NCBI GenBank assembly: GCA_965249485.1
Contig: OZ252239.1
Span: 3,643,587 to 3,707,586 of the forward strand
Direction of reading: 5' to 3'
Length of the DNA stretch: 64,000 nucleotides
Source of the DNA: a bacterium
Lineage (GTDB): Bacteria; SM23-31
The position numbers were made by a program, and so were the translations under genes. The notes beneath the pieces were generated by a model that saw only the letters and a list, made by a program, of their open reading frames with translations, had not been told where the DNA came from and made no database searches. How positions within the stretch are numbered: position 1 is the first letter of the stretch; every line of letters starts with the position of its first letter. Positions 1 to 64,000 of this stretch are shown here, piece by piece.

Positions 1-80
1 TTTACAACGATAAAGAAGATGTGGATGCACTGATAACCGGACTGAGAAAAGCGCGGGAGTTTTTTAAATATGAGCATTGA
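1..80 (+). CDS. sufS: Cysteine desulfurase SufS, C-terminal end (partial; N-terminus lies upstream of the window)
   Basis: Frame-3 translation YNDKEDVDALITGLRKAREFFKYEH* resembles the conserved SufS C-terminus (…YNTxEEVDRLVxGLxRIxRLL). Its stop overlaps the start of the downstream sufU-like gene, which suggests operon coupling. Confidence 0.5.
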   Translation, partial: YNDKEDVDALITGLRKAREFFKYEH

Positions 81-540
81 CGGACTTGATGAATTGTATC
101 AGGATACAATTCTTGACCACTATAAAAATCCGAGGGGTAATCACACTGTCGACAGGATCGATTCGGAGAAAAATGGGTACAACCCGGTCTGCGGTGACAA
201 AGTCCGTATACAAGTACATTTCAATAATAACAGTATAGAAGATATATCGGTCGAATCGTGCGGCTGTGCGATTAGCGTCGCATCAGGATCGATGTTGGCT
301 GAGCTTCTGCCTGGAAAAAATCTAGAAGAAGTCCAGAAAATAGCCGAATCATTCCAGGATATGATGCGCGGCAAGAAGATTCCTGAGGACATTGATTTCG
401 GCGACCTTGATGTCCTTGAAGGTGTTTCAAAATACCACTCACGTGTGAAATGCGCACTTTTAGCTTGGGTTACACTTCACGACTTGATCAAGTCGTGGCA
501 GTTACAAAATATTTCATCCATACACTCTACCACAGAATGA
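70..540 (+). CDS. sufU: Fe-S cluster assembly sulfur-acceptor/scaffold SufU (NifU/IscU-like)
   Basis: 156 aa. Conserved Cys in a CGD context, a second Cys in SCGCAIS and a third in KCAL, spaced as in SufU. Sits directly after the sufS tail. Confidence 0.8.
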   Translation: MSIDGLDELYQDTILDHYKNPRGNHTVDRIDSEKNGYNPVCGDKVRIQVHFNNNSIEDISVESCGCAISVASGSMLAELLPGKNLEEVQKIAESFQDMMRGKKIPEDIDFGDLDVLEGVSKYHSRVKCALLAWVTLHDLIKSWQLQNISSIHSTTE

Positions 541-555
541 AGAAAGTGGCAGAAA

Positions 556-867
556 ATGCTTATAAATGAAGATATAGTTTTTGAAGCTTTAAAAGTCGTC
601 GTCGATCCTGAAATCGGCCTTGGTATCGTTGAACTCGGTCTCGTCTATGGAGCCGATATCGAAGATGATGGGAAAAAGGTATCCGTAAGAATGACATTGA
701 CATCACCGATGTGTCCGTACGGCCCAATGATTATTCAGCATGTTGATGAGACAATTAAAATACTCCCCGGAGTAGAAGAAACCGACGTACAGGTTATCTG
801 GGAACCGCAGTGGGATCCTCGCACAATGGCCTCCGACGAGGTAAAGGACAAGCTGGGAATCTGGTAA
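556..867 (+). CDS. DUF59/MIP18-family Fe-S assembly protein (SufT-like)
   Basis: 103 aa. Shows the DUF59 signature (VVDPEIGLGIVELGLVY … TLTSPMCPYGPMI). Preceded by an RBS and located inside the suf-like operon. Confidence 0.7.
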   Translation: MLINEDIVFEALKVVVDPEIGLGIVELGLVYGADIEDDGKKVSVRMTLTSPMCPYGPMIIQHVDETIKILPGVEETDVQVIWEPQWDPRTMASDEVKDKLGIW

Positions 868-969
868 ATTCACATATTCACTATTTTATATAGATCGATG
901 TAACCAGGATGGTCTCATTGTACTATGAGGCTGCGACTATTAATATTTATTTTACTATGGGGTTAACTC

Positions 970-2040
970 GTGAATCAAGAAACTATACTTGATGCTCTTC
1001 GGATCGTCCAGGATCCTGACTTGCGTACCGATATTGTGACACTCGGCTTTGTCAAAGACATTACTATAAACGAGGGTCATGTCTCTTTCTCTATCGAATT
1101 GACTACACCCGCATGTCCGGTCAAAGACCAGCTCAAGAGTGAAGCATATAATGCAGTTTCGGCACTTCCCGGTGTTGAAAAAGTCGATATCAATATGACA
1201 TCGAATGTCCGGGGGACGCCGCAAGCTCCAAATCAGCAAATTCTTACCGGTGTAAAAAACATAATCCCGATTGCCAGTGGCAAGGGTGGTGTCGGAAAAT
1301 CGACCGTAAGCGCTAATATAGCAGCAGCGCTCAGCGTATCCGGATCTAAAGTTGGTCTGCTCGATGCGGACATTTATGGACCTAGTATTCCACAGCTTAT
1401 GGGAGTTACTGAGCAGCCGCAAGTAACCGACAACATGATCTTGCCGCTTGAAAGTCACGGTATTAAGGTCATGTCGATGGGATTTTTCACTCAGTCTGAC
1501 CAAGCGGTTGTATGGCGCGGCCCAATGCTCGCAAAAATGATGGAACAGTTTCTCACTAATGTCGAATGGGGAGAACTCGATTATCTCATAATAGACTTAC
1601 CCCCGGGAACAGGTGATATTCAGCTGAGTCTGTGTCAGATGATCCCGCTAACCGGTTCTGCCATTGTATCGACTCCGCAAGATGTTGCTCTGAATGTTGC
1701 CCGGAAGGCGATTCTCATGTTTAACCAGCTCAATACTCCGGTGCTCGGTATTATCGAAAACATGAGTTCGTTCATCTGTTCTCACTGCGCAACAGAAGAA
1801 AAAATCTTCGGTGAAGGCGGCGGCGAAAAGGCCAGTAATGAGTTCGGCGTTCCGTTTCTTGGCAAGATCCCGTTGACAACCGATATTCGTACAACATCAG
1901 ACCAGGGAAAACCAATTGTGCTTAACAATCCTGATTCTATTGAAGCGAAAACCTTTGTATCAGTAGCGAAAAACCTTGCTGCTCAGGTGAGTATCCGCAA
2001 TCTTGCTGAAAAAGACCAAGAAGTCAAAGTTACCTTTTAG
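970..2040 (+). CDS. apbC: Mrp/ApbC/NBP35-family Fe-S cluster carrier ATPase with an N-terminal DUF59 domain
   Basis: 356 aa with a GTG start. N-terminal DUF59 motif (IVQDPDLRTDIVTLGFV … TTPACP), deviant Walker A GKGGVGKST, and the C-terminal CxxC (FICSHCATEE) typical of Mrp/ApbC. Confidence 0.9.
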   Translation: MNQETILDALRIVQDPDLRTDIVTLGFVKDITINEGHVSFSIELTTPACPVKDQLKSEAYNAVSALPGVEKVDINMTSNVRGTPQAPNQQILTGVKNIIPIASGKGGVGKSTVSANIAAALSVSGSKVGLLDADIYGPSIPQLMGVTEQPQVTDNMILPLESHGIKVMSMGFFTQSDQAVVWRGPMLAKMMEQFLTNVEWGELDYLIIDLPPGTGDIQLSLCQMIPLTGSAIVSTPQDVALNVARKAILMFNQLNTPVLGIIENMSSFICSHCATEEKIFGEGGGEKASNEFGVPFLGKIPLTTDIRTTSDQGKPIVLNNPDSIEAKTFVSVAKNLAAQVSIRNLAEKDQEVKVTF

Positions 2041-2051
2041 ATATAAGATCT

Positions 2052-2357
2052 ATGAAAACGACCTCTCCTTCTCTCACTCCCGATGAGATCGGCCGTGCGA
2101 ATGAGTGGGATGTGAAAATCAGATGGAAAGACAGCCACGAAAGTATTTATATTGCCCGTGAGCTCAGGCTCGCCTGCCCGTGTGCGGGTTGTGTTGAAGA
2201 GATGACCGGTAGGCCTCTTATCAGACCTGAACTCATTCCAAATGACGTCCAACCGCTCAAAATCAGCCTTGTTGGAAGGTATGCAATTAAGATAAACTGG
2301 AGTGACGGCCACGACACCGGTTTCTATACCTTCGAGTATCTCCGCAAAATGGGATAA
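2052..2357 (+). CDS. DUF971 family protein (gamma-butyrobetaine hydroxylase N-terminal-like; CxCxxC metal site)
   Basis: 101 aa containing the CPCAGC motif. Begins 12 nt after apbC, so is probably co-transcribed with it. Confidence 0.55.
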   Translation: MKTTSPSLTPDEIGRANEWDVKIRWKDSHESIYIARELRLACPCAGCVEEMTGRPLIRPELIPNDVQPLKISLVGRYAIKINWSDGHDTGFYTFEYLRKMG

Positions 2358-2541
2358 AGAATATCCTATATCAAATTATTTATCTTTTTAAAATTTACAG
2401 TTATTTATATTGTGTTATAAGTTATAGTTGTCTCAGTTAAACTTTACAATTGAGAAATGCTTATATTCGTTCCTCTCTTATTTAATCATTGACCTTCCTG
2501 ATTCTTCCTTCTACAACAACATCTTTTTATATTATAAGGTG

Positions 2542-2997
2542 TTAATATTTGAACTTCTTCGGAAGTAAGGCATCTACAGACCACGTCCCACCTCCGGCAA
2601 TGGACAGATAGATGGAACCAAGAAGCATTGCGAAATCGGTTCGGGCGTCATGTGCAAATTGCCAAAAACCGCTTTCGAAAAGTATAGATATTTTAGTAGA
2701 AACGATAGCGATTAGCATGATTATTATTAATGGTACAGAGGCTTTTCTGGTATACAAACCAATCAGGATCAATACACCACATAGTATTTCAAATGAACCG
2801 ACGAACGGACCTGTAAATTCCGGATATGGAATACCGATCTTGATGAAACGTCCTACTCCCCGTATCTCAGAATAGAGAAATTTCTGAATCCCTTCCGACA
2901 GAAAAACTGATCCCACCATAAGACGGATTAATATTCCGGATGATAGTATTATTTCTTCCCAATTTTTCTTATCCGTTATCATAATATGACCATCCAA
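2542..2997 (-). CDS. DoxX-family integral membrane protein
   Basis: 151 aa with 4 predicted TM helices. Hydrophobic pattern and length are typical of DoxX. Confidence 0.55.
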   Translation of the reverse strand: MDGHIMITDKKNWEEIILSSGILIRLMVGSVFLSEGIQKFLYSEIRGVGRFIKIGIPYPEFTGPFVGSFEILCGVLILIGLYTRKASVPLIIIMLIAIVSTKISILFESGFWQFAHDARTDFAMLLGSIYLSIAGGGTWSVDALLPKKFKY

Positions 2998-3098
2998 TTT
3001 AATAAAATTTCAGTACTCTTACAATTTTACGGATTGTAATATTTTCGCTTATGATCAAGATTCTTTTGTGATAAACAAGGAGATGTTATTAAAATTTT

Positions 3099-4187
3099 CT
3101 ATAAACTTCCCAAATGCACTGCCATCCTTTTACTGCTCCAGTCCTCTTTACCATGAGGACTGAAATGGCCGGCTATTTCCTCATCGCATGAAGCACAACG
3201 GTTGTTTGTGAGGTTGTAGGCACCGAGTTCATACCAGTCACGTTCTATCAACAGATTGCTACAAATCGGACAGTAGGTGCTGCTCCCCGCTTTATCATGA
3301 ACGTTCCCGGTGTATACATACCGGATACCTTTCGAAATTGCTATATCACGTGCCCTTGTTAATGTTTCCGGCGGTGTCGGTGGACGGTCTCGCAACTTAA
3401 AATCGGGATGGAATGCGGTAAAATGAAGCGGAACATCAATACCAAGCGTCCCGGAAACCCACTCGGCGAGTTCATTTAATTCAGCATCGCTGTCGTTTGC
3501 ACCGGGTATGAGAAGTGTTGTAATTTCAAACCATACATCGGTCTCATGTTTCAAGTATTTAAGAGTCTCGAGAATTGGCTCGAATTCTGCAAGACAGAGT
3601 TTTTTGTAAAATTCACTCGTGAATGCCTTTAAGTCAACATTCGCGGCATCCATGTTATCAAAAAATTCAGACCGCGCTTCTTCTGTAATATATCCAGCTG
3701 TCACAGCAACGGTTTTAATTCCGAGTTCTCTGCATGCCTGTGCGATATCGATGGCGTATTCGGCAAATATCACCGGATCATTATAAGTGAATGCAACAGA
3801 TTTACATCCAAGGCGCTGTGCTGATTGTGCAATTTTTTCCGGAGAAGCACTATCGGCAAGAGTATCGATTTCTTTCGATTTGCTAATATCCCAGTTCTGG
3901 CAAAACTTGCAGCCAAGGTTACAACCCGCTGTGCCGAATGATAGTATACTTGATCCGGGGTAAAAATGGTTGAGCGGTTTTTTTTCGACCGGATCGACAC
4001 AGAATCCGCTGCTTCTTCCATATGTTGTTAGAACCATGTTATCATTGTGGTTCATCCGAACGAAACAAAAGCCGCGCTGCCCATTGTGAATTCTGCAATA
4101 ACGGGGACAGAGGTCACATTGTATGCGTCCGTCGTCGAGACGGTGCCAGTATCGGCCGGGAAAATAGGTTGATTCGAGTGTAGACAT
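3099..4187 (-). CDS. amrS: AmmeMemoRadiSam-system radical SAM enzyme
   Basis: 362 aa. N-terminal Cys motif CDLCPRYC, followed by the radical-SAM CxxxCxxC element embedded in GCNLGCKFCQNW. Length and layout match the AmmeMemoRadiSam family, which resembles PFL-activase. Confidence 0.8.
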   Translation of the reverse strand: MSTLESTYFPGRYWHRLDDGRIQCDLCPRYCRIHNGQRGFCFVRMNHNDNMVLTTYGRSSGFCVDPVEKKPLNHFYPGSSILSFGTAGCNLGCKFCQNWDISKSKEIDTLADSASPEKIAQSAQRLGCKSVAFTYNDPVIFAEYAIDIAQACRELGIKTVAVTAGYITEEARSEFFDNMDAANVDLKAFTSEFYKKLCLAEFEPILETLKYLKHETDVWFEITTLLIPGANDSDAELNELAEWVSGTLGIDVPLHFTAFHPDFKLRDRPPTPPETLTRARDIAISKGIRYVYTGNVHDKAGSSTYCPICSNLLIERDWYELGAYNLTNNRCASCDEEIAGHFSPHGKEDWSSKRMAVHLGSL

Positions 4188-4406
4188 AGTAGGATAATAT
4201 ATAAATAATTAAGAATTTTCGTGCATTCAATAAAAAAATTTCTTATATATAGTACTGACCATCGGTATGGATTGTTTCTTTAAGCACGTTTGACGTTTAT
4301 GGGCTTCTAGAAAAGTAACCGAATGTGGTTATAAAGTCAAGAAAGCATATATTATAATATCTTGAGATTTCAATCGCTTTACTGAAATAAATGACAGGAA
4401 CATCGT

Positions 4407-4736
4407 ATGAACTTTTTCACCGAAAGTTGTAAAGAATGCAAAGCAGAAGAAAACGTACAGATGTGTCAATTCTGCCATAAGATGATCTGCTCAACGTGTT
4501 TGGAACGGCTTACATACCGGCAAGACACTCCACAATGGTTTATAGGCAAAAAAGTAAAAGATTTTACAGAGTTTCGAAACTTATACCACGAATACTGCAA
4601 AATTATTAAGAAAAAGGGCGGTAATATTCACTGCTGCGATAATTTTTTACAGGAAACTTGGACAGTCATTTCAAAACAGGTGAAACAGCTTGTACATGAC
4701 CGAGACCAGAAAGCAAGCTCCATTATTCTTAAATAA
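4407..4736 (+). CDS. Hypothetical Cys-rich small protein (three tandem CxxC pairs plus CC; zinc-ribbon-like)
   Basis: 109 aa. CxxC pairs CKEC, CQFC and CSTC, plus HCC. Sits in an AT-rich intergenic context. No recognisable family. Confidence 0.35.
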   Translation: MNFFTESCKECKAEENVQMCQFCHKMICSTCLERLTYRQDTPQWFIGKKVKDFTEFRNLYHEYCKIIKKKGGNIHCCDNFLQETWTVISKQVKQLVHDRDQKASSIILK

Positions 4737-4910
4737 CTTTATAGAGTGTTAGTATTCATACTCTGTTTATCCTGCTCTATTTTGTATCATTTCCAATACA
4801 TTACCATTTGATTTTCCTGCGTAGATTAACCTTGAAATTAATTACCTAATTTCGTAACGTAATCGGTTGTAATTCTTGTCACGAAATATAATTAAAATGT
4901 GGAGTTCAGA

Positions 4911-5498
4911 ATGAAGTGTGAAAATATCCTTATACTAATAACTGTGATAACAGTGTTCAGCGGTTGTTCATCTTCAGACACACCGCCAGCGATACAGAGT
5001 CAACGGACCATTCCTCAGATTCAGCAGGCACCTGCTGGATATTTGTTGTTTACCGTACCTGAAGAATGGACGCCGGAACAACCTGCAAGTAGTATGCGCC
5101 TTGCACAATACAGTCTACCGGGTATTGACGGTATGGCATCTGCAGAGTTGGCAGTCTTTTCTGGTATCGGCGGAACTCCTGAAGAAAACATTGAGAGATG
5201 GTATGGCCAGTTTACCCAGCCCAATGGTGGTAGCGTCGGAGAAAATGCTGAAATTGAAAAAATAACAGTCAATGACATTCCGGTTACTGTCATTTATTTT
5301 GCCGGAACCTTTTTAAAATCAAGAGCCCCAATGATGATGAGCGGCCCTGTCGACGAACTTCACGGATATGCCTTGCTTGCGGCGATAGCAGAGACACCAT
5401 CCGGTGCGTGGCATTTCAAGGCCACCGGACCGGAGAAGACTATCAACACATGGCGTGACAGTTTCAATGAATTTGTCCAATCCTTCTACATGCAGTAA
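4911..5498 (+). CDS. Hypothetical lipoprotein
   Basis: The second in-frame ATG has a GGAG RBS. It is followed by a signal peptide with lipobox VFSGC. No recognisable family. Confidence 0.5.
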   Translation: MKCENILILITVITVFSGCSSSDTPPAIQSQRTIPQIQQAPAGYLLFTVPEEWTPEQPASSMRLAQYSLPGIDGMASAELAVFSGIGGTPEENIERWYGQFTQPNGGSVGENAEIEKITVNDIPVTVIYFAGTFLKSRAPMMMSGPVDELHGYALLAAIAETPSGAWHFKATGPEKTINTWRDSFNEFVQSFYMQ

Positions 5499-5554
5499 TA
5501 TATTTCCTGTATTGACATTTAGTTTTTTTAGCTGTTGAATTGTCTATAACATAC

Positions 5555-5585
5555 AAAAAAGGGGCACAAATAAATGCCCCTTTTT
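5555..5585. terminator. Bidirectional Rho-independent terminator between convergent genes
   Basis: AAAAAA-GGGGCA-caaataaa-TGCCCC-TTTTT, a GC stem flanked by an A-run and a T-run. Confidence 0.75.
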
Positions 5586-5639
5586 AATTATCACAACTAT
5601 TTCAGTTCATCAAAATCAAGACACTCCTCATTCCCTACT

Positions 5640-7214
5640 TCACTTTTCCAGTGTTGGATATTCTATTCCGAGCTGCTCAAGATAGGAATCATACCTTGAT
5701 GGATCAAAATAGAATTCTTTTAGCATTGGACGATACCGATTCATCTTCTCTTCATTGAGATCAATTGCCGGCATATCGGATTCGCTAATGAGCGGAGTGT
5801 ATGACCCGGCTTCAGCCTGGACTGTATTGAAGTAGTCCCAAGCCTCTTCTACCAGCTCTTCTTTCAAGAGAAAATCAAGCAGCGTCATCGCAACCACTTT
5901 TGCTCCTGCTGTTGCCCCTTTATGGGCAATCGGGGTCGCCATAGAAACTGCATTTGACCAGTGATGTCCCGGCAAGCCTGAAATGTTAGATGGAAACCGA
6001 AGTGTGACGGTAGGAACTTTCCAGGACACATCACCGATATCATCGGATCCTCCACTTTGAGGCTCTTCTATCGGTTCCGGAAGTGGTTCAATCTCTGTTT
6101 TCAGTCCCTCCTGCTCATCTGCACCCATAACTTTCTGGACAGCTTTTGCGAGTGCCTGGTCGTCATCACTCCAATCCGGGAGACCGACCTCTTCAATGTT
6201 TTCATATATTGTTTCAGCAAGCGTTTTATTAAAGTGGCGCGGCCATGCAGTCCCGAGAATGCGCAATTCGACTTCTGTATCGGTCATCATCGCAGCAGCT
6301 TGTGCCATTGTATTTCCAATTTCAAAATTTTTCTTAATGCTTTCATAATCGATTTCACGGAAGTAATACCAAACCGATGCTTCTGAGGGAACGACATTCG
6401 GCTGCGAACCTCCATTGGTAATTACATAATGGGACCGTTGTAACGGTCTTAAATGCTCACGTCGGAAATTCCAGCCGCTGTTCATAAGTTCCACCGCATC
6501 GAGTGCACTTCTTCCTCTCCAGGGGGCACCTGCACCGTGTGCTGTCTGACCGGAAAAGGTGTACTCAACCGACACAAGTCCAGTCCCTGTTCCGGGACCG
6601 TATTGCACGCTCATGTTATTACTTACATGGGTAAAAATGGTGAGATCAACATCTTCGAAATATCCCGCCCTGACAAAATAGGCTTTAGTTGCAACAAGTT
6701 CCTCTGCTACTCCAGGCCATAAGATGAGTGTGCCCGACATATTCTCACGTTCCATAATTTCTTTCACAACAAGTGCAGCCGTCACATTGACAGCCTGTCC
6801 CGAATTATGCCCCTCACCGTGACCCGGCGCACCTACTATCAGAGGAGATTGGTACGCTACACCTGGTTTCTGTGATGTTTCCGGAAGCCCGTCGAAATCA
6901 CTGCCAATCGAGATTACCGGTTCTCCAGATCCCCAACGTGCAAACCACGCTGTCGGTATTCCTGCGGCATTTGTTTCAATCTCAAATCCATTATTGCTAA
7001 GAATATCTGTAATATAACGTGATGTTTCGAATTCCTGAAATCCTAGCTCACTGAAGCTGAAAATCATATCTACCATTTGTTGTGTGAATATTCTTTTGTT
7101 TTCAACGGCATCAGCAGCTTCTCGTTTCAGCTTGTTCAAATTCTGAGCAAACACTGAAACGCTCATGGCAGCTAAACAAAGAGCAATAAATAGAATACGT
7201 ATACTTCTGCTCAT
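5640..7214 (-). CDS. Secreted M20-family peptidase/amidohydrolase (AbgB-like)
   Basis: 524 aa. N-terminal signal peptide MSRSIRILFIALCLAAMSVSVFA. Metal-binding region HGEGHNSG and overall M20 dimerisation-domain layout. Confidence 0.7.
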   Translation of the reverse strand: MSRSIRILFIALCLAAMSVSVFAQNLNKLKREAADAVENKRIFTQQMVDMIFSFSELGFQEFETSRYITDILSNNGFEIETNAAGIPTAWFARWGSGEPVISIGSDFDGLPETSQKPGVAYQSPLIVGAPGHGEGHNSGQAVNVTAALVVKEIMERENMSGTLILWPGVAEELVATKAYFVRAGYFEDVDLTIFTHVSNNMSVQYGPGTGTGLVSVEYTFSGQTAHGAGAPWRGRSALDAVELMNSGWNFRREHLRPLQRSHYVITNGGSQPNVVPSEASVWYYFREIDYESIKKNFEIGNTMAQAAAMMTDTEVELRILGTAWPRHFNKTLAETIYENIEEVGLPDWSDDDQALAKAVQKVMGADEQEGLKTEIEPLPEPIEEPQSGGSDDIGDVSWKVPTVTLRFPSNISGLPGHHWSNAVSMATPIAHKGATAGAKVVAMTLLDFLLKEELVEEAWDYFNTVQAEAGSYTPLISESDMPAIDLNEEKMNRYRPMLKEFYFDPSRYDSYLEQLGIEYPTLEK

Positions 7215-7496
7215 AACAGCTCCTCCTGTATAAATTATGTATGATCTGATAATTGTATATTGAAATTATATTAATTTTCTTTTCATGGAAAAAACGATAT
7301 TGAGTACACGTAATCATGCTCTACAGACTGCTGATCCGTGCTGTGTTGTTAAATTGGTGCATTGAGGAAAGAGTAATATAGAAAATGATTTGATTATCTC
7401 AAATATTTATTTGTTCAATTCGGGAAAATGCAAGTAGGAATGCAATGATCCAAGTTATGTGAATAGCAATAAAAATATTGGTGTTATGTTGTGATG

Positions 7497-7931
7497 TTAT
7501 TTAATATAGTCAAGTTTTCCCAGAACATAAAAGGTTTGATAATAGCCGGCACTGTTGTTTTCCAGAAATGTGTGAATCCATTGGAGACGTGTCTTCTGAT
7601 CATAGCCACCGCCGTCATGTGTCCATCTGATAAAAACAGACTGGTCTGTAATCGGCAGCTGTTTTACATTGGCCATCCAGCCATACCATTTAAAAGAATT
7701 TCGCAATAAATACTGCTCGACATTAGACGTATAGAACGAACTAACCGTAAGAAAACGCTCTCTCAGGAATTCTGATATTTTGTGGAGTGTCCAGCTTCCG
7801 GCAAAATCGCCGGTGACCGGAATGATTCTGTTCTTTTTATGGAGATATCTCAGAAACTTGTAATCATCGTTACTATTAAAGGGATTTTGGTGTATCCCGC
7901 CTTCTGATCTCATGCGGAGTACTTGACCCAA
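7497..7931 (-). CDS. Hypothetical protein; possibly the frameshifted C-terminal continuation of the upstream ORF
   Basis: 144 aa ORF that overlaps the preceding ORF by 56 nt in another frame. It has only a TTG start and no RBS. Confidence 0.25.
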   Translation of the reverse strand: MGQVLRMRSEGGIHQNPFNSNDDYKFLRYLHKKNRIIPVTGDFAGSWTLHKISEFLRERFLTVSSFYTSNVEQYLLRNSFKWYGWMANVKQLPITDQSVFIRWTHDGGGYDQKTRLQWIHTFLENNSAGYYQTFYVLGKLDYIK

Positions 7932-8619
7932 AGATCGGATACCATGACCTTTTTGAACCGTTGTAAGTTATATCGATATTGTATTGATAGAAGTTTTCGA
8001 GAACTTTTCTGAGAGCATTTTTATCCCTCTCTGTCAGAGTAAAACCATACGTATTAGATAATCGGCTTTCAATTTTAGACCGTGTTGTTGTAAGCATCTG
8101 TCGGTCGGATTGTGCCGTAGAAAAAAACTCTATGATCAACTCGATATTATTATCTTTATTAAGATCAGAGGATGAGTCAAGCGGCTTAGAAAAGAGCAGA
8201 GACAAGAATTCAGCACGGGTATCAGCCAGTTCGAAGAGCACCTTATAGACAAGGTGTTGCATAGTATTTTGATGCCTGATATCGACAATAAACGCTAATT
8301 GGGGTTTTATTGCAGATATATACACGAAGTTCTGATTGGGTCCGACACCGAGGTAAACACCTCCATTCACTAAATTCTTCTCGATTGACGGCAGCACATT
8401 GAGATAAGTCAATTCATTCGATATCCAATTATCACTCGGAAAATATCCGCCATATTCTGAAAATGTTGTCACAATTTTTGAAAATTCCTTGTCAGATATG
8501 TCAGGAAAGGTCTGAGCAGTTACAGGAACTGTATAAGATATGGTGATCAACCAGAATATGAAAATGAATCGCACAAACATAGATAAGGTATTGTTGGACG
8601 TATTCATTGTTTGAGTCAT
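7876..8619 (-). CDS. Hypothetical exported protein
   Basis: 247 aa with an N-terminal TM/signal segment. No recognisable family. Confidence 0.4.
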   Translation of the reverse strand: MTQTMNTSNNTLSMFVRFIFIFWLITISYTVPVTAQTFPDISDKEFSKIVTTFSEYGGYFPSDNWISNELTYLNVLPSIEKNLVNGGVYLGVGPNQNFVYISAIKPQLAFIVDIRHQNTMQHLVYKVLFELADTRAEFLSLLFSKPLDSSSDLNKDNNIELIIEFFSTAQSDRQMLTTTRSKIESRLSNTYGFTLTERDKNALRKVLENFYQYNIDITYNGSKRSWYPIFGSSTPHEIRRRDTPKSL

Positions 8620-8754
8620 AACGCTTATACTCCTTACATATCATTCCCAACTTACCGATTAAATCATTATTTCATTTTCGGTGTAGCCTTCTTTTTACTC
8701 CTCTTTATTGCAACAATTGTATTGATTTAAATTATCCCAAAATGTTATAAGTTT

Positions 8755-9870
8755 TTATGATTCCAGATCTGTTCTTATTTTCGGGGTTTTGGGTGGTGCT
8801 TCACCCTTCAAGGAAGCAACAATACGATCGACATGAATGTGGCAGTTCTCAATAAAGAGCCGGTAGGATTTCTGTGTCCCAGCCGCGGCTGTTCCAGCTA
8901 CGTAGAGACCGGGCACCGAAGTTTCCATTGTTCTCCTGTTAAATTCAGGAACATCCCACGGATTTTTCAGTTTTGCACCCACCTTTCTGAACAAGTGCAT
9001 GTCAGCTTTATAACCGGTAAGCAGTAAAACAAAGTCAGCAGTGGTTGTTTTTGTTCTACCACTTTTGAGGCTCTTGAGTGTTACCGTTTCGTCACGTATT
9101 TCGACAGGTACGGTCTCTTTAAAGAGAGTTATTTTCTTTTGCCTGATGAGACTTTCCAACTCCGGTAGTAACCAATATTTGACATGTTTTGGATTGAATT
9201 CATCACCACGATAGCTTATGGAAACTGAAGCTCCACAGTGATAGCACCGTAGTGCTGCTTCAACTGCGGAGTTCTTGCCTCCCACGACAAGTACGAGCTG
9301 ATTAAAATATTTATGCGGATCGTCAAAAAAATGAGAGACATGTGGCAGATTTTCACCAGGAATGTTGAGCAGCTTCGGTTCGTGCATGTCTCCGATAACA
9401 AGCACCACCTTTTTTGCTCTATAACGATACTTTTTCTTTTTACGTGTTGTTATGAGGAGAAATCTATTATCACTGTTTTTTTCTATGGAATCAACCGATT
9501 CGTATGTCCGGATTTCCAGTCCGAATTGCTGCACTACCGAACGCAGATATGCAAGATACTCTTCCTTTGTACATTTGGACTGATCAACCCGGGGTATCGG
9601 TATTCCGGGAATGGCAATTCTGTCTGCAGAACTGAAAAATCGCATAAAACGTGGAAACCAACTGATAGTCTGTGCAATTTGCCCTTTGTCAAACTGAATA
9701 TAATCAATCTTTTCTTTCTTGAATGCACGTGCGAGTTCAATTCCAATTGGCCCTGCACCTACTACCGCAACATCAGTTGACGTCGGTCTAATTGTCACTT
9801 CTCCCCAATAAAACAGCAATAATAATTTTTCATCATTACCTTCAATAATGAAAAATGCATAAATTGTCAT
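8755..9870 (-). CDS. FAD/NAD(P)-binding pyridine-nucleotide-disulfide-type oxidoreductase (YpdA/thioredoxin-reductase-like)
   Basis: Rossmann motif VAVVGAGPIGIELA near the N-terminus and a second GG-containing dinucleotide motif (VVGGKNSAVEAA). The true start is probably downstream of the annotated Met. Confidence 0.6.
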   Translation of the reverse strand: MTIYAFFIIEGNDEKLLLLFYWGEVTIRPTSTDVAVVGAGPIGIELARAFKKEKIDYIQFDKGQIAQTISWFPRFMRFFSSADRIAIPGIPIPRVDQSKCTKEEYLAYLRSVVQQFGLEIRTYESVDSIEKNSDNRFLLITTRKKKKYRYRAKKVVLVIGDMHEPKLLNIPGENLPHVSHFFDDPHKYFNQLVLVVGGKNSAVEAALRCYHCGASVSISYRGDEFNPKHVKYWLLPELESLIRQKKITLFKETVPVEIRDETVTLKSLKSGRTKTTTADFVLLLTGYKADMHLFRKVGAKLKNPWDVPEFNRRTMETSVPGLYVAGTAAAGTQKSYRLFIENCHIHVDRIVASLKGEAPPKTPKIRTDLES

Positions 9871-9960
9871 TCGAATTCAAGGCAAAAAAAGACCGGTTAA
9901 AAAAGTAATCGTTTAACCGGCTGATTCAAAAGGATTTCAATACTATGAAGAAGAATTGAA

Positions 9961-11253
9961 TTATCCCGGAATAAGATTGAGAATCTCTTTTATCGGCATG
10001 CATAAATCGTTCGCTTCATAAGAACGTTCATGTTCCAATATCGATTCTGCTGTTTTAATCATAGCCGGATAGGCGCTGCGAAGAAGGTGGTTTGCATAGA
10101 TGACTATGTTCGCGCCAGCAGATGATAATTCCGACTCGGTAATAGAATTATACGTTGAAGGAACCGCTACTAACGGGACGCGATTTTCAAACTTCTTGTA
10201 TTCGTCGCAAAATTCGAGAACCTCTTGTGGAGACTTTTCCTTGCTGTGAATCATGATCCCATCCGCACCTGCTTCAATAAATGCGTGAGCCCTTTTAAGA
10301 GCATCCTGCAAGCCGGCTTTTAGAATAAGACTCTCAATACGAGCAATTATCATGAAATCGTTTGTTACCTGGGCACGTTTTCCTTCGGAAATTTTACTCG
10401 AAAAATTATCAATTGAATCTTGCGTTTGTTCAACTTCTGTACCGAACAGTGAATTTCTCTTCAAGCCAATTTTGTCTTCAATAATCACAGCAGAAACTCC
10501 CAATCGTTCCAACGTGCGTACCATGAGGATAAAATGTTCAACATATCCGCCACTGTCTCCGTCATATATGATCGGCTTTGTTGAAACTTCCAATATTTGG
10601 TTCACTACATTTAATCTGCTTGTAAAATCTCCGAACTCAATATCAGCTTTACCTTTTGCGGTTGAATCTGTCAAACTGCTGATCCACATACCATCGAATT
10701 CTTTAATTTTGTCATCTTTTGTGACTTTTGTATGTTCCACTATTAATCCGGTCAGCCCGTTATGTGCTTCTAATATTCTGGTAACCGGTTTTACTTCTAT
10801 CATTCTCCGAAGCTGTCTCATCCTTACTTCTGGTGTTGTACCAATCTCGCGTACAGCTTCCTGAAGTATTTTGGAAGACACACCCTTTGTATAGGATGGC
10901 TCTACCAGTTCTCCACCCCATTCCTTGAGCACTTCAATTACTCGTTCTCTGGTTTTACTCATAAAACCAGTTTTCCAGTCATCGCCATGCACAACATAAT
11001 CTGGCTTCATTTTCCTTAGGTTATCATCATAATCAAAAGTCTCCTGCGGTACAACGTGAGCAACACCTTTGATATTTTCGACAATTATTCTTCGCTGATC
11101 GTATGTCAAAAGAGGAAATCTGTAATGTGAGGCAATCGCTTTATCAGTTAATAAGCCAATCGTAACCTCACCTAACTTTCGAGCTTCCTGTATTATGTTT
11201 AAATGACCATGGTGTAACAAATCAGCACTAATTGCTACATAGACTTTTTTCAA
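9961..11253 (-). CDS. Bifunctional cytidylyltransferase–phosphoenolpyruvate mutase (Fom1/PntC-Ppm-like fusion), copy A, intact
   Basis: 430 aa. N-terminal ~130 aa carry the HxGH nucleotidyltransferase motif ([10 protein letters not shown]). The C-terminal ~290 aa are from the ICL/PEP-mutase family, with the PEP-mutase signature [12 protein letters not shown]. Confidence 0.8.
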
Positions 11254-11539
11254 TGTGAAACTCCAATAATATTAGAATGTCATTGAGACAAATTAAAGAA
11301 CGATTTAATAATACCACATTTTATTATTATTATAAATACGCAATACACTGAACAGAGTTTTCATCCACTGTACATTTCGCATTGTTGTGATTAAAATCAT
11401 GGAAAAAACAGCGGATTAATTCCTGTTAAATTATATAATGGTTTATAGAATATAAGACAAAAAACTATAAAACTGATTATATCACAGGAAAAATACTGTG
11501 ATATTTTTTAGTATTTTGTTTTTGTGTTTATGATTATCT

Positions 11540-11890
11540 TCATTTTATTTGTGCAGTTTTATCGCCCTCACTCAAAAGTATTTTATTCTCTTCTTGGAGA
11601 ACCTTACTAAAATATACACCAAAGATATTTAAAAATAATATTGGCCAGACATAAATATTTTGCTCAACTTTATAGATAGCTATTGTGATAAAAAATCCGA
11701 ACAGTGTAAATTCATAGAAAAGCATAGTATCAAAGACTTTTTTAAGCCAATAACCAATTGGTGTGCCTTTATCTCTAATCCTGGCAAGAGAGCCATCAAG
11801 ACAATCTAAAAAATGTTGTATTTCATTTATAACTCCAGCAATTATAAAACTTATATAGTTTGCCCGGAATATTAGATAAAATATCGTCAA
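11540..11890 (-). pseudogene. CDP-alcohol phosphatidyltransferase-family gene, N-terminally truncated paralog (copy A)
   Basis: 116 aa. Retains the DG(x2)AR(x8)G(x3)D signature (LDCLDGSLARIRDKGTPIGYWL). Lacks the ~70 N-terminal residues present in the 235-aa paralog at 16126–16833, and an upstream in-frame stop confirms the truncation. Confidence 0.5.
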
Positions 11891-12026
11891 AGCAAAAACT
11901 GTCTAAAAATTGTAATCTGATTGGGAGTTATCCGGGAATTTTTCATTAAAAGAGCAACTTTTCTTGCCGATCTTTCAAAAATATCCTTTCTTTCATCAGG
12001 AGAACCAAATATTACCGGAAATCGCA

Positions 12027-13478
12027 TTATTGTTTTTCTCCAATTAATTCAGCAAGTACTACTCTGTCATTATGGTCAAATCCTTTTAGGAGCAATAAAA
12101 TTAATGTAAATAATAAAAGTCCGAATATGATTGTTATATAATAAGAAAAAGACATCCCAAAAATCACAATCAGTATTCCAGAGGATGCCACAATCGGTTT
12201 AATCATATTTTTGAATGCCGTTATAATAAGTAATCTTATATCAGAAATGAATATCCCGGTAATGATAATTGAAATGTACGAAAATACTACTGCTAATGAT
12301 GCTCCAATGATTCCAAACGCTGGAATAAGTAAGATATTTAGTAAAATAAACAAACTCCCGCTTATTAATTCTAATACTAATGGGTACATTTGTTTATCGC
12401 TTGCTATTAAAGTTGAGTTTAAAAATACAGATACAAAAATAAATACAAGTGAAAACATCAATATCTGCGCAGGGATAACGGCCATAATATATTGCTCTTT
12501 AAAAAGGAACACAATTATATTTTCCATATATACGTAAAAATATATCATAATGGGAATTGCAAGTATAGTTAAATATTTTATGGAAAGACCAAAGACATTC
12601 ATAAATACATCACGATTTTCAATGTATTTTTTAGCAAGAACAGGTGCCAATGTAATATTAAGAATAGCAGGGATAACGGTGAATACTGCTGGGATTCTCC
12701 ATGCAACAGAAAAAAGTGCAACCTGATCCGAAGTCATATAAAATTCGATGATCAGAACAGCAACATTTAACTTGATTATATAAAAAACGGCACTTAACAA
12801 AATTGGAAATGATTTCTTGAGGAGATTAAGGAATTCCGTTATATTAATACTGAAGCGGGGCCGTGGAAATAACTTTAAATAGAAAAGAGCAATACATATA
12901 AAACCCGGTAGGTCACAAAGTCCCACAGCCAGAATTAAATAATAAAATGAGCTATTACTTGTAAAAATAATCCATATTGAAGCAAGAAATATCAATCTGC
13001 CAAGAATGTTGAATAAGACTATATACATTATCTTAAAATTAACAACATACATTATTTCCCATATTTTTCTAAATGATTTGATTTTTGCAGAAAATAAAAT
13101 AAAAGGTGTGGCGATTAAGATTAGTCTGGTAGTTTCGGAAGTGTAACCAAACTGAGAATGTAACAAAAGAAATATGCTATAAGAAATGATAATTAGTATG
13201 ATACTGAAAAGTCCAGCAAATGTGAGACAAATACCCATTAATTGTGAGGATAAAGAAGTGTTTCGTGCAATTTCTCGCTGAATAATACTCGTCATACCAA
13301 AATCAGCAAAAACAGCAAATAATGTAAGATAAGCGATAATGAAATTATACTGACCGAATTGATCTTGTGAAAGGAAACGACTCAACCAAATAAATATATA
13401 AAGCTCAATTATTCGTGTAATAATGCTTTCAGAGAGAAAAAGAAGGGAATTTTTTGCTGCAACTCTAACATGAGCCAT
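12027..13478 (-). CDS. Polysaccharide biosynthesis/export protein, MOP-superfamily Wzx-like flippase
   Basis: 483 aa with ~12–14 TM helices. N-terminal region is typical of the PST family. Confidence 0.7.
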   Translation of the reverse strand: MAHVRVAAKNSLLFLSESIITRIIELYIFIWLSRFLSQDQFGQYNFIIAYLTLFAVFADFGMTSIIQREIARNTSLSSQLMGICLTFAGLFSIILIIISYSIFLLLHSQFGYTSETTRLILIATPFILFSAKIKSFRKIWEIMYVVNFKIMYIVLFNILGRLIFLASIWIIFTSNSSFYYLILAVGLCDLPGFICIALFYLKLFPRPRFSINITEFLNLLKKSFPILLSAVFYIIKLNVAVLIIEFYMTSDQVALFSVAWRIPAVFTVIPAILNITLAPVLAKKYIENRDVFMNVFGLSIKYLTILAIPIMIYFYVYMENIIVFLFKEQYIMAVIPAQILMFSLVFIFVSVFLNSTLIASDKQMYPLVLELISGSLFILLNILLIPAFGIIGASLAVVFSYISIIITGIFISDIRLLIITAFKNMIKPIVASSGILIVIFGMSFSYYITIIFGLLLFTLILLLLKGFDHNDRVVLAELIGEKQ

Positions 13479-13598
13479 AATATAAATCTATAAATTTATT
13501 GATTAATATTGACATAATTGTGTTCAGCAATTTGAATTTAGTTAATAATTTGCTATTTCAAGAAATTAGTTTCAAATTATATGAAAAATAATTGTTAG

Positions 13599-14735
13599 TT
13601 ACATTATATCTAATAATAGTGTTTTTATTTTTTTCTTTGTTATTATTCTTGGATTATTCTTCAACCTTTGCGTATTAATGTTCTTAGCAATTTTTTCAAT
13701 GTCATAATTAGAACGTATTCCAAGTTCAGTCAGTTTTGTAGACAATCCGATATTACACATCATTTTTTTTATTTTAATCTTTATATCACTAACCCCGGTA
13801 ATATCCATTAAAGTACTCAGTTCTTTAATAACACTTTTTACATATTCTACGCCTCGAGCATCAATAACATCTTGGGATGACACATTACTATTGTAAATAA
13901 ATATTGGAGTTAAAGTAAGTGCCACTGCATGTCCATGCGGAATATTATAGTATGAGGTCATAGGATAGGAAATAGCATGTAGTGCAGTTGTTTTAGTAAT
14001 ATTGATTGCTTTTCCCGAAAGGTGAGATGCATTTAACATCACTTCAGCGGTATCCCTCGTAGGATTGTTTACCGCGCATTCAATTGTCCCTAAAATCTGT
14101 TTAATTGCTTGTTTAGAATAAATTTTTGATTCATCAGTTGAATGTATACTCCAATATGATTCAATAGCTTGGCAAAGAGCATCCATACCAGAAGCAGCCG
14201 CAACTTGTTTAGGCATATTAACACAAAACTGGGGATCTAATAGGGCAACATCAGGCTGAATACATTCATGCATAATTGAGTATTTTTTATACCCATCATA
14301 TATAACTGCAAAGTGTGTTGATTCACTACCAGAACCCGAAGTAGTTGGTATTGCTATAATAGGAACTTTTTTTTTTATAATCTTTTTATTAGATCGGATA
14401 AAATCTTGCACTCCTAAAGATTGTACAGCAAGCACACTAATCAACTTTGCCATATCTATCACACTACCACCACCGATAGCAACGATTATATCCTGATTAT
14501 CTTTTTTAAAAAGTGTTACTCCTCTTTGCACATCTTCAATTTTTGGATTAATTTCAAAATCAAAAAACTTATGAACGATGTAAGAATTTAATACTTTACT
14601 TACAACTTTTTCAGCACCGCTACTTTTAAATGAATTGTTTCCAGTAACAAGAAAAACATTTTTGCACTTAAAGGATTCAAGTATACTTTTCAAATGTATA
14701 ATACTATTATATCCTGAGATTTCTGTTTGATTCAT
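13599..14735 (-). CDS. Iron-containing (group III) alcohol dehydrogenase; candidate phosphonoacetaldehyde reductase (FomC/PhpC-like)
   Basis: 378 aa. Fe-ADH motifs GGGSVIDMAK and the His-rich metal site (HGHAVA). Located between PEP-mutase copies and the phosphonopyruvate decarboxylase. Confidence 0.7.
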   Translation of the reverse strand: MNQTEISGYNSIIHLKSILESFKCKNVFLVTGNNSFKSSGAEKVVSKVLNSYIVHKFFDFEINPKIEDVQRGVTLFKKDNQDIIVAIGGGSVIDMAKLISVLAVQSLGVQDFIRSNKKIIKKKVPIIAIPTTSGSGSESTHFAVIYDGYKKYSIMHECIQPDVALLDPQFCVNMPKQVAAASGMDALCQAIESYWSIHSTDESKIYSKQAIKQILGTIECAVNNPTRDTAEVMLNASHLSGKAINITKTTALHAISYPMTSYYNIPHGHAVALTLTPIFIYNSNVSSQDVIDARGVEYVKSVIKELSTLMDITGVSDIKIKIKKMMCNIGLSTKLTELGIRSNYDIEKIAKNINTQRLKNNPRIITKKKIKTLLLDIM

Positions 14736-14786
14736 CCGCGCTAACTCTTACATATATTATTAATAATTTAAGGAATTGTATATTAA

Positions 14787-15606
14787 TTAAGCATATAACT
14801 TGAGGAGATCATTAATTGAAATACACTTTTTTTCTGCTTCCAAAGATCGTCCATTAAGAAGAATTGTTTCAGCAGTTTTTTTCATGATTGGATATGCACT
14901 TCTAAGAAGTTGATTTGCATATATAACAATATTCACTCCTAATTCTTTTAATGCAGTTTCTGTTAGATTGTTATATTTTGTAGAAATTGCGACAAGGGGA
15001 ACCCGTTTTTCAATTTGAGAATATTCCTGATAAAATGAGAGGATTTGCTGAGGAGTTTTTTCATTACTGTGGATCATGATTCCATCTGCACCAGCCTCGA
15101 TATAAGCATGTGCTCTTTTCAAAGCACCGTTTAAATCAGATCCGTGAATTAGACTTTCAATTCGACCAATAATCATAAAATCATTTGTGATCTGAGCTTG
15201 TTTCCCTTGAGATATTTTATAATGAAAAACTTTCAATAGAATCTTGAGTTTTTTTAAAGCCAGATTTCATTAATGAATTCTTTTTTAAAACTATTTGGTC
15301 ATCAATTATGACTGCTGTAACACCCATTCGTTCTAAAGTTTTTACTATATGAACAAATTGTTCTGGATGGACACCCCTATCTCCTTCAAAAATTGTCGGT
15401 TTTGTAGACGCTTTTAAAATTTGATTGGTAGTTTCAATTCTTGAAGAAAAATCGACATGCTCAAAATCTACTTTACCTTTTGAAAGACAGACAGTTTGGT
15501 TGCTAATCCAAATTCCATCAAATTCCTTAATAATATTATCAACTGTTACTCTGGTGTTTTCAACGATTAATCCTGAAATGCCGTTATGAGCTTCTAATAT
15601 TCGCAC
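14787..15606 (-). pseudogene. PEP mutase domain remnant (copy B), disrupted by a frameshift; EDK motif changed to DDQ
   Basis: Two overlapping ORFs, 15217–15606 and 14787–15236, in different frames. Together they align end-to-end with the C-terminal PEP-mutase part of copy A. The catalytic-loop sequence reads IIDDQIVLKKNSL where copy A has [13 protein letters not shown]. Confidence 0.6.
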
Positions 15607-15633
15607 AAATTTATTGGTCTGGAGTATTTTCCT

Positions 15634-16077
15634 TTATTTTTTTACTTTAGGGTTTTGTGGGATACCTAACACTCTTATTTTTTCATTCAGCAGTGTCGAG
15701 GATATTCCAGGAGTATATGGTATCTCAACTAATTCCCCATTCCACTCTTTTAAAGTATGTATAACTCGTGCTCTAATTTCTTTCTGTACTCCAGTTTTCC
15801 AATCATCGCCATGGACAACATAGTCGGGTTTCATTTTTCTTATATTCGGAATATAATCAAGCGTTTTCTGGGGTAGAACGTTTATAACTCCTTTGATACT
15901 TTGAATAACTGTTTTTCTTTGTTCATATGACATATAAGGCAATCGTTTGTAACCTGCAATCGCTTCATCAGTCAACAATCCTATTGTTACTTCTCCCAAT
16001 TTTCGAGCATGATTGATAATATTTATATGTCCGGGATGAATGAGATCAGCACTCATTCCAACGTAAACTTTCTTCAT
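15634..16077 (-). CDS. Cytidylyltransferase domain protein (copy B), severed from its PEP-mutase domain by an in-frame TAA
   Basis: 147 aa, ~70% identical to the N-domain of copy A, with the HxGH motif IHPGHINII. The TAA at 15634–15636 is in frame with the downstream mutase remnant. The linker is homologous to the copy-A interdomain linker. Confidence 0.6.
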
Positions 16078-16125
16078 TCGAATTTTCTGTGATTATTGAA
16101 TAATGTGTTTAAATTATATTTATAA

Positions 16126-16833
16126 TTATGTATATCTTTGCTCTTTGAAGTGAAGTACTGTTAAACTTGCATACCTTAACCACTGGATTTGTCTGAAAAC
16201 GGCAATTACTATCATTGCTATTAGAAGAGGATTTATTTTAAGATATGAATAGAGTGGTTCGTAAAATATCATACAAAAATAGATAAACTGTGGGTACCAT
16301 ATAAAGATTTTAAAAATCAATTTGCTGAATTTGCTTCTTTTCTTATCCTGGATTACAATATCTTTTCTACTCCGGTTTTTTAAATTTATATATGCGTCTA
16401 AAAATATTTCTTTAAATAGAAATCCAAAAGTATTAAAAAATAACACTAACCATATTATCGGATTATTTTCGATTTTATAAATTGCTAAGGACAAAAAGAA
16501 TCCAAATAGGCTAAAATCACTAAACAACAATAAATCCACCTTCATTTCCAACCAATATCCAAATTTAGTTTCCATTTTATTTAGTCTTGCCAGTTGTCCA
16601 TCAACGCAATCTAAAAGATAGTGGAATTCACAAAGTATTCCGGCAATTATAAAATATTGATATTCTGCTTTATAAAGCAAAAAATACAGTACTATTGATA
16701 GTGGTTGTCTGAATAATGTTACATGATTAGGCTTTATCTTAGTATTTTTTAAATAATAAGCAATTTTTTTTCCGCATTTGTTAAAGACACTGACTCTGTC
16801 TGCAGGATTTCCAAAAATTGTTGGGAACTTCAT
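16126..16833 (-). CDS. CDP-alcohol phosphatidyltransferase-family membrane protein (full length, copy B)
   Basis: 235 aa. Signature LDCVDGQLARLNKMETKFGYWLE. Multiple TM helices. Confidence 0.65.
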   Translation of the reverse strand: MKFPTIFGNPADRVSVFNKCGKKIAYYLKNTKIKPNHVTLFRQPLSIVLYFLLYKAEYQYFIIAGILCEFHYLLDCVDGQLARLNKMETKFGYWLEMKVDLLLFSDFSLFGFFLSLAIYKIENNPIIWLVLFFNTFGFLFKEIFLDAYINLKNRSRKDIVIQDKKRSKFSKLIFKIFIWYPQFIYFCMIFYEPLYSYLKINPLLIAMIVIAVFRQIQWLRYASLTVLHFKEQRYT

Positions 16834-16953
16834 ATTTTCCTCAAAAATATCTATCGCATTAATTACTCAGACAATCTTGCAGAATACCAGAATCCTTGAT
16901 GACTCACAAAACTCGCAAATATTATTAAGATAAATCCCCAAAAAAAACTTAAT

Positions 16954-17514
16954 TTATATTAAAGAGTTTCTTAGTTGATCTTTTATTTTCTCTGGGGTAT
17001 GACTAACGCGTGCTATTCCCTTGATATTTCCGGATTCCACATTAATCTGCACACAGATCGGACCGTTATTACTTATGATATTTTGAAAATATCTTTCTAA
17101 CTCACTTAATTCTGAAATCGTATTTACTGATACATATCCGGAGCTTTTTGCTATATCCGCAAGGTTAATATCTGAAGTAATGGTTTTCTGCCCGCCGGTC
17201 GAGCTGTACACCTGATTGTCAAAAATTATATGGTAATAGTTTTTAAGTTGCAAAAATCCGGCTAGTGGGAAATTCCCAAGATTCATGAGTGCACTACCGT
17301 CCCCATCAAATACAAAAACCGGAATATCCGGTTTATTAAGAGCAATGCCTATTCCTATAGATGAAGCATACCCCATAGATCCGATCATATAAAAATTGTT
17401 TGCCCTGTCATTGAGCGTAAACACTTCTCGGGAAATCATTCCTGTTGTACATATGATCGGTGCATTGTCAGGTAACACTTTAAAAATAACTTGTAACGCT
17501 TCTATTTTATTCAT
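16954..17514 (-). CDS. Phosphonopyruvate (or sulfopyruvate) decarboxylase, beta subunit (TPP-binding C-terminal domain)
   Basis: 186 aa. TPP-binding GDG…N motif (VFVFDGDGSALMNLGNF). Immediately downstream of the alpha subunit. Confidence 0.7.
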   Translation of the reverse strand: MNKIEALQVIFKVLPDNAPIICTTGMISREVFTLNDRANNFYMIGSMGYASSIGIGIALNKPDIPVFVFDGDGSALMNLGNFPLAGFLQLKNYYHIIFDNQVYSSTGGQKTITSDINLADIAKSSGYVSVNTISELSELERYFQNIISNNGPICVQINVESGNIKGIARVSHTPEKIKDQLRNSLI

Positions 17515-17537
17515 GTCATTTTTAAATCAAATAATAT

Positions 17538-18026
17538 TCAGTCAATTATATTATCTTTTAAGATAGCAGCCACGGGAACCTGTTTTTCGTCCATAACTGC
17601 TATAAGCTCCGAAAAAACAGATTCAATATTATCCTTTTCGAATATTTTATAGGGTATCTTCATTAATTTCAAAAAATTTAACATCTCAGCGCCCATAATG
17701 ATGTGTTCAGGTGCGTCCTTCCCTTGATAGCCTCTCCAGGAAATGATCATGAATACTGGAATTTTGTATATTAAATTGAGAGAAGTAAGTCCATTAACCA
17801 CATTGCCAAGTCCAGAGTTTTGGATTAGTATTCCAGACCTTCTACCCGAAAAATAACCGCCCGTAGCGATTCCCAACGCCCCATCTTCTCTTGTTGCAGG
17901 GATATATGTAAAATCGGAATCGTTCTCAATTTCAATTAAAATTTTCTTGAATATCGAGCACGGAACACCGGAAAGAAATGTTAATCCGTATTTTTTTAAG
18001 TGTGAAGAAAATTCATTTGAATTCAT
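17538..18026 (-). CDS. Phosphonopyruvate (or sulfopyruvate) decarboxylase, alpha subunit (TPP-enzyme N-terminal domain)
   Basis: 162 aa of ComD/Ppd-alpha-like sequence (ATREDGALGIATGGYFSG…ILIQNSGLGN). Clusters with the PEP mutase. Confidence 0.7.
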   Translation of the reverse strand: MNSNEFSSHLKKYGLTFLSGVPCSIFKKILIEIENDSDFTYIPATREDGALGIATGGYFSGRRSGILIQNSGLGNVVNGLTSLNLIYKIPVFMIISWRGYQGKDAPEHIIMGAEMLNFLKLMKIPYKIFEKDNIESVFSELIAVMDEKQVPVAAILKDNIID

Positions 18027-18213
18027 CGCTTTATATAATAATTAATATTGATCCTATAATATAGCGTAGGTAATGAATGGTGTTAAGTGTAAAAAATAAT
18101 TGAATCAATATCAAGGATATATCACGTTCTGACCAGACATTCTGAAACAAAATCTATTTTTTTCAACATAATATTCGGGAAAGACAAGGAGAGGCAAGTA
18201 CAAGTGCTATATT

Positions 18214-19161
18214 CTAGTGTGAAGAGAATTCTTTTATGCACTGTTTGTTAAGATCAATGAAGTCGATTTCTGATAAATTCCACTTGTCATTGTAAAGACT
18301 TTCCGTAATATGATCTGGCCTGCTTGCACCATATATTGCAACATCTATATTGGAATTCCTCAATACCCATGCAACAGACAATTGCACAATCGTTAAATTA
18401 CGTTTTTGTGCAAAAATTTTTATTTTGTCTGTAATTTTAAGGTATTGTCTGAATTTTTCACCTTTAAATTCAGGTTGGTTTTGACGGCTATCGCCATTTT
18501 CAAACTTTGTTCTTGGTGTAAATTTTCCAGATAGTAACCCACGAAATAATGGGCTATATGCAAGAACTCCAATGTTTTTTTCAGCACAGAGAGGTAGTAC
18601 CTCTTCTTCAATTTCTCTTTGAAACAGATTGTATCGCACTTGAACAGTATCGAGACATCCAAGGGATATGTACTGTTTTATGTGGGATACGTCTACATTT
18701 GAAGCTCCAACATAACGTATTTTACCTGACTGTAAAAGATGCTCGAGCGCATTAACTGTATCAGAAATAGGGGTTGAATTATCCGGCCAGTGAGTTTGAT
18801 ATATGTCGATATAATCTGTATTCAATCGTTTGAGACTTTCCTCTACACTTTTCACAATATTAGTATAACTTAGATCGAATTGAGCTTTGCCTTCCTGTGT
18901 TCTTTTAACTCCTACTTTTGTAGCAATTATTACGTTTTTTCTGTTCATACTTAATGCTTCTGCTAATATGCTTTCTGAACGCCAAAATCCGTACACGTTT
19001 GCAGTATCAAAACAGTTTATTCCTATATCTAAAGCCTTATGAACTGTTGCTATAGAATCAGCTTTACTCGGAGCACCTGCGTATTCTACACCAAAATTTC
19101 CGCATCCTAATGCAATTCTTGAAACTTTTATATTAGTTGAACCTAACTGGACAAAAATCAT
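18214..19161 (-). CDS. Aldo/keto reductase family oxidoreductase
   Basis: 315 aa. AKR (α/β)8 fold signatures (GCGNFG…; IDIYQTHWPD). Confidence 0.75.
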   Translation of the reverse strand: MIFVQLGSTNIKVSRIALGCGNFGVEYAGAPSKADSIATVHKALDIGINCFDTANVYGFWRSESILAEALSMNRKNVIIATKVGVKRTQEGKAQFDLSYTNIVKSVEESLKRLNTDYIDIYQTHWPDNSTPISDTVNALEHLLQSGKIRYVGASNVDVSHIKQYISLGCLDTVQVRYNLFQREIEEEVLPLCAEKNIGVLAYSPLFRGLLSGKFTPRTKFENGDSRQNQPEFKGEKFRQYLKITDKIKIFAQKRNLTIVQLSVAWVLRNSNIDVAIYGASRPDHITESLYNDKWNLSEIDFIDLNKQCIKEFSSH

Positions 19162-19274
19162 AATATAAATTGTTTAGTAACAAATAAATCTATTATAAAA
19201 TTAATTTTATAATAGATTTATTGAATGAGTTAACTTCTTGTTGCAAAGTAGTATGGAGGGATATTATTGAGTAA

Positions 19275-19967
19275 TTATTTCATTCTACACCGTGTAGCAA
19301 TCATCTCAAAGAATATTTTTGAGATAATACCTATGCCCCCAAATTTTGATTCTCCTAATTCCCTCTGAAGATAATTTATTCCTATTTGTTTTATTACAAA
19401 TCCTTTTCTGTGCGCTTTGATGAGGCTTTCAGCATCATGAAATCCCCACTTTGACTCAAGTTTAATATCTTCAAATACTTTTGATGAATATAACTTATAA
19501 GAAAAATTTATATCCCGAAGTTTTAAATTAAATAATGATCTAACGAGCCAATTGAATACACCAGAATAAACTTTACGTTTCATACCCTCATTCCGATTTA
19601 AGCGAAATGCTGATACGATATCACATGAATTGATAATATCAAACGCTTTGAAAATATCTTGAAAATCGAATGGTTCATCAGCATCAAACAAAAAGAAGTA
19701 CTCCATCGATGCAGTGGTAATGCCAAGGGATACCGCACTTCCCATTCCTTCTCTTTGCTCTTGATGCACCACTATGACATTGTGAATTTCCCTTTCAAGA
19801 TTGTCTACAATAACTGGTGTATTGTCGGTACTGCCACTTTCAATTATAACAATCTCAAAATTTTCAATACTGTCCTGCAGAATTCTTGCTATTTTTCTGA
19901 CAACTTTATCAACATACTGTTCTTCATTATAGACTGGGAGAATAATAGACACGCTTGATTTTATCAT
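19275..19967 (-). CDS. GT2 glycosyltransferase, polyprenyl-phosphate sugar synthase-like (DPM1/ArnC-like, soluble form)
   Basis: 230 aa. N-terminal ILPVYNEE, and DxD-type motifs (FDAD). Confidence 0.65.
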   Translation of the reverse strand: MIKSSVSIILPVYNEEQYVDKVVRKIARILQDSIENFEIVIIESGSTDNTPVIVDNLEREIHNVIVVHQEQREGMGSAVSLGITTASMEYFFLFDADEPFDFQDIFKAFDIINSCDIVSAFRLNRNEGMKRKVYSGVFNWLVRSLFNLKLRDINFSYKLYSSKVFEDIKLESKWGFHDAESLIKAHRKGFVIKQIGINYLQRELGESKFGGIGIISKIFFEMIATRCRMK

Positions 19968-20038
19968 ATAAGTTCCGAAAAAATTTCCAAGAAGTTTTTC
20001 TGTATTTCAGCATGTGAATACCATTAAAGAATAAAGTA

Positions 20039-20785
20039 TTATTTACTAGAAATAATGTCAGACACACTCTCTTTATTTTTCCGGAGGATTTTATTCATTA
20101 ATGAATCGATATCTTCAACTGCTTGTTGATAATCATCCTGACGTCCTATATCCATCCAATAATCTTTACTTTCATAGGCCATAATTTTTTGTCCGCCATC
20201 TTTCATTCTTAAGAGTAAGTCTGGAAAATCCAATCGTTCACCTGCTTTGATAAAATCCAACGCTCTTGGTTCAAAATATCTTATCCCCATTCCGACTTTA
20301 TAATCAAGGATTGGCTTTTCTTTGTGCCCTTGCACTATATTATCTGAATCAACATCAATAACTCCATAATTAATATTAACTGAACGATTATGAATTGCTA
20401 ATGTCAAATCAGATTTATTACCTCTATGAAATTTTAACATTTTAACGTAATCAAGCGTTGTTAAAATATCGCCATTCATTACAAGAAATGTTTTGTTGAG
20501 ACCTCGAATTTCCTTTATCGGCCCTATAGTACCAAGAGGAATTTCTTCATCAATATATGTGATCTTCAAACCATTTATTACGCGCTTATTTCCAAAATAG
20601 GCTTTAATTATTTCAGACAAGTATCCAACCGCAAGTATTGCCTCTGTAAATCCATAAAGTGAAAGCTGCTGTAATACTATTTCTAAGATTGGAATATCTC
20701 CTAAAGGCATCAGAGGTTTTGGAAGAATTGTAGTGTATGGATAGAGACGAGTCCCACGCCCACCGGCAAGAATGACTGCTTTCAT
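20039..20785 (-). CDS. Sugar-1-phosphate nucleotidyltransferase (RfbF / glucose-1-P cytidylyltransferase-like)
   Basis: 248 aa. N-terminal MKAVILAGGRGTRLYPYTTILPKPLMP. Confidence 0.7.
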   Translation of the reverse strand: MKAVILAGGRGTRLYPYTTILPKPLMPLGDIPILEIVLQQLSLYGFTEAILAVGYLSEIIKAYFGNKRVINGLKITYIDEEIPLGTIGPIKEIRGLNKTFLVMNGDILTTLDYVKMLKFHRGNKSDLTLAIHNRSVNINYGVIDVDSDNIVQGHKEKPILDYKVGMGIRYFEPRALDFIKAGERLDFPDLLLRMKDGGQKIMAYESKDYWMDIGRQDDYQQAVEDIDSLMNKILRKNKESVSDIISSK

Positions 20786-20911
20786 ATTGCGTTAGTATCC
20801 TTTTATGGCTCACTATCCGAAACTACATGTTATAGAATTAATCGAATAGTATCATAACATTCTTTAAATTAAATCTAATAACATTTATAAAATATTCTAA
20901 TATTTACACAT

Positions 20912-21757
20912 TTACAAAATCTCTAGATGAGATTTGAGTACATCCGATGTCCTCTCCCATTTGAAATTATCCATCAGAGTTAGAAACATCTCCCGAACAT
21001 TAGGTAAATAAAAGACAAATGCAGGATTCTTAATACAGAGTTTCCTTTTGGCAATCTGAGCCTTTTGTGTAGGTGGAAATATTTGCCAATTATGTATGAA
21101 CATGTTTACAAACTGCTGAGTATCCCGAGAGCGCTCAATAAAAAATGATATAAACTTATAACCCAGTGAGTACCACAAACTGCTTCCAAATGGAATCCCA
21201 TACGTTAATAATCTTAGGTTCATATTTGAAGGGTATTCCAACCTCCCATTAAAATTTCTATAGGTAAAGAGAGAGACCGGACATTCTAATACACCATCTT
21301 TAAAAAATAAATTATTAGTTTCCCCATAAACTGATAAGCTTGAGGTAATTCCGAATTGTTTTAAATATTTATAGCCTTCTTCACAGAATACAATTGATGG
21401 TGCTTGAAACGTTGTTGGACGATATTGCTTAATAAATTCGGATGATTTATGTAACTCTGATAAAAGTGTTTCATGATTGTAAATATGTTTATGAGAGTTT
21501 GTGTGATACCCAATTTCATGTCCTTCTTTAATCAAACTTTCGATTAAGTCGGGATACCATTCTGCTATTTCAGAAACAACATACCAGGTTAATTTGATAG
21601 AACGTTTCGATAATTCGTTAAGGAGATATTCTGATTCTCTAACTATATCTTCATTATCAATTTTTTTTCTCTCGACAGAATCCAGATTTTGAAATTCCGG
21701 AATAAGGTGAACCCAGGATTCAAGATCGACTGACATTATATTACGATCAGTAGACAT
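20912..21757 (-). CDS. Polysaccharide deacetylase-family protein (NodB-like/DUF3473-like)
   Basis: 281 aa with His-containing motifs (GHEIGYHTNSHKH). Confidence 0.45.
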   Translation of the reverse strand: MSTDRNIMSVDLESWVHLIPEFQNLDSVERKKIDNEDIVRESEYLLNELSKRSIKLTWYVVSEIAEWYPDLIESLIKEGHEIGYHTNSHKHIYNHETLLSELHKSSEFIKQYRPTTFQAPSIVFCEEGYKYLKQFGITSSLSVYGETNNLFFKDGVLECPVSLFTYRNFNGRLEYPSNMNLRLLTYGIPFGSSLWYSLGYKFISFFIERSRDTQQFVNMFIHNWQIFPPTQKAQIAKRKLCIKNPAFVFYLPNVREMFLTLMDNFKWERTSDVLKSHLEIL

Positions 21758-21937
21758 GTCTTAAGTGTGTTAATTTGACAATCTGGATTAGCCAGATAGG
21801 CTTTATTATATCGACAAAAAGTCCGGTTTTCTCTACATGATTTATTTTTAATCCGCCTTCATTTGCATACTTTTAAATTTTATGGTTTGTAAATAAATTA
21901 ATTGAATTGCCTTGCAATAAGTGATAGAATTTAAAAT

Positions 21938-22273
21938 TCAAGCCCCAAAAAGACAACCTGATACTACTAATACTATAATACCATTTTCAGATAGATGGTT
22001 TATTATATTTTTAAATACATCTGAAAGAATTGTGCAAAATTCCAAAGATCCAGCATATAAGATTTTATTAAATTTTTTATTTAAACTAAAATTTTGCAAA
22101 TCAGCAACTTCTGCATTGATACCGCGAGATTGTGTATACTTCACCATCTCATGTGACAAGTCAATTCCATAAACTTCTGCACCATATTCTTTGAGTATTA
22201 ACGAATTATAGCCTGATCCACAACCGCGGTTTAATATGTTATCCCCTTCAATCGGATCAAGTAAGCGCAGCAA
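21938..22273 (-). pseudogene. Class I SAM-dependent methyltransferase fragment
   Basis: Only 111 aa. Motif I (NRGCGSGYNS) lies ~13 aa from the start, which is too short for a complete MTase. Flanked by ~180 and ~390 bp of AT-rich noncoding DNA. Confidence 0.35.
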
Positions 22274-22667
22274 AATCTTTTGTTCTGCAGCTTTTAATCT
22301 TCCAAAAAATCATTTAGCCAATTTTTGTTGATAATTATTTGCTAGTTTATCATAATACTCCATTGAGCTCATATTATTTTCTGTTGGTCACAGATCCAAG
22401 TTGTATTTTACATGAACAATAAATATACTTAAAATTAACCGGAATTGGTGAATTATTTTAATTGAATATTTATTTTTTATCCAAAGTTTCCAAAGTTTGA
22501 TAAATTTAAGAAATCTAATAGATGAAAATCTATCTTTTATATAATTGATGCAATTTAAATATGTAAATAAGCAAATATTTATACTAATTAAACCTTTTTA
22601 GCGTTATTTTATTAATCTAAAAATTGATCATTATAATTTCAAAATAAGGGATTAAGAAAAATTATTT

Positions 22668-23405
22668 ATGGAGAGTAAAGTGGCAAATAAATCACTAGTT
22701 GTAAAAATTTTATACTTTGCAAGAAATCTGAGATCTCGAAAATTGTTTAGTGTTTTAGAAACATATTGTAAAGGTAATGTCCTTGATGTAGGTGGGGGAG
22801 CATTCTTCTTAACCGCACAAAAAAAGAAATATCAAATCAAATCTTGGACAACATTAGAATACTATAAGGAAGAAAAAATTGAGACTGAAGACGAAAGATT
22901 CAGGTTCGTTCAAAGTGATGGATGCAAATTACCATTAAAGAGTGATCAATTTGAAACAGTATTGAATATTCAAGTTCTTGAGCATGTATTTGATGCAGCA
23001 GAAATGGTATACGAAATCGCTCGTGTGCTCAAACCCAATTGCTATGGAATATTTCTAATTCCTCAGACATCAACCCTGCATTGGGCTCCAAATCATTACT
23101 ATAATTTTACCCGATATTGGATACAAGAGGTTATGCAAAGAGCCAATTTAGAAATAATCGAACTTAAACCTCTTGGAGGAATCTGGACCTCAATGGCCTC
23201 TCATTTAGTCTATTTTTTTCTTCAAAGTATACGATTCCATGGAATGTCTTCGAAAGAAAATGAAAGAAAATTATTCTTTTATCTTTTATATCCAATTATG
23301 GTATTATATGCTATAATAAACATCCCAATTTGTATGATCCTGGGGTTAGGCGATTTAACAGAGGAGCCTAACAATCATCTGGTTATAGTCAGAAAAACAG
23401 TGTAG
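22668..23405 (+). CDS. Class I SAM-dependent methyltransferase with C-terminal membrane anchor
   Basis: 245 aa. Motif I VLDVGGGAFF. Two C-terminal hydrophobic helices. Confidence 0.6.
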   Translation: MESKVANKSLVVKILYFARNLRSRKLFSVLETYCKGNVLDVGGGAFFLTAQKKKYQIKSWTTLEYYKEEKIETEDERFRFVQSDGCKLPLKSDQFETVLNIQVLEHVFDAAEMVYEIARVLKPNCYGIFLIPQTSTLHWAPNHYYNFTRYWIQEVMQRANLEIIELKPLGGIWTSMASHLVYFFLQSIRFHGMSSKENERKLFFYLLYPIMVLYAIINIPICMILGLGDLTEEPNNHLVIVRKTV

Positions 23406-23416
23406 ATAAATATAAC

Positions 23417-25063
23417 TTACTGATTTTTCAAATTCAAATATACTTTATACCCTGCGTAATAGTGGTAATCACTAATCTTCTTACCATACTCAAATGAATG
23501 ACCTGTTTTAAATGCAAGGTAATAATTGTCTTTTAAATATTTATTTAAGTCTTCTCCAGGTAATTCAAATAGCCCTATAACTATTACCCGAGGAGATTCT
23601 TTGATTAGAGTCGGCATAAGATGATTATGAAAAATCTCTTCCGCTTTATCACCACTATTATAAAGTTCTCTCCAATATATATAATCAGAACCAAAAGCAT
23701 TGGGATTATCAAGAATTAAATTGAATATATCAGTATCAAAACCGGCTGTTACGATTTTATCAGTATGGTTTAAATTGTGTCGTAAAAAATCATGCGTCTT
23801 TTCCAGTGCTTCATATATTGTTTGAGATACTTTAATTCCATTTAGAGCTGGAATTGTCAGTGTTTGTTCTCTTATTTCTGGTTTAAAAATATACAAAGAG
23901 GGAATGATATAGAAGCTGAGCAATCCGATAATTAATACACTTCGAATAATAATTTTACTTTTTTTTGCAGATTCAAGATAAAACAACTTATTAACAAAAT
24001 AAAACGCCAATAGGATAGTCGTAGGTATGATTAATCCCATCTCACCGTGTCCAATGCGATTCCCTGAATAATAAAACTGCATAAAAGTCATAGGAGAAAA
24101 AACTGCTAAGGTCAGTAGGGCAAAAGCGCATGGTTTATCTCTATGTCTCAAAACATAAAAAAAAGTTAATATTCCCATTAGAAGAGGAAGGTAAAAACAC
24201 AACGAATAATATGTGTCTTTTAAAGCAAAAAATAGTGATAAGAATGATTGGGAATTAAATATGGCAATAAAATAACTGAAAAAATTAGGCCAGGAAAATG
24301 AAGCTGCATTAGATCCAAAATACGTTAAAAAGAACAGAAAATTTTTTTGCAAAATTTCCAGAGTATTTGAATAGATTATCTCGGAATATACAGGTATAAT
24401 TATGATGCATGTCCCCAACAAGAAAAGTGATATTGTTATTTTTAAGCTCCATGTATATAATTCTTTATTTAAATACCTATATATTATTAACGATAAGCAT
24501 AATGAAAGCCACATACTTATACCAATAGGAATTGGTTTCTGTAGAATTGACAAGCCTATTGCTACTCCTGAAAAAAACACCCATTTATATGTCAGTTTTT
24601 CTCTGAACTTCAGAAGAAAAAAAATCCCAAAAACTCCTCCAAAAAGTGTGAAGATATTGCTATAGCTATATATGGGTTGGAAAATCATTAAAAACGATAA
24701 TAATGCTGCCATCACGCTCCACCATAAAGATAAAAACCTGCGGCTAATTAAAAAAGATACTACTATGCAAATTGTCAATAAAAATGTCGAAGCATAGCGT
24801 ACTACAAGTAAACTAACTCCAAATATGTTGAATATAAGTGAATAAAAATATGGTCCTATTGGACCATAATGATGCCAAATGTCTTGATAAAGAGTGTAGC
24901 CCTGAAATACTCTCTTGTATGCCATTACAATTATCCCTTCATCACCAATAATTAAATCAAAGGAAATTGTCGGTATCTGACGAACAAGAAAGAGTGTCAC
25001 TAAAGTTAAGAGCGCAAACCATTCTTTTGTTATTAATTGTTTGAATTTAGAATGAAAACTCAC
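23417..25063 (-). CDS. Polytopic membrane protein, GT-C fold glycosyltransferase-like (ArnT/PMT-like)
   Basis: 548 aa with ≥10 TM helices. Has a DE-containing first extracytoplasmic loop (IIGDEGIIVMAYK) and a C-terminal soluble domain. Confidence 0.45.
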   Translation of the reverse strand: MSFHSKFKQLITKEWFALLTLVTLFLVRQIPTISFDLIIGDEGIIVMAYKRVFQGYTLYQDIWHHYGPIGPYFYSLIFNIFGVSLLVVRYASTFLLTICIVVSFLISRRFLSLWWSVMAALLSFLMIFQPIYSYSNIFTLFGGVFGIFFLLKFREKLTYKWVFFSGVAIGLSILQKPIPIGISMWLSLCLSLIIYRYLNKELYTWSLKITISLFLLGTCIIIIPVYSEIIYSNTLEILQKNFLFFLTYFGSNAASFSWPNFFSYFIAIFNSQSFLSLFFALKDTYYSLCFYLPLLMGILTFFYVLRHRDKPCAFALLTLAVFSPMTFMQFYYSGNRIGHGEMGLIIPTTILLAFYFVNKLFYLESAKKSKIIIRSVLIIGLLSFYIIPSLYIFKPEIREQTLTIPALNGIKVSQTIYEALEKTHDFLRHNLNHTDKIVTAGFDTDIFNLILDNPNAFGSDYIYWRELYNSGDKAEEIFHNHLMPTLIKESPRVIVIGLFELPGEDLNKYLKDNYYLAFKTGHSFEYGKKISDYHYYAGYKVYLNLKNQ

Positions 25064-25110
25064 AAAATATCCTGTTATATTTAATAACTACAAAAATAAA
25101 ATGTTTTTTA

Positions 25111-27525
25111 TTAATACACGGGTTCTTTTCTTATATTTGTATAAATGAGTAATACTACAATTATAAGAAGCGAAATGATCATAATGTTTTGGCTTATTTC
25201 AACAAGTAGATTTTCGAAAATAAATTTAACATTATGATTACCTTCATTCAAAAAGATCCCTTTAAACAAATAATTCGCTTTATAAACTTCTGTTTCCACA
25301 TCATTGACAAAACACTTCCAATTAACATGAAAATTCTCACTAAGTACTAAGAAGCCCGATTTTTCCAGACTAACATCCAATTCAATATTGCCTTGCATTG
25401 ACTCATAATTTACTATATTTATGTTATATTTAATTGGTTGTTCATTTTCCGTATATTCAATATTAGAATTCTCAGGAATATCCTTTTCAATTACTACAGC
25501 AGAATTTAAATCCATTTGTCCATTGAGGATTTTTTGAAGTATGCTGTTTTCATCTCTATCTATATCAAAATTGTTTCTCACATAAAACCAAGGGAGAGCA
25601 GAGCTATTGTTATAAACAAACAGATTTTCATCCTCATAAGATTTATCCAGGATTGGTACATTGATTTCCTGTGATGAAACCAAATATTTTGCGTTAACAA
25701 GTTTTGCGAAATTGAGTATGTTGTTATTATTTAAATTTGATAACATAGTGTCGTAACGTCTATTTGCGAAATCATGAAAACCAGAAACTAATACAATATC
25801 CTTATATTGAAATCGGCTTTGCAGTGGTTGATTGAGCGGCAACACACGATAGTGTGATTTGTCTGAATTTTTGATATACTCATATACAGGAATTATCTGT
25901 TCTGATGGTGGAACAATAGAAGAAACCGGATCTGTTTTTAAAAACTTCTTATCAATTCTCCAAAAATCCGCAACAAAAATTAATGATAGTATTATAGGTA
26001 GGTATAATGGATTTATTTTAGATTTTGATATCAAATAAATGAGCATTCCAACTATTAGGAAAATAAATGATGTAATGAGAAATCCTGTTGATAGTTGGGG
26101 AAGGTTGTTTGTATAAAACTGCAATTTATTTCCAGCAAGATCCTGATAAAATAATGCACGCCACGGCTCGAGTATTATCGAAGGATTAATAAATGAGATA
26201 AATAATAGACCTGCCAGCCCTATAGTAATTAGAGAGATTTTCTTAGAAATGATCACATTATCTTTATTAAGCAGATTATGCAAAACAATACTGGCAAGCA
26301 CATATGCAGAAAAAGCAGATACGAAAATCATAAATGATGGAGCACGAAACGATTTCATACCGGGTACGATATGAAACATAATATTAAATACAGGTGTCGC
26401 CGATCCGAGTGAAAAAAGTATTCCAAACATGAAAATTACGAAGAAAAACCTTACAGTTTTTATTCTTCGAAAATAAAAGGCGGACAATACTGCAAGAAAA
26501 AATACTATCCCCCCAAAATAGTCTGCATTCAATTTAAATACATTCTTCCCCCAATAATATCTCCCAGCCTCCGTGTCAAAATGCACAAATTCAGGTACAA
26601 GTAGTGATGCGATTTCTTCCGGATGCAACGACCATGATGTTGCATACTCTTGTGTTACTCCTTCACCCTGAACACCTGCTCGTTTTGATTCAGTTGTTGT
26701 ATGGAAATATTGCGGTACAAATCCTCGAGCTCCAAAGCCCAATCCTAACACAACTGCAAATGTAAAAAAAACTGTTTTTTTGATAAGTAAACGGATTTGT
26801 TTTGTGCTAAAATATTCAGATGCAACCCTGTAAATTAAATAAAAACCAAGCATGAGAAAAGAATAATGTACAAATTGGAGATGTGTGAAATAGATATCGA
26901 TCCCCATGAAAAATGCAAGCCACACAAAATACTTGATTTTACCGGTATCAAGTCCTTTTTTTAAAAAGAAGAAAAGAATAGGTAAAATTGCAATAACGCC
27001 CATTTTTGAAAAATGGCCGGCATACGTAAATGACATTGAATGTGGAGATAACTGATACCCAATAGACAATGCTGTTGCAAGAGCTTTTCCAATTTCTAAT
27101 TCCCGCAGCAATATATACATGCATATTCCGGAAAGGGATATTAAAAAGATCATAAATAAAAAGTGCACCTGATAGTCATAAAAAAATGGGATGAATATAT
27201 CAACAAATAAGATCCGTATCACTTCAGCCAAACCAATAGAAGTAGGCATTCCTCCAAGTGATGAATTCCATACAATTTGCTGTTTAAAGGGATTTATGAC
27301 ATCATTAAACGATTTCCCTTGATCACCATAACCTTGATAAGCACCATCCGTTGTAAACATGGAGTTATCAGAGATTAGCTCAGGTGCAAAATAGATAAAC
27401 GCTAAAAGAAATAAAATGATATAAAAAAAATAATCCTTAGCTAATAGTGTGTTCACGGTTCTTTGAAAAGAAGATAGCTGAACCTTTTGGGGCGATATTT
27501 TTGATTTGATATTCTTTTTTTTCAT
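25111..27525 (-). CDS. Large polytopic membrane protein, YfhO-like (putative GT-C glycosyltransferase)
   Basis: 804 aa. About 14 TM helices in the N-terminal two-thirds, followed by a ~250-aa extracytoplasmic domain. This resembles YfhO-family architecture. Confidence 0.4.
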   Translation of the reverse strand: MKKKNIKSKISPQKVQLSSFQRTVNTLLAKDYFFYIILFLLAFIYFAPELISDNSMFTTDGAYQGYGDQGKSFNDVINPFKQQIVWNSSLGGMPTSIGLAEVIRILFVDIFIPFFYDYQVHFLFMIFLISLSGICMYILLRELEIGKALATALSIGYQLSPHSMSFTYAGHFSKMGVIAILPILFFFLKKGLDTGKIKYFVWLAFFMGIDIYFTHLQFVHYSFLMLGFYLIYRVASEYFSTKQIRLLIKKTVFFTFAVVLGLGFGARGFVPQYFHTTTESKRAGVQGEGVTQEYATSWSLHPEEIASLLVPEFVHFDTEAGRYYWGKNVFKLNADYFGGIVFFLAVLSAFYFRRIKTVRFFFVIFMFGILFSLGSATPVFNIMFHIVPGMKSFRAPSFMIFVSAFSAYVLASIVLHNLLNKDNVIISKKISLITIGLAGLLFISFINPSIILEPWRALFYQDLAGNKLQFYTNNLPQLSTGFLITSFIFLIVGMLIYLISKSKINPLYLPIILSLIFVADFWRIDKKFLKTDPVSSIVPPSEQIIPVYEYIKNSDKSHYRVLPLNQPLQSRFQYKDIVLVSGFHDFANRRYDTMLSNLNNNNILNFAKLVNAKYLVSSQEINVPILDKSYEDENLFVYNNSSALPWFYVRNNFDIDRDENSILQKILNGQMDLNSAVVIEKDIPENSNIEYTENEQPIKYNINIVNYESMQGNIELDVSLEKSGFLVLSENFHVNWKCFVNDVETEVYKANYLFKGIFLNEGNHNVKFIFENLLVEISQNIMIISLLIIVVLLIYTNIRKEPVY

Positions 27526-27849
27526 AGTTTCACATTGTCAATGAAAGACATCATGCACTTCATTACTTCGACATTTGGATCTGATTTGATCCAATCGAAA
27601 ATCAAAGCAAAAAAGGATCGTTAATCTTTTATACATCTCATTTTAACAATAATCCTCGCGGTATCACATTCTTGGGAAAATTGTTGATTGATCTGGAAAT
27701 TGTTATTGCGGTAATTGGACATCTTGATAAAAAATCAAGTGATTATCAGGGGCGCACCGTGTTTTCTGTTGCTGCTGATACATCAGCATTCGCAAATCAT
27801 ACGGTTGTTTTTGAATTATAAATTTTAGATATCTCAGGGGAATCTCCAT

Positions 27850-28623
27850 CTATTTTTCAGGAAATTTCCCTGTAATAACAATATTGAAACTGAGTTTTTT
27901 TATAATTCCCGGTAAATAACCAATAATAGTATCAAACATAATTGACAATCGACTCAAAGGAACGAATATAAACTGGGGATATAAGATCACTTGTGCGAAA
28001 ATGGGCATGAAGAACCCTTGATAATCGACTGAAATTTCGGTGATACCGTGACTGGAGAAAAGATCTATCAGATATTTTTCGGAAAAAAACTGCTGGTCTT
28101 TAGAATACATCGGATCGATTATTTTACGAATAAAACGCATCAATCTTATGAGAGGATTACTCTTCTGCGGCTCAATTGCCATAAAGACGGCATTCGATTT
28201 TGCCATCCGAACAATAGAGTCCATGACATCCCCAAGTTCAGTCATGTGATGCAATGCCCCTATTGACATAACTACATCCGCGCTATTTTGAGGTAATTCA
28301 CCGGATTTAATATTGCTAGCGATAAACTCAGCTTTTTTATTACCACTATTAAATAGCTGAGCTTCTTTTATAAATTCGTCAGACTGGTCAATTCCAATAT
28401 AACGCTCATACAAACCAGCGAGATACTTTGCCGGCGCACCCACACCGCAACCGATATCCACAATCGTACCTAGCTTTGATATATTCTTTAAGACAGGTTT
28501 TAAGGCAAAAAACAATTGTTTTTTTCGAGCAATCGAGGAGGAGACAACGGAATCTTTCCTTGAGTAGCCATATGCAATATCATCAAAGAGTTTTTTATCT
28601 TGTAATTCCTGCGACATTATCAA
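27850..28623 (-). CDS. Class I SAM-dependent methyltransferase
   Basis: 257 aa. Motif I IVDIGCGVGAPAKYLA. Confidence 0.65.
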   Translation of the reverse strand: MIMSQELQDKKLFDDIAYGYSRKDSVVSSSIARKKQLFFALKPVLKNISKLGTIVDIGCGVGAPAKYLAGLYERYIGIDQSDEFIKEAQLFNSGNKKAEFIASNIKSGELPQNSADVVMSIGALHHMTELGDVMDSIVRMAKSNAVFMAIEPQKSNPLIRLMRFIRKIIDPMYSKDQQFFSEKYLIDLFSSHGITEISVDYQGFFMPIFAQVILYPQFIFVPLSRLSIMFDTIIGYLPGIIKKLSFNIVITGKFPEK

Positions 28624-28728
28624 TTCATCTACAATTTACTTAACAGTTTCAATAATAATGACTCTAACAAATCACCTGCATAATCTTTTCAAACTGCCTG
28701 TGTAACCGTTCATCCCTCAGCTTACCAC

Positions 28729-29580
28729 TTATCTCTTTCGAACAATTAAATCGGCAAGAAGGCCAAATATGATTATCATAACCGTAAACAGCGATATAAC
28801 TATCGATTTATCAGTTAATCCCTGCAAGATCACAACATCATAAGTGACCACACCACAGGATAGTATAATAAACATAAAACTTACCGGCAAAAAAACTTTT
28901 AACGGGTTGAAATAAATACTTGTCCTGATCAAAAGAAGTAAAAAATCAATTGCGTTCCGACTTTTTATCTTTGATTTACCCACTCTTTTTTTATAATCAA
29001 TGGGAATATATTTCACCTCATATTTATCACAAAGTAGAGCCATCGTAATAGTAGATGTTAGAGAAAACCCACTGGGAAGAATATGCTGATATTTCAATAA
29101 TAAATCTTTTTTAATGACCCTTAGTCCGGAATTCAGATCTGGTATTACCGTTTCAGTAAGAAAATTTGCGAATTTATTGAGAACCCATTTCGCCGGCTTT
29201 CTGATCATCGGAATATGCACCTCTTTTCCGGTGCGGGCACCGACAACCATATCGAATGCATCGGTAAAGCGGTAAAGTTCAGGTATCTTTTCATTTGGGT
29301 ATGTTCTATCAGCATCAGTAATGCCGATATGATCGAAGTGAGCTTTCTTGACGCCTGAAATGATTGACGCACCATACCCTTTGTTGAATTGGTGTTCAAC
29401 TAATTTCACATCATATTTTGCGATGGTCTCTCGAGTATTATCTGTTGATTTATCATCAACAACTAATATTTCAAAAGGAATATCTGTCGCAGACAAGATC
29501 CTTTGAACTTCCTCGATAACTGAGCCGACACTTTTTTCTTCGTTATAGGCCGGGATTATAATGCTTAAACCTTTGCTCAT
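28729..29580 (-). CDS. GT2 polyprenyl-phosphate glycosyltransferase with two C-terminal TM helices (GtrB/ArnC-like)
   Basis: 283 aa. N-terminal IIIPAYNEE, plus DDKSTD and ITDAD motifs. C-terminal TM pair is typical of bactoprenol-phosphate glycosyltransferases. Confidence 0.7.
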   Translation of the reverse strand: MSKGLSIIIPAYNEEKSVGSVIEEVQRILSATDIPFEILVVDDKSTDNTRETIAKYDVKLVEHQFNKGYGASIISGVKKAHFDHIGITDADRTYPNEKIPELYRFTDAFDMVVGARTGKEVHIPMIRKPAKWVLNKFANFLTETVIPDLNSGLRVIKKDLLLKYQHILPSGFSLTSTITMALLCDKYEVKYIPIDYKKRVGKSKIKSRNAIDFLLLLIRTSIYFNPLKVFLPVSFMFIILSCGVVTYDVVILQGLTDKSIVISLFTVMIIIFGLLADLIVRKR

Positions 29581-29582
29581 TT

Positions 29583-30523
29583 TTATAGTGTTTTCATCCA
29601 GTTATATTGTTGTTCAAGACCCTCTTCCAGAGAAACCGCGGGGCTATAATTAATAAGTTTTACTGCTTTATCAATTTCAGAATAGGTGTGTAAAACATCC
29701 CCTTTTTGCTTTTCCACATATTCGATATTAATATTATCTTTATTACACAACTTTTTCATAATGGCAAACAGGTCATTTACAGATGTTGCTCTATGACTGC
29801 CAACATTGAAACATTCATTGTCCCCGGGGTGGATTGCGCTGGCAATTGTCGCGTTAACAATATCCGTAACATAAGTAAAGTCTCTTTTCTGATTCCCATC
29901 GCCAAAAACTTTTATCGGCTTATTGTTTAAAATGTTTTTTATAAATAGATGAAAAGCCATATCCGGCCTCTGTCGCGGCCCATATACCGTAAAATATCTT
30001 AACCGGACAAAATGGGAATACCATACGCTTTGAAAAATGCGTTGCAGGTGTTTTCCGCGGCTAATTTTGTAACCCCATAAGGCGACAATGGTTTTTTGGG
30101 AGCATTTTCAGGGATGGGCAAAACATCCTGATCTCCGTAGACAGACGATGATGAAGCAAAAACAAATTTCTTTATCTTGTAATTCTTCACCTGATCTAAA
30201 AGATTATTCGTCAATAATACGTTGTTTTCAAGATAGTTATTAAAATAACTGCCCCAACTTTGACGAACTCCAGGTAAAGCGGCTAAGTGAAAAATATACT
30301 CTGTGTCTTTTAAAATATCATCCAGTCTAAACTTTAATAAATTTTCATTTAGAAATGTAAACTTCCTATTATTAAGTAAATTTTTCAGATTATCTTTTTT
30401 GATCTCGGCAGAATAGTTATCTGTAAAAGCATCAATTCCAACAACTTGAAACTTCTGATTGAGCAATTCTTCCGAAAGATGAGAGCCGATAAATCCCGCG
30501 GCTCCTGTTACCAAAGCTTTCAT
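29583..30523 (-). pseudogene. NAD-dependent epimerase/dehydratase (UDP-sugar 4-epimerase/decarboxylase-like), with a frameshift
   Basis: The N-terminal ORF (MKALVTGAAGFIGSHL…YGIPILSG*) and C-terminal ORF (MAFHLF…) are in different frames. Reading through the junction in the other frame restores the conserved LRYFTVYGPRQRPDMAFH segment. This implies a 1-nt indel near 29990–30000. Confidence 0.65.
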
Positions 30524-30742
30524 ATATTTACAATAATGAGTTTTTATTTAAACAGGAATTTTCCCTTTCAAATCTCTGCAAGATATTGTTAGGGAGTTTT
30601 TGGAATTATGACAGCAAATTAACATTTAATCCTGTCATTTGCAAAAGGAATTTGGATAAAAAAATTCATGTAAGTGCCAAAGAAATGATCCACTTGCTAA
30701 TTGTCATACATTATTTGCTTTCAGTAATAATCAGACAAATTG

Positions 30743-32392
30743 TCAAAATTCCATTGTTGAAACCAACTTTTTATGAAGCACCATTAGTAAGAACAGAATG
30801 GAGACTATCACTGTACCGGTAATAGCTTGCAGGTACCAACGATCCTGAAATATTTTAAATACCTGCACATACCATAGATCGAACCAATCAAATCCCTTCA
30901 ATGATCTCCAAAAAACCGTTCCTGTCGTGAATTTTTTAAGGTGGATATTGTATTGCATTGTCATGTCTTTGATAGCATCTTTATCAAACACAATAAGAGG
31001 AAAGTTTAATGATTCGCCTGTAGCCAACCGGTTTATCCCTGAGAATAACAAGTAATATGATCCTAATATTTGGGAATATTGGGGCATATCTATCCTTGTA
31101 TAATAATCATGAGGGGATTCCTTTACAAGAAAACGCTCATAAGCTGAAAAATTCATGACAGTGGATGGCAGCTGTATGAATAATCCTACAGTTGCCGCTA
31201 TTAAAAGTATTTTTTGGAAATTGATCTTTCCGGGAATATTACCATATTTTATTAAATAGATGACCGGAAGGCACAACACTGGTATTATTGGCACAAAATA
31301 TCGCGCCCCCCACGCGCCAAAACTTGCCCAGTGCGTTGAAAATGAGAAAAATAGTACATAAGGGATACAGGCTGAGACATAGAACAGAAACAGACCCTTA
31401 TTGTTCGCATACAATTTTCTAATACCAAAAAAAGAGAGGATGAGAATTGGATTAAAGATCAAAAGGCCTTTGCCCATACTTAAAAATATTTTTTGAAAAT
31501 TTGCGATCCCATAATAAACGTTAAACATCAACTCGGTTGATGTTGTCCCTTCCGTTCCCCGCACACTGTAGCCGGTTTGGAGAACATTGCCAAATCGCAC
31601 ATAATTATATAGCAGAAACAGTGACACTGGAATAATAAAACCAAGTATAAACTTAGCTCCGTATTGCAATACTTTATCTTTTTTGCTTTGATAAATAATG
31701 TAAAACAGGTATATGGAAAATGCCGGAAAAAGTAACACAGTATACAATTTCGTTATTAAACAGCTTCCGGTAAAGATCCCGGCATAAAGAAGCAATGAAG
31801 ATTTCCGCTCATATTCAAATTTCACGAGCGTAAATAGTGCCAGGAGAATGAATAGTGCCGCTAACGGCTCTCCAAAACCAGATTTGACGGCATAAGTAAA
31901 TAGCATTGTACCGAATGTCAGACATCCTGTTATCAGCGCAGATTTTTTATTGTCCACTTCCAGTGATTTTAGTAGAGAAAAAAATACGGTGCAGATCAGT
32001 GCCGTAACAAAAATATTTTGCATGGAAAAGAAAAATACAAGGAGAAAGTCTCTCGGAATGAATGATAAAATCTTGGTAAAAATAAGTCCAGTTCCATAAA
32101 AAAGAGAACCGACAATTATTTGACCTAATCCATGTTTGCTATATACTCTGTTATTTTGAGATGATAGGAACCGTATTTCCTCTGCAACAGCATTAAAGGA
32201 ACCTGTCAATTCACCCGCATTCTTTTCCTCAACGGAATCCCCAAGGTCAAAATTGCCGTCTTTAAAAACACTCTCAACAGTATAATAATTCCACAGCGCG
32301 TCTCCTCCAACATGACCTGGGAAAAACAGGAAATATGTCGTCAGGATAAACAGGAAAATAAGCAGTTTGGATTTATTTGCTTTTGAGATCAT
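30743..32392 (-). CDS. GT-C fold membrane glycosyltransferase, PMT/ArnT-like (GT39/GT83-like)
   Basis: 549 aa with ~11 TM helices. Has the PMT_2-like hydrophobic core and a C-terminal extracytoplasmic domain. Confidence 0.5.
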   Translation of the reverse strand: MISKANKSKLLIFLFILTTYFLFFPGHVGGDALWNYYTVESVFKDGNFDLGDSVEEKNAGELTGSFNAVAEEIRFLSSQNNRVYSKHGLGQIIVGSLFYGTGLIFTKILSFIPRDFLLVFFFSMQNIFVTALICTVFFSLLKSLEVDNKKSALITGCLTFGTMLFTYAVKSGFGEPLAALFILLALFTLVKFEYERKSSLLLYAGIFTGSCLITKLYTVLLFPAFSIYLFYIIYQSKKDKVLQYGAKFILGFIIPVSLFLLYNYVRFGNVLQTGYSVRGTEGTTSTELMFNVYYGIANFQKIFLSMGKGLLIFNPILILSFFGIRKLYANNKGLFLFYVSACIPYVLFFSFSTHWASFGAWGARYFVPIIPVLCLPVIYLIKYGNIPGKINFQKILLIAATVGLFIQLPSTVMNFSAYERFLVKESPHDYYTRIDMPQYSQILGSYYLLFSGINRLATGESLNFPLIVFDKDAIKDMTMQYNIHLKKFTTGTVFWRSLKGFDWFDLWYVQVFKIFQDRWYLQAITGTVIVSILFLLMVLHKKLVSTMEF

Positions 32393-33377
32393 ATCTCCCC
32401 AATAGATTGATTATACCGCCAATGCAGCCTTCTATAACGAATGCAAAAAATATAAGCAGCGAATAGCTGAACGCCTGATTTGCCGTGACTCCGACTGTGG
32501 CAAAAAAGAAAATGTTTCCTGATTCTCTGATGCCTATTCCATTCAGTGAAACCGGCAGCACCGTCAACATGAATATGATTGGTGAAAAAATAAAAAAGTA
32601 TCGCCAGTGAACCGTCAGGTTTGTCATTTGCGATATTGTATAAAAACTTAAATAATTAAATATCTGCATGAGAAGAGATAGGGAGAAAACGGTAAGCAAA
32701 AACTTTTTGTCTTTTTTGAACGAAACAACCGTTCGAAAGAACTTTTCAATTTTTTTTCCAATCTCCCGGAATTCAAATCGTTTTAAGATACGACATACCA
32801 TGTTCACTGTAGTTTCACGGTTAAAAAGATAGAGGACCACCATAAAAACGACCGGAACAAGCACAAGAAAAAATCGCATAGAACCAAGGAACGACAATTC
32901 GTCCATAAAAATGAGTACGACTACAAAAACCAGAAAGAAATTCGATGCAATACCTAATATCCTGTCAAATAAGATAGAAGAAAATGCCGGGGTCTTTTTT
33001 TGCTCATTTTTCGATACAATGTATGCTTTAACTATATCTCCGCCATATTGCGAGGGAAGGAACTGGCTATAAAATCTCCCTATGAAATACAGTTTAAATA
33101 CTCCTATAATATTATGATTTATATTTTGCTTTCTCAAAACACATTGCAATCGAAAGCTAATGAGCAAAATTGTTGAGAACCGGAGCAGCACAAAAGGTAC
33201 CACATACTCTACGTTTAACCTTTGAATGATCGCTGATATGCTCTTCACATCAATACTCGGATGCCACAAGATCATTGCGATGACAGCAACGCTAAAAACT
33301 ATTCTTAGTAAGTTTCCATATTTCCCGATGATCTGTTTGAGCATTATGGTCTCAGAGCAATGACAATTTACAAACAA
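32373..33377 (-). CDS. Flippase-like membrane protein (UPF0104 / lysyl-phosphatidylglycerol-synthase TM-region family)
   Basis: 334 aa with ~8 TM helices. Overlaps the downstream GT-C gene by 20 nt. This partnership is typical of GT2/GT-C glycosylation modules. Confidence 0.5.
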   Translation of the reverse strand: MFVNCHCSETIMLKQIIGKYGNLLRIVFSVAVIAMILWHPSIDVKSISAIIQRLNVEYVVPFVLLRFSTILLISFRLQCVLRKQNINHNIIGVFKLYFIGRFYSQFLPSQYGGDIVKAYIVSKNEQKKTPAFSSILFDRILGIASNFFLVFVVVLIFMDELSFLGSMRFFLVLVPVVFMVVLYLFNRETTVNMVCRILKRFEFREIGKKIEKFFRTVVSFKKDKKFLLTVFSLSLLMQIFNYLSFYTISQMTNLTVHWRYFFIFSPIIFMLTVLPVSLNGIGIRESGNIFFFATVGVTANQAFSYSLLIFFAFVIEGCIGGIINLLGRYDLKSK

Positions 33378-33813
33378 GGTAATATAACAATTTTTTGCGG
33401 GATTCTACCTAATATTATTAGAGTAAACAGAGCGCCTGAATTAAAAAACAAGCAGTACCCTCCTATATCACGCTGCAATAGTAGTATATCTGCTATATTC
33501 TGCTTGCATTTCAATTTTCTAATGAATATCATTAAGCGCTTCGGGCTTATGCAAAATTGATACTTGCTTAAGAGTAATTTTTTATGTTATGAATTCCGAT
33601 GGATCAGATCCGCCTTACGAACAACGATAGCTGGGACGGTATGCCGTCCTTGTCACCGGCAAAAAAGTAAACCGCATGAATGTATAGCAAATTTACACAG
33701 CGGTCAACATCATATATTCAGGTTGCATCATCACAATGACCCCCTGTGCCGATTTGCAAATATTTATAAATATATCCAAATAATCATCTACTGTGTTGTG
33801 TCACCTTCTGCTA

Positions 33814-33852
33814 TGTGCTAATATGTTGAAATGCTTTCAACATATTAGCACA
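33814..33852. promoter_or_regulatory. Perfect 39-bp palindrome (18-bp arms, 3-nt spacer) in a divergent promoter region; candidate operator
   Basis: TGTGCTAATATGTTGAAA-TGC-TTTCAACATATTAGCACA. Lies ~105 bp upstream of the ATG at 33958 and inside the 530-bp gap between divergently oriented genes. Confidence 0.55.
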
Positions 33853-33957
33853 ATCCGGTCAACACTTTTTGTTATCTCGAAGATCAAAACATGAGGAACA
33901 GCAACCGTGTTCCACTACTATATAATGAAACTAAAAATAGTCGGAAAGGAAAAAGCG

Positions 33958-36711
33958 ATGCAGGTCAAAAAATTTTTCACACCCTCAATTGCCGCATTGC
34001 TTTTTTGCAGTGTGCTTTTTCTAACTCCAGACACCTATGGTCAGCAGCTTGTAAACGATATCATCGGCAAGGTTCATTATCGTTCAATCGGCCCGACACG
34101 ACAGAGCGGCCGGATTGTCGATTTCGCTGTTCCGATGCAGCAGACTTACACTTACTATGTAGCAGCAGCAAACGGTGGGCTATGGAAAACTGTTAATAAC
34201 GGTACTACTTTTTTTCCACTTTTCGATCATCAAAATGTTTTTGCCATTGGCGATATTGCTGTTGCTCCAAGCGATCCGGACATTGTGTGGGTCGGCACAG
34301 GAGAAGCGAACAACAGCACCACCGATCCGTACGCCACATACTGGGGTGACGGTGTCTATAAATCGACAAACGGAGGAGTATCGTGGCGAAATATGGGACT
34401 GAAAGATACGCATCAGATTGGCCGTATAATCGTTCATCCCCAAGAACCGGACATCGTCTATGTTGCGGCACTCGGCCACCTTTATAGTGAAAATGAAGAG
34501 CGTGGAGTTTTCAAATCTACCAATGGCGGCAGGTCGTGGAAAAAATCGTTGAGTGTTGAGTATGAGGGACGACACATTAGCGTTGTCGACCTTGTGATAG
34601 ACCCGTCCGATCCCGACATCCTCTATGCATCGAGTTATGACAGAATTGCCAAGCCGTGGATGTATTATGAAGGTGGCTCCGGAAGTGGCATCCATAAATC
34701 AACCGATGGCGGAGAATCATGGTCGAAGCTTACCACAGGATTGCCGAGTGAACGTGTCGGACGAATCGGATTAGCAATTGCCAGAACAAATCCTCAAATT
34801 CTCTATGCTTATGTTTTGGAAGACAGAGACGCCGACGGACGGTATGAAAATCGAATTTTCAGGAGCGATAATGGAGGCCAGCGATGGACTCAGATGACAG
34901 ATGAGCCGGTAACCGGCGGGTCATATTTCGGGCAAATCAGAGTCAATCCGGCCAATGAAAATCATGTCTATGTTTTGAGTTACGGATCGATTCAGTCACG
35001 TGACGGCGGAAAAACCTGGAGCCGTGGTTTTAAATACGGCGGTGACAATCATGCACTCTGGATTAATCCAGAGGATCCTCGCCATATACTGCTTGGCTAT
35101 GATTATGGCCTTGCACAATCATTCGATGACGGACTCAATTGGTACCATCCAGATGAACTGCCGCTTGCCCAGTTCTATGAAATCGGCGTCGATATGGACT
35201 ATCCATACAATGTCTATGGTGGCACTCAGGATTTTGGCACATGGAAGGGGCCGAATACGAAAAAGGGACGGTTTCCAATCAGATTTGAAGACTGGGAACA
35301 TATGCTTGGCGGTGACGGCTACTATTCTCAAGTGGATCCATCCAACAACCGGTGGCTCTACGCCGAATCTCAGAATGGCGGGCTTTCGAAAGTCGACATG
35401 AAAACCGGAAAACGAAAAAATATAAAATACCGGGGTAATTCTAACCTCAGATTCAATTTCAGTGCACCCATACTCATTTCCCCGCATAACAGTAATGTCA
35501 TTTACCACGCGGCAAATATGGTGCTCCGCTCATCATTCAGAGGTGAAAGCTGGGAAGAGATCAGCCCCGATCTGACAACCAACAATTCTGATCTTCGTGA
35601 GGTTGGTCCCCTCGCTTACTGTACAATTACAACACTTGACGAGTCTCCGGTACGGCAAGGTATAGTCTGGGTCGGCACTGATGACGGAAACGTGCAGGTT
35701 ACGCAAGACGGCGGCACAACGTGGACTAAAGTGAATGATTCTATCACGGGAAATCCCGGATACTGGGTCAGCAGAGTCATTGCTTCGCATCACAATGCAG
35801 GGACAGCATATGTTTCCTACACTGGACGGAGAAGAGACGATTTCAGACCATTTGTGTATAAGACAACCGATTTCGGCCGGACATGGAAATCAATTTCCGG
35901 TAATCTGCCGGTTGATGAGCCGGTGAATGTCATCCGTGAAGACCATAAGAATCCGAATCTCTTATTCGTCGGAACTGAAAAAGCGGTACATGTGTCCATC
36001 AATGGCGGTGATAGCTGGATAAGAATGCAGAACAATATGCCAACAGCCGGCGTACAGGATCTCGTTATCCATCCACGTGAAAACGATCTTGTGGTCGGTA
36101 CCCACGGCAGGGGTTTTTACATTGCCGATATTTCTACTCTGCAAGAATTGACACCGGAAGTTCTAGCACGCAATGTGTATCTCTTTGATATCGAACCAAA
36201 AATTCAGTGGGTCATGCCAAGCCAAAAAGCAGTAAGTGCTCAGAATTTTGAAGGGGAGAACGAGCCGCACGGTGTTGTAGTGAATTACTATTTAAAAGAG
36301 CCTGTCCGTGATGGAGTCACCATCTCTATTTATCAGGGATCGACATTGCTCAATGAGTTCGCAGGACTCAGTGATGCCGGATTGAACAATGTGGAGTGGG
36401 GAATGACGAAGCGGAAACGGAAGCGGACAGATGAAGAAATCGCAATTTATGACAGGCGGCTTGCTCGCGGCAGTGGCAACGAGTTTTTCGATTATTACGA
36501 TACGGTCGATTTCTTTGGTGATGCTGATGATGAAGTCGACAAATTCGGCCGTTCGCTCCGCACCCGTGTCCATCGTAATCCGGAAATACGTGACCGTGAA
36601 TATGTACTTAACCGGGTACAACCAGGCGAATACACAATTATTCTATCAGCAAGTGGTATGGAACTCTCAAAGCAGTCGCTAATACTGAAGGACCACTGGT
36701 ACGACAAATAA
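33958..36711 (+). CDS. Secreted Asp-box (BNR) repeat protein, double β-propeller (sortilin/VPS10- or GH74-like)
   Basis: Start placed at MQVKKFF, which has an RBS and a signal peptide. Nine or more Asp-box motifs of the type S-x-D/N-G-G-x-S/T-W (STNGGVSW, STNGGRSW, STDGGESW, SDNGGQRW, SRDGGKTW, TQDGGTTW, SINGGDSW and others). Confidence 0.65.
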   Translation: MQVKKFFTPSIAALLFCSVLFLTPDTYGQQLVNDIIGKVHYRSIGPTRQSGRIVDFAVPMQQTYTYYVAAANGGLWKTVNNGTTFFPLFDHQNVFAIGDIAVAPSDPDIVWVGTGEANNSTTDPYATYWGDGVYKSTNGGVSWRNMGLKDTHQIGRIIVHPQEPDIVYVAALGHLYSENEERGVFKSTNGGRSWKKSLSVEYEGRHISVVDLVIDPSDPDILYASSYDRIAKPWMYYEGGSGSGIHKSTDGGESWSKLTTGLPSERVGRIGLAIARTNPQILYAYVLEDRDADGRYENRIFRSDNGGQRWTQMTDEPVTGGSYFGQIRVNPANENHVYVLSYGSIQSRDGGKTWSRGFKYGGDNHALWINPEDPRHILLGYDYGLAQSFDDGLNWYHPDELPLAQFYEIGVDMDYPYNVYGGTQDFGTWKGPNTKKGRFPIRFEDWEHMLGGDGYYSQVDPSNNRWLYAESQNGGLSKVDMKTGKRKNIKYRGNSNLRFNFSAPILISPHNSNVIYHAANMVLRSSFRGESWEEISPDLTTNNSDLREVGPLAYCTITTLDESPVRQGIVWVGTDDGNVQVTQDGGTTWTKVNDSITGNPGYWVSRVIASHHNAGTAYVSYTGRRRDDFRPFVYKTTDFGRTWKSISGNLPVDEPVNVIREDHKNPNLLFVGTEKAVHVSINGGDSWIRMQNNMPTAGVQDLVIHPRENDLVVGTHGRGFYIADISTLQELTPEVLARNVYLFDIEPKIQWVMPSQKAVSAQNFEGENEPHGVVVNYYLKEPVRDGVTISIYQGSTLLNEFAGLSDAGLNNVEWGMTKRKRKRTDEEIAIYDRRLARGSGNEFFDYYDTVDFFGDADDEVDKFGRSLRTRVHRNPEIRDREYVLNRVQPGEYTIILSASGMELSKQSLILKDHWYDK

Positions 36712-36889
36712 TACAATATTAAGTAAGATTAAGATTATATATAAAAATAATGATTTTTTAGCCAGATCGTACATATAGGAAAATAACATCCCTGATATTA
36801 CGTGCCTTTTTATATAGCACAGGACATTTGCGACCGTAAAAGCAATTAACTATCTATTTAGAATTATGATAATGAGGAAAAATGAAATC

Positions 36890-37966
36890 ATGAGTATAAA
36901 CCAAATATGCACTATGTGTTTATTAGTATATACACTTGTATTCATTATATCATGCGGGACGCAAACCGGACAACCGCAAGCAGATACTAGTTCTGATTGG
37001 TCTGCTGGCGATATCGAGCAGATGACACTGAAGCATATCGATGCAGTCAAAGATAAAGCGATTCGGATGTATGAAAACGATTATGGATTCTGGGAAGCGG
37101 AATTTTCAGATAACCATGTCTTGATCTATGTTCCAGGAGGTGCAATTACGATGGGTTCTGAGGAAGGTCTCGAGAATGAACGACCGCTCAGGGAGATTTT
37201 TCTCGATGGGTACTGGATGGCAAAGTATCCGGTTACAATAGCACAGTTCAGACAGTTTGTTGAGGAAACTGGCTATGTGACCGATGCGGAAAACGGTGAA
37301 GGATCGTGGCTCTTCTGGGAGGGGCGCTGGATTATCCGAATAGATGGCAACTGGAAGAACAACTATTTTGAGCAGGAAGATGACCATCCTGTGATTAGTG
37401 TGAGCTGGAATGATGCTATGGCGTTCTGCTTATGGCTGACGGAGCAGATTGGTGTCAATTTCACCCTTCCCACAGCGGCGCAGTGGGAAAAAGGAGCACG
37501 CGGCACAGACCAGCGGAAATGGCCGTGGGGTAATGAAATTCCCGACGGTACACGAGCAAATTATGCAGATATCAACTATTGGAATAAGTATGGTGATGCG
37601 CGCAGCCCCGATAAAACTATCGACGACGGGTACACCGTGACATCTCCGGTCGGTAGTTACCCGGCAGGCGCTTCACCGTACGGGCTACTGGATATGGCGG
37701 GAAATGTGTGGGAATGGAATTATGATGTTTATGATAGAGATTACTACAAAACTATGCCTGATAGAAATCCTACCGGACCTCCTGGTGACGGCAGTTATAG
37801 TCAGGACCGTGAAGACAGAGGTGGTGGCAGCTGGACAGACCGTTCGGGACATTTGACCCCGGAAGGGGGCCATAATCTCCGGTCCGCAGCACGGACAGGT
37901 GATGAGCAAAACAGCAGCGATGACCACCTTAGTTTCCGGATCGCAATCGATTTTATTGATCGGTAA
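36890..37966 (+). CDS. Formylglycine-generating-enzyme (FGE/SUMF1) domain lipoprotein
   Basis: Lipobox IISCG. FGE-sulfatase domain motifs HPVISVSWNDAMAFCLWL, TLPTAAQWEKGARG and GNVWEWNYD. Confidence 0.75.
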   Translation: MSINQICTMCLLVYTLVFIISCGTQTGQPQADTSSDWSAGDIEQMTLKHIDAVKDKAIRMYENDYGFWEAEFSDNHVLIYVPGGAITMGSEEGLENERPLREIFLDGYWMAKYPVTIAQFRQFVEETGYVTDAENGEGSWLFWEGRWIIRIDGNWKNNYFEQEDDHPVISVSWNDAMAFCLWLTEQIGVNFTLPTAAQWEKGARGTDQRKWPWGNEIPDGTRANYADINYWNKYGDARSPDKTIDDGYTVTSPVGSYPAGASPYGLLDMAGNVWEWNYDVYDRDYYKTMPDRNPTGPPGDGSYSQDREDRGGGSWTDRSGHLTPEGGHNLRSAARTGDEQNSSDDHLSFRIAIDFIDR

Positions 37967-38101
37967 AATATTTTAATTATGTAAAAACCCATTTCAATTA
38001 CTAGGTTTTTCGTTTATTCTAAATAATGTACTATATTCAGGTATTTTGGTTGATATGACACACAATGAATGATGTAAGATAATGAAATAATGTTACCGTA
38101 A

Positions 38102-38974
38102 ATGAAAAAGATGATCCTGATATTTTTCTTTTGTATTGTGCTTTTCCCGGCCCAAGTATTCTCACAAATGCCCGACCTTACAGGTGTAACGATTAACACC
38201 TATCCGGTAAACGGCCCTGTCTATATGCTTGAAGCATCCGGTGACGTTGCCGGTAATATTGCTGTGTCTGCCGGACCGGATGGTATTCTTATGGTGGATT
38301 CTCAGTTTGAACCCTTGTCTGATCTCATCAAGAAGTCTCTCGCCGACATCCAGAATGGTGATGTTGATTACATAATCAACACCCATTACCACGATGACCA
38401 CACGCACGGCAATCTGGAGTTTGGAAAAACAGGAACGGTCATCGGACACACGAACACACGGGAACTCCAGGCAGACAGACCCGAAGTCGGTCGTCCCGTT
38501 ATCACATTTAAAGATTCGCTCTCCATCCATTTCAACGGCGAAAAAATAAAACTAATCCATTTTCCCAGTTCCCATACCGGAACGGATGTTGTTATCTTTT
38601 TTACCGGTTCTAATGTCGTCCATATGGGAGATCTATTGAATTCCGGAATATGGAGTTTTCCGTTTGTAGATATTGGTTCCGGCGGTAGCATAGATGGACT
38701 ACTTAAGACAATCAGAATCCTTATTGAAATTATTCCTGAAGATGCTCAAATCATTCCCGGCCATTACGAATTGACCGACCTCGACGGATTAAAAAAAAAA
38801 AACACAATGCTTCTTGAAACCGTAGGCATTGTCAGAGCAAAGATGAACGCCGGAATGAGCCTTGGGCAAATCCAGCAGGAAGGATTTCCCAAGAAATATG
38901 ACGACTGGGGAACAGCCTATACTGATGCAAACGGGTGGATTGAAAATATTTACCGAGGACTTGAAAACAGATAG
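38102..38974 (+). CDS. Secreted MBL-fold metallo-hydrolase
   Basis: Signal peptide. HxHxDH motif (HYHDDHTHGN). Downstream His/Asp ligands. Confidence 0.75.
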   Translation: MKKMILIFFFCIVLFPAQVFSQMPDLTGVTINTYPVNGPVYMLEASGDVAGNIAVSAGPDGILMVDSQFEPLSDLIKKSLADIQNGDVDYIINTHYHDDHTHGNLEFGKTGTVIGHTNTRELQADRPEVGRPVITFKDSLSIHFNGEKIKLIHFPSSHTGTDVVIFFTGSNVVHMGDLLNSGIWSFPFVDIGSGGSIDGLLKTIRILIEIIPEDAQIIPGHYELTDLDGLKKKNTMLLETVGIVRAKMNAGMSLGQIQQEGFPKKYDDWGTAYTDANGWIENIYRGLENR

Positions 38975-39084
38975 CAGTATATAAATCTTTTTATTATCAG
39001 GTATGCTAAACGTACATTAAAATCCAGCGAAATTCGATGTTGTAGTGAGCCATAATGCAACTATTGAGGAATTGAGGCCATTCT

Positions 39085-40305
39085 ATGAGAGCAATTTTAA
39101 TCACTACCAACTGCTTATTGCTAATATTCATGAGTATTATTTCTTGTTCTACCGTACAAAATGAAACGATGAATGTTGATCTGTCCGATTTTAACTTTTA
39201 TGCACCGTCCTCAGATAAATCACCCTACCCTCTTATGAAAACAGTACCGGTTAAGAATGTTATACTGATGATTGGTGACGGTATGTCACTTACGCAAATC
39301 ACAGCCACTCGGGTCATTGTTCTTGGTGCAGACGGGAAACTCCATATCGAGCGGATGCCCGTAACCGGAATCATGAATCATTATGAAACAGATGAATTCG
39401 TGAGCGGTTCCGCGGCAACTGCTACTTCCCTTGCCACAGGATATAAAACAAATGGTGGCAAGATTGGTATGCTCCCCGGCGGACTCCCGGTTTACACAAT
39501 ACTCGAAGCAGCACGGGATAAAGGCCTCTCGACCGGACTTGTCGCTACAACAACGATTACGCATGCAACTCCGGCAGCATTTGGCGCACATGTTACCAGC
39601 AGGGATATGGAAAAAGAGATTGCAGTGCATTTTATCGAGAACAATGTCAATGTTATCCTCGGTGGTGGCAGACCGATGTTTAACGTTCAAAACAGCACTA
39701 TGCCGGACGGCAGAACAGACGGCAGAGACCTTGTTCAGGAAGCCTTGAACTTGGGATATGAATATGTGGAAACAAAAGACGAGCTAGCTTCGGCAGCTGG
39801 AGATCGAATACTCGGCTTGTTTAGTGATGGGATAATGCTCAATACCCCTCCTGAGCCGACCATTGCAGACATGACAGAAAAAGCACTCGAAGTGTTGAAT
39901 AGAAACGAGGAAGGATTTTTTCTAATGGTCGAAGGAAGCCAGATAGACTGGGGGGCACATGATAACGACCTTGCCTATACTATCCGTGAGCAGCTTCATT
40001 TCGATCTGGCAATAAAACAAGCGGTCGATTTTGCACTTAGTGACGGAGAAACACTGGTTGTTATTACAGGAGACCACGAAACAGGTGGTTTGGCAATTGT
40101 CGAGGGAACAGATGACGATTCCGGTCTGCCGGTGAGGATTCATTGGGCAAATGGTGGACATACGGGTGTTCCGCTTCCGGTATTTGCGTACGGGCCTCAT
40201 GCAGAAAAGTTTATGGGATGGTATGACAATACCGATATTCCAAAAAAAATAGCAAACATTTTGCATATTGATGATTTTCCCCGTATTATAAGTTTAAACC
40301 AATAA
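39085..40305 (+). CDS. Alkaline phosphatase (PhoA family), lipoprotein
   Basis: Lipobox IISCS. Active-site region VSGSAATATSLATGYKT aligns with E. coli DSAASATAWSTGVKT with the Ser nucleophile conserved. N-terminal MIGDGMS metal site. Confidence 0.8.
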   Translation: MRAILITTNCLLLIFMSIISCSTVQNETMNVDLSDFNFYAPSSDKSPYPLMKTVPVKNVILMIGDGMSLTQITATRVIVLGADGKLHIERMPVTGIMNHYETDEFVSGSAATATSLATGYKTNGGKIGMLPGGLPVYTILEAARDKGLSTGLVATTTITHATPAAFGAHVTSRDMEKEIAVHFIENNVNVILGGGRPMFNVQNSTMPDGRTDGRDLVQEALNLGYEYVETKDELASAAGDRILGLFSDGIMLNTPPEPTIADMTEKALEVLNRNEEGFFLMVEGSQIDWGAHDNDLAYTIREQLHFDLAIKQAVDFALSDGETLVVITGDHETGGLAIVEGTDDDSGLPVRIHWANGGHTGVPLPVFAYGPHAEKFMGWYDNTDIPKKIANILHIDDFPRIISLNQ

Positions 40306-40397
40306 TTCTCCGGTCTGTAAATCTATATCGAATTGGATTCCTAAGATATTCATATGTATTTATACAAAGCAGAAAATCATTACTGTTGATGAGGTTA

Positions 40398-41252
40398 ATA
40401 ATGAAAAAACTTTCATTTGCTTTATTCATCACATTATGTTTAGAGCTCACTTCCTGTAGCTCACAAAATCCGGGCGATACTGCCAATTCAGAAGGATCCG
40501 GCAGTCAGGAATCGTCAGGAACAGCGGAGTTTACTAAACAAGTCGATGTATTTGGTATCCATATTTATGCAACTGAGAAGACTGCGGATGAGAAGGTGAT
40601 CCATGCGGCAAATGTCACAGCAGAATATCTGGACAATGATGAAGACGGAGTTGTTGATAATCCAAAGCTGATAGAGGCTCTGGTAAGCAGAAACACTACT
40701 ATCATCATGGCATTGAATGAAGATGAATTGTCGTCGATACCAAGAAACTCCCGTCCACGAGGACAGCCTTTGTTTGACCGGGAAACACACCCGAACGGCC
40801 CAGCTGAAGGCAGATTTGATTATTCTATCGAAGAAATTCTCCATCCGATAACAGGGCGTGGTTACGCAAATGCTTATCCGGATGTTTTTGGCACTACTAA
40901 AGGAACAGAGTTGTCAAAAGCAATGGATCTGGCACGGGGCGGGTATTTTGAAGAGGTTCCTGAGCAATACCCCGAAGAAGCATGGTATACCTATTACGAC
41001 GAGACGTGCAGCTACAGATGTATGATGACAGAATATATGTATTGGTCGCTAAGCTCCATACTTGGTGCGCAAGATCTTCCCGGACGGTTAGATCAGATTG
41101 GTGATGAGTGGCCATTAAATACAAGAAAAAAAGTTGCAGCACAGGATCCGTCGATATACGCGCTTCTTACCGATCCCCAATACCATTTTCCAACCGTATT
41201 ACCGGATGGAACCTATGAAGCTGCAACATTTACGATTAAAGAATATCCTTAA
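40398..41252 (+). CDS. Hypothetical lipoprotein
   Basis: Start at MKKLSFALF…LTSC lipobox. No recognisable family. Confidence 0.45.
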   Translation: MMKKLSFALFITLCLELTSCSSQNPGDTANSEGSGSQESSGTAEFTKQVDVFGIHIYATEKTADEKVIHAANVTAEYLDNDEDGVVDNPKLIEALVSRNTTIIMALNEDELSSIPRNSRPRGQPLFDRETHPNGPAEGRFDYSIEEILHPITGRGYANAYPDVFGTTKGTELSKAMDLARGGYFEEVPEQYPEEAWYTYYDETCSYRCMMTEYMYWSLSSILGAQDLPGRLDQIGDEWPLNTRKKVAAQDPSIYALLTDPQYHFPTVLPDGTYEAATFTIKEYP

Positions 41253-41292
41253 ACCGAGTGGCCGAAATTATTGATAAATGAGCGGAGACACC

Positions 41293-42618
41293 ATGAAAAA
41301 AACGCGTATGATTCTATTGGGTACTACGCTTGCAACACTATTTTATTGTTCCGATCCTCAATCCGAGTCGGAAATGGTAGCTGTCAATTATGCAACTGTA
41401 GAAGTAAATCAGGAAATTATAGATGAAATTGAAACCATAGCAGAAAGTCCGGACGTTCGGGAGGCTTTCGGAATCATTGAGGAACTTGAATCGCAGACAC
41501 ATAATGATCTTATCGTTTTGACGGAAATTCCCGCTCCTCCATTTATGGAAGAAAAACGGGGATTACAATATGCTGCAATGCTGCGGGACGCGGGCGCTGA
41601 TGCCGTGACTATAGACCGGGTTGGAAACGTCATTGCCCTTAGACAAGGTACGACAGGCACTAGAACTGTTGCGCTCGATGGGCACCTTGATACTGTCTTT
41701 CCCGAGGGGACTGACGTAACGGTTACAGTACGGGATGATACCCTCTTTGCACCGGGAATCGGCGACGACACAAGAGGTCTCGCAGTTATTCTTGCTGTTC
41801 TGAAAGCGCTGGAAATGGCAGATATCGAAACCCGTGACGATGTTCTGTTCATCGGTACTGTCGGTGAAGAAGGACTTGGTGATCTGCGCGGTGTCAAACA
41901 ACTTTTCAGTGATGCAGGACCTGGTATTGATTCGTGGATATCGGTTGACGGTGGTGGAATCGACAGAATTTCAAACGGCGGACTCGGATCACACCGGTAC
42001 CGGGTGACTTTCCGCGGACCCGGCGGGCATTCATGGGGAGCATTCGGGCTTGGAAATCCACACCATGCGCTCGGAAGAGCAATTACCTATTTTGTCGACG
42101 AGGCTGACCAATACACTGCGTCCGGACCAAAAACTACCTACAGTATTGGTAGAATTGGCGGTGGCACATCAATCAATGCCATCCCGTTTGAATCATGGAT
42201 GGAAGTCGATATGCGTTCTATTGTGCCCGAACGGGTCGACGAGATCGATACTATCTTTCAACAGGCTGTTCAGCGTGCGCTCAATGATCAGAATGCTTTA
42301 AACCGACACGGCCCACAGCTCTCTGTTGATGTCGATATGGTCGGTAACCGACCATCCGGAATGACTGATCAGGATAATTCACTTGTTCAGCGCGCTACCG
42401 CAGCAACGTTATATTTCGGTTATGAACCTTCGATAGGCATCGGTTCTACAAATGCAAATACACCTATGGCAGCAGGTATTCCGGCTATCTCAATCGGACG
42501 GGGTGGTGTCGGCGGGGGCGGCCATTCACTCGGAGAATGGTGGCTCAATAAAGACGGCCATATTGCAATTCAGTATGTATTGACTATTCTCCTTGCAGAG
42601 GCAGGTGTCGCAGAATGA
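41293..42618 (+). CDS. M20-family metallopeptidase (peptidase-T-like), lipoprotein
   Basis: Lipobox LFYCS. M20 motifs ALDGHLDTVFPEG and GIGDDTRGLAVIL, plus GTVGEEGLG. Confidence 0.7.
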   Translation: MKKTRMILLGTTLATLFYCSDPQSESEMVAVNYATVEVNQEIIDEIETIAESPDVREAFGIIEELESQTHNDLIVLTEIPAPPFMEEKRGLQYAAMLRDAGADAVTIDRVGNVIALRQGTTGTRTVALDGHLDTVFPEGTDVTVTVRDDTLFAPGIGDDTRGLAVILAVLKALEMADIETRDDVLFIGTVGEEGLGDLRGVKQLFSDAGPGIDSWISVDGGGIDRISNGGLGSHRYRVTFRGPGGHSWGAFGLGNPHHALGRAITYFVDEADQYTASGPKTTYSIGRIGGGTSINAIPFESWMEVDMRSIVPERVDEIDTIFQQAVQRALNDQNALNRHGPQLSVDVDMVGNRPSGMTDQDNSLVQRATAATLYFGYEPSIGIGSTNANTPMAAGIPAISIGRGGVGGGGHSLGEWWLNKDGHIAIQYVLTILLAEAGVAE

Positions 42619-42712
42619 TGCAAAATTCTCCATTTCACTCCAATTGGACTAATTAATGAAATTGTTGATTGGTCATCAAGACTAAATAGTATTCCATAAA
42701 AGTATATTATAT

Positions 42713-43609
42713 ATGGCACTAAAGGTTGGCATAGTCGGCTGGGGAGATATAGCTCTCGTTCATGCAAAGTATATCAGGGCCGCCGGTGCAGAGGTGAGCG
42801 CGGTCGTATCAAGAAAAAACAAACTTGAGATCGATATTCCCGTATATCAGTTAATCGATGATATGCTCCCCCATGTCGATGCTGTTTCAGTTGCAGTCCC
42901 AAATTTTTTACACGCTTCTACTTGTCTCAAAGCCGTCCGTGCGGGAAAAGCAGTCATGGTAGAAAAGCCAATTTGTATATCGCATGAAGAATTGGATGAT
43001 CTTGAAAGAACAGTATCGCTGCAAAAATTGACGGTACATGTCGGATACCGGCTCAGATGGAACCCGACTGTTATGAAACTCAAGGAACGTGTTAAGGGGA
43101 TTCGCAAGATCAGTTGTATGTATAACCTACCAATGCAAGATCTCGATGAAAATAAAGGATGGACAACACGCTTCAGTGAAAGCGGCGGTGGATTTTTTAC
43201 ACTCGGTGTCCACTCCCTCGATCTGGCACGGTGGCTTGCAGGTGCTCGTGGTGAGAAATTAACGGACTTTACGGCTCAGGCCGAAGGTTTTGAGCCGCAT
43301 TGCGATTTTCCACTGCGTGTTCGGCTGTCAGGAAAATTGCCTTCCGGTATTGAAATCACTGCAGGGACCGATCTTCGAAGTGAATCATGCAACAGTTTCG
43401 ATATTACAATTGAAGCAGAAGAAGGAAGCTACCCAGATAATATACTTCCACCTCCCAATCCCGAAGAAGAAACAATTGAATATGGAACACTTTTTCGTAA
43501 TTTCATCAAGGCAGCAGAGCAGAACATCTGGGATGAAAACGAATGGGATGAAATCGTGCAGACCCATCGTGAACTTCTCAAAGCACGTGACATCACAAGT
43601 GGTGTATGA
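42713..43609 (+). CDS. Gfo/Idh/MocA-family NAD(P)-dependent oxidoreductase
   Basis: N-terminal Rossmann motif KVGIVGWGDIALVHA. About 300 aa. Confidence 0.65.
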   Translation: MALKVGIVGWGDIALVHAKYIRAAGAEVSAVVSRKNKLEIDIPVYQLIDDMLPHVDAVSVAVPNFLHASTCLKAVRAGKAVMVEKPICISHEELDDLERTVSLQKLTVHVGYRLRWNPTVMKLKERVKGIRKISCMYNLPMQDLDENKGWTTRFSESGGGFFTLGVHSLDLARWLAGARGEKLTDFTAQAEGFEPHCDFPLRVRLSGKLPSGIEITAGTDLRSESCNSFDITIEAEEGSYPDNILPPPNPEEETIEYGTLFRNFIKAAEQNIWDENEWDEIVQTHRELLKARDITSGV

Positions 43610-43843
43610 TTTGGATTGTTCGCTCTTTGCAATATTTATTTTTTTATTATATTTTAAAATTTAAGATGTCTGTTTCGCATTGCTCGATCGATTTTCTCTT
43701 GCATTTAACCACTCACTTCCTAAATTATAACATCGATTCATACCGTCTATTCAAAAACACCACAATTATACATTTATAATTTTCTCGAAGTATACACTAC
43801 TCATACACTACCTCTTGTTGGCAACGACATAAAAGGTTTCATC

Positions 43844-45604
43844 ATGAAGAATAACAACCATTTTCGAGCGAAAGATACCGACATTAATCGCATTGAAATC
43901 AACCGCAGAAGGTTTGTCGAATGGTGTTCTGTCCTCGGTCTCAGTTCCACCCTGCTCCCGGGAGCTCTTGCACACGCCGCTCAGGATGCCCAAACGATTA
44001 CAACGGAAATGGTGCGATCTGCAGCCCGTATTGCCGGAATTGACTTTCCAGAGAAGTATTATGAACGATTTGCGAGGATGTTAAGTAGCGAAAATGGAAT
44101 GATGTCAAATTATAAAGCAATGCAGGAATTAGACATAAAAAATAGTGAGATGCCTGCAATCGATTTTAAACCCGTACCTGCCTGGATGAATATTCCCCGC
44201 GGAAAAGGTTCATTTCAGCGAAGTAGCGTTTCAGTGTCGATGCCCGATTCGAATGAAGAGATTGCTTTTCTTCCGGTTACACATTTATCCCGTCTCATCG
44301 AATTCCAGCAAATCACTTCAACGGATTTGACAAAACTTTATTTATCCCGGTTAAAAAAGTATGATCCTATTCTTTATTGTGTGGTGAGCCTCACCGAAGA
44401 CCTGGCGCTGCAGCAAGCAAAGAAGGCCGACGCAGAAATTGCGGCAGGTGTATACAAAGGGCCGCTACACGGAATCCCTTACGGTATCAAAGACCTGTTC
44501 GCCGTTAAGGGTTACCGGACAACCTGGGGTGCATCTCTCTATAAAGACCGCTTTTTTGATGTCAATGCGTCGGTTTTTGAGATACTTTCCGAGGCTGGCG
44601 CTGTTCTGGTAGCAAAGCTCTCGACTGGAGCACTTGCGTCCGGAGCCGATTGGTTTCGAGGTACAACCAGAAATCCATGGAATCCAAAACTGAATGCATA
44701 CGGTTCCTCGGCAGGTCCCGCTTCGGCAACTTCTGGCGGACTTGTTGGTTTTGCTGTTGGGACTGAAACTGCCGGATCGATCACCTCGCCTGCATCGGCG
44801 TGCGGTCTGTCAGGTATGCGTCCGACCTATGGTAGAATCAGCAGGTATGGGTGTATGGCTCTGAGCTGGACACTCGATAAAGTCGGTCCATTGTGCAGAT
44901 CTGCCGAAGACTGTGCGATTGTTTTTAATACAATATCCGGCCCGGATGGAAAAGATAATACTGTTTATGAAGTTCCGTTTAATTGGGATGGATCGACAGA
45001 CCTGACTGGGCTCAGAATCGGGTATTGGCCGAATATTGTGGAACAAGAAGACCCTGTCGAAGAAGACCATGAAGTAACAGGCAGAAGACTTGAACTCTCC
45101 CGTCACTATGAAGGAGAAGCAGTCACAATATTCCGCTCACTCGGTGCAGAGGTCGTTCCCTTTGAGATGCCGGATATGCAGGTTGATTTATTCAGCATTC
45201 TTTTTAATGTTGAAAGTGCGGCAGCGCTCAACGAATTAACACAGAGCGGCAATCTTGATATAATGTCAGAAGCTCCTGAATCGAGCGGATATCCGTCATC
45301 ACTCCGATTCGGCCGTCTGATTCCTGCCGTCGAGTACCTTCAAGCAAACCGAATCAGATCGCGCGTAATCGAAGAGTTCAATACAGCATTGAAAGACTTC
45401 GACCTCATCATAGGCAGCAGTGTCTACCTGACAAACATCACCGGCCATCCGGAAATTAGTGTACCACACGGATTTTATGATGAGGGAATGCCCGGAACAT
45501 TGCGTCTGACAGGGACACTATTCGGAGACGATGTTATGTTGAAAGTCGCACATGCTTTTCAGTCGAAAACTGGTCATCACCGCCACCATCCGAGTATGGC
45601 ATAA
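43844..45604 (+). CDS. Amidase-signature (AS) family amidase with a Tat signal peptide
   Basis: Twin-arginine motif NRRRFVEW followed by a hydrophobic h-region and AHA cleavage site. AS signature GSSAGPASATSGGLVGFAVGTETAGSITSPAS. Predicted catalytic Lys in GIKDLF. Confidence 0.8.
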   Translation: MKNNNHFRAKDTDINRIEINRRRFVEWCSVLGLSSTLLPGALAHAAQDAQTITTEMVRSAARIAGIDFPEKYYERFARMLSSENGMMSNYKAMQELDIKNSEMPAIDFKPVPAWMNIPRGKGSFQRSSVSVSMPDSNEEIAFLPVTHLSRLIEFQQITSTDLTKLYLSRLKKYDPILYCVVSLTEDLALQQAKKADAEIAAGVYKGPLHGIPYGIKDLFAVKGYRTTWGASLYKDRFFDVNASVFEILSEAGAVLVAKLSTGALASGADWFRGTTRNPWNPKLNAYGSSAGPASATSGGLVGFAVGTETAGSITSPASACGLSGMRPTYGRISRYGCMALSWTLDKVGPLCRSAEDCAIVFNTISGPDGKDNTVYEVPFNWDGSTDLTGLRIGYWPNIVEQEDPVEEDHEVTGRRLELSRHYEGEAVTIFRSLGAEVVPFEMPDMQVDLFSILFNVESAAALNELTQSGNLDIMSEAPESSGYPSSLRFGRLIPAVEYLQANRIRSRVIEEFNTALKDFDLIIGSSVYLTNITGHPEISVPHGFYDEGMPGTLRLTGTLFGDDVMLKVAHAFQSKTGHHRHHPSMA

Positions 45605-45828
45605 ATATATAAGATTGCAAGTGACTATTTTTTATCATATCAACCGGAATCCCAATTATGAACCAGGTATCTTTCGACAAATATGAAGTGAATGGACCTA
45701 AAATCAGATTACAAAGCGTGCACTTTTAGTCAATTATTTATTAATAGCCATCTGACAATAATAATAATCAAATCCTATAACAACATCCAATTCTAAAAAG
45801 ATTGTACCGCTCACTGAGGAGGAGTCAC

Positions 45829-47667
45829 ATGCGTTCCCTTCTTTATTCAATAATATATGTAATGTTTATTTCTTTTCCCGTTTCCACACAAGAAATCAAT
45901 TCGTTTTTTTATGAAGAACTCGTAGATATTGATTTCGATTTCAGCCGCTGGCCATATCCGTTGTACGAGGAAAATGCCAAGCGTATGCATGAACTTGCAA
46001 ACCAGTATCCCGAGATTGCGACACTGCACGTGATGGGAACAACACGGGAAGGCCGGGAAATGCTCCTGATGGAAATCACCAACAAGGCAACCGGACCCGG
46101 AGAAGATAAGCCGGGGCTCTATTTTGACGGGAACATGCATGCCGGTGAAGTAAACGGCCGTCCGACGATGATGTATTTTATTGAGCGGACGCTTGCCCGT
46201 TACGGTAAAGACGAGAAAATTACCCGTCTTGTCGATACCCGTGCATATTATGTCAATCCCATGTTCGACGCTGACGGTGGCGAGAAGGTTCTTACCCGTC
46301 ACCCTTCCTGGCCGGAACATAAACCCGAACAGCACAATGGGCAAGATCTTGATGGTGACGGCTATATTACTCAGATGCGGAAAAAAGACCCGGATGGGAG
46401 ATTGTATGAGAGTAAGAGAGATCCACGGTTAATGCTCGAAATCAGAAGAAGGAATGGGGGTCGAATGAATTACCTTCCGACTACCTATTCCGATACACTC
46501 TTCTTCAATTGGGAAGAACCCGATATCGGTTGGAAACGGATTTCGGGTAAATTAGAGACTTTCGACGATCCTATAGTTCCCCATGAAGACCGGTACGCTG
46601 TCTATACGGAGGGGCAGAGTTTTTATCGGGAAGTGAGTGTCGATCCTGCACCGCAGAATTTTAACCGGGGATGGTCAGCTGAATGGGATCCCTCATTACG
46701 TTCGTCCGGGCCATTTCCCTTTTACATACCCGAACTCCGCGCTGCAGTAAAATTTATGACAGATCATAAAAACATCTATTTTTATTACAATATTAACGCT
46801 GATAATCAGGCTAAAAATTACATTGTCCGACCGCCAATGGACCACCCCTATGAATTCATGCCACCGGAGGATAATGAATTTTATGTACGTCTTGGACAGG
46901 ATTGGTCGGTCATCAGCAATGGCGATTTGTTTGAAAGTGATTGGGCAAGCCAGGAAGTAAAAGTTGGCTACTATGGCAAATCGAATCACGGATTCGGTAT
47001 CGATTGGCAGTATATGCACAACGGAATTCACGGTTTGACACCCGAATTTAACGGTGCCGGCCGTGATTACGACGGCGACAGTTATGTTACCGAATTTGAG
47101 ATCATCCGGTGGAGCGATGAGGAAAAAGGGGGGCAATACTATGTCGATTGGAAGCCGTATAATCACCCACTGCTCGGTGATGTTGAAATCGGGGGTGTCC
47201 GTGCTCTTCCGGTTGCAGTTGATGAGAGACTCAAGGCAGAATGCGAGAAACATTTTAAGTTGATGATGCATGTCTCTGAGCTTGCTCCGGTGATTAAAGT
47301 GCTTGACGTATCATCTGAGCGTCTCAGAAGGAATGAGTATAAAATCACTGCCACTATCCAGAACGAGGGGTGGCTCTCGACTTATGTGACACGGAACGCA
47401 ATGAGAATTCGCCGTGACTTCCCTATTCTTGCCGGGATCAGTATTGAAGGCGGCGAATTGATTGAGGGTGATCCGACTCAGAATATAGGCCATATTCTCG
47501 GTAAAATCGCTTATATATGGCGCTGGGGTCAGGGATATGACGAATCGACAAAGACGGTGGAATGGACGATTAGAAAGACAGGTTCAGAGCCGCTTAATGT
47601 CTCGGTCGAAGCACGTGCCCATAAAGCTGGTCGTGATATACAGCGCATTGTAATTGAAAATGAATAA
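45829..47667 (+). CDS. Secreted M14-family zinc carboxypeptidase-like protein, paralog 1, with C-terminal β-sandwich domain; third zinc ligand His replaced by Asn
   Basis: Start at MRSLLYS, which has a GAGGAGG RBS and a signal peptide. M14 HxxE (NMHAGEV). At the position where paralogs 2 and 3 have TIHTGGG/TIHSGGG this copy reads NINADNQ. C-terminal ~170 aa is homologous in all three paralogs. Confidence 0.65.
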   Translation: MRSLLYSIIYVMFISFPVSTQEINSFFYEELVDIDFDFSRWPYPLYEENAKRMHELANQYPEIATLHVMGTTREGREMLLMEITNKATGPGEDKPGLYFDGNMHAGEVNGRPTMMYFIERTLARYGKDEKITRLVDTRAYYVNPMFDADGGEKVLTRHPSWPEHKPEQHNGQDLDGDGYITQMRKKDPDGRLYESKRDPRLMLEIRRRNGGRMNYLPTTYSDTLFFNWEEPDIGWKRISGKLETFDDPIVPHEDRYAVYTEGQSFYREVSVDPAPQNFNRGWSAEWDPSLRSSGPFPFYIPELRAAVKFMTDHKNIYFYYNINADNQAKNYIVRPPMDHPYEFMPPEDNEFYVRLGQDWSVISNGDLFESDWASQEVKVGYYGKSNHGFGIDWQYMHNGIHGLTPEFNGAGRDYDGDSYVTEFEIIRWSDEEKGGQYYVDWKPYNHPLLGDVEIGGVRALPVAVDERLKAECEKHFKLMMHVSELAPVIKVLDVSSERLRRNEYKITATIQNEGWLSTYVTRNAMRIRRDFPILAGISIEGGELIEGDPTQNIGHILGKIAYIWRWGQGYDESTKTVEWTIRKTGSEPLNVSVEARAHKAGRDIQRIVIENE

Positions 47668-47733
47668 TAAATAGGTTCAAAAAATTATTAAATACTATAA
47701 AGAATATCAGCCTTAATGTAAGGAGGGCTATTC

Positions 47734-49434
47734 ATGAGATTTTACATTTTTCTTTTTGCTGCGATTCTTCTCTCAATTACGGAGACCGAGGCACAGCGAA
47801 TTGAACTTCAGGATACACAACTCTCAAAGGAGCAATTCGACTCCCGCCGGTGGCCTTATCCGCTGCATGCAGAAGAATTAGAACGGATGGAGACTCTTGC
47901 CCGGCGTTATCCGAAATTAGTCAAACTGCACAATATCGGTAAGAGCACAGGCGGTTATGATCTCTGGTTAATTGAAGTAACCAATCAGGATACCGGACCA
48001 GGTGAATCGAAACCGGCTATGTGGATGGATTCAAATCTTCATCCTGATGAACTGCCCGGACGGCGATTCCTTCGGTACTTCTATGAGAGATTACTGGCAA
48101 GCTACGGAAAGGATCCGGAAGTTACACGGCTCGTCGATACCCGAACGTACTATATACTTCCAATCCTCAATCCCGATGCTGGTGAGTGGTTTTTGACACG
48201 ACAGCCTTCCTGGCCCGGACATGAACCGGAGCGGCATGTAGGAAAAGACCTCGACGGCGACGGATACATTACACGGATGCGTGTCAAAGACTCTTCGGCC
48301 AATAACGGTTACCGCACCTACATCGAAGGACAGGATATCAATGTTGGAGTCCGCGGCGCTTATTCCCGATACCGGGAGGCGTCGGGCAATCGTGAACCAG
48401 CCGATTTTAACCGAAATTGGTCAGCGGGGTGGCGACCGGAAGAACCGGGTGCAGGGCTGTATCCGTTTTCTCTGCCGGAAGTGTATGCTGTGGCTAAATT
48501 TATATCGGAGCATAAGAACATATTCTTCCATTACACAATTCATACCGGGGGCGGCATCAAGAATTATCAGGTTCGTCCACCCTTCAACTATCCATATCAG
48601 ACTATGCACCATGAGGACAACGATTTTTATGTCCGTCTCGGGGCAATTTGGGCAATGCTGAATGAAGGCGGCCTTATGGAGAATAATTACTACAGTTATG
48701 TTTTTACCGCCGGACGGTTCGATGATGAGGGAAATCAAATGGGGTACACAGCCACTATGGCAGGGTTTGCCGGTGATTGGGCATACAGCCATATGGGTAT
48801 TCACAGCCTTACACCCGAATGTTCCGGCGTTGGTATCGATTATAATGGCGACGGTTTTATCACCCGTCAGGAAGTGATGCGGTGGAATGAAGAAGAAGAA
48901 GGGGGAAGATTTTTTGCCGAGTGGAAACCATATAACCATCCTGAGCTCGGTGAAATCGAAATCGGCGGTGATCGTGATATGCCACAATCATACGGACGCA
49001 AACTCGATCGGGATGCAGATATTCAATACAAATTACTGTTGAATGTCGCCAATCTTGCACCAGAGGTTTCACTAGTTGATGTGCAGTCCAAGCAATTGTC
49101 ACGCCGTGAATACAAAATAACTGCAACTGTGAAAAATGATGGCTGGTTAGCAACCTATGTAACACGTCAGGCAATAGCGAATAGAAAGGATTTTCCTGTT
49201 ATTATTGATCTAGACATATCTGGGGGTGAAATTGTTGATGGAGCCAGCAGGACCAATATCGGGCATCTACTGGGGAAATGGAGTGATATCCGGAATTGGG
49301 ATGAAGGTGAAGATGTGCCGTCGCAGACTGTGGAATGGACAGTCCGTTCGATAGGATCTGAACCGCTGCAAATTACGGTCAATGCCTGGGCACATAAAGG
49401 CGGATCTGATAGCAAATCAATAACACTCGAATAA
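47734..49434 (+). CDS. Secreted M14-family zinc carboxypeptidase-like protein, paralog 2
   Basis: Signal peptide. HxxE (NLHPDEL), NPDAGEW, TIHTGGG and TPE motifs. RBS AAGGAGGG. Confidence 0.7.
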   Translation: MRFYIFLFAAILLSITETEAQRIELQDTQLSKEQFDSRRWPYPLHAEELERMETLARRYPKLVKLHNIGKSTGGYDLWLIEVTNQDTGPGESKPAMWMDSNLHPDELPGRRFLRYFYERLLASYGKDPEVTRLVDTRTYYILPILNPDAGEWFLTRQPSWPGHEPERHVGKDLDGDGYITRMRVKDSSANNGYRTYIEGQDINVGVRGAYSRYREASGNREPADFNRNWSAGWRPEEPGAGLYPFSLPEVYAVAKFISEHKNIFFHYTIHTGGGIKNYQVRPPFNYPYQTMHHEDNDFYVRLGAIWAMLNEGGLMENNYYSYVFTAGRFDDEGNQMGYTATMAGFAGDWAYSHMGIHSLTPECSGVGIDYNGDGFITRQEVMRWNEEEEGGRFFAEWKPYNHPELGEIEIGGDRDMPQSYGRKLDRDADIQYKLLLNVANLAPEVSLVDVQSKQLSRREYKITATVKNDGWLATYVTRQAIANRKDFPVIIDLDISGGEIVDGASRTNIGHLLGKWSDIRNWDEGEDVPSQTVEWTVRSIGSEPLQITVNAWAHKGGSDSKSITLE

Positions 49435-49477
49435 ACATTTTACGATTATTACCGTTTTTAAATGAGGAGGATTCTCC

Positions 49478-51196
49478 ATGCGTATCGTTTTGATTATCGC
49501 GCTCTTTCTCCAGTTTACACCTCTGGAAGTATCGGCGCAATACCTCAAAAATGAACCCGTTGACGGTTTCACATATGACTACGGAAGATGGCCCTATCCG
49601 CTCAATGAAGAGGTTGGTGTACGATTGAAGGAATTGGCAGATAAATATCCGGACATCGCACGGATTCATAACCTTGGGAAAACCCGCAGGGGTAAAGACC
49701 TCTGGGTAATGGAAATTTCCAACATTAAGACCGGCCCCGGCACAACGAAACCGGGACTCTGGATGGACGGCAATATCCATGCTGGTGAGTTAACGGGTCG
49801 GCAGTATCTGCACTATTTCATCGAGCGGATGCTCTATAGCTATGGTAAAGATGATAATGTTACCCGGCTCATTGACACACGCACGTTTTATATTATGCCG
49901 GTGTTTGATGCAGACGGCGGTGATATGCTGCTGTCACGACATCCTGCCTGGCCGGGACATAATCCGAGCGACATTCCCGGAAAAGATCTCAATGGAGACG
50001 GCTACATCACACAGATGCGGGTGAAGGATGATTCCGACGAAAACGGTTACCGGTATTATCTCGAAAGTCCGGAGGTGAAGACTGGCTTCTTCTCATCTTT
50101 CCCGCCGTTTCTGAATAGAAAGATGCGTAACCGTGTGACAGGAGAACGAGAAGGTGCGGATTTTAACCGGAACTGGTCTGCCGGATGGCGTCCGCAGGAA
50201 CCTGGTGCCGGATCCCGCCCGTATTCACTTCCCGAAGTTGCCGCTGTTGCGGATTTTATCGAAGAATTTAATAATATCTATTTCACCTACACTATCCATT
50301 CCGGCGGAGGTTCACGGAGTTACATGGTACGGCCGCCGATGAATGAACCGTACGAAACAATGCCGCCAGAGGACAACCACTTTTATGTACGCTCGGGCGC
50401 TGTTTGGTCGTATCTGAGCGACGGCGGTATTATGGAGAACAACTACTACAGTTTTCTGTTCAACACGAGTGAGATAAACCCGGAGACAGGAGAACAGTAC
50501 GGATACCGGGATACAATGTACGGATTTATGGACGATTGGGCCTATATGCAAGCAGGAATACATAGTATCACACCCGAGGTAAACGGCTCAGCGCCAGATT
50601 ACAATAATGACGGATGGATTAGAGAAGATGAAATTGACAAATGGCACTGGGAAGAAAAAGACGGTCAGTATTTTTCTCCATGGACTCCATATAACCATCC
50701 GGCTCTCGGTAACGTTGAGATCGGGGGTGAGCGGGGCATTCCTCCGGCAGTTGACGGTACGCTTAAAATGCATTGTGAGCAACAGTTCGATTATCTCCTC
50801 TATATTGCCGACCTTTCTCCCCTGCTCCGTATTGCAGATGTAAGTGTTGAAGAGGTTTCACGCAGAGAATACCGTATCACCGCTTATGTCCGCAACGACG
50901 GATGGCTCTCAACTTATGTGACCCAACGCGCAATCGAAATCAAGCGTGATCTCCCGGCAGTAGCCGAAATTGAAATAAAAGGCGGTGAGTTGATTGATGA
51001 TGAATCACTTAAGCAGATCGGCCATATTAAAGGTAAACTCGTCTATATCCGATCGTGGGGCGGGGGCGATGACCAATCGACAGAGTCGGTGTCGTGGGCA
51101 GTCCGTGCAAGCGGTTCCGGGCCTATCGAAGCGACCATCAAGGCGTGGGCACCAAAAGCTGGACGTGATATACAAACACTCACTATCGATCAGTAA
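49478..51196 (+). CDS. Secreted M14-family zinc carboxypeptidase-like protein, paralog 3
   Basis: Signal peptide. HxxE (NIHAGEL), DADGGDM, TIHSGGG and TPE motifs. RBS GAGGAGG. Confidence 0.7.
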   Translation: MRIVLIIALFLQFTPLEVSAQYLKNEPVDGFTYDYGRWPYPLNEEVGVRLKELADKYPDIARIHNLGKTRRGKDLWVMEISNIKTGPGTTKPGLWMDGNIHAGELTGRQYLHYFIERMLYSYGKDDNVTRLIDTRTFYIMPVFDADGGDMLLSRHPAWPGHNPSDIPGKDLNGDGYITQMRVKDDSDENGYRYYLESPEVKTGFFSSFPPFLNRKMRNRVTGEREGADFNRNWSAGWRPQEPGAGSRPYSLPEVAAVADFIEEFNNIYFTYTIHSGGGSRSYMVRPPMNEPYETMPPEDNHFYVRSGAVWSYLSDGGIMENNYYSFLFNTSEINPETGEQYGYRDTMYGFMDDWAYMQAGIHSITPEVNGSAPDYNNDGWIREDEIDKWHWEEKDGQYFSPWTPYNHPALGNVEIGGERGIPPAVDGTLKMHCEQQFDYLLYIADLSPLLRIADVSVEEVSRREYRITAYVRNDGWLSTYVTQRAIEIKRDLPAVAEIEIKGGELIDDESLKQIGHIKGKLVYIRSWGGGDDQSTESVSWAVRASGSGPIEATIKAWAPKAGRDIQTLTIDQ

Positions 51197-51237
51197 ACTG
51201 CATGGCTCTGACCGAACGATGCTATGATGCACTTTAG

Positions 51238-51279
51238 AAAATTCTGCCCCGAATAAAGGTAATTCGGAGCAGAATTTTA
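51238..51279. terminator. Rho-independent terminator closing the amidase–M14 gene array
   Basis: AAATTCTGCCCCGAAT-aaaggta-ATTCGGAGCAGAATTT, a ~15/16-bp stem with one mismatch, followed by a short T-run. Confidence 0.6.
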
Positions 51280-51440
51280 TGTTGCAACAAGATCTTAAAT
51301 ATAATTTAAAAAGCGATCATCAGATTTACTCATTCTCAGATTGGCAATGCTTCTATAAATTACCTACGTGCGTTAATCTTTGTTCGGATTATATAATTTC
51401 TGCAAATTTGTTCTTTATTTTGCAATTAAATTTATATAAC

Positions 51441-51469
51441 TTAACAGGTTGTTTAAAATTGCCTGTTAA
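51441..51469. promoter_or_regulatory. Inverted repeat TTAACAGG-N13-CCTGTTAA upstream of the DapA-family gene
   Basis: 8-bp perfect arms ending ~24 bp upstream of the ATG at 51493. Candidate operator. Confidence 0.35.
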
Positions 51470-51492
51470 CGTTCAAAGCTTAAGAGGATTCT

Positions 51493-52386
51493 ATGAGTTT
51501 TTCTGGTATTTATCCCGTTGTTCCGACTCCATTCGATGAAGACAGTAATTTAGATGTCGAAAGCATCAAAAAACTGATTCCGCTTCTTATTGAATGTGGA
51601 GTTGACGGTCTTACGATTCTCGGAGTGATGGGTGAAGGACATAAATTGACCGATGACGGTAGAGCGCTTGTTATTGACACCTACCGGTCAAATGTGCCGA
51701 AGAATATAGATCTTATCGTTGGTGTCCGCGCTGCCGGGACAGATGCTGCTATTCATGCCGCACGAAAAGCAGAAGGGTACGGTGCAGAAGGACTGCTTGT
51801 CGGTCCTCCTTTTGTACAGCACGACGATGTCATTTATTCGTACTACAAACTGATAGCACAGTCTGTCGAAATACCGATGATCATCCACGATTATCCGGCT
51901 GAGACCGGCATTCTCATGTCGTCGGAGCTGATTACCCGGATATTCAATGATAATGACAATATTCCCTACATCAAATTAGAAGACCCACCCACCGGTGCGA
52001 AAATGGATGTGCTCAAGCATATGACCGATGGGAAAATAAAGGTATTTGGCGCACTGGGCGGGATGTTTGCTTTTGAAGAACTCGACCGCGGTGCTGTCGG
52101 TATTATGACCGGATTTGCGTATCCTGAATTTCTGGTAAAGCTTTACAATTTGTTCAATGAAGGAAAAAAAGATGAAGCGGCGCACCTGTTCTATGATATT
52201 CTCCCTTTGATTGCATTTGAGTTTCAACCGAAAATTGGTGTTTCACTCAGGAAACATATTTATGTTCAGCGAGGTGTATTCAAAACAACAAAAGTCCGGC
52301 ACCCCGGTCCCGAGGCGGATGAGAAGACAATCGAACATCTCCGCCGTGTTCAGGAACATCTCAGAGCAAAAGGTTATGATATGTAA
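51493..52386 (+). CDS. DapA/NAL-family (dihydrodipicolinate-synthase-like) Schiff-base aldolase
   Basis: 297 aa. N-terminal motif YPVVPTPFDEDSNLDVESIKKLI…GVDGLTILGVMGEG. Predicted Schiff-base Lys in IPYIKLED. Confidence 0.7.
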   Translation: MSFSGIYPVVPTPFDEDSNLDVESIKKLIPLLIECGVDGLTILGVMGEGHKLTDDGRALVIDTYRSNVPKNIDLIVGVRAAGTDAAIHAARKAEGYGAEGLLVGPPFVQHDDVIYSYYKLIAQSVEIPMIIHDYPAETGILMSSELITRIFNDNDNIPYIKLEDPPTGAKMDVLKHMTDGKIKVFGALGGMFAFEELDRGAVGIMTGFAYPEFLVKLYNLFNEGKKDEAAHLFYDILPLIAFEFQPKIGVSLRKHIYVQRGVFKTTKVRHPGPEADEKTIEHLRRVQEHLRAKGYDM

Positions 52387-52410
52387 TTGTTCCTACATAC
52401 ATAGTAAGTA

Positions 52411-52447
52411 AAAAGGTTGCCTGAATTTTTCGGGCAGCCTTTTTTTG
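52411..52447. terminator. Bidirectional Rho-independent terminator
   Basis: AGGTTGCCTG-aattttt-CGGGCAGCCT with G·U wobbles, followed by TTTTTTT. Sits between convergent genes. Confidence 0.65.
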
Positions 52448-52585
52448 TTGAAATGATCTCTTAAAAGAAGATATTTCTCTGATTTTTCAGATTAATGTGT
52501 ACTGCTTTATCACAGTGTTTTCGCAATTACTGTAGAGAGAGTGCCACGTCGCTTAGTTCCGTGCCAATGACATTGTAAAAATTAA

Positions 52586-53869
52586 CTATCCGGCTTCTTT
52601 TATGGTTTGATTATACGGCGAATCTGGAAAGTTAGGGAGGGTTGAGTTGCCATAAGGGATAACGAGTGCTTGTGCGGATTCGCCCTGTACTTCCAACGCT
52701 TTGTCAAATGCCTTCTGCACCGAATCGAAAGTTTTCATAAAAATGTTATCTTTGATTTCGTCCGGCAGGCTCGATACGAGATAAATTTCAGTGTTTTTGA
52801 AAATGTGCGCCAGCCGCGAAGCTTTGTGACGACCTAATACAAAATCGTGTTTGATCTCATCAATGAGATCGTCGAGAGGTTTATCTTCCGTCATTGCTTC
52901 CGCAAAAAGCGATTCACCAAGTCCGTCTCTACACTCTGCACACACCACAATTATCCCACCTTTTTTCAATGCGAGAATGCCGTTTTCGATGGCTTTGTTT
53001 GTCTGGTAAAGATCGATGTCTTTCGGTGCACCACCCGGCGAGATGACCACAATATCGGCAAGATCATCAATATCAATTCGAAATATATTATCAATGTATG
53101 AGATTCCTTCCCGGTGGGCTTTGTAGACATCCCCTGCAACCACTTTAATTATTTCCTTCTGGCTGTTGAGGATCGCATTGACCATGTAATCCACACCGAT
53201 TATACCGCCAATTTCGTCAAGGTCTTCACGGACCGGGTTTCCATCTATTTTACCGACTCTGGCATCATCATCAAAAGAACGCTTATGGTTCGCTTGAACG
53301 GTTTCTCTGCTGCACACTCCCGGTGCGACGGCCTTTGCTCCGCCGCTATACCCCGCAAAAAAGTGGAACTCAATATTTCCCGTGGCAATCAAAAAATCAG
53401 CATCTACCACCTCTTTGAATACTTCAATCGGTGTTCCCCGTTTTGAAGTACCAATATTCACACACTTTTCACCGTCATGATTGACACACCGGATCCGGTT
53501 GAAGATATCCTCGCCGACAAGTTTTTTCATCTCGTCATTAGTCTGTTTTCTGTGAATCCCCAGTGCAAAGACGATTGTTATCTGCTTATCAGCGACACCT
53601 GCTTCGTTGAGCTCTTCAAGGATCGGCGGCAGAAGAATATGCGAGGGTGACGGCCGGGAGATATCGCTGGCAACTATAACCACATTATCCATCGGTGAAA
53701 CAGAATTCTTTAACAGTCTGGTTCCGATTGGATTTGCCAATGCACGTTTCACTTCGCCGATGGGATCCGACACCGCTTCCACGTCACGGGGAAGCAGTGT
53801 GTCCCGGCAATTTTTGTCGGGAATGTTGATCTCTGCTGATAATTGTCCGTATTTGAGTGTGGATTTCAT
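52586..53869 (-). CDS. LarA-family (nickel-pincer-dependent lactate racemase-like) 2-hydroxyacid racemase/epimerase
   Basis: 427 aa. DUF2088-type N-domain with the ALGIHR motif. Layout and length match LarA. Confidence 0.7.
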   Translation of the reverse strand: MKSTLKYGQLSAEINIPDKNCRDTLLPRDVEAVSDPIGEVKRALANPIGTRLLKNSVSPMDNVVIVASDISRPSPSHILLPPILEELNEAGVADKQITIVFALGIHRKQTNDEMKKLVGEDIFNRIRCVNHDGEKCVNIGTSKRGTPIEVFKEVVDADFLIATGNIEFHFFAGYSGGAKAVAPGVCSRETVQANHKRSFDDDARVGKIDGNPVREDLDEIGGIIGVDYMVNAILNSQKEIIKVVAGDVYKAHREGISYIDNIFRIDIDDLADIVVISPGGAPKDIDLYQTNKAIENGILALKKGGIIVVCAECRDGLGESLFAEAMTEDKPLDDLIDEIKHDFVLGRHKASRLAHIFKNTEIYLVSSLPDEIKDNIFMKTFDSVQKAFDKALEVQGESAQALVIPYGNSTLPNFPDSPYNQTIKEAG

Positions 53870-53882
53870 GACCGCAAACTTT

Positions 53883-54770
53883 CTAATTCTTCAGCAGTTC
53901 GCTAACCATTCCGGGAATATCCGTGAGCTTATCGGCAACATGAATGCCTGCTTCAGTCAGGATTTTTTTCTTGTACTTTGCTCCGCCCTCACCGCCCGGT
54001 GAAACGATGGCACCTGCATGTCCCATACGTTTTCCTTCCGGTGCAGCTTCACCTGCAATATACGATATTACCGGTTTTTTCACATTTTCTTTAATATACG
54101 CAGCGGCGGTCTCTTCTTCATTACCCCCAATTTCGCCAAGTATCACAATTAAATCTGTTTCGGGATCGTCTTCAAACAGCGGAACAATATCAACAAATGT
54201 CGAACCCGGAATCGGATCGCCACCAACTCCAACAACGGTCGACTGACCGATACCGTTTAAAGTAAGATTATTTGATGTCTCATAGGACAGGGTTGCACTT
54301 CTGGACATAATACCTATATTACCCGGACTGTATATGATTTCCGCCATAAATCCGACCTTTGACTTTCCGGGAGCAATAATGCCGGGTGTATTCGGTCCTA
54401 TCAACGTGCAGTTTTTCTTTCGGGCATATGAATAGCAGTAATTCATATCCGCAAAGGGAACACCTTCCGCAACTGTAACTACAAGCGGCAAATCGCTATC
54501 GATTGCTTCCAATACAGCATCTTTTGTAAATTTCGGCGGTACAAACATAATTGATGTATTCGCTCCTGTTGCATTGACCGCTTCCCGAACAGTATCGAAC
54601 ACCGGGATTCCATAAACTTCTTTGCCCTTTTTCCCCGGGGTTACACCGCCGACAACCTGTGTTCCATAATCGAGCATCAATTTTCCATGAAATGTACCTT
54701 CCCGACCGGTGATACCCTGTATAATTACTTTTGTGTCTTTATCAATTAGAATGCTCACAAGTCTACTCAT
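53883..54770 (-). CDS. sucD: Succinyl-CoA synthetase alpha subunit
   Basis: Start assigned to MSRLVSILIDKDTKVIIQGITG, which matches the canonical SucD N-terminus. This ATG is embedded in the sucC stop region (GAGGATGAGTAG), giving an 8-nt overlap and translational coupling. The longer ORF-track start at 54815 is probably spurious. Confidence 0.85.
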   Translation of the reverse strand: MSRLVSILIDKDTKVIIQGITGREGTFHGKLMLDYGTQVVGGVTPGKKGKEVYGIPVFDTVREAVNATGANTSIMFVPPKFTKDAVLEAIDSDLPLVVTVAEGVPFADMNYCYSYARKKNCTLIGPNTPGIIAPGKSKVGFMAEIIYSPGNIGIMSRSATLSYETSNNLTLNGIGQSTVVGVGGDPIPGSTFVDIVPLFEDDPETDLIVILGEIGGNEEETAAAYIKENVKKPVISYIAGEAAPEGKRMGHAGAIVSPGGEGGAKYKKKILTEAGIHVADKLTDIPGMVSELLKN

Positions 54771-55899
54771 CCTCCAATAGCTTAACCGTTTTTTGCACGG
54801 CTTTTTCAAGATCAAATTCTGCTTCTATCCCGGCTTCCTTCAAAATCCTGACTCCCTCTTCTCTATTCGTTCCATTCAACCGGCAAATAATAGGAATATT
54901 TCTTGGGATCGAATCCAGCGCACCTGCCACACCGTTAGCGATTTCGTCACACCTCGTTATTCCCCCGAAGATGTTGAAAACAATCGCATTGACATCTCTA
55001 TCCTGTTTCACAACACTCACCGCACGCACCACTTTTTCCGATTTGGCACCACCGCTTAAATCGAGCATATTTGCAACATCTGTATCATATTTTTTCAGCA
55101 GATCGAGGGTGGCAATGGCAGTTCCGGCACCGTTACTAATGATTGAAACCCTGCCGCTCAGTTTGATTACGACAAATCCCGCATTCTTACCAATCAACTC
55201 GATCGGGTCTTCATCATCCTGATCCCAGTATTTCATCAGGTTTTCCTGACGATATCTGGCATTATCATCCATCTCCAGTTTCCCATCAAGCGCTACGAAT
55301 TCACCCGATTCCAACAGTGCCAGTGGATTAATTTCTACCGTCAAGCAATCGCCGTTAACATATATATCATATAAATTTCGTACGATAACCTTAAGTTGTG
55401 AGACAAGGCTTTTGTCGAAACCAACCTGTTGAGCAATGGCATTGAAGTGAAAGTTCTGGAGTCCCAGCACCGGATCGATATCGATCATCGCGATGTTTTC
55501 CGGTGATTCTTTTGCGACCTGCTCAATATCCATACCCCCTGACGGACTAAATATGATGGTCGATTTTTTCTTTTTTCTGTTTAGTGTCACACCGAGATAG
55601 AATTCCTGCTTAATAGGCGCTTTCTGTTCGATGAGGACTGTCTTGACTTTTTCGCCTTTAATATCAAATCCGATCAATTCCTCGGTTGTTGCGCGGGCTT
55701 CTTCGGGGTTCGAGGCAAATTTAATTCCCACTGCTTTTCCTCGGCCGCCCACATGAACTTGCGATTTTACGACTACGTCTTTACCCACTTTTGCAACGTA
55801 TTGTGCGGCTTCATCGGGTGTCGATACTACACATCCATCGGGAGTAGCAATTCCGTTCTCCCGAAAAATTTCTTTTACTTGGTACTCAAAAATCTTCAT
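54763..55899 (-). CDS. sucC: Succinyl-CoA synthetase beta subunit (ATP-grasp)
   Basis: 378 aa. N-terminal motif MKIFEYQVKEIFRENGI. Confidence 0.9.
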   Translation of the reverse strand: MKIFEYQVKEIFRENGIATPDGCVVSTPDEAAQYVAKVGKDVVVKSQVHVGGRGKAVGIKFASNPEEARATTEELIGFDIKGEKVKTVLIEQKAPIKQEFYLGVTLNRKKKKSTIIFSPSGGMDIEQVAKESPENIAMIDIDPVLGLQNFHFNAIAQQVGFDKSLVSQLKVIVRNLYDIYVNGDCLTVEINPLALLESGEFVALDGKLEMDDNARYRQENLMKYWDQDDEDPIELIGKNAGFVVIKLSGRVSIISNGAGTAIATLDLLKKYDTDVANMLDLSGGAKSEKVVRAVSVVKQDRDVNAIVFNIFGGITRCDEIANGVAGALDSIPRNIPIICRLNGTNREEGVRILKEAGIEAEFDLEKAVQKTVKLLEDE

Positions 55900-56483
55900 G
55901 CTACAACTTCACTTTCGATAGTAATAGGCTTCGCATTTTTCGCTAATTCGATTCCGAGCTCGAAAGCAGTTGTATTGAGTTCTTTAAACCGTGGGGGAAC
56001 CCGGTTCAAGACCGATTTTTTCATCGTTTCAAGTTTGATAAGATCGGTCATTGCCGTCAGTGTACCCAGAAATGCAATATTTGTCGGTAGTGTCGTGTCA
56101 AGCTTTTCCTTTACAAGTTGTGTAAACGGGAAGGCATAGACATTTCTCGAATCAAACGGTGGAATATCTTTCACCATAAATGAATCGACAATGACCAGAG
56201 CATCTTTTTTAATCGTTTTATAGTGCTTTGTTGTGGCTTCCTGATGAATTGTAATAAAGATATCGGGTTCCTGAACATTTAAGTCGTAGACCTCACCCCG
56301 GCTGCAGATTAGTTCACCAAGACTTGCGCCACCCCGTGCTTCGATACCGTGCGATTCAGATGTGATAACATGATAGTCTTCTTCTGCCAGAGCTTCAGCC
56401 AGAATAATACTGGCAAGTACTAATCCCTGACCACCTGATCCGCCAAACCGAATTTCAATACGTTCATGGTCTCTAAAATTCAT
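55896..56483 (-). CDS. korC: 2-oxoacid:ferredoxin oxidoreductase gamma subunit
   Basis: 195 aa. Gamma-subunit fold (GGQGLVLASIILAEA). Overlaps the adjacent genes by 4 nt. Confidence 0.8.
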   Translation of the reverse strand: MNFRDHERIEIRFGGSGGQGLVLASIILAEALAEEDYHVITSESHGIEARGGASLGELICSRGEVYDLNVQEPDIFITIHQEATTKHYKTIKKDALVIVDSFMVKDIPPFDSRNVYAFPFTQLVKEKLDTTLPTNIAFLGTLTAMTDLIKLETMKKSVLNRVPPRFKELNTTAFELGIELAKNAKPITIESEVVA

Positions 56484-57343
56484 TTCATTGCTCCTACTTC
56501 ACTAAATTCGCCCACTCCGGAATATTTTTTGTCCTCGGCTTCCTGAAATCCGGTTACTTCATCATAATGTTCAATATATTCCCGTAGCTCTACTTCGCGC
56601 AAAATTCCACGGACCAGTTTTCCCTTTAATTCTTCAGGTGATAAGCGCTCTGCCTGCCGTGGAGTAATGGTGATTTCATTCAATCTCTTCACCAAATCGA
56701 CCGTTGCCGACATCTTATTGCGCCGTCCAAAATGGGTCGGGCATGTTGTCAGGATTTCAACAACCGAAAAACCTTTATGCGCTATCGCTTTTTCGATAAT
56801 CTGGTCCAATTTCATGACACGGTACACGTCTGCCCGTGCGACAAACGTAGCACCTGCGCCGATAGCCAGTTTGCAGATATCCGATGCCTGTTCAATCATA
56901 CCATACGGCGCTGTCGAGGCAAAATATCCTTCAGCCATTGTCGGTGCGTACTGACCGCCAGTCATACCGTATATCTCATTATTAGCAACAATTGCTGTTA
57001 AATTTACATTTCTGCGGCATGCATGGATAAAATGATTTCCACCAATAGCAACTGCATCTCCATCACCCATAAAACAGAGAACATTCAATTTGGGGTTAGC
57101 AAGTTTAATTCCCTGGGCAATCGTCAATGCTCTCCCATGAGGCGTTCTAATTGATGGAAAGTTAAGATATATCGGCAAACGCCCTGCACAACCGATTGCG
57201 CAGGTCATGATAGTCTGACTCTGAACCAATTTCAGATTGTCAATGGCTCTCACCATTGCTGTCCAGGCAACACCGTGGGTACACCCGGGACAGGTGAAAT
57301 TGGGCATCATATCCATTCGTAGATATTTATCTAATTTACTCAT
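56480..57343 (-). CDS. korB: 2-oxoacid:ferredoxin oxidoreductase beta subunit (TPP-binding)
   Basis: 287 aa. Motifs CPGCTHG and GDGD. Confidence 0.85.
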   Translation of the reverse strand: MSKLDKYLRMDMMPNFTCPGCTHGVAWTAMVRAIDNLKLVQSQTIMTCAIGCAGRLPIYLNFPSIRTPHGRALTIAQGIKLANPKLNVLCFMGDGDAVAIGGNHFIHACRRNVNLTAIVANNEIYGMTGGQYAPTMAEGYFASTAPYGMIEQASDICKLAIGAGATFVARADVYRVMKLDQIIEKAIAHKGFSVVEILTTCPTHFGRRNKMSATVDLVKRLNEITITPRQAERLSPEELKGKLVRGILREVELREYIEHYDEVTGFQEAEDKKYSGVGEFSEVGAMK

Positions 57344-57357
57344 ATCTATCTCCTTAA

Positions 57358-58521
57358 TCAGCTGATAGCTTTATACTGTTTTACATTGTTGTTTACTACT
57401 TTTTCGATTTTTCCATACAGATCCTTGACGGTAATCGTATGGCTCGAAACCTTGTTGTATTGTACGACTTCCGCACGGCCTTCAATGGCTTCACGGACAA
57501 TACCGGCAACCTGACCGAGATTCATTTCCGCAACGATAATAGTATCAACTCGTTCTGCGATTGCTCTGATTTCTTTAGTGGGGAATGGCCACATGGTAAT
57601 CGGGCGGAAATATTCGACTTCAACACCATTTTCGCCAGCCATTTTTACTGCTCCTCTACCCGGCCTTGTTGTTGAACCGAATGTCACGAGTGCAATCTTC
57701 GAATTTTCTTTTTTGATATGTTCATATTGGATGATATCGTCATAATGTTGATCTAATTTGCTGTTGATTCTTGTAATACATTCCTCAATGGTAGCCGGAT
57801 TCAGATCGGGAAATCCTTTTTCACGGTGAATCATTCCGGAAATGTTATACATGTATCCGCCGCCGAGCGGAGGCAGAATTGGAATTCCTGTATCATCAAC
57901 CCGGTACGGCAGGCACTCTTCTTGAGGAGGAGCATTGCTCCGTCTATCAATAACTTCAATTTCATCCGGATCCGGAATTTCAACTGTTTCCCGCATATGC
58001 GCCAGTGTTTCATCACCCAATATGACAACCGGAACCATGTATTTTTCAGACAGATTAAAAGCCCTGACAGTTTGGTCAAACATTTCTCGTACCGTTCCGG
58101 GACAAACAGCAATCCTGGGACTTTCACCATGAGAACCCCATTTGGTCTGCATGATGTCACCCTGCTGGGGCTTCGTTGCACCACCGGTACTTGGACCAAC
58201 ACGCTGCGCATTGTAGATGACAATTGGCAGTTCAACCATGGAAGAATAACCGAGAAGTTCCTGCATTAGACTGAATCCGGGACCGCTTGTAGCAGTCATT
58301 GCTTTTTTCCCTGCTGAGGATGCACCGATAATGCAACCGATACTTGCAATTTCATCTTCCATCTGAATAAACCGTCCGCCAGCCTTGGGTAATTTTTTTG
58401 ATAATAAATGGATGACTTCGGAAGACGGTGTAATCGGGTAACCTGCAACCACCTTTACACCTGCAACAATAGCAGCTTCCGCAACTGCTTCATTTCCCGC
58501 AATCAATATTTTCTTACCCAT
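57358..58521 (-). CDS. korA: 2-oxoacid:ferredoxin oxidoreductase alpha subunit
   Basis: 387 aa. N-terminal motif GNEAVAEAAIVAGVKVVAGYPITPSSE. Confidence 0.85.
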   Translation of the reverse strand: MGKKILIAGNEAVAEAAIVAGVKVVAGYPITPSSEVIHLLSKKLPKAGGRFIQMEDEIASIGCIIGASSAGKKAMTATSGPGFSLMQELLGYSSMVELPIVIYNAQRVGPSTGGATKPQQGDIMQTKWGSHGESPRIAVCPGTVREMFDQTVRAFNLSEKYMVPVVILGDETLAHMRETVEIPDPDEIEVIDRRSNAPPQEECLPYRVDDTGIPILPPLGGGYMYNISGMIHREKGFPDLNPATIEECITRINSKLDQHYDDIIQYEHIKKENSKIALVTFGSTTRPGRGAVKMAGENGVEVEYFRPITMWPFPTKEIRAIAERVDTIIVAEMNLGQVAGIVREAIEGRAEVVQYNKVSSHTITVKDLYGKIEKVVNNNVKQYKAIS

Positions 58522-58741
58522 TGATTTTTACCTCTTCTTCTTCTAATTCCGAAGCTTTAAATACTTCAATTGCAACATTGGGACAGCGTAATTCACACAG
58601 CATACATTCTGTACATTTCTCCAGATTAATTACTTCCGGATGCCCCTCACTGTCAGGAGCCAATACTTTTGGTGCACAAAAGCTGATACATATTGAGCAT
58701 GGCAGTTTGCACCATGCTTTATTTATTCGAATCTCTGTCAT
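58514..58741 (-). CDS. korD: 2-oxoacid:ferredoxin oxidoreductase delta subunit (2×[4Fe-4S] ferredoxin)
   Basis: 75 aa with two CxxCxxCxxxCP clusters. Confidence 0.8.
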   Translation of the reverse strand: MTEIRINKAWCKLPCSICISFCAPKVLAPDSEGHPEVINLEKCTECMLCELRCPNVAIEVFKASELEEEEVKING

Positions 58742-59358
58742 AATCTATCTCCGGATTCTCTCCAGTCATGCAGTTTCCTTTTGACTTTATGTTGATTTTT
58801 ACTCAATTCCTGATCCTTATATTTAAAATTTTAGCATATTACAGAAATAAATAAAAGATTTGATTATCATCCACTCTAAATGGCAAAAACTATACCTGAA
58901 AATCAATATAACAAAAAAATACTTTTTGAGCACTTTTTCAAGGCAAATGGAAACGCAAAAACTACCCCGATTTCCGATTTTTGAGAAATTGATCAAGAAC
59001 TATTGTTAAATATAGCAAACCGTTTAATAAAAAACATATTTCCATGCTTTTTTTGATCCTAAAAGCCTTTCGCATGTCATTCTCTTGAACACAGAACACC
59101 AAATAATAGTTGCAGTAGATTCTTGTAATTTCACCAATGAATGACTGCAAATTGCAACACAATTACCGCGGTCGTGATGTACAAAATTAAACTTAAAAAA
59201 TAAACAAAAAATGGTCTTATAAAAGACACATCCTGTGTTAAATCATACACTGACCGATTTTTCTTGAATTTTATTTTTAGATTGTGCATATTATAGGTTG
59301 TTAAATTATCATACAGATCGTTATCACCTTTCCCCAAGTGCACTTAAATGATGAGAGT

Positions 59359-59625
59359 TTATTTTTCGGCAATTGATTGTTTCAAAACATTTACTATGAA
59401 GCAGTCATTTCGTTCTACAATGACCTCTCTTAATTCATATAATTTCACTGTGATTGCGGGCAGGTTTTTATAACGGTTGAGATCGATTCGGCGACAGAGT
59501 AGAGTGTGATCTTCCCGAGCGGCAAAACCCGCCTCTATCGCGGCTTCCAAATTTAGCAATACTCCTGATTTGTGAACATGCCGCGAGTTTATTGGTTTTT
59601 TTGATCGGATATCGGACGTGGTCAC
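59359..59625 (-). CDS. Hypothetical protein
   Basis: 88 aa ORF in an otherwise noncoding stretch. No recognisable family. Confidence 0.3.
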   Translation of the reverse strand: MTTSDIRSKKPINSRHVHKSGVLLNLEAAIEAGFAAREDHTLLCRRIDLNRYKNLPAITVKLYELREVIVERNDCFIVNVLKQSIAEK

Positions 59626-59736
59626 TTTAAAGTGCGTTAGAAATCCCGGTAATGTTTGTCCGGATTTTCTAAGGCTGTGCTCATTTTGACAACATTGAAA
59701 CGTACGCGAATCAGTTATAGAAAGAGGAGCTAAACT

Positions 59737-60528
59737 ATGAATTTAGGTATTCAAGGCCGAGTAGCACTAGTCGGCGCTTCCGGAGGCGGTCTGGGTCTTG
59801 CGACAGCAGTACGCCTGGCACAGGAAGGGTGTGATATTGCTCTCTGTGATTTGAAAGAAGATAAATTAGAAAAAGCATTGACAGCAGTTAAAGCAGCCAA
59901 TAGTGATGTCCGCGTTTTTTCGTATCCTGTTGATCTGACAAAAGCGGAATCGATAGAAAATCTACTGAATTCCGTTCACAATGATCTTGGTACTGTCAGT
60001 ATTCTGGTTACTAACTCAGGCGGTCCGCCTCCAGGAACATTTGATACTGCGGATGATGCTAAATGGGAGTTTGCTTATCAGCTTACCTTTATGAGTGCAG
60101 TCAGACTCATCAGAGGCGTTCTGCCCGGTATGAAAAAGCAGAAATGGGGACGTATTATTAATTTTACCTCACGTGCACTCAGAGAGCCTATCGGCAACCT
60201 CATGATTTCTAATGCGGTTAGACTCGCCGTTGCTGGTATGGCAAAAACACTTGCGAGTGAGATAGGTGGACTTGGAATCACCGTAAACAACCTGGGACCG
60301 GGACCGACAAGTACCGACCGTGCAATCGAGCTTGCCACAGCTCGTGCAGAAAAAAAAGGTATTAGCGTAGAAGAAGAGCTGGAGAATACAGCACGGAATA
60401 TTCCACGCGGCAGATTGGCATCTGCTGAAGAACAGGCCGCATCCGCTGCGTTTCTTGCATCCGATCTGGCAGGACACATTAATGGTGTTCAGCTCCTGGT
60501 TGATGGCGGTGAAACAAAAGCGCTCTAA
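59737..60528 (+). CDS. SDR-family oxidoreductase
   Basis: 263 aa. Glycine-rich cofactor motif at the N-terminus (GASGGGLG). Confidence 0.8.
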   Translation: MNLGIQGRVALVGASGGGLGLATAVRLAQEGCDIALCDLKEDKLEKALTAVKAANSDVRVFSYPVDLTKAESIENLLNSVHNDLGTVSILVTNSGGPPPGTFDTADDAKWEFAYQLTFMSAVRLIRGVLPGMKKQKWGRIINFTSRALREPIGNLMISNAVRLAVAGMAKTLASEIGGLGITVNNLGPGPTSTDRAIELATARAEKKGISVEEELENTARNIPRGRLASAEEQAASAAFLASDLAGHINGVQLLVDGGETKAL

Positions 60529-60612
60529 ACTCGAATCTATTTATAGGATTTATACGTAAATAAGATAAAAATCAACTATTACATTTGTAAAGCTTAAACA
60601 TGGAGTAGCGTT

Positions 60613-62232
60613 ATGAGATACAATGTAGAACGTCCTGCAAACGAGCCGATTCTCGAGTATAAACCGGGAAGCGCGGAACGTGCGAGCGTTAAAGTAAAGC
60701 TCGATGAATTGCTGAAAAAAGAAGTTGAAATCCCTCTTATTATCGGCGGTAAGGAGTACCGCACCGGTAATACCGTAGACTGCAGATGTCCGCACGACCA
60801 TCAACGTGTCATTGGTAAATATCACCTTGCCGATAAAAAACATGTTCAGATGGCTATCGATGCCGCATTGGCAGCACGTAAAGAGTGGGCAGCACAGTCA
60901 TGGGAAACACGAGTTGCTGTTTTCTGGAAAATGGCCGACCTGCTTGCCGGACCATATAAAGACTTGATCAATGCAGCAACTATGCTCGATCAGTCGAAAA
61001 ACATTTTCCAGGCTGAAATCGATGCAACGTGTGAACTGATTGACTTCTGGCGCTTTAACATCTACTATTACACAAAGATTCTTGAAGATCAACCACTGAA
61101 CGGTCCCGGTGTCTGGAACAGACTTCAGTACCGCGGACTCGAAGGTTTTGTGCTGGCAGTAACACCGTTTAACTTTACTTCTATCGGTGGAAACCTTCCA
61201 ACACTTCCGGCTATACCAGGTGGTGTATCACTGTGGAAACCGGCATCAAGCTCTGTGTATGCTGGTCACTTTCTGATGAAATTGTTCAAAGAAGCCGGTC
61301 TGCCGGACGGTGTTGTAAACTACATACCGGGCCCGGGTAGAGAAGTCGGTCCTGTTGTTATGAACGATCCTAACTTATCCGGCGTTCACTTTACTGGTTC
61401 AACCGAAGTGTTTCAGGGTATGTGGCATCAAATCGGAACCAACATTCATCAGTATCATAATTATCCGAGAATCGTCGGTGAAACCGGTGGTAAAGATTTC
61501 ATTTTCGTGCATTCCACAGCCAACAGAAAAGCGGTAATCGCAGCAATTATCCGCGGTTCATTTGAGTATCAGGGACAGAAATGTTCCGCAGCATCGCGCG
61601 CTTATATTTCGGAATCAGTCTGGAACGACATCAAGAACGATCTGCTCCATGAAATTTCGACAATTAAGATGGGTGATGTACTCGATTTTAGTAATTTCAT
61701 GAATGCCGTAATCGACAGAGAAGCATTCAATACAATCAAAGAGTATATCGAGTACGCAAAAGCATCCAGCGATGCCGATATCGTTTGCGGTGGTGGATGT
61801 GATGATTCAAAAGGTTACTTTGTTGAACCTACTGTGATCGTTGCAAAAGATCCGAAGTTCAAAACAATGGTTGATGAGATCTTCGGACCGGTCATGACAG
61901 TCTATATATATGATGACAACAAGTTCGAAGAGACACTGGAACTCTGCGATCAAACATCTGCCTACTCTTTGACTGGAGCAATCATTGCTCAGGACCGCTA
62001 TACAATTGAAACAGCACAGAAAGCACTTGTCCATGCAGCTGGCAACTTCTACATCAATGATAAATGTACCGGTGCAGTGGTCGGTCAGCAGCCTTTCGGC
62101 GGCAGTAGAGCATCAGGAACGAACGATAAAGCCGGAACACGGTCGAATCTCATGCGGTGGATATCAACCAGAACCATTAAAGAAACATTTGTTCCTCCGG
62201 TTGATTACCGTTATCCTTTCCTTGATGAATAA
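60613..62232 (+). CDS. rocA: L-glutamate-γ-semialdehyde / 1-pyrroline-5-carboxylate dehydrogenase (ALDH superfamily)
   Basis: 539 aa. RocA-type N-terminus and FGGSRASGTNDKAG. Confidence 0.8.
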   Translation: MRYNVERPANEPILEYKPGSAERASVKVKLDELLKKEVEIPLIIGGKEYRTGNTVDCRCPHDHQRVIGKYHLADKKHVQMAIDAALAARKEWAAQSWETRVAVFWKMADLLAGPYKDLINAATMLDQSKNIFQAEIDATCELIDFWRFNIYYYTKILEDQPLNGPGVWNRLQYRGLEGFVLAVTPFNFTSIGGNLPTLPAIPGGVSLWKPASSSVYAGHFLMKLFKEAGLPDGVVNYIPGPGREVGPVVMNDPNLSGVHFTGSTEVFQGMWHQIGTNIHQYHNYPRIVGETGGKDFIFVHSTANRKAVIAAIIRGSFEYQGQKCSAASRAYISESVWNDIKNDLLHEISTIKMGDVLDFSNFMNAVIDREAFNTIKEYIEYAKASSDADIVCGGGCDDSKGYFVEPTVIVAKDPKFKTMVDEIFGPVMTVYIYDDNKFEETLELCDQTSAYSLTGAIIAQDRYTIETAQKALVHAAGNFYINDKCTGAVVGQQPFGGSRASGTNDKAGTRSNLMRWISTRTIKETFVPPVDYRYPFLDE

Positions 62233-62254
62233 TAAGAGAAATCTCTTACTCAAA

Positions 62255-62288
62255 AAGGCCGCCTGCATAGCACGCGGCCTTTTTTTTA
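62255..62288. terminator. Bidirectional Rho-independent terminator
   Basis: AGGCCGC…GCGGCCT stem followed by TTTTTTTT. Sits between convergent genes. Confidence 0.7.
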
Positions 62289-62341
62289 TTCAGATCTGGG
62301 TTCAATCAAACTTTGGAATGATTCTGAGATTAAATCGTGTA

Positions 62342-64000
62342 TCAATTATCAGAATTCCGCTCCACATAGATTGGACTTGTCCACGCCATCTGTCCATCTT
62401 CCTGTGTCATTCGAATATAGATAGGATTGTCACCTACATGCAATTCAGTGAGCTGTAATGAAAACGAAAATTCCTGTGAATCCGGTTCATCAGGAAGCCG
62501 GTAAACCTCAATTCTTTTCTGCAGACCGCCATATTCCCATACTATGGGCTCCAGACCAATGGATTGAATCATACATGACACATTACCTTGAAGTGTCTCA
62601 ATTTCGAGTGTCCCTGTATTACTACTATCTAAAGTAATTATCATTCCGGCTTCATTGCCTGTTGTAACAGATTTCCATTCAAGTTGATTGTCCGAGATTG
62701 CTTCGAGCGGTTTGTTGACATTCCAGAAATTGACGGGTGTGACATTGTTAATAATATTACTTTGTACACGGAGTTCGCCATCCCAGTAAACTGCCCGGCC
62801 CTGGCGTCCATCTCCACGATCTTCAATACCACCCCATATTATCTTTACTCTATTTCCAAGATCTTCTTCTTGATAGGGCCGAACAGTCGAAATAACCTCC
62901 GAACCATTCTTGATCTCTACACTTTCGATAGATGAGGTTCCGGTAACACACACATACAGACGCGGTGTACCTGTGTCAGCAGAAATCACATCGCCCATCA
63001 TAGCTCTGTTTCCATCTTCTGTCACAACTTTAACTTCTATCAAGGCTCGAATTCCAGTCGTAGCGTACATATGCCGGGCTTTCACAGCATCATAAATTGT
63101 GCTGCGATCCAAATTCGGGGCAAGCACGCACGTAAGACCTCCGATTGCTCCGCCATCTGTATCCTTACTTGCACTTGGATATTCTGCACCGGGACGTACT
63201 CGGTGCCCATCTCCATTCGCAACAACACCAATACGATGACCCAACCGAAGCGCGTCCTCAACTATCCATTCGAATGTTCCCCATCCCGAATGAACTTCAA
63301 CTGCTAGTTCCAGACTGGGATCGTAGATTGAGGGTATAGTACTGTGACAGTGTTCAAATACAAAAGCCTGTGGGTTATCCTTATTCTTCAGATACTCATA
63401 TAACTCGGGAGCGGTGGACGCTTTTTGGTAGAGGGAGTTATTCTCCGGAAGAATCGGAAAATCAGTCCGGCTATGGAAAATCTCACCATTTTGAGAAGTG
63501 TAGTAGACATTCCTATGGCCGCCCATGGGCTCATATGCACTCCATTCATAGCCGGGAAATGTCAGGAATTTCCCCGGTTCATAGAATTTGTCTGCAATAT
63601 CATTAATCGCCAACCAGAAAGGATAAGTTACAAATTTATCATTTGATTGATGTGCCGAAATATCTAATAATCCATAGTCCCGTGCAAACGTATAGTAATC
63701 TTCAAGATTGCTGACATCATTTTCCTCCGACTGGCCATGAAAATCGGCCCAGTACAGGTTGAATTCCGCCGGCTCAGTCAAAACTTTTATAGGATTACTT
63801 CTTGCGGAGAGGCCTGTGTTCTTATCTTTTGCCATAATGGTTTGCACTCCAGCTTTTGGAAAACCGGAATGAACCATCTTCACAGGCTTGTCTGTGGGAT
63901 TTCCCCACTCATCCTCCAGCCTGAGATAATAGGTAAATTCTTCGTTAACCTCAATTTGCGACGGTGCAATGCAAACTGCTCTCACAGGTTTACCCGGTGT
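62342..64000 (-). CDS. Hypothetical protein, DUF3604-like / PHP-like metal-dependent hydrolase candidate (partial; N-terminus may lie beyond the window)
   Basis: ORF of at least 547 aa running to the window edge. His/Asp-rich motifs (DFHGQSEEND; HCHST; HSGWGTF). Family assignment is tentative. Confidence 0.4.
   Translation of the reverse strand, partial: TPGKPVRAVCIAPSQIEVNEEFTYYLRLEDEWGNPTDKPVKMVHSGFPKAGVQTIMAKDKNTGLSARSNPIKVLTEPAEFNLYWADFHGQSEENDVSNLEDYYTFARDYGLLDISAHQSNDKFVTYPFWLAINDIADKFYEPGKFLTFPGYEWSAYEPMGGHRNVYYTSQNGEIFHSRTDFPILPENNSLYQKASTAPELYEYLKNKDNPQAFVFEHCHSTIPSIYDPSLELAVEVHSGWGTFEWIVEDALRLGHRIGVVANGDGHRVRPGAEYPSASKDTDGGAIGGLTCVLAPNLDRSTIYDAVKARHMYATTGIRALIEVKVVTEDGNRAMMGDVISADTGTPRLYVCVTGTSSIESVEIKNGSEVISTVRPYQEEDLGNRVKIIWGGIEDRGDGRQGRAVYWDGELRVQSNIINNVTPVNFWNVNKPLEAISDNQLEWKSVTTGNEAGMIITLDSSNTGTLEIETLQGNVSCMIQSIGLEPIVWEYGGLQKRIEVYRLPDEPDSQEFSFSLQLTELHVGDNPIYIRMTQEDGQMAWTSPIYVERNSDN

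Follow-up and report, generated by a model that had tools for sequence, protein, structure and literature searches.

Described systems for phosphonate activation and transfer

Among described systems, the Streptomyces Fom1/Fom2/FomC set has its first four chemical steps in common with the locus analyzed here, including the reduction of phosphonoacetaldehyde by an Fe-alcohol dehydrogenase (Fe-ADH), and Fom1 has the same domain architecture as the cytidylyltransferase-PEP mutase (Ppm) fusion at the locus, and its cytidylyltransferase domain is matched there at 63-66% identity. However, the locus lacks Fom3 and Fom4, its phosphonopyruvate decarboxylase (Ppd) is two-subunit, and it lies within a flippase and glycosyltransferase island, a context that suggests CMP-2-hydroxyethylphosphonate (CMP-HEP) would serve as a transfer donor rather than as a transient methylation intermediate. 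The Pnt pathways of Treponema denticola, Atopobium, and Olsenella, which employ PntC and LicD-type transferases, follow the same logic of Ppm/Ppd chemistry, cytidylyl activation and cell-surface transfer, but utilize a LicC-like PF12804 cytidylyltransferase, an aminoethylphosphonate (AEP) head group and LicD-like transferases (PMC6697681). The locus instead encodes a PF01467 cytidylyltransferase and a CDP-alcohol phosphotransferase (CDP-OH-PT) and probably produces HEP; LicD was not found in it by Pfam scans.

Closer in gene content are the predicted phosphonolipid clusters designated 'Burkholderiales_CDP-OH' or Group 1 (PMC8942020; Yu et al., 2013, cited there), which, as outlined in that account, likewise combine Ppd with a Ppm-cytidylyltransferase fusion, a further cytidylyltransferase and transferases of the phospholipid (CDP-OH) type, and whose product is likewise uncharacterized. 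The same outline gives them an AEP transaminase and an alpha-ketoglutarate oxygenase, with 1-hydroxy-AEP as predicted product, whereas the locus has an Fe-ADH, neither transaminase nor oxygenase, and a Wzx/glycan context. The polysaccharide B locus of Bacteroides fragilis (AepX/AepY/AepZ) also combines a PF01467-Ppm fusion and Ppd with a Wzx flippase in a low-GC capsular/surface polysaccharide locus (PMC8942020, GCF 743), but there AEP is formed via the AepZ transaminase. HEP esterified to glycans, the kind of product predicted here, occurs in the exopolysaccharides of Stackebrandtia nassauensis and Glycomyces and in marine polysaccharides, at least according to the citations in PMC8942020 and PMC13576164; these polysaccharides belong to other organisms and other gene clusters and, within those citations, the transferase is likewise undefined.

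Organization of the locus and proposed pathway

The window, that is, the whole 64-kb stretch of bacterial DNA analyzed, contains a low-GC island on the minus strand (about 9961-33377) that holds both phosphonate and glycoconjugate genes. GC content is 28-37% in the genes of the island that lie upstream of the fusion, 39.9% in the fusion itself (copy B) and 42-47% in the flanks. The locus is probably a cell-envelope phosphonate-tailoring module within a horizontally acquired glycoconjugate island, the sequence and its comparisons pointing to CMP-HEP as the most likely product, transferred to an envelope acceptor. This is the pathway that the preliminary description had proposed, and it is supported at every step that could be tested; the elements named there were all found at the positions given, all on the minus strand and with E-values far beyond chance, and HMM searches matched the CTP_transf_like, PEP_mutase, TPP_enzyme_N/C, Fe-ADH, and CDP-OH_P_transf domains. 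Its claim to novelty was overstated, since PF01467-Ppm fusions and clusters of Ppm with CDP-OH transferases have already been catalogued (PMC6697681, PMC8942020), the former accounting for 23.6% of RefSeq Ppm (PMC6697681). The module of fusion, Ppd and Fe-ADH is widespread and likewise catalogued before, its gene order being conserved in the unrelated Ignavibacteriae, WOR-3 and Pirellulales and in metagenomes. The cluster type is fairly ordinary, and its one unusual feature is the presence of two copies of the core, each without a different gene.

In the proposed pathway, the intact fusion (9961-11253) would, through its mutase domain, convert PEP to phosphonopyruvate, from which the two-subunit TPP decarboxylase (16954-18026) would make phosphonoacetaldehyde, drawing the unfavourable mutase equilibrium forward; both assignments are made from sequence and context. 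Context and a marker residue suggest that a PhpC-like alcohol dehydrogenase (13599-14735) then reduces phosphonoacetaldehyde to HEP, no aminotransferase being present. Given 63-66% identity to Fom1, the Fom1-type cytidylyltransferase, whether the N-terminal domain of the fusion, a free-standing copy (15634-16077) or both, would join CTP and HEP to give CMP-HEP. At the cytoplasmic face of the membrane the CDP-OH-PT (16126-16833) may then direct an acceptor hydroxyl onto the phosphonate phosphorus, releasing CMP and esterifying a lipid-linked glycan or lipid with the phosphonyl group, and the Wzx flippase would export the lipid-linked product.

In the remainder of the low-GC glycoconjugate island (19275-33377, minus strand), Pfam scans identified two genes for GT2 enzymes and others for a nucleotidyltransferase, a polysaccharide deacetylase, methyltransferases and a GT-C enzyme (PMT_2). 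An epimerase gene there is broken, and the remaining products are an 804-aa membrane protein, a flippase-like LPG_synthase_TM protein and a 549-aa protein with no assigned function. The nucleotidyltransferase belongs to the sugar-1-P type rather than to LicC/PntC.

The intact Fom1-type fusion

The bifunctional cytidylyltransferase-PEP mutase, copy B (9961-11253, minus strand), is a 430-aa protein with a TTG start. As had been noted from the sequence, it joins an HxGH cytidylyltransferase to a mutase with the EDKxxxKxNSL signature: PF01467 (CTP_transf_like) matches residues 11-114 (E 1e-12), PF13714 (PEP_mutase) matches residues 155-406 (E 4.5e-51), and both HHGH and the 11-residue mutase motif are legible in the translation. 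The mutase domain scores 398.5 bits on the PEP_mutase equivalog TIGR02320 (cut-off 319.55), which marks it, in agreement with the earlier assignment, as a PEP mutase and not a methylisocitrate lyase or other isocitrate-lyase-family enzyme; the models for methylisocitrate lyase (prpB, 80 bits), CPEP mutase (44 bits) and phosphonopyruvate hydrolase (129 bits) were all far under their cut-offs. Its cytidylyltransferase domain and the solved one of Fom1 (5x3d) are 63% identical, and only two of 135 family-invariant columns are changed in the protein.

The candidate transferase and the flippase

The intact CDP-OH-PT gene, copy A (16126-16833, minus strand), encodes a small protein of 235 aa that matches PF01066 (43.3 bits, cut-off 22) and is a candidate CMP-phosphonate phosphonyl transferase. 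It carries the motif D75xxD78G79xxA82R83x8G92xxxE96xxxD100, with Glu at the canonical third Asp position, and the three full-length homologues closest to it (P0122, P0123, and a KSB1 protein) have the same length (235-236 aa). An AlphaFold model (pLDDT 89.6) has AF2299 as its nearest solved fold (TM 0.64-0.66), by which modelling confirms the CDP-OH-PT fold. AF2299, DIPPS, and PIP synthase (PDB 4o6m, 4mnd, 6wm5) have in common with it a six-helix membrane fold and the DxxDGxxAR...G...D signature, but the locus protein is only 14-23% identical to them, has no cytoplasmic domain, has Glu for the third Asp and lies in another genomic context. The subfamily is rare (56 representative clusters at E <= 1e-10), and the protein falls below every NCBIfam equivalog cut-off.

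The role in transfer predicted for this protein, as well as the acceptor, is inferred from gene linkage that recurs in unrelated lineages, together with the finding of no other CMP-dependent transferase in the island, where Pfam scans detected no LicD, Glyphos_transf or sulfatase-type transferases. In locus L001 a member of the same subfamily immediately precedes a fusion that shares 81% identity with copy B, and others lie within 6-10 kb of Ppm/Ppd in 11 further loci, the linkage recurring in Pirellulales, cyanobacteria, Syntrophorhabdus, and metagenomes. Alternatively, the transferase could act on an ordinary CDP-alcohol (e.g., CDP-glycerol, CDP-inositol, or CDP-ethanolamine), possibly supplied by the free-standing cytidylyltransferase, with CMP-HEP used by an unrecognized transferase among the unannotated membrane proteins. 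The subfamily is not phosphonate-specific, since many members have no Ppm nearby and some adjoin a lone cytidylyltransferase (two loci of Campylobacterota and one other); no Ppm lies within 10 kb of the closest genomic relative, in KSB1 locus L002 (43% identical), and the nearest solved folds (AF2299, DIPPS, PIPS) are inositol-phosphate enzymes. Against this, transferase and fusion are immediate neighbours in L001 and in each of the two cassettes of the window, the linkage to Ppm/Ppd recurs across lineages though ppm is present in only about 5% of genomes (PMC8942020), and the free-standing cytidylyltransferase is 66% identical to the HEP-specific domain of Fom1. A role separate from the phosphonate is therefore considered fairly unlikely.

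The Wzx-like flippase noted previously is a 483-aa protein of the MOP family (12027-13478, minus strand; PF01943, Polysacc_synt, and PF13440), and is 42% identical to the flippase directly upstream of the homologous CDP-OH-PT in L002.

Duplication and reciprocal decay of the cassette

Two diverged paralogous copies (59% and 45% identity) of a cassette of transferase and fusion are present, the second, broken fusion copy A lying inside the interval 9961-18026 but absent from the preliminary description. As read from the sequence, the decay is reciprocal: copy A comprises the transferase and a free-standing cytidylyltransferase with a dead mutase, and copy B the fusion with a dead transferase, which would leave exactly one working mutase, one transferase and a spare cytidylyltransferase. 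The last (15634-16077, minus strand; 147 aa; PF01467, E 3e-16) is the N-terminal domain that survives from fusion copy A, retains an HPGH motif, has changes in only two of 36 invariant columns and shows the same identity to the family (0.687) as copy B. The mutase domain of copy A (14787-15606, minus strand) is interrupted by an in-frame TAA at the linker and by a frameshift separating its N-half (ORF 15217-15606) from its C-half (ORF 14787-15236). Changes affect 21 of its 99 family-invariant columns, including E259D and K261Q (EDK to DDQ) and D231E, and its mean identity to the family (0.56) is below the family minimum (0.655). CDP-alcohol phosphatidyltransferase-family enzymes had been described in the plural, but only copy A is intact; copy B (about 11320-12027, minus strand) is a pseudogene that includes a 116-aa fragment (11540-11890). 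Its homology to P0122, P0121, and P0123 runs through frames 1, 3, 2 and 1, implying at least three frameshifts, and its signature motif has Lys in place of Glu (GYWLKKVFD).

An epimerase gene (29583-30523) is also frameshifted, and a methyltransferase gene (21938-22273) has an in-frame stop and is truncated. With at least four island genes broken, the pathway or the glycan context around it may no longer be active, and the module and island could be a decaying remnant that no longer yields a phosphonate conjugate. This appears improbable, as every step retains one intact copy, the invariant columns of fusion copy B and cytidylyltransferase A are almost unchanged, and transferase A is full-length and keeps its motif. 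Some of the single frameshifts may, moreover, be indel errors carried by the long-read assembly rather than gene decay; a sister genome record is named 'ctg362347_9x_l'.

Alcohol dehydrogenase and the head group

The group III iron/zinc alcohol dehydrogenase found at 13599-14735 (minus strand; PF00465 and PF25137, ADH_Fe_C), as previously described, is a predicted phosphonoacetaldehyde reductase of the PhpC/FomC type, although it passes no NCBIfam equivalog cut-off. Its metal ligands are D185, Q189, H253 and H267, and Tyr257 occupies the His+4 position, where Tyr is a reported marker of PhpC (PMC13576164). Tyr is found at this position in every ADH detected adjoining Ppd, whereas the top solved relative, the sulfoacetaldehyde reductase 6jko/6jkp (PMC13576164), has Phe (6jkp). 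Homologues directly follow Ppd in six other loci.

No aminotransferase domain was detected in the 64-kb window among ORFs of at least 100 aa (at least 120 aa in 36800-64000), short ORFs nested in longer ones being set aside. This absence, which had been claimed earlier and is borne out, together with the marker Tyr, favours HEP over 2-AEP as the head group, as had been suggested. A transaminase could nevertheless be encoded elsewhere in the genome, in which case the activated product would be CMP-AEP and the Fe-ADH would have another role. Of ppm neighbourhoods, 56% are predicted to yield AEP, and AEP clusters can also include PF01467-Ppm fusions, for example in B. fragilis (PMC8942020); in locus L047 a fusion occurs together with Aminotran_5 and CDP-OH-PTs. 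The PhpC marker in an ADH that lies within the operon here, and that follows Ppd in many loci, makes an AEP head group quite doubtful.

Phosphonopyruvate decarboxylase

The two-subunit TPP decarboxylase recognized earlier consists of an alpha subunit of 162 aa (17538-18026, minus strand; PF02776, TPP_enzyme_N) and a beta subunit of 186 aa (16954-17514, minus strand; PF02775, TPP_enzyme_C). Their top PDB matches are 9iz3_A (E 3.5e-35) and 9iz3_B, a 'putative phosphonopyruvate decarboxylase beta subunit' (E 6.6e-38), respectively. The beta subunit scores 196.8 bits on TIGR03297 versus 157.6 on sulfopy_beta (cut-off 221.5), and the alpha subunit 124.7 bits on TIGR03297 and 133.8 on sulfopyru_alph (cut-off 147.95). 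The marginally better sulfopyruvate score of the alpha subunit and the sulfoacetaldehyde reductase as top solved ADH relative would suit a sulfonate/coenzyme-M pathway, in which a ComDE sulfopyruvate decarboxylase and a sulfoacetaldehyde reductase lead to isethionate. Such a pathway is very improbable, as both sulfopyruvate models are under cut-off with summed scores favouring Ppd (321.5 over 312.5), the nearest structures are Ppd subunits, the operon includes a genuine PEP mutase, the discriminating ADH site is Tyr rather than Phe, and Pfam scans found no comABC-like genes.

Hardly more credible is a diffusible, fosfomycin-like small molecule in place of surface decoration, for although the Fom1/Fom2/FomC triad starts fosfomycin biosynthesis (Cho 2017, as cited in PMC6697681), the island has neither a B12-radical SAM methyltransferase (Fom3) nor an epoxidase of the HppE type, the sole radical SAM gene (3099-4187) is located outside it and lacks a B12 domain, and the neighbours are a flippase, glycosyltransferases and GT-C enzymes.

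Directly upstream of Ppd is an aldo-keto reductase gene (18214-19161, minus strand) of unclear role, whose product may be a second aldehyde reductase or belong to sugar metabolism; it matches PF00248 (243 bits), and its top NCBIfam match is YdjG-like, at 229 bits against a cut-off of 550.

Organization of the locus

The phosphonate-related genes lie on the minus strand throughout positions 9961-18026 of the window. They sit at the lower-numbered end of an island of reduced GC content (~9961-33377), 28-40% per gene versus 42-47% in the flanks. Pfam scans recovered every element named for this interval in the preliminary description: a CTP_transf_like-PEP_mutase fusion (copy B; 9961-11253, 430 aa), a CDP-OH_P_transf fragment (11540-11890, 116 aa), a Polysacc_synt (Wzx-type) flippase (12027-13478, 483 aa), an iron-dependent alcohol dehydrogenase (Fe-ADH; 13599-14735, 378 aa), a CDP-OH_P_transf protein (transferase A; 16126-16833, 235 aa) and the TPP_enzyme_C and TPP_enzyme_N subunits of a decarboxylase (16954-17514, 186 aa, and 17538-18026, 162 aa). 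A second fusion, copy A, which had escaped the preliminary description, is broken into three open reading frames (ORFs), namely the C-terminal and N-terminal halves of the mutase (14787-15236 and 15217-15606) and a free-standing cytidylyltransferase of 147 aa (15634-16077), all on the minus strand. Immediately upstream of the decarboxylase is a YdjG-like aldo-keto reductase (18214-19161, minus strand; match below cut-off) that could be a second phosphonoacetaldehyde reductase or a sugar-modifying enzyme.

By Pfam content the island also encodes a sugar-1-phosphate nucleotidyltransferase, two GT2 glycosyltransferases, a PMT_2 GT-C enzyme, large membrane proteins, a flippase-like protein and a deacetylase. 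Its sole plus-strand gene, a 245-aa class I methyltransferase (22668-23405), is located in the lowest-GC stretch. An 804-aa membrane protein with only a weak PTPS_related match (25111-27525, minus strand) adjoins the PMT_2 enzyme, and a 549-aa ORF without a Pfam match (30743-32392, minus strand) overlaps the end of the flippase-like LPG_synthase_TM gene. Predicted promoters and terminators across 9500-23000 were no more numerous than in shuffled sequence and are thus uninformative on operon structure; no Rfam RNA family was detected in the window.

The mutase-cytidylyltransferase fusion and its decarboxylase

Copy B combines PF01467 (residues 11-114) and PF13714 (residues 155-406) in a single 430-aa ORF, and both the HHGH motif and the EDK-type catalytic motif can be read in its translation, in agreement with the initial assignment as a cytidylyltransferase-PEP mutase (Ppm) fusion with an HxGH site. 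The mutase domain passes the TIGR02320 PEP-mutase equivalog (398.5 bits, cut-off 319.55) and falls far under the cut-offs of the sister models prpB (79.9 bits), CPEP (43.6) and Pphn_pyruv_hyd (129.3). With the PEP-mutase model passed and the methylisocitrate lyase model failed, the possibility raised earlier of a methylisocitrate-lyase-like C-terminal domain is removed. The catalytic motif EDKxxxxxNS, which separates Ppm from other PF13714 proteins (Rice et al. 2019), is present in copy B; the pseudogene copy A reads IIDDQIVLKKNSL at this site and does not match it.

The cytidylyltransferase domain of copy B is closely related to the solved Fom1 domain 5x3d (E 1.3e-54, 84/134 identical, 63%), and that of copy A is 66% identical to the Fom1 domain. 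Proteins ~70% identical to the fusion number in the thousands across bacteria and archaea, some of them annotated 'phosphoenolpyruvate phosphomutase / 2-hydroxyethylphosphonate cytidylyltransferase', and PF01467-Ppm fusions constitute 23.6% of non-redundant RefSeq Ppm (PMC6697681). Since the same fusion family is also found in 2-aminoethylphosphonate (AEP) clusters (PMC8942020), the conversion of CTP and 2-hydroxyethylphosphonate (HEP) to CMP-HEP is not a specificity that can be read from the sequence.

A two-subunit phosphonopyruvate decarboxylase (Ppd) is encoded 5.7 kb upstream of fusion B on the same strand, so that the phosphonopyruvate-consuming enzyme is in the same locus. On the Ppd model TIGR03297 the halves score 124.7 and 196.8 bits, a rough sum of 321.5 against a whole-protein cut-off of 312.5, and the best PDB matches are 9iz3_A (alpha) and 9iz3_B (beta), described as 'putative phosphonopyruvate decarboxylase' subunits. 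Summed score and closest solved relative both bear out the proposal that the two-subunit TPP enzyme is a Ppd. The rival reading, a ComDE sulfopyruvate decarboxylase in a coenzyme-M context, had been put forward as the assignment that would count against a phosphonate pathway; it is disfavoured and was rejected, because both subunits score under the cut-offs of the sulfopyruvate models (ComD, 133.8 versus 147.95 bits; ComE, 157.6 versus 221.5 bits) and 9iz3 is closest. The same 9iz3 matches, together with the model scores, indicate that the split is natural and not a frameshift artefact, as both halves align with the solved two-subunit enzyme over their full length and beta starts at an ATG of its own.

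The alcohol dehydrogenase and the head group

The Fe-ADH is a group III enzyme (PF00465) with D185, Q189, H253, Y257 and H267, representing the metal ligands and a Tyr at His+4. It passes no Fe-ADH equivalog, scoring 174.3 bits on TIGR03405 Phn_Fe-ADH (PsrA) against a cut-off of 423.7. The substrate of sulfoacetaldehyde reductase is the sulfonate isostere of phosphonoacetaldehyde, and in PhpC of P. fungorum the phosphonate is held by a Lys/Arg clamp, K157 and R349. The best solved relative of the window enzyme, 6jko/6jkp, is a sulfoacetaldehyde reductase (PMC13576164), with which it shares Gln as the second metal ligand; P. fungorum PhpC has His there. The Tyr four residues past the first metal His is strictly conserved in PhpC and is Phe in sulfoacetaldehyde reductases (PMC13576164). 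Among the comparison loci, drawn from genomes and metagenomes carrying homologues of window genes, this Tyr is also found in the dehydrogenases adjoining Ppd in L003, L047, L048 and L049, whereas 6jko has Phe.

No aminotransferase domain was found in the scanned ORFs of the 64-kb window (at least 100 aa up to position 36800 and at least 120 aa beyond, leaving out short ORFs nested in longer ones). This favours HEP as the predicted head group, as had been argued from the sequence alone in preference to 2-AEP, although a transaminase may be encoded elsewhere in the genome.

The CDP-alcohol phosphotransferase

Transferase A scores 43.3 bits on PF01066 (cut-off 22), and its AlphaFold model (pLDDT 89.6) shows a six-helix membrane fold that most closely resembles those of AF2299, DIPPS and PIP synthases, with a Foldseek probability of 1.00 and a TM-score of 0.64-0.66 against AF2299. 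Judged from these matches and the predicted structure, it is a bona fide CDP-alcohol phosphotransferase (CDP-OH-PT). Its signature, D75xxD78G79xxA82R83x8G92xxxE96xxxD100, differs from the canonical D1xxD2GxxARx8GxxxD3xxxD4 in having Glu96 at the D3 position; this conservative change from Asp, which may or may not affect activity, is invariant in the six closest members and is the consensus across 26 subfamily members. The subfamily is rare: a word index of 5.8 billion proteins yielded only transferase A itself and one relative, and an exhaustive search of 1.8 billion representatives gave 56 relatives at E <= 1e-10. At the looser threshold of E <= 1e-3 its representatives number 1074.

Loci encoding the subfamily were sought with the 6-sequence alignment, the 26-sequence alignment being too diverse. 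The closest homologue (51% identical), on metagenome contig L001, lies directly upstream of a fusion that shares 81% identity with copy B. The order fusion-type Ppm, Ppd, Fe-ADH is followed by a CDP-OH-PT of the same subfamily after ~1.4 kb in L003 (Pirellulales) and after ~3 kb in the metagenomic loci L051, L053 and L061, and subfamily members accompany Ppm and/or Ppd in cyanobacterial loci (L008, L010-L012, L066 and L073) and in Syntrophorhabdus (L013). Elsewhere the partners differ. In L006 and L007 (Campylobacterota) and L058 the CDP-OH-PT is paired with a lone cytidylyltransferase, and in L002, from a candidate division KSB1 single amplified genome, the closest genomic homologue (43% identical) has a Wzx flippase on one side and a B12-radical SAM gene on the other, and Ppm is absent within 10 kb. 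This context hints at a use of non-phosphonate donors by the subfamily as well. The association with phosphonate genes is thus recurrent, not absolute. The full gene order in L002 (5930-12507) is split transketolase, unknown gene, Wzx, CDP-OH-PT and B12-radical SAM.

Pfam scans of the island revealed no LicD, TagF-type or sulfatase-type transferase. The NTP_transferase protein (PF00483, 20039-20785) was considered as a LicC-type PntC and rejected; it matches sugar-1-phosphate guanylyl- and uridylyltransferases, and neither LicC nor PntC is among its PDB matches. With this gene assigned as a sugar-1-phosphate enzyme, the CDP-OH-PT is the sole recognizable consumer of a CMP-activated donor in the island.

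Duplication and reciprocal decay

The conceptual translation of copy A is 59% identical to copy B and is interrupted by an in-frame TAA exactly at the domain linker and by a frameshift between the mutase halves. When both copies were compared with 117 homologues at near-invariant columns, the mutase domain of copy A deviated at 21/99 (copy B, 2/99), with changes including E259D and K261Q (EDK to DDQ) and D231E, and its mean identity to the family (0.56) lay below the lowest within-family pairwise identity (0.655). These deviations and the low family identity mark the copy A mutase, on sequence grounds, as a true pseudogene and not a mere assembly artefact. Its cytidylyltransferase domain deviates at just 2/36 columns and is as close to the family as that of copy B (identity 0.687 versus 0.682). 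A Fisher test for the difference between the two domains gives p = 0.04, and the cytidylyltransferase is probably retained as an independent enzyme of 147 aa.

Of the CDP-alcohol phosphotransferase genes recognized in the preliminary description, that at 16126-16833 is intact, but the second (transferase B, ~11320-12027, minus strand), directly upstream of fusion B, is a frameshifted pseudogene: its homology switches between frames (1, 3, 2, then 1), and Lys replaces the subfamily-invariant Glu in its motif. With mutase A and transferase B both dead, the two transferase-fusion cassettes have decayed reciprocally; what remains is a single mutase and a single transferase in working form, plus a spare cytidylyltransferase.

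Further genes in the region are broken. The NAD epimerase/dehydratase (29583-30523) and a DUF7790 gene (7497-8619) are each split by a frameshift, and a methyltransferase (21938-22300) carries an in-frame TGA close to its start and is cut short at its other end, all on the minus strand. The disruptions map to 15236/15217 and 15631 in copy A, to 11320-12027 in transferase B, and to 29960-30000, 7876-7931 and 22270-22300, respectively, in these three genes. The breaks in the latter reflect either real decay or long-read indel errors; isolated frameshifts may be errors since the record name of a sister genome suggests a low-coverage long-read assembly. By SucC, the nearest relative, on a long-read contig, is 76% identical, followed by Halanaerobium/Atribacteria at about 61%. 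The pseudogene status of mutase A and transferase B is independently backed by their active-site substitutions. An alternative genetic code in the donor of the island, which would account for the in-frame TAA and TGA, was considered and rejected as unsupported, as each of the two codons occurs once and the frameshifts nearby, like the active-site substitutions, indicate decay.

Proposed pathway

In the pathway envisaged, fusion B would convert PEP to phosphonopyruvate and Ppd alpha/beta would convert this to phosphonoacetaldehyde, assignments that draw on curated model scores and solved homologues. The Fe-ADH would then produce HEP, to be activated to CMP-HEP by the fusion's own cytidylyltransferase domain, by the free cytidylyltransferase A or by both, as suggested by conserved synteny, the marker residue and close homology to Fom1. 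Gene linkage points to transferase A as the candidate enzyme that would esterify the phosphonate to a hydroxyl of the acceptor, releasing CMP, and to Wzx for export of the product. The earlier interpretation of the locus as a CMP-HEP pathway is therefore upheld computationally, with linkage suggesting transfer and export. A lipid-linked glycan is favoured as acceptor because of the glycan genes of the island and the Wzx gene adjoining the transferase both here and in KSB1; a diacylglycerol-type phosphonolipid is a possible product.

Taken further, and as a rather doubtful joint proposal, the small Glu-variant CDP-OH-PTs linked to Ppm would be the long-sought phosphonyl transferases dedicated to this step, esterifying the phosphonate of CMP-HEP or another CMP-phosphonate to a polyprenyl-linked sugar, not diacylglycerol, before the Wzx step; in this genome, two diverged cassettes would have been reduced by reciprocal gene loss, with a free Fom1-type cytidylyltransferase salvaged from a dead fusion. 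If true, CDP-OH-PT phosphonyl transfer would constitute a phosphonoglycan route distinct from LicD.

Relationship to known phosphonate systems

Cell-surface phosphonates are widespread, and HEP and methylphosphonate esters on polysaccharides make up a large share of the dissolved organic phosphorus in the sea. The enzyme that moves a CMP-activated phosphonate to its acceptor is not known to have been demonstrated in any system, and the locus offers a compact candidate set for this step: one fusion, one Ppd, one alcohol dehydrogenase and one 235-aa membrane transferase, whose subfamily accompanies HEP modules in a number of unrelated lineages. Steps of the Pnt pathway have been called 'enigmatic' (Rice et al. 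2019). The LicD-type Pnt pathway uses a LicD phosphotransferase and a LicC-like PF12804 PntC, whereas the window locus has no LicD match and falls outside this class.

A fosfomycin-like small-molecule pathway was rejected, since the fosfomycin cluster contains Fom3 (B12-radical SAM) and Fom4 (HppE) and neither is present in the island; the radical SAM gene found at 3099-4187 is outside the island and lacks a B12 domain. PhpC-type HEP neighbourhoods represent 8.5% of ppm neighbourhoods, and a large family, 'Burkholderiales_CDP-OH', links Ppm, two cytidylyltransferases and phospholipid-type genes to an uncharacterized product (PMC8942020). The seven-gene core of that family includes an AEP transaminase and an alpha-ketoglutarate/Fe(II) oxygenase; the scanned ORFs of the window contain neither an Aminotran_5 nor an oxygenase domain, which places the locus outside the family. 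It is best described as one more example of the nucleotide-activated phosphonate tailoring loci, an already known class, with HEP plus a CDP-OH-PT as its particular combination. The picture of phosphonate biosynthesis is unchanged by this well-delimited example, and the reciprocal decay of the duplicated cassette is a small evolutionary curiosity.

The fusion-Ppd-Fe-ADH operon recurs in glycan loci with differing downstream transferases, including a Glyphos_transf protein in L048 (Ignavibacteriae), a sulfatase-family protein in L049 (WOR-3) and three CDP-OH_P_transf proteins in L047. The last (7679-20686, GCA_053533695.1) is a rich phosphonate locus with fusion, Ppd and Wzx, where the motif of the three CDP-OH_P_transf paralogues ends D...H, not D...D, and which also encodes three B12-radical SAM proteins, an Aminotran_5 protein, a truncated Fe-ADH, ATP sulfurylase/APS kinase and pyruvate kinase.

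The 64-kb window showed no genes for C-P lyase or phosphonatase. Just outside the island are an alkaline phosphatase and an FGE-sulfatase-type protein (39085-40305 and 36866-37966, both plus strand). Farther along the plus strand, an amidase gene and an M20 peptidase gene come before three tandem paralogous M14 zinc carboxypeptidase genes (45802-51196; 621, 566 and 572 aa), an arrangement resembling a peptide-degradation block.

Follow-up and report, generated by a model that had tools for sequence, protein, structure and literature searches.

A 64-kb stretch of bacterial DNA, which was analysed as a whole and is called the window here, carries two copies of one gene pair on its minus strand. 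The pair consists of a 235-aa CDP-alcohol phosphotransferase and a Fom1-type fusion of a cytidylyltransferase and a PEP mutase (Ppm), and each copy (A and B) is damaged in a different place. Do the two copies complement each other, or is one module being lost? The original prediction had left both outcomes standing, and we found that complementation fits better, since the functions missing from each unit are intact in the other. We favor, with a probability of roughly 0.6, a reading in which two divergent phosphonate cassettes within one glycan island have degenerated in a complementary way, which would leave one composite pathway.

Organization of the two copies

The coordinates of the features are listed in Table 1. 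As predicted, the two units lie about 4.7 kb apart and are separated by genes that Pfam identifies as a Wzx-like flippase and an Fe-dependent alcohol dehydrogenase (Fe-ADH). The offset between the direct repeats is constant, at 4,824 nt for the fusion genes and 4,805 nt for the transferases.

Table 1. Features of the two cassettes and the surrounding segment, in positions of the window.
Feature	Coordinates	Strand	Evidence
Strain-specific variable segment of the glycan-biosynthesis island, with both cassettes inside	9936..25471	.	Homology to sibling loci interrupted
fusA, Fom1-type bifunctional gene, intact (copy A)	9961..11253	-	N-terminal PF01467 cytidylyltransferase, C-terminal PEP mutase (PF13714)
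trA, full-length pseudogene of the 235-aa CDP-alcohol phosphotransferase (copy A)	11305..12027	-	tblastn and three-frame translation
116-aa ORF, middle frame-segment of trA, no separate gene	11540..11890	-	PF01066, profile positions 18-92 of 152
Wzx-like polysaccharide flippase	12027..13478	-	PF01943, PF13440; weak NCBIfam Wzx_EPS match
Fe-ADH	13599..14735	-	PF00465, PF25137; single copy in the window
Linker and PEP mutase remnant, pseudogene (copy B)	14787..15633	-	tblastn of fusA; PF13714 N-half in ORF 15217-15606, C-half in ORF 14787-15236
CyTase-B, intact 147-aa stand-alone cytidylyltransferase ORF (copy B)	15634..16077	-	PF01467, E = 3e-16; TAA at the former interdomain linker
trB, intact 235-aa CDP-alcohol phosphotransferase (copy B)	16126..16833	-	PF01066, 43.3 bits (cut-off 22)
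Ppd (phosphonopyruvate decarboxylase), two ORFs	16954..18026 (alpha 17538-18026, beta 16954-17514)	-	PF02776, PF02775; single copy in the window

The paralogy of the copies is far above chance. Comparison by blastn gave 65.8% identity over 1,218 nt for the fusion genes (E = 3e-81) and 66.7% over 249 nt for the transferases. At the protein level, the fusions are 59% identical overall, 60% in the Ppm domain and 64% in the cytidylyltransferase domain, where about 70% had been claimed; the transferases are 39% identical. We detected no gene-conversion tracts between A and B, the best local DNA identity being 73-77%, which agrees with the view that they are old paralogues or xenologues. Copy B had also been described as the more AT-rich of the two. 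This is the case for the fusion gene (GC 32.9% in B vs 39.9% in A; GC3 0.19-0.26 vs 0.35) and not for the transferases, both of which are AT-rich with nearly equal GC (28.1% and 28.9%).

Both cassettes are located in a variable segment of the island. Homology to sibling loci (~90% nucleotide identity) ends at 9935 and resumes with 80% identity at 25472-27525, and the GC3 of the segment is 0.19-0.35 vs 0.40-0.50 for the backbone. No ppm gene was found within 10 kb in six sibling loci (~90% DNA identity); phosphonate genes are absent from the site, which holds GT4, methyltransferase, flippase and CDP-alcohol transferase genes instead.

The gene order in the window, Ppd-transferase-fusion-ADH, is unusual. 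Ppd directly follows the fusion gene in 56/61 related genome loci, and in 23/62 the fusion adjoins an Fe-ADH 32-52% identical to the one described here, mostly after the fusion and Ppd. These associations support a functional linkage of the fusion, Ppd and Fe-ADH.

Origin of the two copies

The shared gene order and orientation of two units 4.8 kb apart would be expected from a tandem duplication in situ followed by subfunctionalization, and the Ppm-domain neighbors of copy B do include copy A (rank 9/196) and P0002, a close homologue of the copy-A fusion (rank 3/196). In the constrained cytidylyltransferase domain, however, A is only the 185th of 196 neighbors of B, and proteins of unrelated phyla are nearer to B, at 78% identity, than A is, at 64%. 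Only 1 of the 12 derived states uniting A with P0002 is present in B, the GC3 values of the fusion genes differ, and a second fusion gene within 10 kb is found in none of the 61 other genomes. We therefore consider duplication in situ unlikely as the origin, and the units are probably xenologues that were acquired independently. Copy B sits on a long branch, which weakens all of the evidence on duplication versus xenology.

The transferase of copy A is a full-length pseudogene

The copy-A transferase was originally thought to be an N-terminally truncated remnant of 116 aa. We found instead that trA can be read from an ATG at 12027, which overlaps the flippase stop (TAATG), to a stop at 11305, over roughly 238 codons in three reading frames. 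The reconstructed protein is collinear with intact homologues (47% identity to P0201, 39% to TrB). The 116-aa ORF is indeed a piece of the broken gene, but it is a central segment and not the product of an N-terminal truncation. When 1.84 billion cluster representatives were searched exhaustively, it came back as a singleton representative (P0206). Its close matches are full-length relatives of ~205-270 aa, apart from shorter ones of 92 and 144 aa that look like fragments of full-length transferases. Thus, it is not a conserved short member of the family, as might have been argued.

Four frameshifts interrupt trA, in the T5 run at 11898-11894, at ~11545-11560, and in the T6 runs at 11464-11459 and 11408-11403, and a TGG→TGA change at 11484-11482 puts a stop in place of a Trp codon. 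The third acidic position of the catalytic motif is Lys, where 51/52 family members have D or E. A relative-rate test against P0201 gave 47 unique changes in trA vs 21 (p = 0.0016).

The counterpart of unit A is found intact on a metagenomic contig (L062), as a block in the order [flippase end]-[transferase]-[fusion]. The gene fragment lying upstream of the contig's intact transferase shares 42% identity with the C-terminus of the flippase in the window, and the contig's fusion protein (P0002) is 81% identical to FusA. This intact block and its similarity to FusA indicate that unit A used to be a functional cassette.

Copy B has lost the Ppm domain and kept the cytidylyltransferase

The fusion gene of copy B was correctly described as broken, but the damage is confined to the linker and the Ppm domain. 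It contains a single in-frame TAA, which lies in the linker (15636-15634), and a single +1 frameshift (T5 run 15229-15225). Substitutions are also abundant: 23/110 near-invariant Ppm columns and 6/7 linker columns are changed, and the EDKxxxxxNS motif is lost, now reading DDQxxxxxNS (DDQIVLKKNS). In a Tajima relative-rate test of the Ppm domain, B had 60 unique changes vs 18 in A (p = 2e-6), and its best match in the homologue set (60.6% over this domain) falls below the lowest of 1,500 random homologue pairs (63.3%).

In contrast, only 1/50 near-invariant columns is changed in CyTase-B (Fisher p = 0.0014 vs the Ppm domain), and the relative-rate test is not significant (15 unique changes in B vs 19 in A). 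CyTase-B is on average 70% identical to its homologues, where a typical pair is 72% identical. Its residues 4-137 align to the whole crystallized Fom1 domain (5X3D), and identity to the Fom1 cytidylyltransferase domain is 66% for B and 63% for A. As judged from these substitution patterns, the cytidylyltransferase domain of copy B is still under constraint and the Ppm domain is the unit of loss. Because CyTase-B is unrelaxed while the Ppm domain once fused to it decayed heavily, selection must have acted on the copy-B cassette long after redundancy arose. The expected reciprocal decay is therefore found, with the transferase lost in A, and the linker and Ppm in B.

Intact genes of the pathway

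The fusion enzyme of copy A is intact, in line with the original prediction. fusA starts with TTG, preceded by GGAG. FusA scores 398.5 bits against TIGR02320 PEP_mutase (cut-off 319.55), its cytidylyltransferase domain matches the Fom1 structure 5X3D (E = 6.8e-53), and EDKxxxxxNS, the Ppm-defining motif (Rice et al. 2019, PMC6697681), is intact. The Ppm domain deviates at 4/110 near-invariant columns. Two unique changes, P203A and T216V, fall in columns that are invariant in 195/195 homologues. By our own mapping onto the mussel Ppm numbering, P203A adjoins the presumed catalytic Asp. Given these substitutions, Ppm activity of FusA is not guaranteed.

The copy-B transferase is full length, as had been stated. 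TrB carries the family motif (D75-x2-D78-G79-x2-A82-R83-x8-G92-x3-E96-x3-D100), matches AF2299 (PDB 4O6M, E = 2e-15) and is 51% identical to P0201. All of its scores against NCBIfam equivalogs are far under the cut-offs. Its subfamily is rare, with 5 matches at E <= 1e-30 among 1.84 billion representatives. A strict tie to phosphonates does not hold for the subfamily, because a homologue from it in sibling genomes (28-30% identity) has no ppm gene within 10 kb.

The two Ppd ORFs match TIGR03297 at positions 1-156 (124.7 bits) and 172-358 (196.8 bits). They lie in different frames with a 23-nt gap, and the split may reflect a natural form with two subunits, or it may be a further lesion. The Fe-ADH is a probable phosphonoacetaldehyde reductase making 2-hydroxyethylphosphonate; since its NCBIfam matches are all below the cut-offs, this substrate is assigned from gene context.

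A candidate composite pathway

In the window, at least one intact gene is available for each step: Ppm (A), the split Ppd, Fe-ADH, cytidylyltransferase (A and B), transferase (B) and the flippase. Complementation is the best reading because every step keeps an intact gene and what one unit has lost is intact in the other. The Ppm domain of FusA would convert PEP to phosphonopyruvate, the split Ppd would convert this to phosphonoacetaldehyde, and Fe-ADH would reduce the aldehyde to 2-hydroxyethylphosphonate. CyTase-B, the N-terminal domain of FusA, or both would then use CTP to form CMP-hydroxyethylphosphonate. TrB, as a membrane enzyme, would attach the phosphonyl group, with release of CMP, at a hydroxyl on a lipid or lipid-linked glycan, and the Wzx-like flippase would export the product. 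The redundant parts, namely the transferase of A and the linker and Ppm domain of B, have become pseudogenes, and the linker stop codon has in effect split the fused gene so that the N-terminal domain alone was kept. The substrates, the acceptor and the activity of this composite pathway are all read from sequence and should be taken as putative.

Alternative explanations for the damage

The phosphonate pathway as a whole may instead have fallen into disuse, the remaining intact ORFs being those not yet hit and their complementarity a coincidence. At least three more genes in or beside the island are disrupted (a methyltransferase at 21938-22420, an epimerase at 29583-30523 and DUF7790 at 7497-8619), so the whole locus may be eroding. 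The two changes at strictly invariant Ppm positions of FusA and the sibling species that have no phosphonate genes at this locus point the same way. Against this, a non-redundant copy is retained at each required step, CyTase-B is unrelaxed beside its heavily decayed former partner, the Ppm domain of FusA deviates little and scores above the equivalog cut-off, and trB, Fe-ADH, the flippase and both Ppd ORFs are full length. We regard such erosion as rather improbable, less so than any explanation considered below.

Assembly error is a more serious alternative than originally assumed. If long-read homopolymer or consensus errors produced the lesions, both units would really be intact and there would be no reciprocal decay. 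Each of the five frameshifts falls in an A/T run of 4-6 nt. The siblings are MAGs assembled from long reads (contigs named 'ctg..._13x-34x_c/l'), among which the degree of gene fragmentation varies, and the window genome is probably from this series too. DUF7790, GT4, YfhO, CDP-alcohol transferase and flippase genes are fragmented in some of these assemblies and intact in others, and one run differs in length (T7/T6) among them. Single frameshifts are therefore weak evidence. The substitution evidence is independent of them and counters this alternative: both stop codons arose by base substitution and not by indels, copy-B Ppm has lost its motif and many near-invariant residues, trA has Lys at an acidic catalytic position, and both show an excess of unique changes. 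The frameshifts are also clustered. They affect 4/29 A/T runs in trA vs 0/420 in 16 intact neighboring island genes (p = 1.4e-5), there are none in 17.2 kb of equally AT-rich neighboring genes, and at least four in trA remain unexpected even when the 7 frameshifts of the island are all counted together as errors (Poisson p = 7e-4). Hence, an artefact is very improbable.

Phase variation, in which the frameshifts in T5-T6 runs of surface-glycan genes would switch reversibly between two phosphonate decorations, is hardly credible, since trA would need four independent frame corrections plus reversion of its stop and its Lys, copy-B Ppm is missing catalytic-motif residues whatever the frame, the tracts are short, and equally long runs occur in intact neighbors.

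Comparison with known systems

Complementary degeneration of two cassettes remains our preferred reading, and its parts resemble several known systems. Like Fom1 of Streptomyces wedmorensis fosfomycin biosynthesis, FusA joins an N-terminal PF01467 cytidylyltransferase to a C-terminal EDKxxxxxNS Ppm, and the substrate of Fom1, hydroxyethylphosphonate, could be supplied by the Fe-ADH in the cluster (Fom1 activity as given in PMC6697681, citing Cho et al. 2017). The CMP adduct of fosfomycin synthesis is a transient one, according to the title of Cho et al. 2017 as cited in PMC6697681; here it would presumably be the donor for a transfer reaction. The setting also differs: instead of an antibiotic cluster, the genes lie in an island for cell-surface glycans that includes a flippase, glycosyltransferases and a CDP-alcohol phosphotransferase, and a stop codon divides the copy-B fusion. 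Among Ppm proteins, 23.6% are PF01467 fusions, and clusters with one Ppm-fused and one separate nucleotidyltransferase have already been described (PMC6697681; Li et al. 2022 inventory, PMC8942020).

The window also resembles the phosphonyl-tailoring (Pnt) cell-surface clusters, with a Ppm-nucleotidyltransferase fusion, an adjacent Ppd, and transferases and glycan or lipid genes nearby. The PntC enzymes characterized there use aminoethylphosphonate and belong to the LicC/PF12804 type, and LicD-like transferases are the ones discussed (PMC6697681; PMC8942020). The locus here differs in its Fom1/PF01467-type cytidylyltransferase, the lack of an aminotransferase, and its rare transferase subfamily.

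TrB has the features of CDP-alcohol phosphotransferases (PF01066, AF2299), being a small multi-helix membrane protein with the motif D-x2-DG-x2-AR-x8-G-x3-[D/E]-x3-D. This family includes inositol-phosphate and phosphatidyl transferases. TrB differs in having Glu as the third acidic residue and in its presumed donor, a CMP-phosphonate instead of a CDP-alcohol.

As in the duplication-degeneration-complementation idea, redundant units have each lost a different component, and therefore both loci must be retained. The losses here differ in being whole genes or domains in an operon-like cluster rather than regulatory subfunctions, one of them turns a fused gene into a single-domain gene, and the units are probably xenologues. 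Taken together, the locus is a tidy but ordinary example of redundant genes decaying, in which one working set is probably left.

Anatomy of the two phosphonate units

We identified two copies of a unit that pairs a CDP-alcohol phosphotransferase gene with a gene fusing a Fom1-type cytidylyltransferase to a C-terminal PEP mutase (Ppm) domain, and both blastn-level homology and constant-offset repeats agree on this duplication. Unit A consists of trA (transferase) and fusA (fusion, protein FusA), and unit B of trB (protein TrB) and fusB, the latter divided into the ORF CyTase-B and a Ppm remnant. All ORFs named in the original prediction are present where it placed them on the minus strand, and its observation was essentially right apart from some points, the anatomy of the broken genes among them, which are corrected here.

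The fusion copies share 65.8% DNA identity over 1,218 nt (E = 3e-81), and the transferase copies 66.7% over 249 nt. The repeat finder returned constant offsets of 4,824 nt for the fusion and 4,805 nt for the transferase. Since no stretch exceeds the best local DNA identity of 73-77%, there has been no recent gene conversion between the copies. A repeat search for a gene-conversion tract between them, or for a repeat marking a recombination joint, found neither.

Features of the two units and of neighbouring genes, in window positions
Feature	Coordinates	Strand	Description
DUF7790 gene	7497-8619	-	247-aa and 144-aa ORFs
YpdA-family gene	8755-9870	-	flanks the island
fusA	9961-11253	-	PF01467 and PF13714 (Pfam)
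trA	11305-12027	-	start at 12027, stop at 11305
116-aa ORF of trA	11540-11890	-	PF01066 (Pfam)
trA frameshifts	11898-11894; about 11545-11560; 11464-11459; 11408-11403		T5 run (first), T6 runs (third and fourth)
trA nonsense codon	11484-11482		TGA for conserved Trp codon
Wzx-type flippase	12027-13478	-	between the units (Pfam)
Fe-dependent alcohol dehydrogenase (Fe-ADH)	13599-14735	-	between the units (Pfam)
Copy-B Ppm pieces	15217-15606 and 14787-15236	-	N- and C-terminal halves of PF13714 (Pfam)
fusB frameshift	15229-15225		+1, T5 run; only frameshift
CyTase-B	15634-16077	-	PF01467 alone (Pfam)
fusB stop	15636-15634		TAA in interdomain linker; only in-frame stop
trB	16126-16833	-	PF01066 (Pfam)
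Phosphonopyruvate decarboxylase (Ppd)	16954-18026	-	alpha ORF (162 aa) and beta ORF (186 aa) in different frames, 23-nt gap
Palindrome	19183-19222		20 + 20 nt, no spacer
Class-I SAM methyltransferase gene	21938-22420	-	TGA and frameshift
NAD-dependent epimerase/dehydratase gene	29583-30523	-	frameshift at ~29960-30000

Copy A keeps the fusion and has lost the transferase

The fusA gene is intact. [quoted passage not shown] Its N-terminal domain matched the crystallised Fom1 cytidylyltransferase domain (5X3D) with E = 6.8e-53 and PF01467 with 48.8 bits, above the gathering score as in copy B, and the HxGH nucleotide-binding motif reads HHGH. The best matches of the fusion protein are spread across many phyla. 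Only 4 of 110 near-invariant Ppm columns are altered. Two changes, P203A and T216V, are unique to FusA and fall at columns invariant in 195/195 homologues. Two others in the cytidylyltransferase domain, Y43H and K44Y (His-Tyr for Tyr-Lys at positions 97-98% conserved), are shared with its nearest relative, the fusion protein P0002 of the metagenomic contig L062. The changes at residues 43-44, 203 and 216 may reflect altered specificity or partial relaxation.

The copy-A transferase had been described as an N-terminally truncated remnant. Instead, we found that trA is recognisable at full length, its start codon at 12027 overlapping the stop of the flippase gene (TAATG). One frame preserves the first 44 codons, the 116-aa ORF lies in another, and the C-terminal third is distributed over three more segments; the reconstructed product is collinear with intact 235-aa homologues over the whole length. 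The third acidic residue of the family motif, D or E in 51/52 family members, is Lys in trA, a change independent of any indel. Because of this Lys, four frameshifts and one TGA, trA does not hold the family motif in an uninterrupted full-length frame. With trB as the outgroup, trA accumulated 47 unique amino-acid changes against 21 in P0201, the intact transferase of L062 (p = 0.0016).

The 116-aa ORF spans just positions 18-92 of the 152 in the PF01066 profile; when 1.84 billion cluster representatives were searched exhaustively, it came out as a singleton, P0206. Its close matches are full-length relatives of about 205-270 aa, together with shorter ones of 92 and 144 aa that look like fragments of full-length transferases. 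The ORF being a singleton with full-length relatives, the possibility that it is a conserved short family member fails.

Copy B keeps the transferase and sheds the Ppm domain

The trB gene is intact. TrB carries the motif residues D75, D78, G79, A82, R83, G92, E96 and D100 (pattern D-x2-D-G-x2-A-R-x8-G-x3-D-x3-D), with Glu at the third acidic position, where the 52 subfamily members have Glu in 29 cases and Asp in 22. It scored 43.3 bits against PF01066 (cut-off 22) and matches the AF2299 structure.

The claim that the copy-B fusion gene is broken stands for the linker stop, the frameshift and the decay of Ppm, whereas the cytidylyltransferase ORF is intact. This 147-aa ORF upstream of the TAA covers the whole region aligning to the crystallised Fom1 domain (residues 4-137); CyTase-B scored 60.3 bits against PF01467, reads HPGH at the HxGH motif and is 66% identical to Fom1. 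The Ppm region, in contrast, has no intact frame and reads DDQIVLKKNS, the EDK motif being destroyed by E259D and K261Q. In the Pfam scan, its fragments matched the two halves of PF13714 with 54.7 and 91.2 bits.

We compared the domains by aligning both copies with 195 homologues. Saturation of synonymous sites at 66% DNA identity led us to rely on relative-rate and conserved-column tests and not on dN/dS. The copy-B cytidylyltransferase domain (1-135) is on average 70% identical to the homologues (72% for a typical pair), with 1/50 near-invariant columns changed and no significant rate difference (unique changes, 19 in A and 15 in B). In the linker (136-155), identity to the homologues is 19%, 6/7 columns are changed, and unique changes number 2 in A and 10 in B (p = 0.02). 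In the Ppm domain (156-430), mean identity is 57%, 23/110 columns are changed, and unique changes number 18 in A and 60 in B (p = 2e-6); even the best copy-B match, at 60.6%, lies below the lowest identity (63.3%) in a random sample of 1,500 homologue pairs. The contrast between the cytidylyltransferase and Ppm domains inside copy B is significant (Fisher p = 0.0014), indicating that the loss concerns the Ppm domain and not the whole gene. The copy-B cytidylyltransferase has remained subject to purifying selection for most or all of the time during which its attached Ppm decayed.

A bolder reading, judged at a probability of about 0.45, is that a Fom1-type fusion is undergoing fission. The linker stop would have freed a cytidylyltransferase that is still selected and works with the neighbouring transferase, while a second fusion, acquired independently and with its own transferase partner dead, would have taken over the Ppm role. 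If so, two xenologous cassettes degenerated in a complementary way at the level of domains. A C-terminal domain is free to be lost in this manner, but a frameshift in the N-domain of copy A would abolish the needed Ppm as well, which may explain why FusA stayed a complete fusion. The two cytidylyltransferases might differ in substrate preference, given Y43H/K44Y in the A lineage.

Genomic setting and origin of the units

Both units lie in a low-GC glycan-biosynthesis island (~9.9-33.5 kb) that encodes glycosyltransferases, methyltransferases, a nucleotidyltransferase, a deacetylase, and YfhO- and PMT-like membrane proteins. In sibling loci of related genomes (L063-L069), DNA homology of ~90% ends at 9935, 25 nt past the fusA stop, and resumes at 25472-27525 with 80%; the YfhO-like gene at the right edge is just 80% identical to the siblings. 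There, ~6.8 kb replaces the 15.5-kb segment 9,936-25,471, which is a hypervariable glycan locus. The sibling set includes a GT4 glycosyltransferase, a methyltransferase, an opposite-strand flippase and, directly upstream of a ypdA-like gene, a 235-aa CDP-alcohol transferase. This transferase (L065 9072-9779, L063 8119-8823, L069 8223-8927) belongs to the same rare subfamily and is 28-30% identical to trA, trB and P0201. No ppm was found within 10 kb of the sibling transferases. This genome is therefore the only one among the sampled relatives to have the phosphonate genes, and the subfamily is not strictly coupled to them.

The island-flanking gene encodes a YpdA-family putative bacillithiol-disulfide reductase (321.6 bits, cut-off 339.9), which hints at a bacillithiol-using lineage. 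The siblings annotate it as 345 aa, so the start of its listed 371-aa ORF is probably placed 26 codons too far upstream. A perfect 40-nt palindrome (AATAAATCTATTATAAAATT/AATTTTATAATAGATTTATT) is located between the aldo/keto reductase and GT2 genes. Promoter and terminator scans gave chance-level results, and there were no tRNA or Rfam matches within the window.

An intact counterpart of unit A was found on L062 (2.4 kb), which carries the C-terminus of a flippase (42%), P0201, and a fusion 81% identical to FusA. P0201 (235 aa) is 47% identical to reconstructed trA and 51% to trB. The copy-B fusion had no close relative in our searches (best match 64%). Its cytidylyltransferase domain is up to 78% identical to proteins of unrelated phyla and 64% to copy A, which ranks 185th of 196 among its neighbours, and only 1/12 derived states uniting A with P0002 occurs in B. 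GC3 is 0.35 in fusA against 0.19-0.26 in fusB, the window backbone having 0.40-0.50. Two fusion genes within 10 kb of each other were found in 0/61 other genomes. We weakly favour two independently acquired cassettes (xenologues) over duplication in situ; the preference is weak, since copy B sits on a long branch that obscures the signal.

The transferase subfamily is rare: at E <= 1e-30, only 5 matches occur among 1.84 billion representatives. With TrB as query, a word-indexed search gave P0201 as the sole relative, and the family was revealed by an exhaustive HMMER search. Metagenome scans with the transferase alignment and with the degenerate A-lineage peptide pattern HYR[FL]PLLTY[DE]QR returned nothing.

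Predicted phosphonate pathway

Fom1 is a hydroxyethylphosphonate cytidylyltransferase fused to Ppm (PMC6697681). With Fom1 as the model, the FusA Ppm domain is predicted to convert PEP to phosphonopyruvate, which Ppd would decarboxylate to phosphonoacetaldehyde and Fe-ADH would reduce to 2-hydroxyethylphosphonate. CyTase-B, the FusA N-domain, or both would then form CMP-hydroxyethylphosphonate. TrB is predicted to move the phosphonyl group onto a hydroxyl of a lipid or lipid-linked glycan, releasing CMP, and the Wzx-like flippase would export the product. This is the most likely route from PEP to an exported phosphonate; we infer its substrates, acceptor and activity, while the gene content and the pattern of constraint were established in this analysis.

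In related genomes, the fusion is directly followed by Ppd at 56/61 loci and adjoined by Fe-ADH at 23/62; the window has one Fe-ADH and one Ppd, the latter as two ORFs. These ORFs matched positions 1-156 (124.7 bits) and 172-358 (196.8 bits) of TIGR03297, each below the cut-off of 312.5 and their sum above it. They also resemble the alpha and beta subunits of sulfopyruvate decarboxylase, below cut-off. L001, the single locus checked for comparison, has both the alpha and the beta match in one frame, consistent with one ORF. The split Ppd may be a natural two-subunit form, like sulfopyruvate decarboxylase ComDE, or another lesion.

The original prediction offered two alternatives, that the two loci complement each other or that one module is being lost, and the first is now the better supported. 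The main rival, loss of the whole pathway, is unlikely; the caveats that bear on the pathway are P203A/T216V in FusA, Y43H/K44Y in the A/P0002 lineage, the Ppd divided over two frames, and other disrupted genes in the island.

Are the lesions real?

Whether the lesions are real is a weightier question than the original prediction could know. Backbone proteins of the window have relatives at least 90% identical on contigs of 3.4-3.8 Mb, circular or linear, with names of the form 'ctg..._13x-34x_c/l', and the window genome is probably from the same assembly series, so a single frameshift is weak evidence. Across the sibling assemblies, the genes for DUF7790, the GT4 glycosyltransferase, the YfhO-like protein, the CDP-alcohol transferase and the flippase are broken in some and intact in others, one difference being a T7/T6 run length. 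Such variable breakage is the mark either of indel errors in long reads or of true indel polymorphism within homopolymer runs.

However, both stop codons are base substitutions, and the conserved-site and relative-rate results are independent of indels. Shifted A/T runs also number 4/29 in trA against 0/420 in 16 intact, equally AT-rich neighbour genes (p = 1.4e-5); even if all seven island frameshifts are taken as random errors, at least four falling in trA has p = 7e-4. That both units are really intact and only misassembled is very improbable. Phase variation was rejected, since no long single tract restores the frame by length alone, trA having four separate shifts and a nonsense codon, and since the copy-B Ppm lacks its catalytic residues in any frame.

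Other genes are also interrupted. A 1-nt insertion splits the DUF7790 gene, whose orthologue is intact (376 aa) in L063 and broken elsewhere or similarly in L064, L065, L067 and L069, including the T7/T6 run; either the gene is hit recurrently or these are long-read indel errors. The methyltransferase gene, another island pseudogene, has an in-frame TGA near the N-terminus and a frameshift near the C-terminus. The epimerase/dehydratase frameshift leaves ORFs of 174 aa (profile 1-166) and 125 aa (188-240).

Relation to known clusters and implications

The locus is a cell-surface phosphonate cluster of a known kind, the Fom1-type or phosphonyl-tailoring kind. Clusters that combine a fused with a separate nucleotidyltransferase have been described before (PMC6697681; PMC8942020). 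The gene order here is unusual (Ppd-transferase-fusion-ADH). Two further features are unusual: the presumed attaching enzyme belongs to a rare subfamily of small CDP-alcohol phosphotransferases, and the two cassettes degenerated in a complementary manner, one by shedding just its C-terminal domain. It is a neat evolutionary vignette that does not overturn current understanding, would not surprise a specialist and is not a new kind of system.

For annotation, the locus calls for caution, as pieces of pseudogenes, namely the 116-aa 'transferase' and both 'PEP mutase' fragments, nevertheless score above the Pfam threshold. The rare 235-aa CDP-alcohol phosphotransferases are candidates for the attachment of CMP-activated phosphonates, which has so far been poorly characterised. 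Taken together, the locus illustrates concretely the reshuffling of fused phosphonate enzymes and their partners: where gene transfer into a hypervariable surface-glycan locus creates redundancy, this is resolved when whole genes or single domains are lost, and the C-terminal domain of a fusion can go while the N-terminal domain stays functional.

Follow-up and report, generated by a model that had tools for sequence, protein, structure and literature searches.

The AT-rich block at about 9936–34050 of the analysed window (the whole 64,000-nucleotide stretch from contig OZ252239.1) is probably best explained as a surface-glycan decoration allele with an attached phosphonate cassette; the block as a whole would have been exchanged, through recombination or horizontal transfer, as O-antigen and capsule loci are. 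It lies between a YpdA-like Pyr_redox_3 gene and a BNR/sortilin hydrolase gene, and was compared, in one metagenome-assembled genome of the window's species, with six loci, all from one sister species. As an observation on the lineage, SucC reaches no more than 64% identity with any protein beyond its own clade, named matches lying at about 61%. The edges of the variable block (about 9935/9936 and about 34051) come from the sister genome alignment. The sequence-only reading had begun the island at 11254, which is an edge in GC only and leaves out the sole intact PEP mutase of the locus, at 9961–11253. To the left of the block, 90% homology to the sisters begins at 9935, and the junction is marked by a terminator-like hairpin read directly in the sequence (9884–9920, minus strand; CCGGTTAA..TTAACCGG and a T-run), which lies 3′ of the last gene of the locus and is found in the window and in one sister locus (L035). 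On the right, homology to the sister (91%) resumes at 34052. The upstream intergenic region and right junction (33378–34051), for which a promoter role is conjecture, is mostly unalignable to the sister, with short identical patches remaining, for instance TATATTCTGCTTGCATTTCA at about 33495–33518.

The GC content of positions 11254–33906 is 0.327, against 0.416 (1–9935) and 0.448 (34051–64000) on either side (Mann-Whitney p = 2.7e-10 for 1-kb windows within the island against those beyond it). The island genes have a GC3 of 0.293 and the flank genes one of 0.411/0.444, while the tetranucleotide correlation with the flank profile is 0.75–0.83 inside and 0.85–0.93 outside. The AT-richness claimed in the sequence-only reading is confirmed. 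The lowest GC3 values belong to soluble enzymes (Fe-ADH 0.21, AKR 0.25, NTP-transferase 0.25), which indicates that the bias is not merely an amino-acid effect of membrane proteins. The near-uniform orientation was also read correctly, as all block genes are on the minus strand with the sole exception of 22668–23405 (plus strand).

Five genes form a syntenic core common to both species, encoding a UPF0104 flippase-like protein, a PMT_2-like GT-C, an epimerase, a GT2 with a TM pair and YfhO. The first gene of the locus (32373–33377) encodes the UPF0104/LPG_synthase_TM flippase-like membrane protein (PF03706, 134 bits; TIGR00374 "flippase-like domain", 79.5 bits, cutoff 43.2), which is 54% identical to its sister ortholog. 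GT-C2 (30743–32392, 549 aa), 50–53% identical to its ortholog, is a candidate PMT_2-like GT-C by profile comparison: hhalign against the GT-C1 family gives a probability of 96.6% (E=6e-10), and it matches the LA_3751/LA_3752 putative glycosyltransferase family of NCBIfam (1.9e-15) and PMT_2 (E=0.002). The membrane-linked GT2 (GT2tm, 28729–29580; PF00535, 91 bits) is CsbB/GtrB/ArnC/AglJ-like, has two hydrophobic segments (about 222–282) and is 62% identical to its ortholog. Its nearest NCBIfam models are AglJ (98.9 bits), Dol-P-hexose transferase, ArnC, PpgS and PgfS, and it is predicted to be a polyprenyl-phosphate sugar synthase. The YfhO-family GT-C glycosyltransferase (25111–27525, 804 aa) belongs to the core, while GT-C1 (23417–25063), from a rare PMT_2-like subfamily, is private to the window genome. 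Taken alone, GT-C1, GT-C2 and YfhO all fall under the Pfam thresholds; they were identified by way of their families, and the GT-C fold of GT-C1 and YfhO was confirmed in the predicted structures. Outside the core, a soluble GT2 (19275–19967, 230 aa; PF00535, 86 bits), with a DAD motif in its translation and no hydrophobic segments, is similar to polyprenyl-phosphate hexose synthases (nearest NCBIfam models Dol-P-hexose transferase, ArnC, PgfS and PpgS). Both GT2 enzymes, as well as the Fe-ADH and the nucleotidyltransferase described below, score under every NCBIfam equivalog cutoff. The Wzx-like MOP-family flippase (12027–13478, 483 aa; PF01943, 49.2 bits, cutoff 28.2; also PF13440) has many hydrophobic segments and is 29% identical to the sister Wzx, whose gene is opposite in strand to its neighbours. 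The sequence-only reading had listed a Wzx-like and a UPF0104 flippase-like protein, one soluble and one C-terminally membrane-anchored GT2, two ArnT/PMT-like GT-C proteins and a YfhO-like one. All of these assignments stand, that of GT-C2 by profile comparison, and the gene content supports the GT2/flippase/GT-C logic of extracytoplasmic glycosylation drawn from them.

Genes for sugar supply and tailoring lie in between. The nucleotidyltransferase (20039–20785; PF00483, 124.8 bits) is of the sugar-1-phosphate type, but the RfbF likeness proposed for it found no specific support: it has no NCBIfam equivalog, and its best match, under cutoff like all the others, is of the mannose-1-phosphate guanylyltransferase type. 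The polysaccharide deacetylase (20912–21757; PF01522, weak DUF3473) reaches 70 bits, under cutoff, with the XrtA-system deacetylase model. Three SAM methyltransferases, one of them a fragment, had been reported and were recovered in the domain search, all three of class I and two of them complete (22668–23405, plus strand; 27850–28623, between GT2tm and YfhO and with no counterpart at that position in the sisters). The fragment (21938–22273; Methyltransf_11/25) retains only the core, about residues 32–150 of a 257-aa full-length enzyme. The deacetylase, the aldo-keto reductase and an epimerase pseudogene had likewise been named correctly. The last is the NAD-dependent epimerase/dehydratase of the core (29583–30523), which is split by a 1-nt deletion near 29995–30000 relative to the intact, 317-aa sister proteins. 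The lesion lies at CCGG, with no long homopolymer, and an assembly error is still possible. Gene splits also vary between the loci of the sister assemblies, and the single-indel breaks of the window (epimerase, and PEP mutase copy B at a T5 run) may be long-read assembly errors.

The phosphonate module recognised in the sequence-only reading is well supported, but its duplication had been missed: the cassette consists of two diverged copies, at a spacing of 4824 nt, with complementary decay. Copy A of CT-PEPM (9961–11253) is an intact fusion protein of Fom1 type, a cytidylyltransferase (PF01467) joined to a PEP mutase (TIGR02320, 398.5 bits, cutoff 319.6), with an intact EDKxxxxxNS motif (as in PMC6697681) and an N-domain matching the Fom1 CyTase structure 5x3d (E=7e-53). 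It has no counterpart in any of the sister loci, and appears to be the only functional PEP mutase of the locus. Indeed, copy A departs from the family-invariant sites at 2/126, while the PEP mutase domain of copy B (14787–15606), a decaying remnant, is altered at 19/93, carries DDQIVLKKNS where EDKxxxxxNS is expected, and is 56.5% identical to the family (73.5% for copy A); its frameshift at the T5 run could, alone, be an assembly error. The cytidylyltransferase of copy B (15634–16077, 147 aa; PF01467, 3e-16) stands alone, stopping at a TAA within the former linker. It is as close to the family as that of copy A (69.0% and 69.3% identity), with three of 33 invariant sites altered, two of them in the linker. 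The CDP-alcohol phosphotransferase is intact in copy B (16126–16833, 235 aa; PF01066, 43.3 bits, cutoff 22), with 4–5 hydrophobic segments and the signature DxxDGxxAR(x8)G(x3)E(x3)D bearing one Asp-to-Glu change. In copy A (11409–12027) it is a pseudogene in pieces over frames −3, −2 and −1 (tblastn, query copy B), whose residual 116-aa ORF matches PF01066 and has Lys at the third acidic position of the signature.

Phosphonopyruvate decarboxylase (Ppd, 16954–18026) is split into alpha (17538–18026) and beta (16954–17514) parts scoring 124.7 + 196.8 bits with TIGR03297 (whole-protein cutoff 312.5). The beta half scores better for Ppd than for sulfopyruvate decarboxylase, and the halves are 34–40% identical to the single-chain Ppd adjoining CT-PEPM in loci L032/L033. 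The iron-containing alcohol dehydrogenase (Fe-ADH, 13599–14735; PF00465, PF25137; TIGR03405 Phn_Fe-ADH, 174 bits, under cutoff) shares 43.5% identity along its whole length with the Fe-ADH of Ignavibacteria loci L033/L034, where it directly follows CT-PEPM and Ppd. It is predicted to be a PhpC-like phosphonoacetaldehyde reductase yielding 2-hydroxyethylphosphonate (HEP), but could act on a different aldehyde instead. The aldo-keto reductase (AKR, 18214–19161; PF00248, 243 bits) is not among the genes of CT-PEPM cassettes in other genomes. CT-PEPM, Ppd and Fe-ADH are found together in glycan loci from other phyla as well, alongside a CDP-alcohol phosphotransferase or a TagF-like transferase. 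The PEP mutase, Ppd, Fe-ADH and cytidylyltransferase are together expected to make CMP-2-hydroxyethylphosphonate. Fom1, HEP and PF01467 fusions are treated in earlier work (PMC6697681, PMC8942020), and pepM cassettes are known to be horizontally exchanged, island-borne and found beside surface-glycan genes (PMC8931226).

Copy B of the CDP-alcohol phosphotransferase is predicted to transfer a phosphonyl group from the CMP-phosphonate. Enzymes of this family (PF01066) are the classical makers of lipids and phospholipid head groups, and the nearest NCBIfam models of this one are (archaetidyl)inositol-phosphate synthases and PgsA. It is therefore conceivable, though rather unlikely, that HEP or another phosphonate is moved from its CMP conjugate to diacylglycerol or another lipid, independently of the glycosylation genes. 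The phosphotransferase also occurs at this position in the sister species, which has no pepM there, and phosphonolipids have been predicted as the products of large groups of pepM neighbourhoods that include CDP-OH genes (PMC8942020). Against this, the gene sits amid Ppd, the cytidylyltransferase and a Wzx-type flippase in a glycan locus, other phyla pair CT-PEPM, Ppd and Fe-ADH with a TagF-like polyol-phosphate transferase and glycosyltransferases, and HEP has been reported on exopolysaccharide (PMC8942020).

That the locus as a whole is an exchanged allele is indicated by its divergence. The flanks are about 90.5% identical to the sister species, with a dS of 0.19–0.38 (seven flank genes), whereas dS is 0.94 for YfhO (dN/dS 0.19) and the synonymous sites of GT2tm, GT-C2 and the UPF0104 gene are saturated (pS 0.76–0.82, GT-C2 at 0.76). 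Wzx and the CDP-alcohol phosphotransferase are just 29–36% identical between species, content outside the five-gene core differs, and neither locus holds remnants of the other species' private genes. The sequence-only reading had called the block horizontally acquired and strain-variable. The discordant dS does point to horizontal or recombinational exchange, but not to an inserted island, and the sister-species loci are 96–98.7% identical to one another, so that variation is seen between species only. Position and core are conserved and syntenic; alleles and accessory genes are not. The exchange is read from a comparison of two species.

Considering that locus position, core gene order and low GC are common to both species, and that GC1 and GC2 are lower too, reflecting hydrophobic, Lys/Asn/Ile-rich proteins, the locus might have been inherited vertically, without exchange, and owe its AT-richness and fast evolution to the membrane proteins that it encodes, to relaxed constraint or to diversifying selection. 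We regard this as improbable, since synonymous divergence that is 3-fold (YfhO) or saturated (three core genes) relative to the seven flank genes is not explicable by faster protein evolution. The dN/dS of YfhO indicates purifying selection, the lowest GC3 is found in soluble enzymes, and Wzx is differently oriented, at an identity of only 29%. The classical genomic island of the sequence-only reading, a mobile or integrative segment inserted at an otherwise empty site, would account for the low GC, the deviant tetranucleotide usage and the many genes without a counterpart in the sister species, and pepM cassettes are known island travellers (PMC8931226). It is nevertheless largely refuted and has little probability left: a homologous low-GC glycan locus with the five syntenic core genes occupies the site in 6/6 sister loci, so the island is not simply present or absent. 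No integrase, transposase or other mobility domain was found in block ORFs of at least 100 aa, no tRNA gene in the locus and no direct or flanking repeats at the borders, and the junctions lie in intergenic DNA adjoining the conserved hairpin. A small-molecule phosphonate natural product of the fosfomycin or phosphinothricin kind is very improbable, for although fosfomycin biosynthesis opens with the same four steps (Fom1-type CT-PEPM, Ppd, FomC/PhpC-like Fe-ADH, cytidylylation; PMC6697681), the domain search of the island found no Fom3 B12-radical-SAM methyltransferase, HppE-type epoxidase, HEPD/MPnS dioxygenase, NRPS or ATP-grasp ligase, and the neighbours are glycosyltransferases and flippases.

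The exchanged decoration allele has known parallels. O-antigen and capsule loci are replaced by recombination between conserved flanks, as is E. coli rfb between galF and gnd. Like them, the locus occupies a fixed site, has a GC below that of the genome and no mobility genes, and differs between close relatives in non-orthologous content, with alleles far older than the flanks. Unlike them, it varies between species only in what was compared, and lacks a Wzy polymerase, chain-length regulator, initiating phosphoglycosyltransferase and ABC exporter, which argues for decoration and not repeat-unit assembly.

In multi-component transmembrane glycosylation, a GT-A enzyme, a flippase (GtrA or Wzx) and a GT-C (YfhO or PMT_2) act together (PMC8035078, PMC5836110), as in CsbB/GtcA/YfhO (B. 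subtilis, S. aureus LTA), GtlA/GtlB and GttA/GttB (Listeria), GacI/GacK(Wzx)/GacL (group A carbohydrate), and GtrA/B/V and ArnC/ArnT in Gram-negatives (PMC8035078, PMC5836110, PMC11127046). The locus shares with these a membrane-linked GT2 near a YfhO-family GT-C, PMT_2-type GT-C enzymes, a Wzx-type flippase and the occurrence of several GT2/GT-C sets per genome. It differs in having UPF0104 (MprF-flippase-like) and no small GtrA-type flippase, three GT-C for only two GT2, methylation and a phosphonate cassette combined with the glycosylation genes, and a host lineage that is probably non-Firmicute. UPF0104 (PF03706) with a PMT/STT3-like GT-C and an AglD-like GT2 is a conserved archaeal and bacterial neighbourhood (Makarova et al. 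2015, PMC5898192), in which the flippase role in glycosylation is likewise a prediction. The core similarly opens with UPF0104 and then a PMT_2-like GT-C, includes an AglJ/AglD-like GT2 and, as in some archaeal examples, has a polysaccharide deacetylase nearby, but it is bacterial, with UPF0104 unfused to GT2 and YfhO added. The cassette resembles the Fom1-type early pathway, as described in PMC6697681 (after Cho et al. 2017), in the PF01467–PEP mutase fusion with its EDKxxxxxNS motif. The Ppd and PhpC-like Fe-ADH recall the HEP branch of Fom1 and phosphonyl-tailoring (Pnt) systems, and the second, separate cytidylyltransferase and cell-surface setting recall some Pnt clusters (Li & Horsman 2022, PMC8942020). 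The transferase is however of the CDP-alcohol type and not LicD-like, Ppd consists of two subunits, the duplicate copies of the cassette have decayed in complementary ways, there is no AEP transaminase, and the product is a prediction.

In the mechanism which we propose, substrates, HEP product, acceptor, topology and flippase assignments are all predictions. The nucleotidyltransferase and the epimerase (possibly inactive here) would supply nucleotide sugars in the cytoplasm, GT2tm and the soluble GT2 would load single sugars onto polyprenyl phosphate, and the UPF0104-type and/or Wzx-type flippase would carry the lipid-linked sugar across the membrane, where YfhO, GT-C1 and GT-C2 would transfer sugars onto a putative envelope acceptor at the outer face, the methyltransferases and deacetylase tailoring them. 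PEP mutase copy A would convert PEP to phosphonopyruvate, split Ppd would yield phosphonoacetaldehyde, and Fe-ADH would reduce it to HEP. The Fom1-type cytidylyltransferase (fused copy A and stand-alone copy B) would form the CMP-phosphonate, from which the phosphotransferase of copy B would pass the phosphonyl group to a hydroxyl on an acceptor that is either lipid-linked or itself a lipid. The locus is thus a surface-glycan decoration system of a documented type, and not a new kind of system.

The GC content between 11254 and 33906 is 0.327, compared with 0.416 on the left and 0.448 on the right, and 1-kb windows inside and outside the block differ in GC with p = 2.7e-10 (Mann-Whitney). GC3 is 0.293 inside against 0.41–0.44 outside, and the tetranucleotide correlation to the flank profile falls to 0.75–0.83 within the block. 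The lowest GC3 values (0.21–0.25) are those of its soluble enzymes, so the AT signal is not accounted for by the amino acids that membrane proteins favor. A sequence-only reading had described an AT-richer block of about 11.3–33.9 kb with almost all genes on the minus strand, and all three composition measures set this block apart from its flanks; the gene at 22668–23405 is the single exception in strand. The borders given in that reading (11254–33906) were nevertheless shifted by comparison with a sister species. Homology between the two ends at window position 9935 on the left and restarts at 34052 on the right, so the variable block spans approximately 9936–34050 and includes an intact PEP-mutase gene (9961–11253) that had been left out.

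The sister species was reached through a right-flank gene, which led to one related complete chromosome (OZ244870.1), and through the 90% cluster of a left-flank gene, which led to five further loci of the same species; the comparison of exchange therefore covers two species. The sister flanks are 98–99% identical among themselves and about 90.5% identical to the window, and all sister loci carry a low-GC block (0.30–0.34) at the same site. Its gene order is UPF0104, GT-C, epimerase (intact), GT2 with C-terminal membrane segments (GT2tm), YfhO, methyltransferase, GT4, methyltransferase, Wzx, CDP-alcohol phosphotransferase (CDP-OH_PT) and Pyr_redox_3. The sister species has no PEP mutase, phosphonopyruvate decarboxylase (Ppd), iron-dependent alcohol dehydrogenase (Fe-ADH), AKR, soluble GT2, nucleotidyltransferase, deacetylase or GT-C1, while the window lacks the GT4 of the sister. 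The expected difference between related genomes is thus found for the accessory genes, the window's cassette being missing in the sisters, but not for the site and a five-gene core, which are common to both. Remnants of each species' private genes were sought in the other as an indication of the direction of gain or loss, and none were found.

The five core genes have 50–74% protein identity between the two species, compared with 85–96% for the flank genes. By the Nei-Gojobori method, dS is 0.19–0.38 for seven flank genes and 0.94 for YfhO (25111–27525; dN/dS 0.19), while GT2tm (28729–29580), GT-C2 (30743–32392) and UPF0104 (32373–33377) are saturated (pS 0.76–0.82). This high synonymous divergence implies that the alleles are far older than the species split; they are still under purifying selection. 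O-antigen and capsule loci in model bacteria occupy a fixed site, have low GC and hold alleles far older than the surrounding genome. The discordant history of locus and flanks appears, from these alignments, to be the signature of a similar whole-locus allelic exchange at a fixed site. Of the horizontally acquired island proposed earlier, it is accordingly the exchange that stands and the insertion that does not: the site is filled in all sister loci, no ORF of at least 100 aa from 9.9 to 34 kb has a mobility domain (integrase or transposase), the window contains no tRNA gene, and no direct repeats were found at the borders. Strain-level variability is not supported by these loci either: within the sister species the locus is 96–98.7% identical, conserved like the flanks. 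There is minor within-species variation in content, since some sister genomes have an extra methyltransferase gene between CDP-OH_PT and the left-flank gene (intact in L038 at 8947–9615, split in L037 at 8946–9615). A metagenome scan with the left-flank gene returned only distant relatives, none above 59% identity, in which the anchor has no glycan genes next to it. For SucC, identity to proteins from beyond the window's own clade does not exceed 64%, the named matches (Halanaerobium, Atribacteria) being at about 61%.

Both species retain a terminator-like hairpin (CCGGTTAA..TTAACCGG with a T-run after it), at 9884–9920 on the minus strand of the window and at 9871–9908 of the sister locus L035. 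It lies directly at the left homology edge and may terminate the transcript of the locus as well as mark the limit of recombination. Near the other edge, a 20-nt patch (TATATTCTGCTTGCATTTCA, at about 33495–33518) has the same sequence in both species within otherwise unalignable intergenic DNA; located upstream of the first locus gene, it is possibly a promoter or regulatory element. Two further features are a perfect 18-nt inverted repeat with a 3-nt loop (33814–33852, between the locus and a BNR hydrolase gene), not kept in the sister species, and an AT-only perfect 23-nt palindrome in the intergenic region between the AKR and soluble GT2 genes (19183–19222). Scans for promoters (75, compared with 68.4±9.5 in shuffled sequence) and terminators (6, compared with 4.7±2.0) gave no excess, and an Rfam search gave no match. 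Outside the block, synteny with the sisters stops left of DoxX (window 1–2500, L035/L037 17600–21000), where the place of the window's NifU and Mrp/ApbC genes for Fe-S assembly is taken in the sisters by a 601-aa protein with weak matches to OMP beta-barrels. On the other side are three tandem M14 zinc carboxypeptidase paralogs (621, 566 and 572 aa; 45802–51196), with neighbors of the secreted-hydrolase type (BNR glycosidase-like, FGE-sulfatase domain, MBL, alkaline phosphatase, M20 and amidase).

The block ORFs were scanned against Pfam and NCBIfam, and the gene list drawn up earlier is almost wholly supported: a Wzx-like MOP flippase, Fe-ADH, a split TPP decarboxylase, an AKR, two GT2 enzymes, a sugar-1-phosphate nucleotidyltransferase (for which the label "RfbF-like" has no specific support), a polysaccharide deacetylase, a split epimerase, UPF0104/LPG_synthase_TM and three methyltransferases, one of them fragmentary. 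GT2tm matches PF00535 with 91 bits and has two C-terminal hydrophobic segments, while the soluble GT2 (19275–19967) has none. For both, the closest models are those of polyprenyl-phosphate hexose synthases (AglJ, Dol-P-hexose transferase, ArnC, PpgS, PgfS), with scores under the equivalog cutoffs. GT2tm thereby has the sequence features of the membrane-linked GT-A/GT2 enzymes that act as polyprenyl-phosphate sugar synthases, and a lipid phosphate would be its acceptor. [quoted passage not shown]

Three large polytopic proteins each fall under the Pfam thresholds when taken alone, and were therefore tested separately. The YfhO protein of the window matches only PTPS_related (6.6e-4) and not PF09586 at E≤0.001, but PF09586 is matched by 30 of its 32 aligned relatives, including a 73%-identical ortholog (best E 8.5e-15); its best named match is from candidate division KSB1 (41%). 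GT-C1 (548 aa; 23417–25063) belongs to a rare subfamily, with three representatives at E≤1e-30 in an exhaustive search among 1.84 billion. It scores 24.4 bits against PMT_2 (PF13231), just under the gathering score of 26.1, and this profile is matched by 31 of 41 relatives (best E 1.6e-10). A DEG motif (E42) follows the first helix in at least 90% of the relatives, so that the profile match and the acidic motif in the first extracytoplasmic loop that characterize the PMT_2 subfamily are both present. In its predicted model (pLDDT 91.8), the first 21 structure matches in a row are all GT-C proteins (AglB 21.9, Pmt4 21.3, ArnT 19.8), after which the scores drop to 7. GT-C2 (549 aa) matches PMT_2 more weakly (E=0.002), but is linked to the GT-C1 family by hhalign (96.6%, E=6e-10), and also to the Leptospira LA_3751/2 putative glycosyltransferase family of NCBIfam. 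Searches of PDB sequences with GT-C1, GT-C2 and the GT-C1 profile gave no match, and only the fold comparison succeeded. The candidate flippases are the Wzx-like protein (PF01943) and UPF0104 (PF03706, TIGR00374), all above threshold, while no GtrA-family protein was found in the locus. The earlier assignment to GT2/flippase/GT-C extracytoplasmic glycosylation was right as to the type of system; its chemistry can be proposed by analogy. The locus differs from a Wzx/Wzy-dependent O-antigen or capsule assembly cluster in that its ORFs match no initiating phosphoglycosyltransferase, Wzy polymerase or chain-length regulator, leaving Wzx as the only member of that set. Its core fits the UPF0104, PMT-like and AglD-like neighborhood predicted previously (PMC5898192).

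The earlier reading had noted a phosphonate module but missed its duplication. The intact cytidylyltransferase-PEP mutase fusion (CT-PEPM) of copy A (9961–11253) combines PF01467 and PF13714 in one ORF. It scores 398.5 bits against the TIGR02320 PEP mutase model (cutoff 319.55) and carries the Ppm-specific EDKxxxxxNS motif (motif and Fom1 function as described in PMC6697681), and its N-terminal domain (residues 4–137) matches the crystal structure of the Fom1 CyTase domain (5x3d) with E=6.8e-53. Copy A is accordingly predicted to be a PEP mutase and a bifunctional CyTase-Ppm of the Fom1 type. The Fe-ADH neighbor and the lack of an AEP transaminase suggest 2-hydroxyethylphosphonate (HEP) as the cytidylyltransferase substrate; some PF01467-Ppm fusions are found in AEP clusters (PMC8942020). 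The halves of the split decarboxylase score 124.7 and 196.8 bits against TIGR03297, a simple sum of 321.5 for a whole-protein cutoff of 312.5. The alpha half scores slightly higher as sulfopyruvate decarboxylase alpha (133.8), and it is the pepM context that favors Ppd. The Fe-ADH matches PF00465 and PF25137, but its 174 bits against TIGR03405 (cutoff 423.7) are no better than those for lactaldehyde reductase and similar models. Along its entire length it shares 43.5% identity with the Fe-ADH that comes immediately after CT-PEPM and Ppd in two Ignavibacteria loci (L033/L034). The HEP branch is defined by a PhpC-like Fe-ADH, and HEP conjugates have been purified from exopolysaccharide (PMC8942020). 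CDP-OH_PT of copy B (16126–16833) scores 43.3 bits against PF01066 (cutoff 22), and its signature D(x)2DG(x)2AR(x)8G(x)3D(x)3D is complete save for the third Asp, which is Glu in the sister species too; profile and signature together place it in the PF01066 family. A fosfomycin-type antibiotic cluster would need the genes acting after CMP-HEP (Fom3, a B12 radical SAM enzyme; FomD; Fom4/HppE), but no radical-SAM, cupin or HppE-like ORF is present in the island, the radical-SAM gene at 3099–4187 being part of the conserved flank.

The pair CDP-OH_PT and CT-PEPM occurs in two copies, in register and with a spacing of 4824 nt. At about 59% amino acid identity, copies A and B are old paralogs, and their decay is complementary. 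In copy A, CDP-OH_PT (about 11409–12027) is a pseudogene, frameshifted across three frames and with Lys at the site of the third Asp. Copy B shows the opposite pattern, with an intact phosphotransferase and a fusion interrupted both by a TAA in the linker and by a frameshift. As the frameshift falls within a T5 run, where the assembly may have erred, it was not taken as proof of a pseudogene, and an independent test was used, based on 126 sites with a conservation of 98% or more across 116 homologs. Copy A is changed at 2 of these and copy B at 22, of which 19 (out of 93) are clustered in the mutase domain and include E259D and K261Q of the EDK motif (DDQIVLKKNS). The identity to the family is 56.5% for the copy B mutase domain compared with 73.5% for copy A, while the cytidylyltransferase domains are at 69.0% and 69.3%, respectively (3 of 33 sites changed in copy B). 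Because conservation differs in this way between domains, copy B appears to survive as a stand-alone 147-aa cytidylyltransferase beside what remains of a decaying mutase. Across the two cassettes, each activity is still represented by one intact copy. Single-indel disruptions may be assembly errors, and the split of the epimerase may be such an error or a true pseudogene, since the sister long-read assemblies vary in gene splits. The flank gene DUF7790 (7497–8619) is represented by two overlapping ORFs in the window and most sister assemblies and is intact (376 aa) in L037, which suggests recurrent indel errors in long-read assemblies or a variable gene.

CT-PEPM is 70–73% identical to homologs in Nanoarchaeota, Woesearchaeota, Asgard archaea (Hodarchaeales), WOR-3, Ignavibacteria, Patescibacteria and Firmicutes (proteins P0122–P0240). 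Such identity is unusually high between domains and indicates, as far as sequence comparison goes, strong constraint and wide horizontal spread, the latter in line with published data (PMC8931226); it also points to the spread being recent. In the Ignavibacteria loci, GT2, CT-PEPM, Ppd, Fe-ADH and a TagF-like transferase follow one another within a glycan locus, and in another MAG the fusion lies among three CDP-OH_PT genes, a Wzx and B12-radical-SAM enzymes. The L032 locus (GCA_053533695.1, JAIYMO010000012.1, 1–20912) contains three B12-radical-SAM and three CDP-OH_PT genes, CT-PEPM, Ppd and Aminotran_5, as well as Fe-ADH, Wzx, DUF2079 and sulfate-activation genes (ATP sulfurylase, APS kinase), and may produce methylated and/or sulfated phosphonate decorations.

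The enzyme identities, folds and motifs, together with gene linkage, lead us to propose the following scheme. PEP would be converted to phosphonopyruvate by copy A, then to phosphonoacetaldehyde by the split Ppd and to 2-HEP by the Fe-ADH. The fused and stand-alone cytidylyltransferases would give CMP-HEP, from which CDP-OH_PT copy B would move the phosphonyl group onto a hydroxyl. Alongside this, the GT2 enzymes would load sugars onto polyprenyl phosphate, the UPF0104- and/or Wzx-type flippase would translocate the lipid-linked sugars, and YfhO, GT-C1 and GT-C2 would transfer them to a putative envelope acceptor, with the methyltransferases and the deacetylase tailoring the product. This fits the multi-component transmembrane glycosylation systems reviewed in PMC8035078. 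The main open alternative is that the cassette product is a phosphonolipid instead of a phosphonoglycan. How enzymes move activated phosphonates onto cell surfaces has yet to be characterised (PMC6697681). We tentatively raise the possibility, itself rather doubtful, that CDP-OH_PT copy B (16126–16833) is the long-sought phosphonyl transferase of the surface "Pnt" pathway, esterifying Fom1-type CMP-HEP onto a polyprenyl-linked sugar or glycan for Wzx-type export. If so, the locus would provide a compact seven-gene route from PEP to an HEP-decorated envelope glycan, the class that is the dominant marine high-molecular-weight phosphonate, and the decay of copy B, with its cytidylyltransferase kept and its mutase lost, would reflect selection for extra nucleotidyl-activation capacity.

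All components can be assigned to described families, and there are precedents for the architecture as a whole, so known systems are extended here and none is newly revealed. What the locus adds is a Fom1-type HEP cassette physically tied to an extracytoplasmic GT2/flippase/GT-C glycosylation system. Together with L032–L034, the CT-PEPM loci of other genomes, it nominates CDP-OH_PT and TagF-like enzymes as interchangeable candidates for surface phosphonyl transfer, and its few, clearly bounded genes lend themselves to heterologous reconstitution. Two leads are the most useful, namely the compact HEP cassette, which includes a candidate phosphonyl transferase, and the decay of its duplicate in one domain but not the other. 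For the organism itself, the locus shows the evolutionary logic of O-antigen and capsule loci in a lineage known from metagenome assemblies only.
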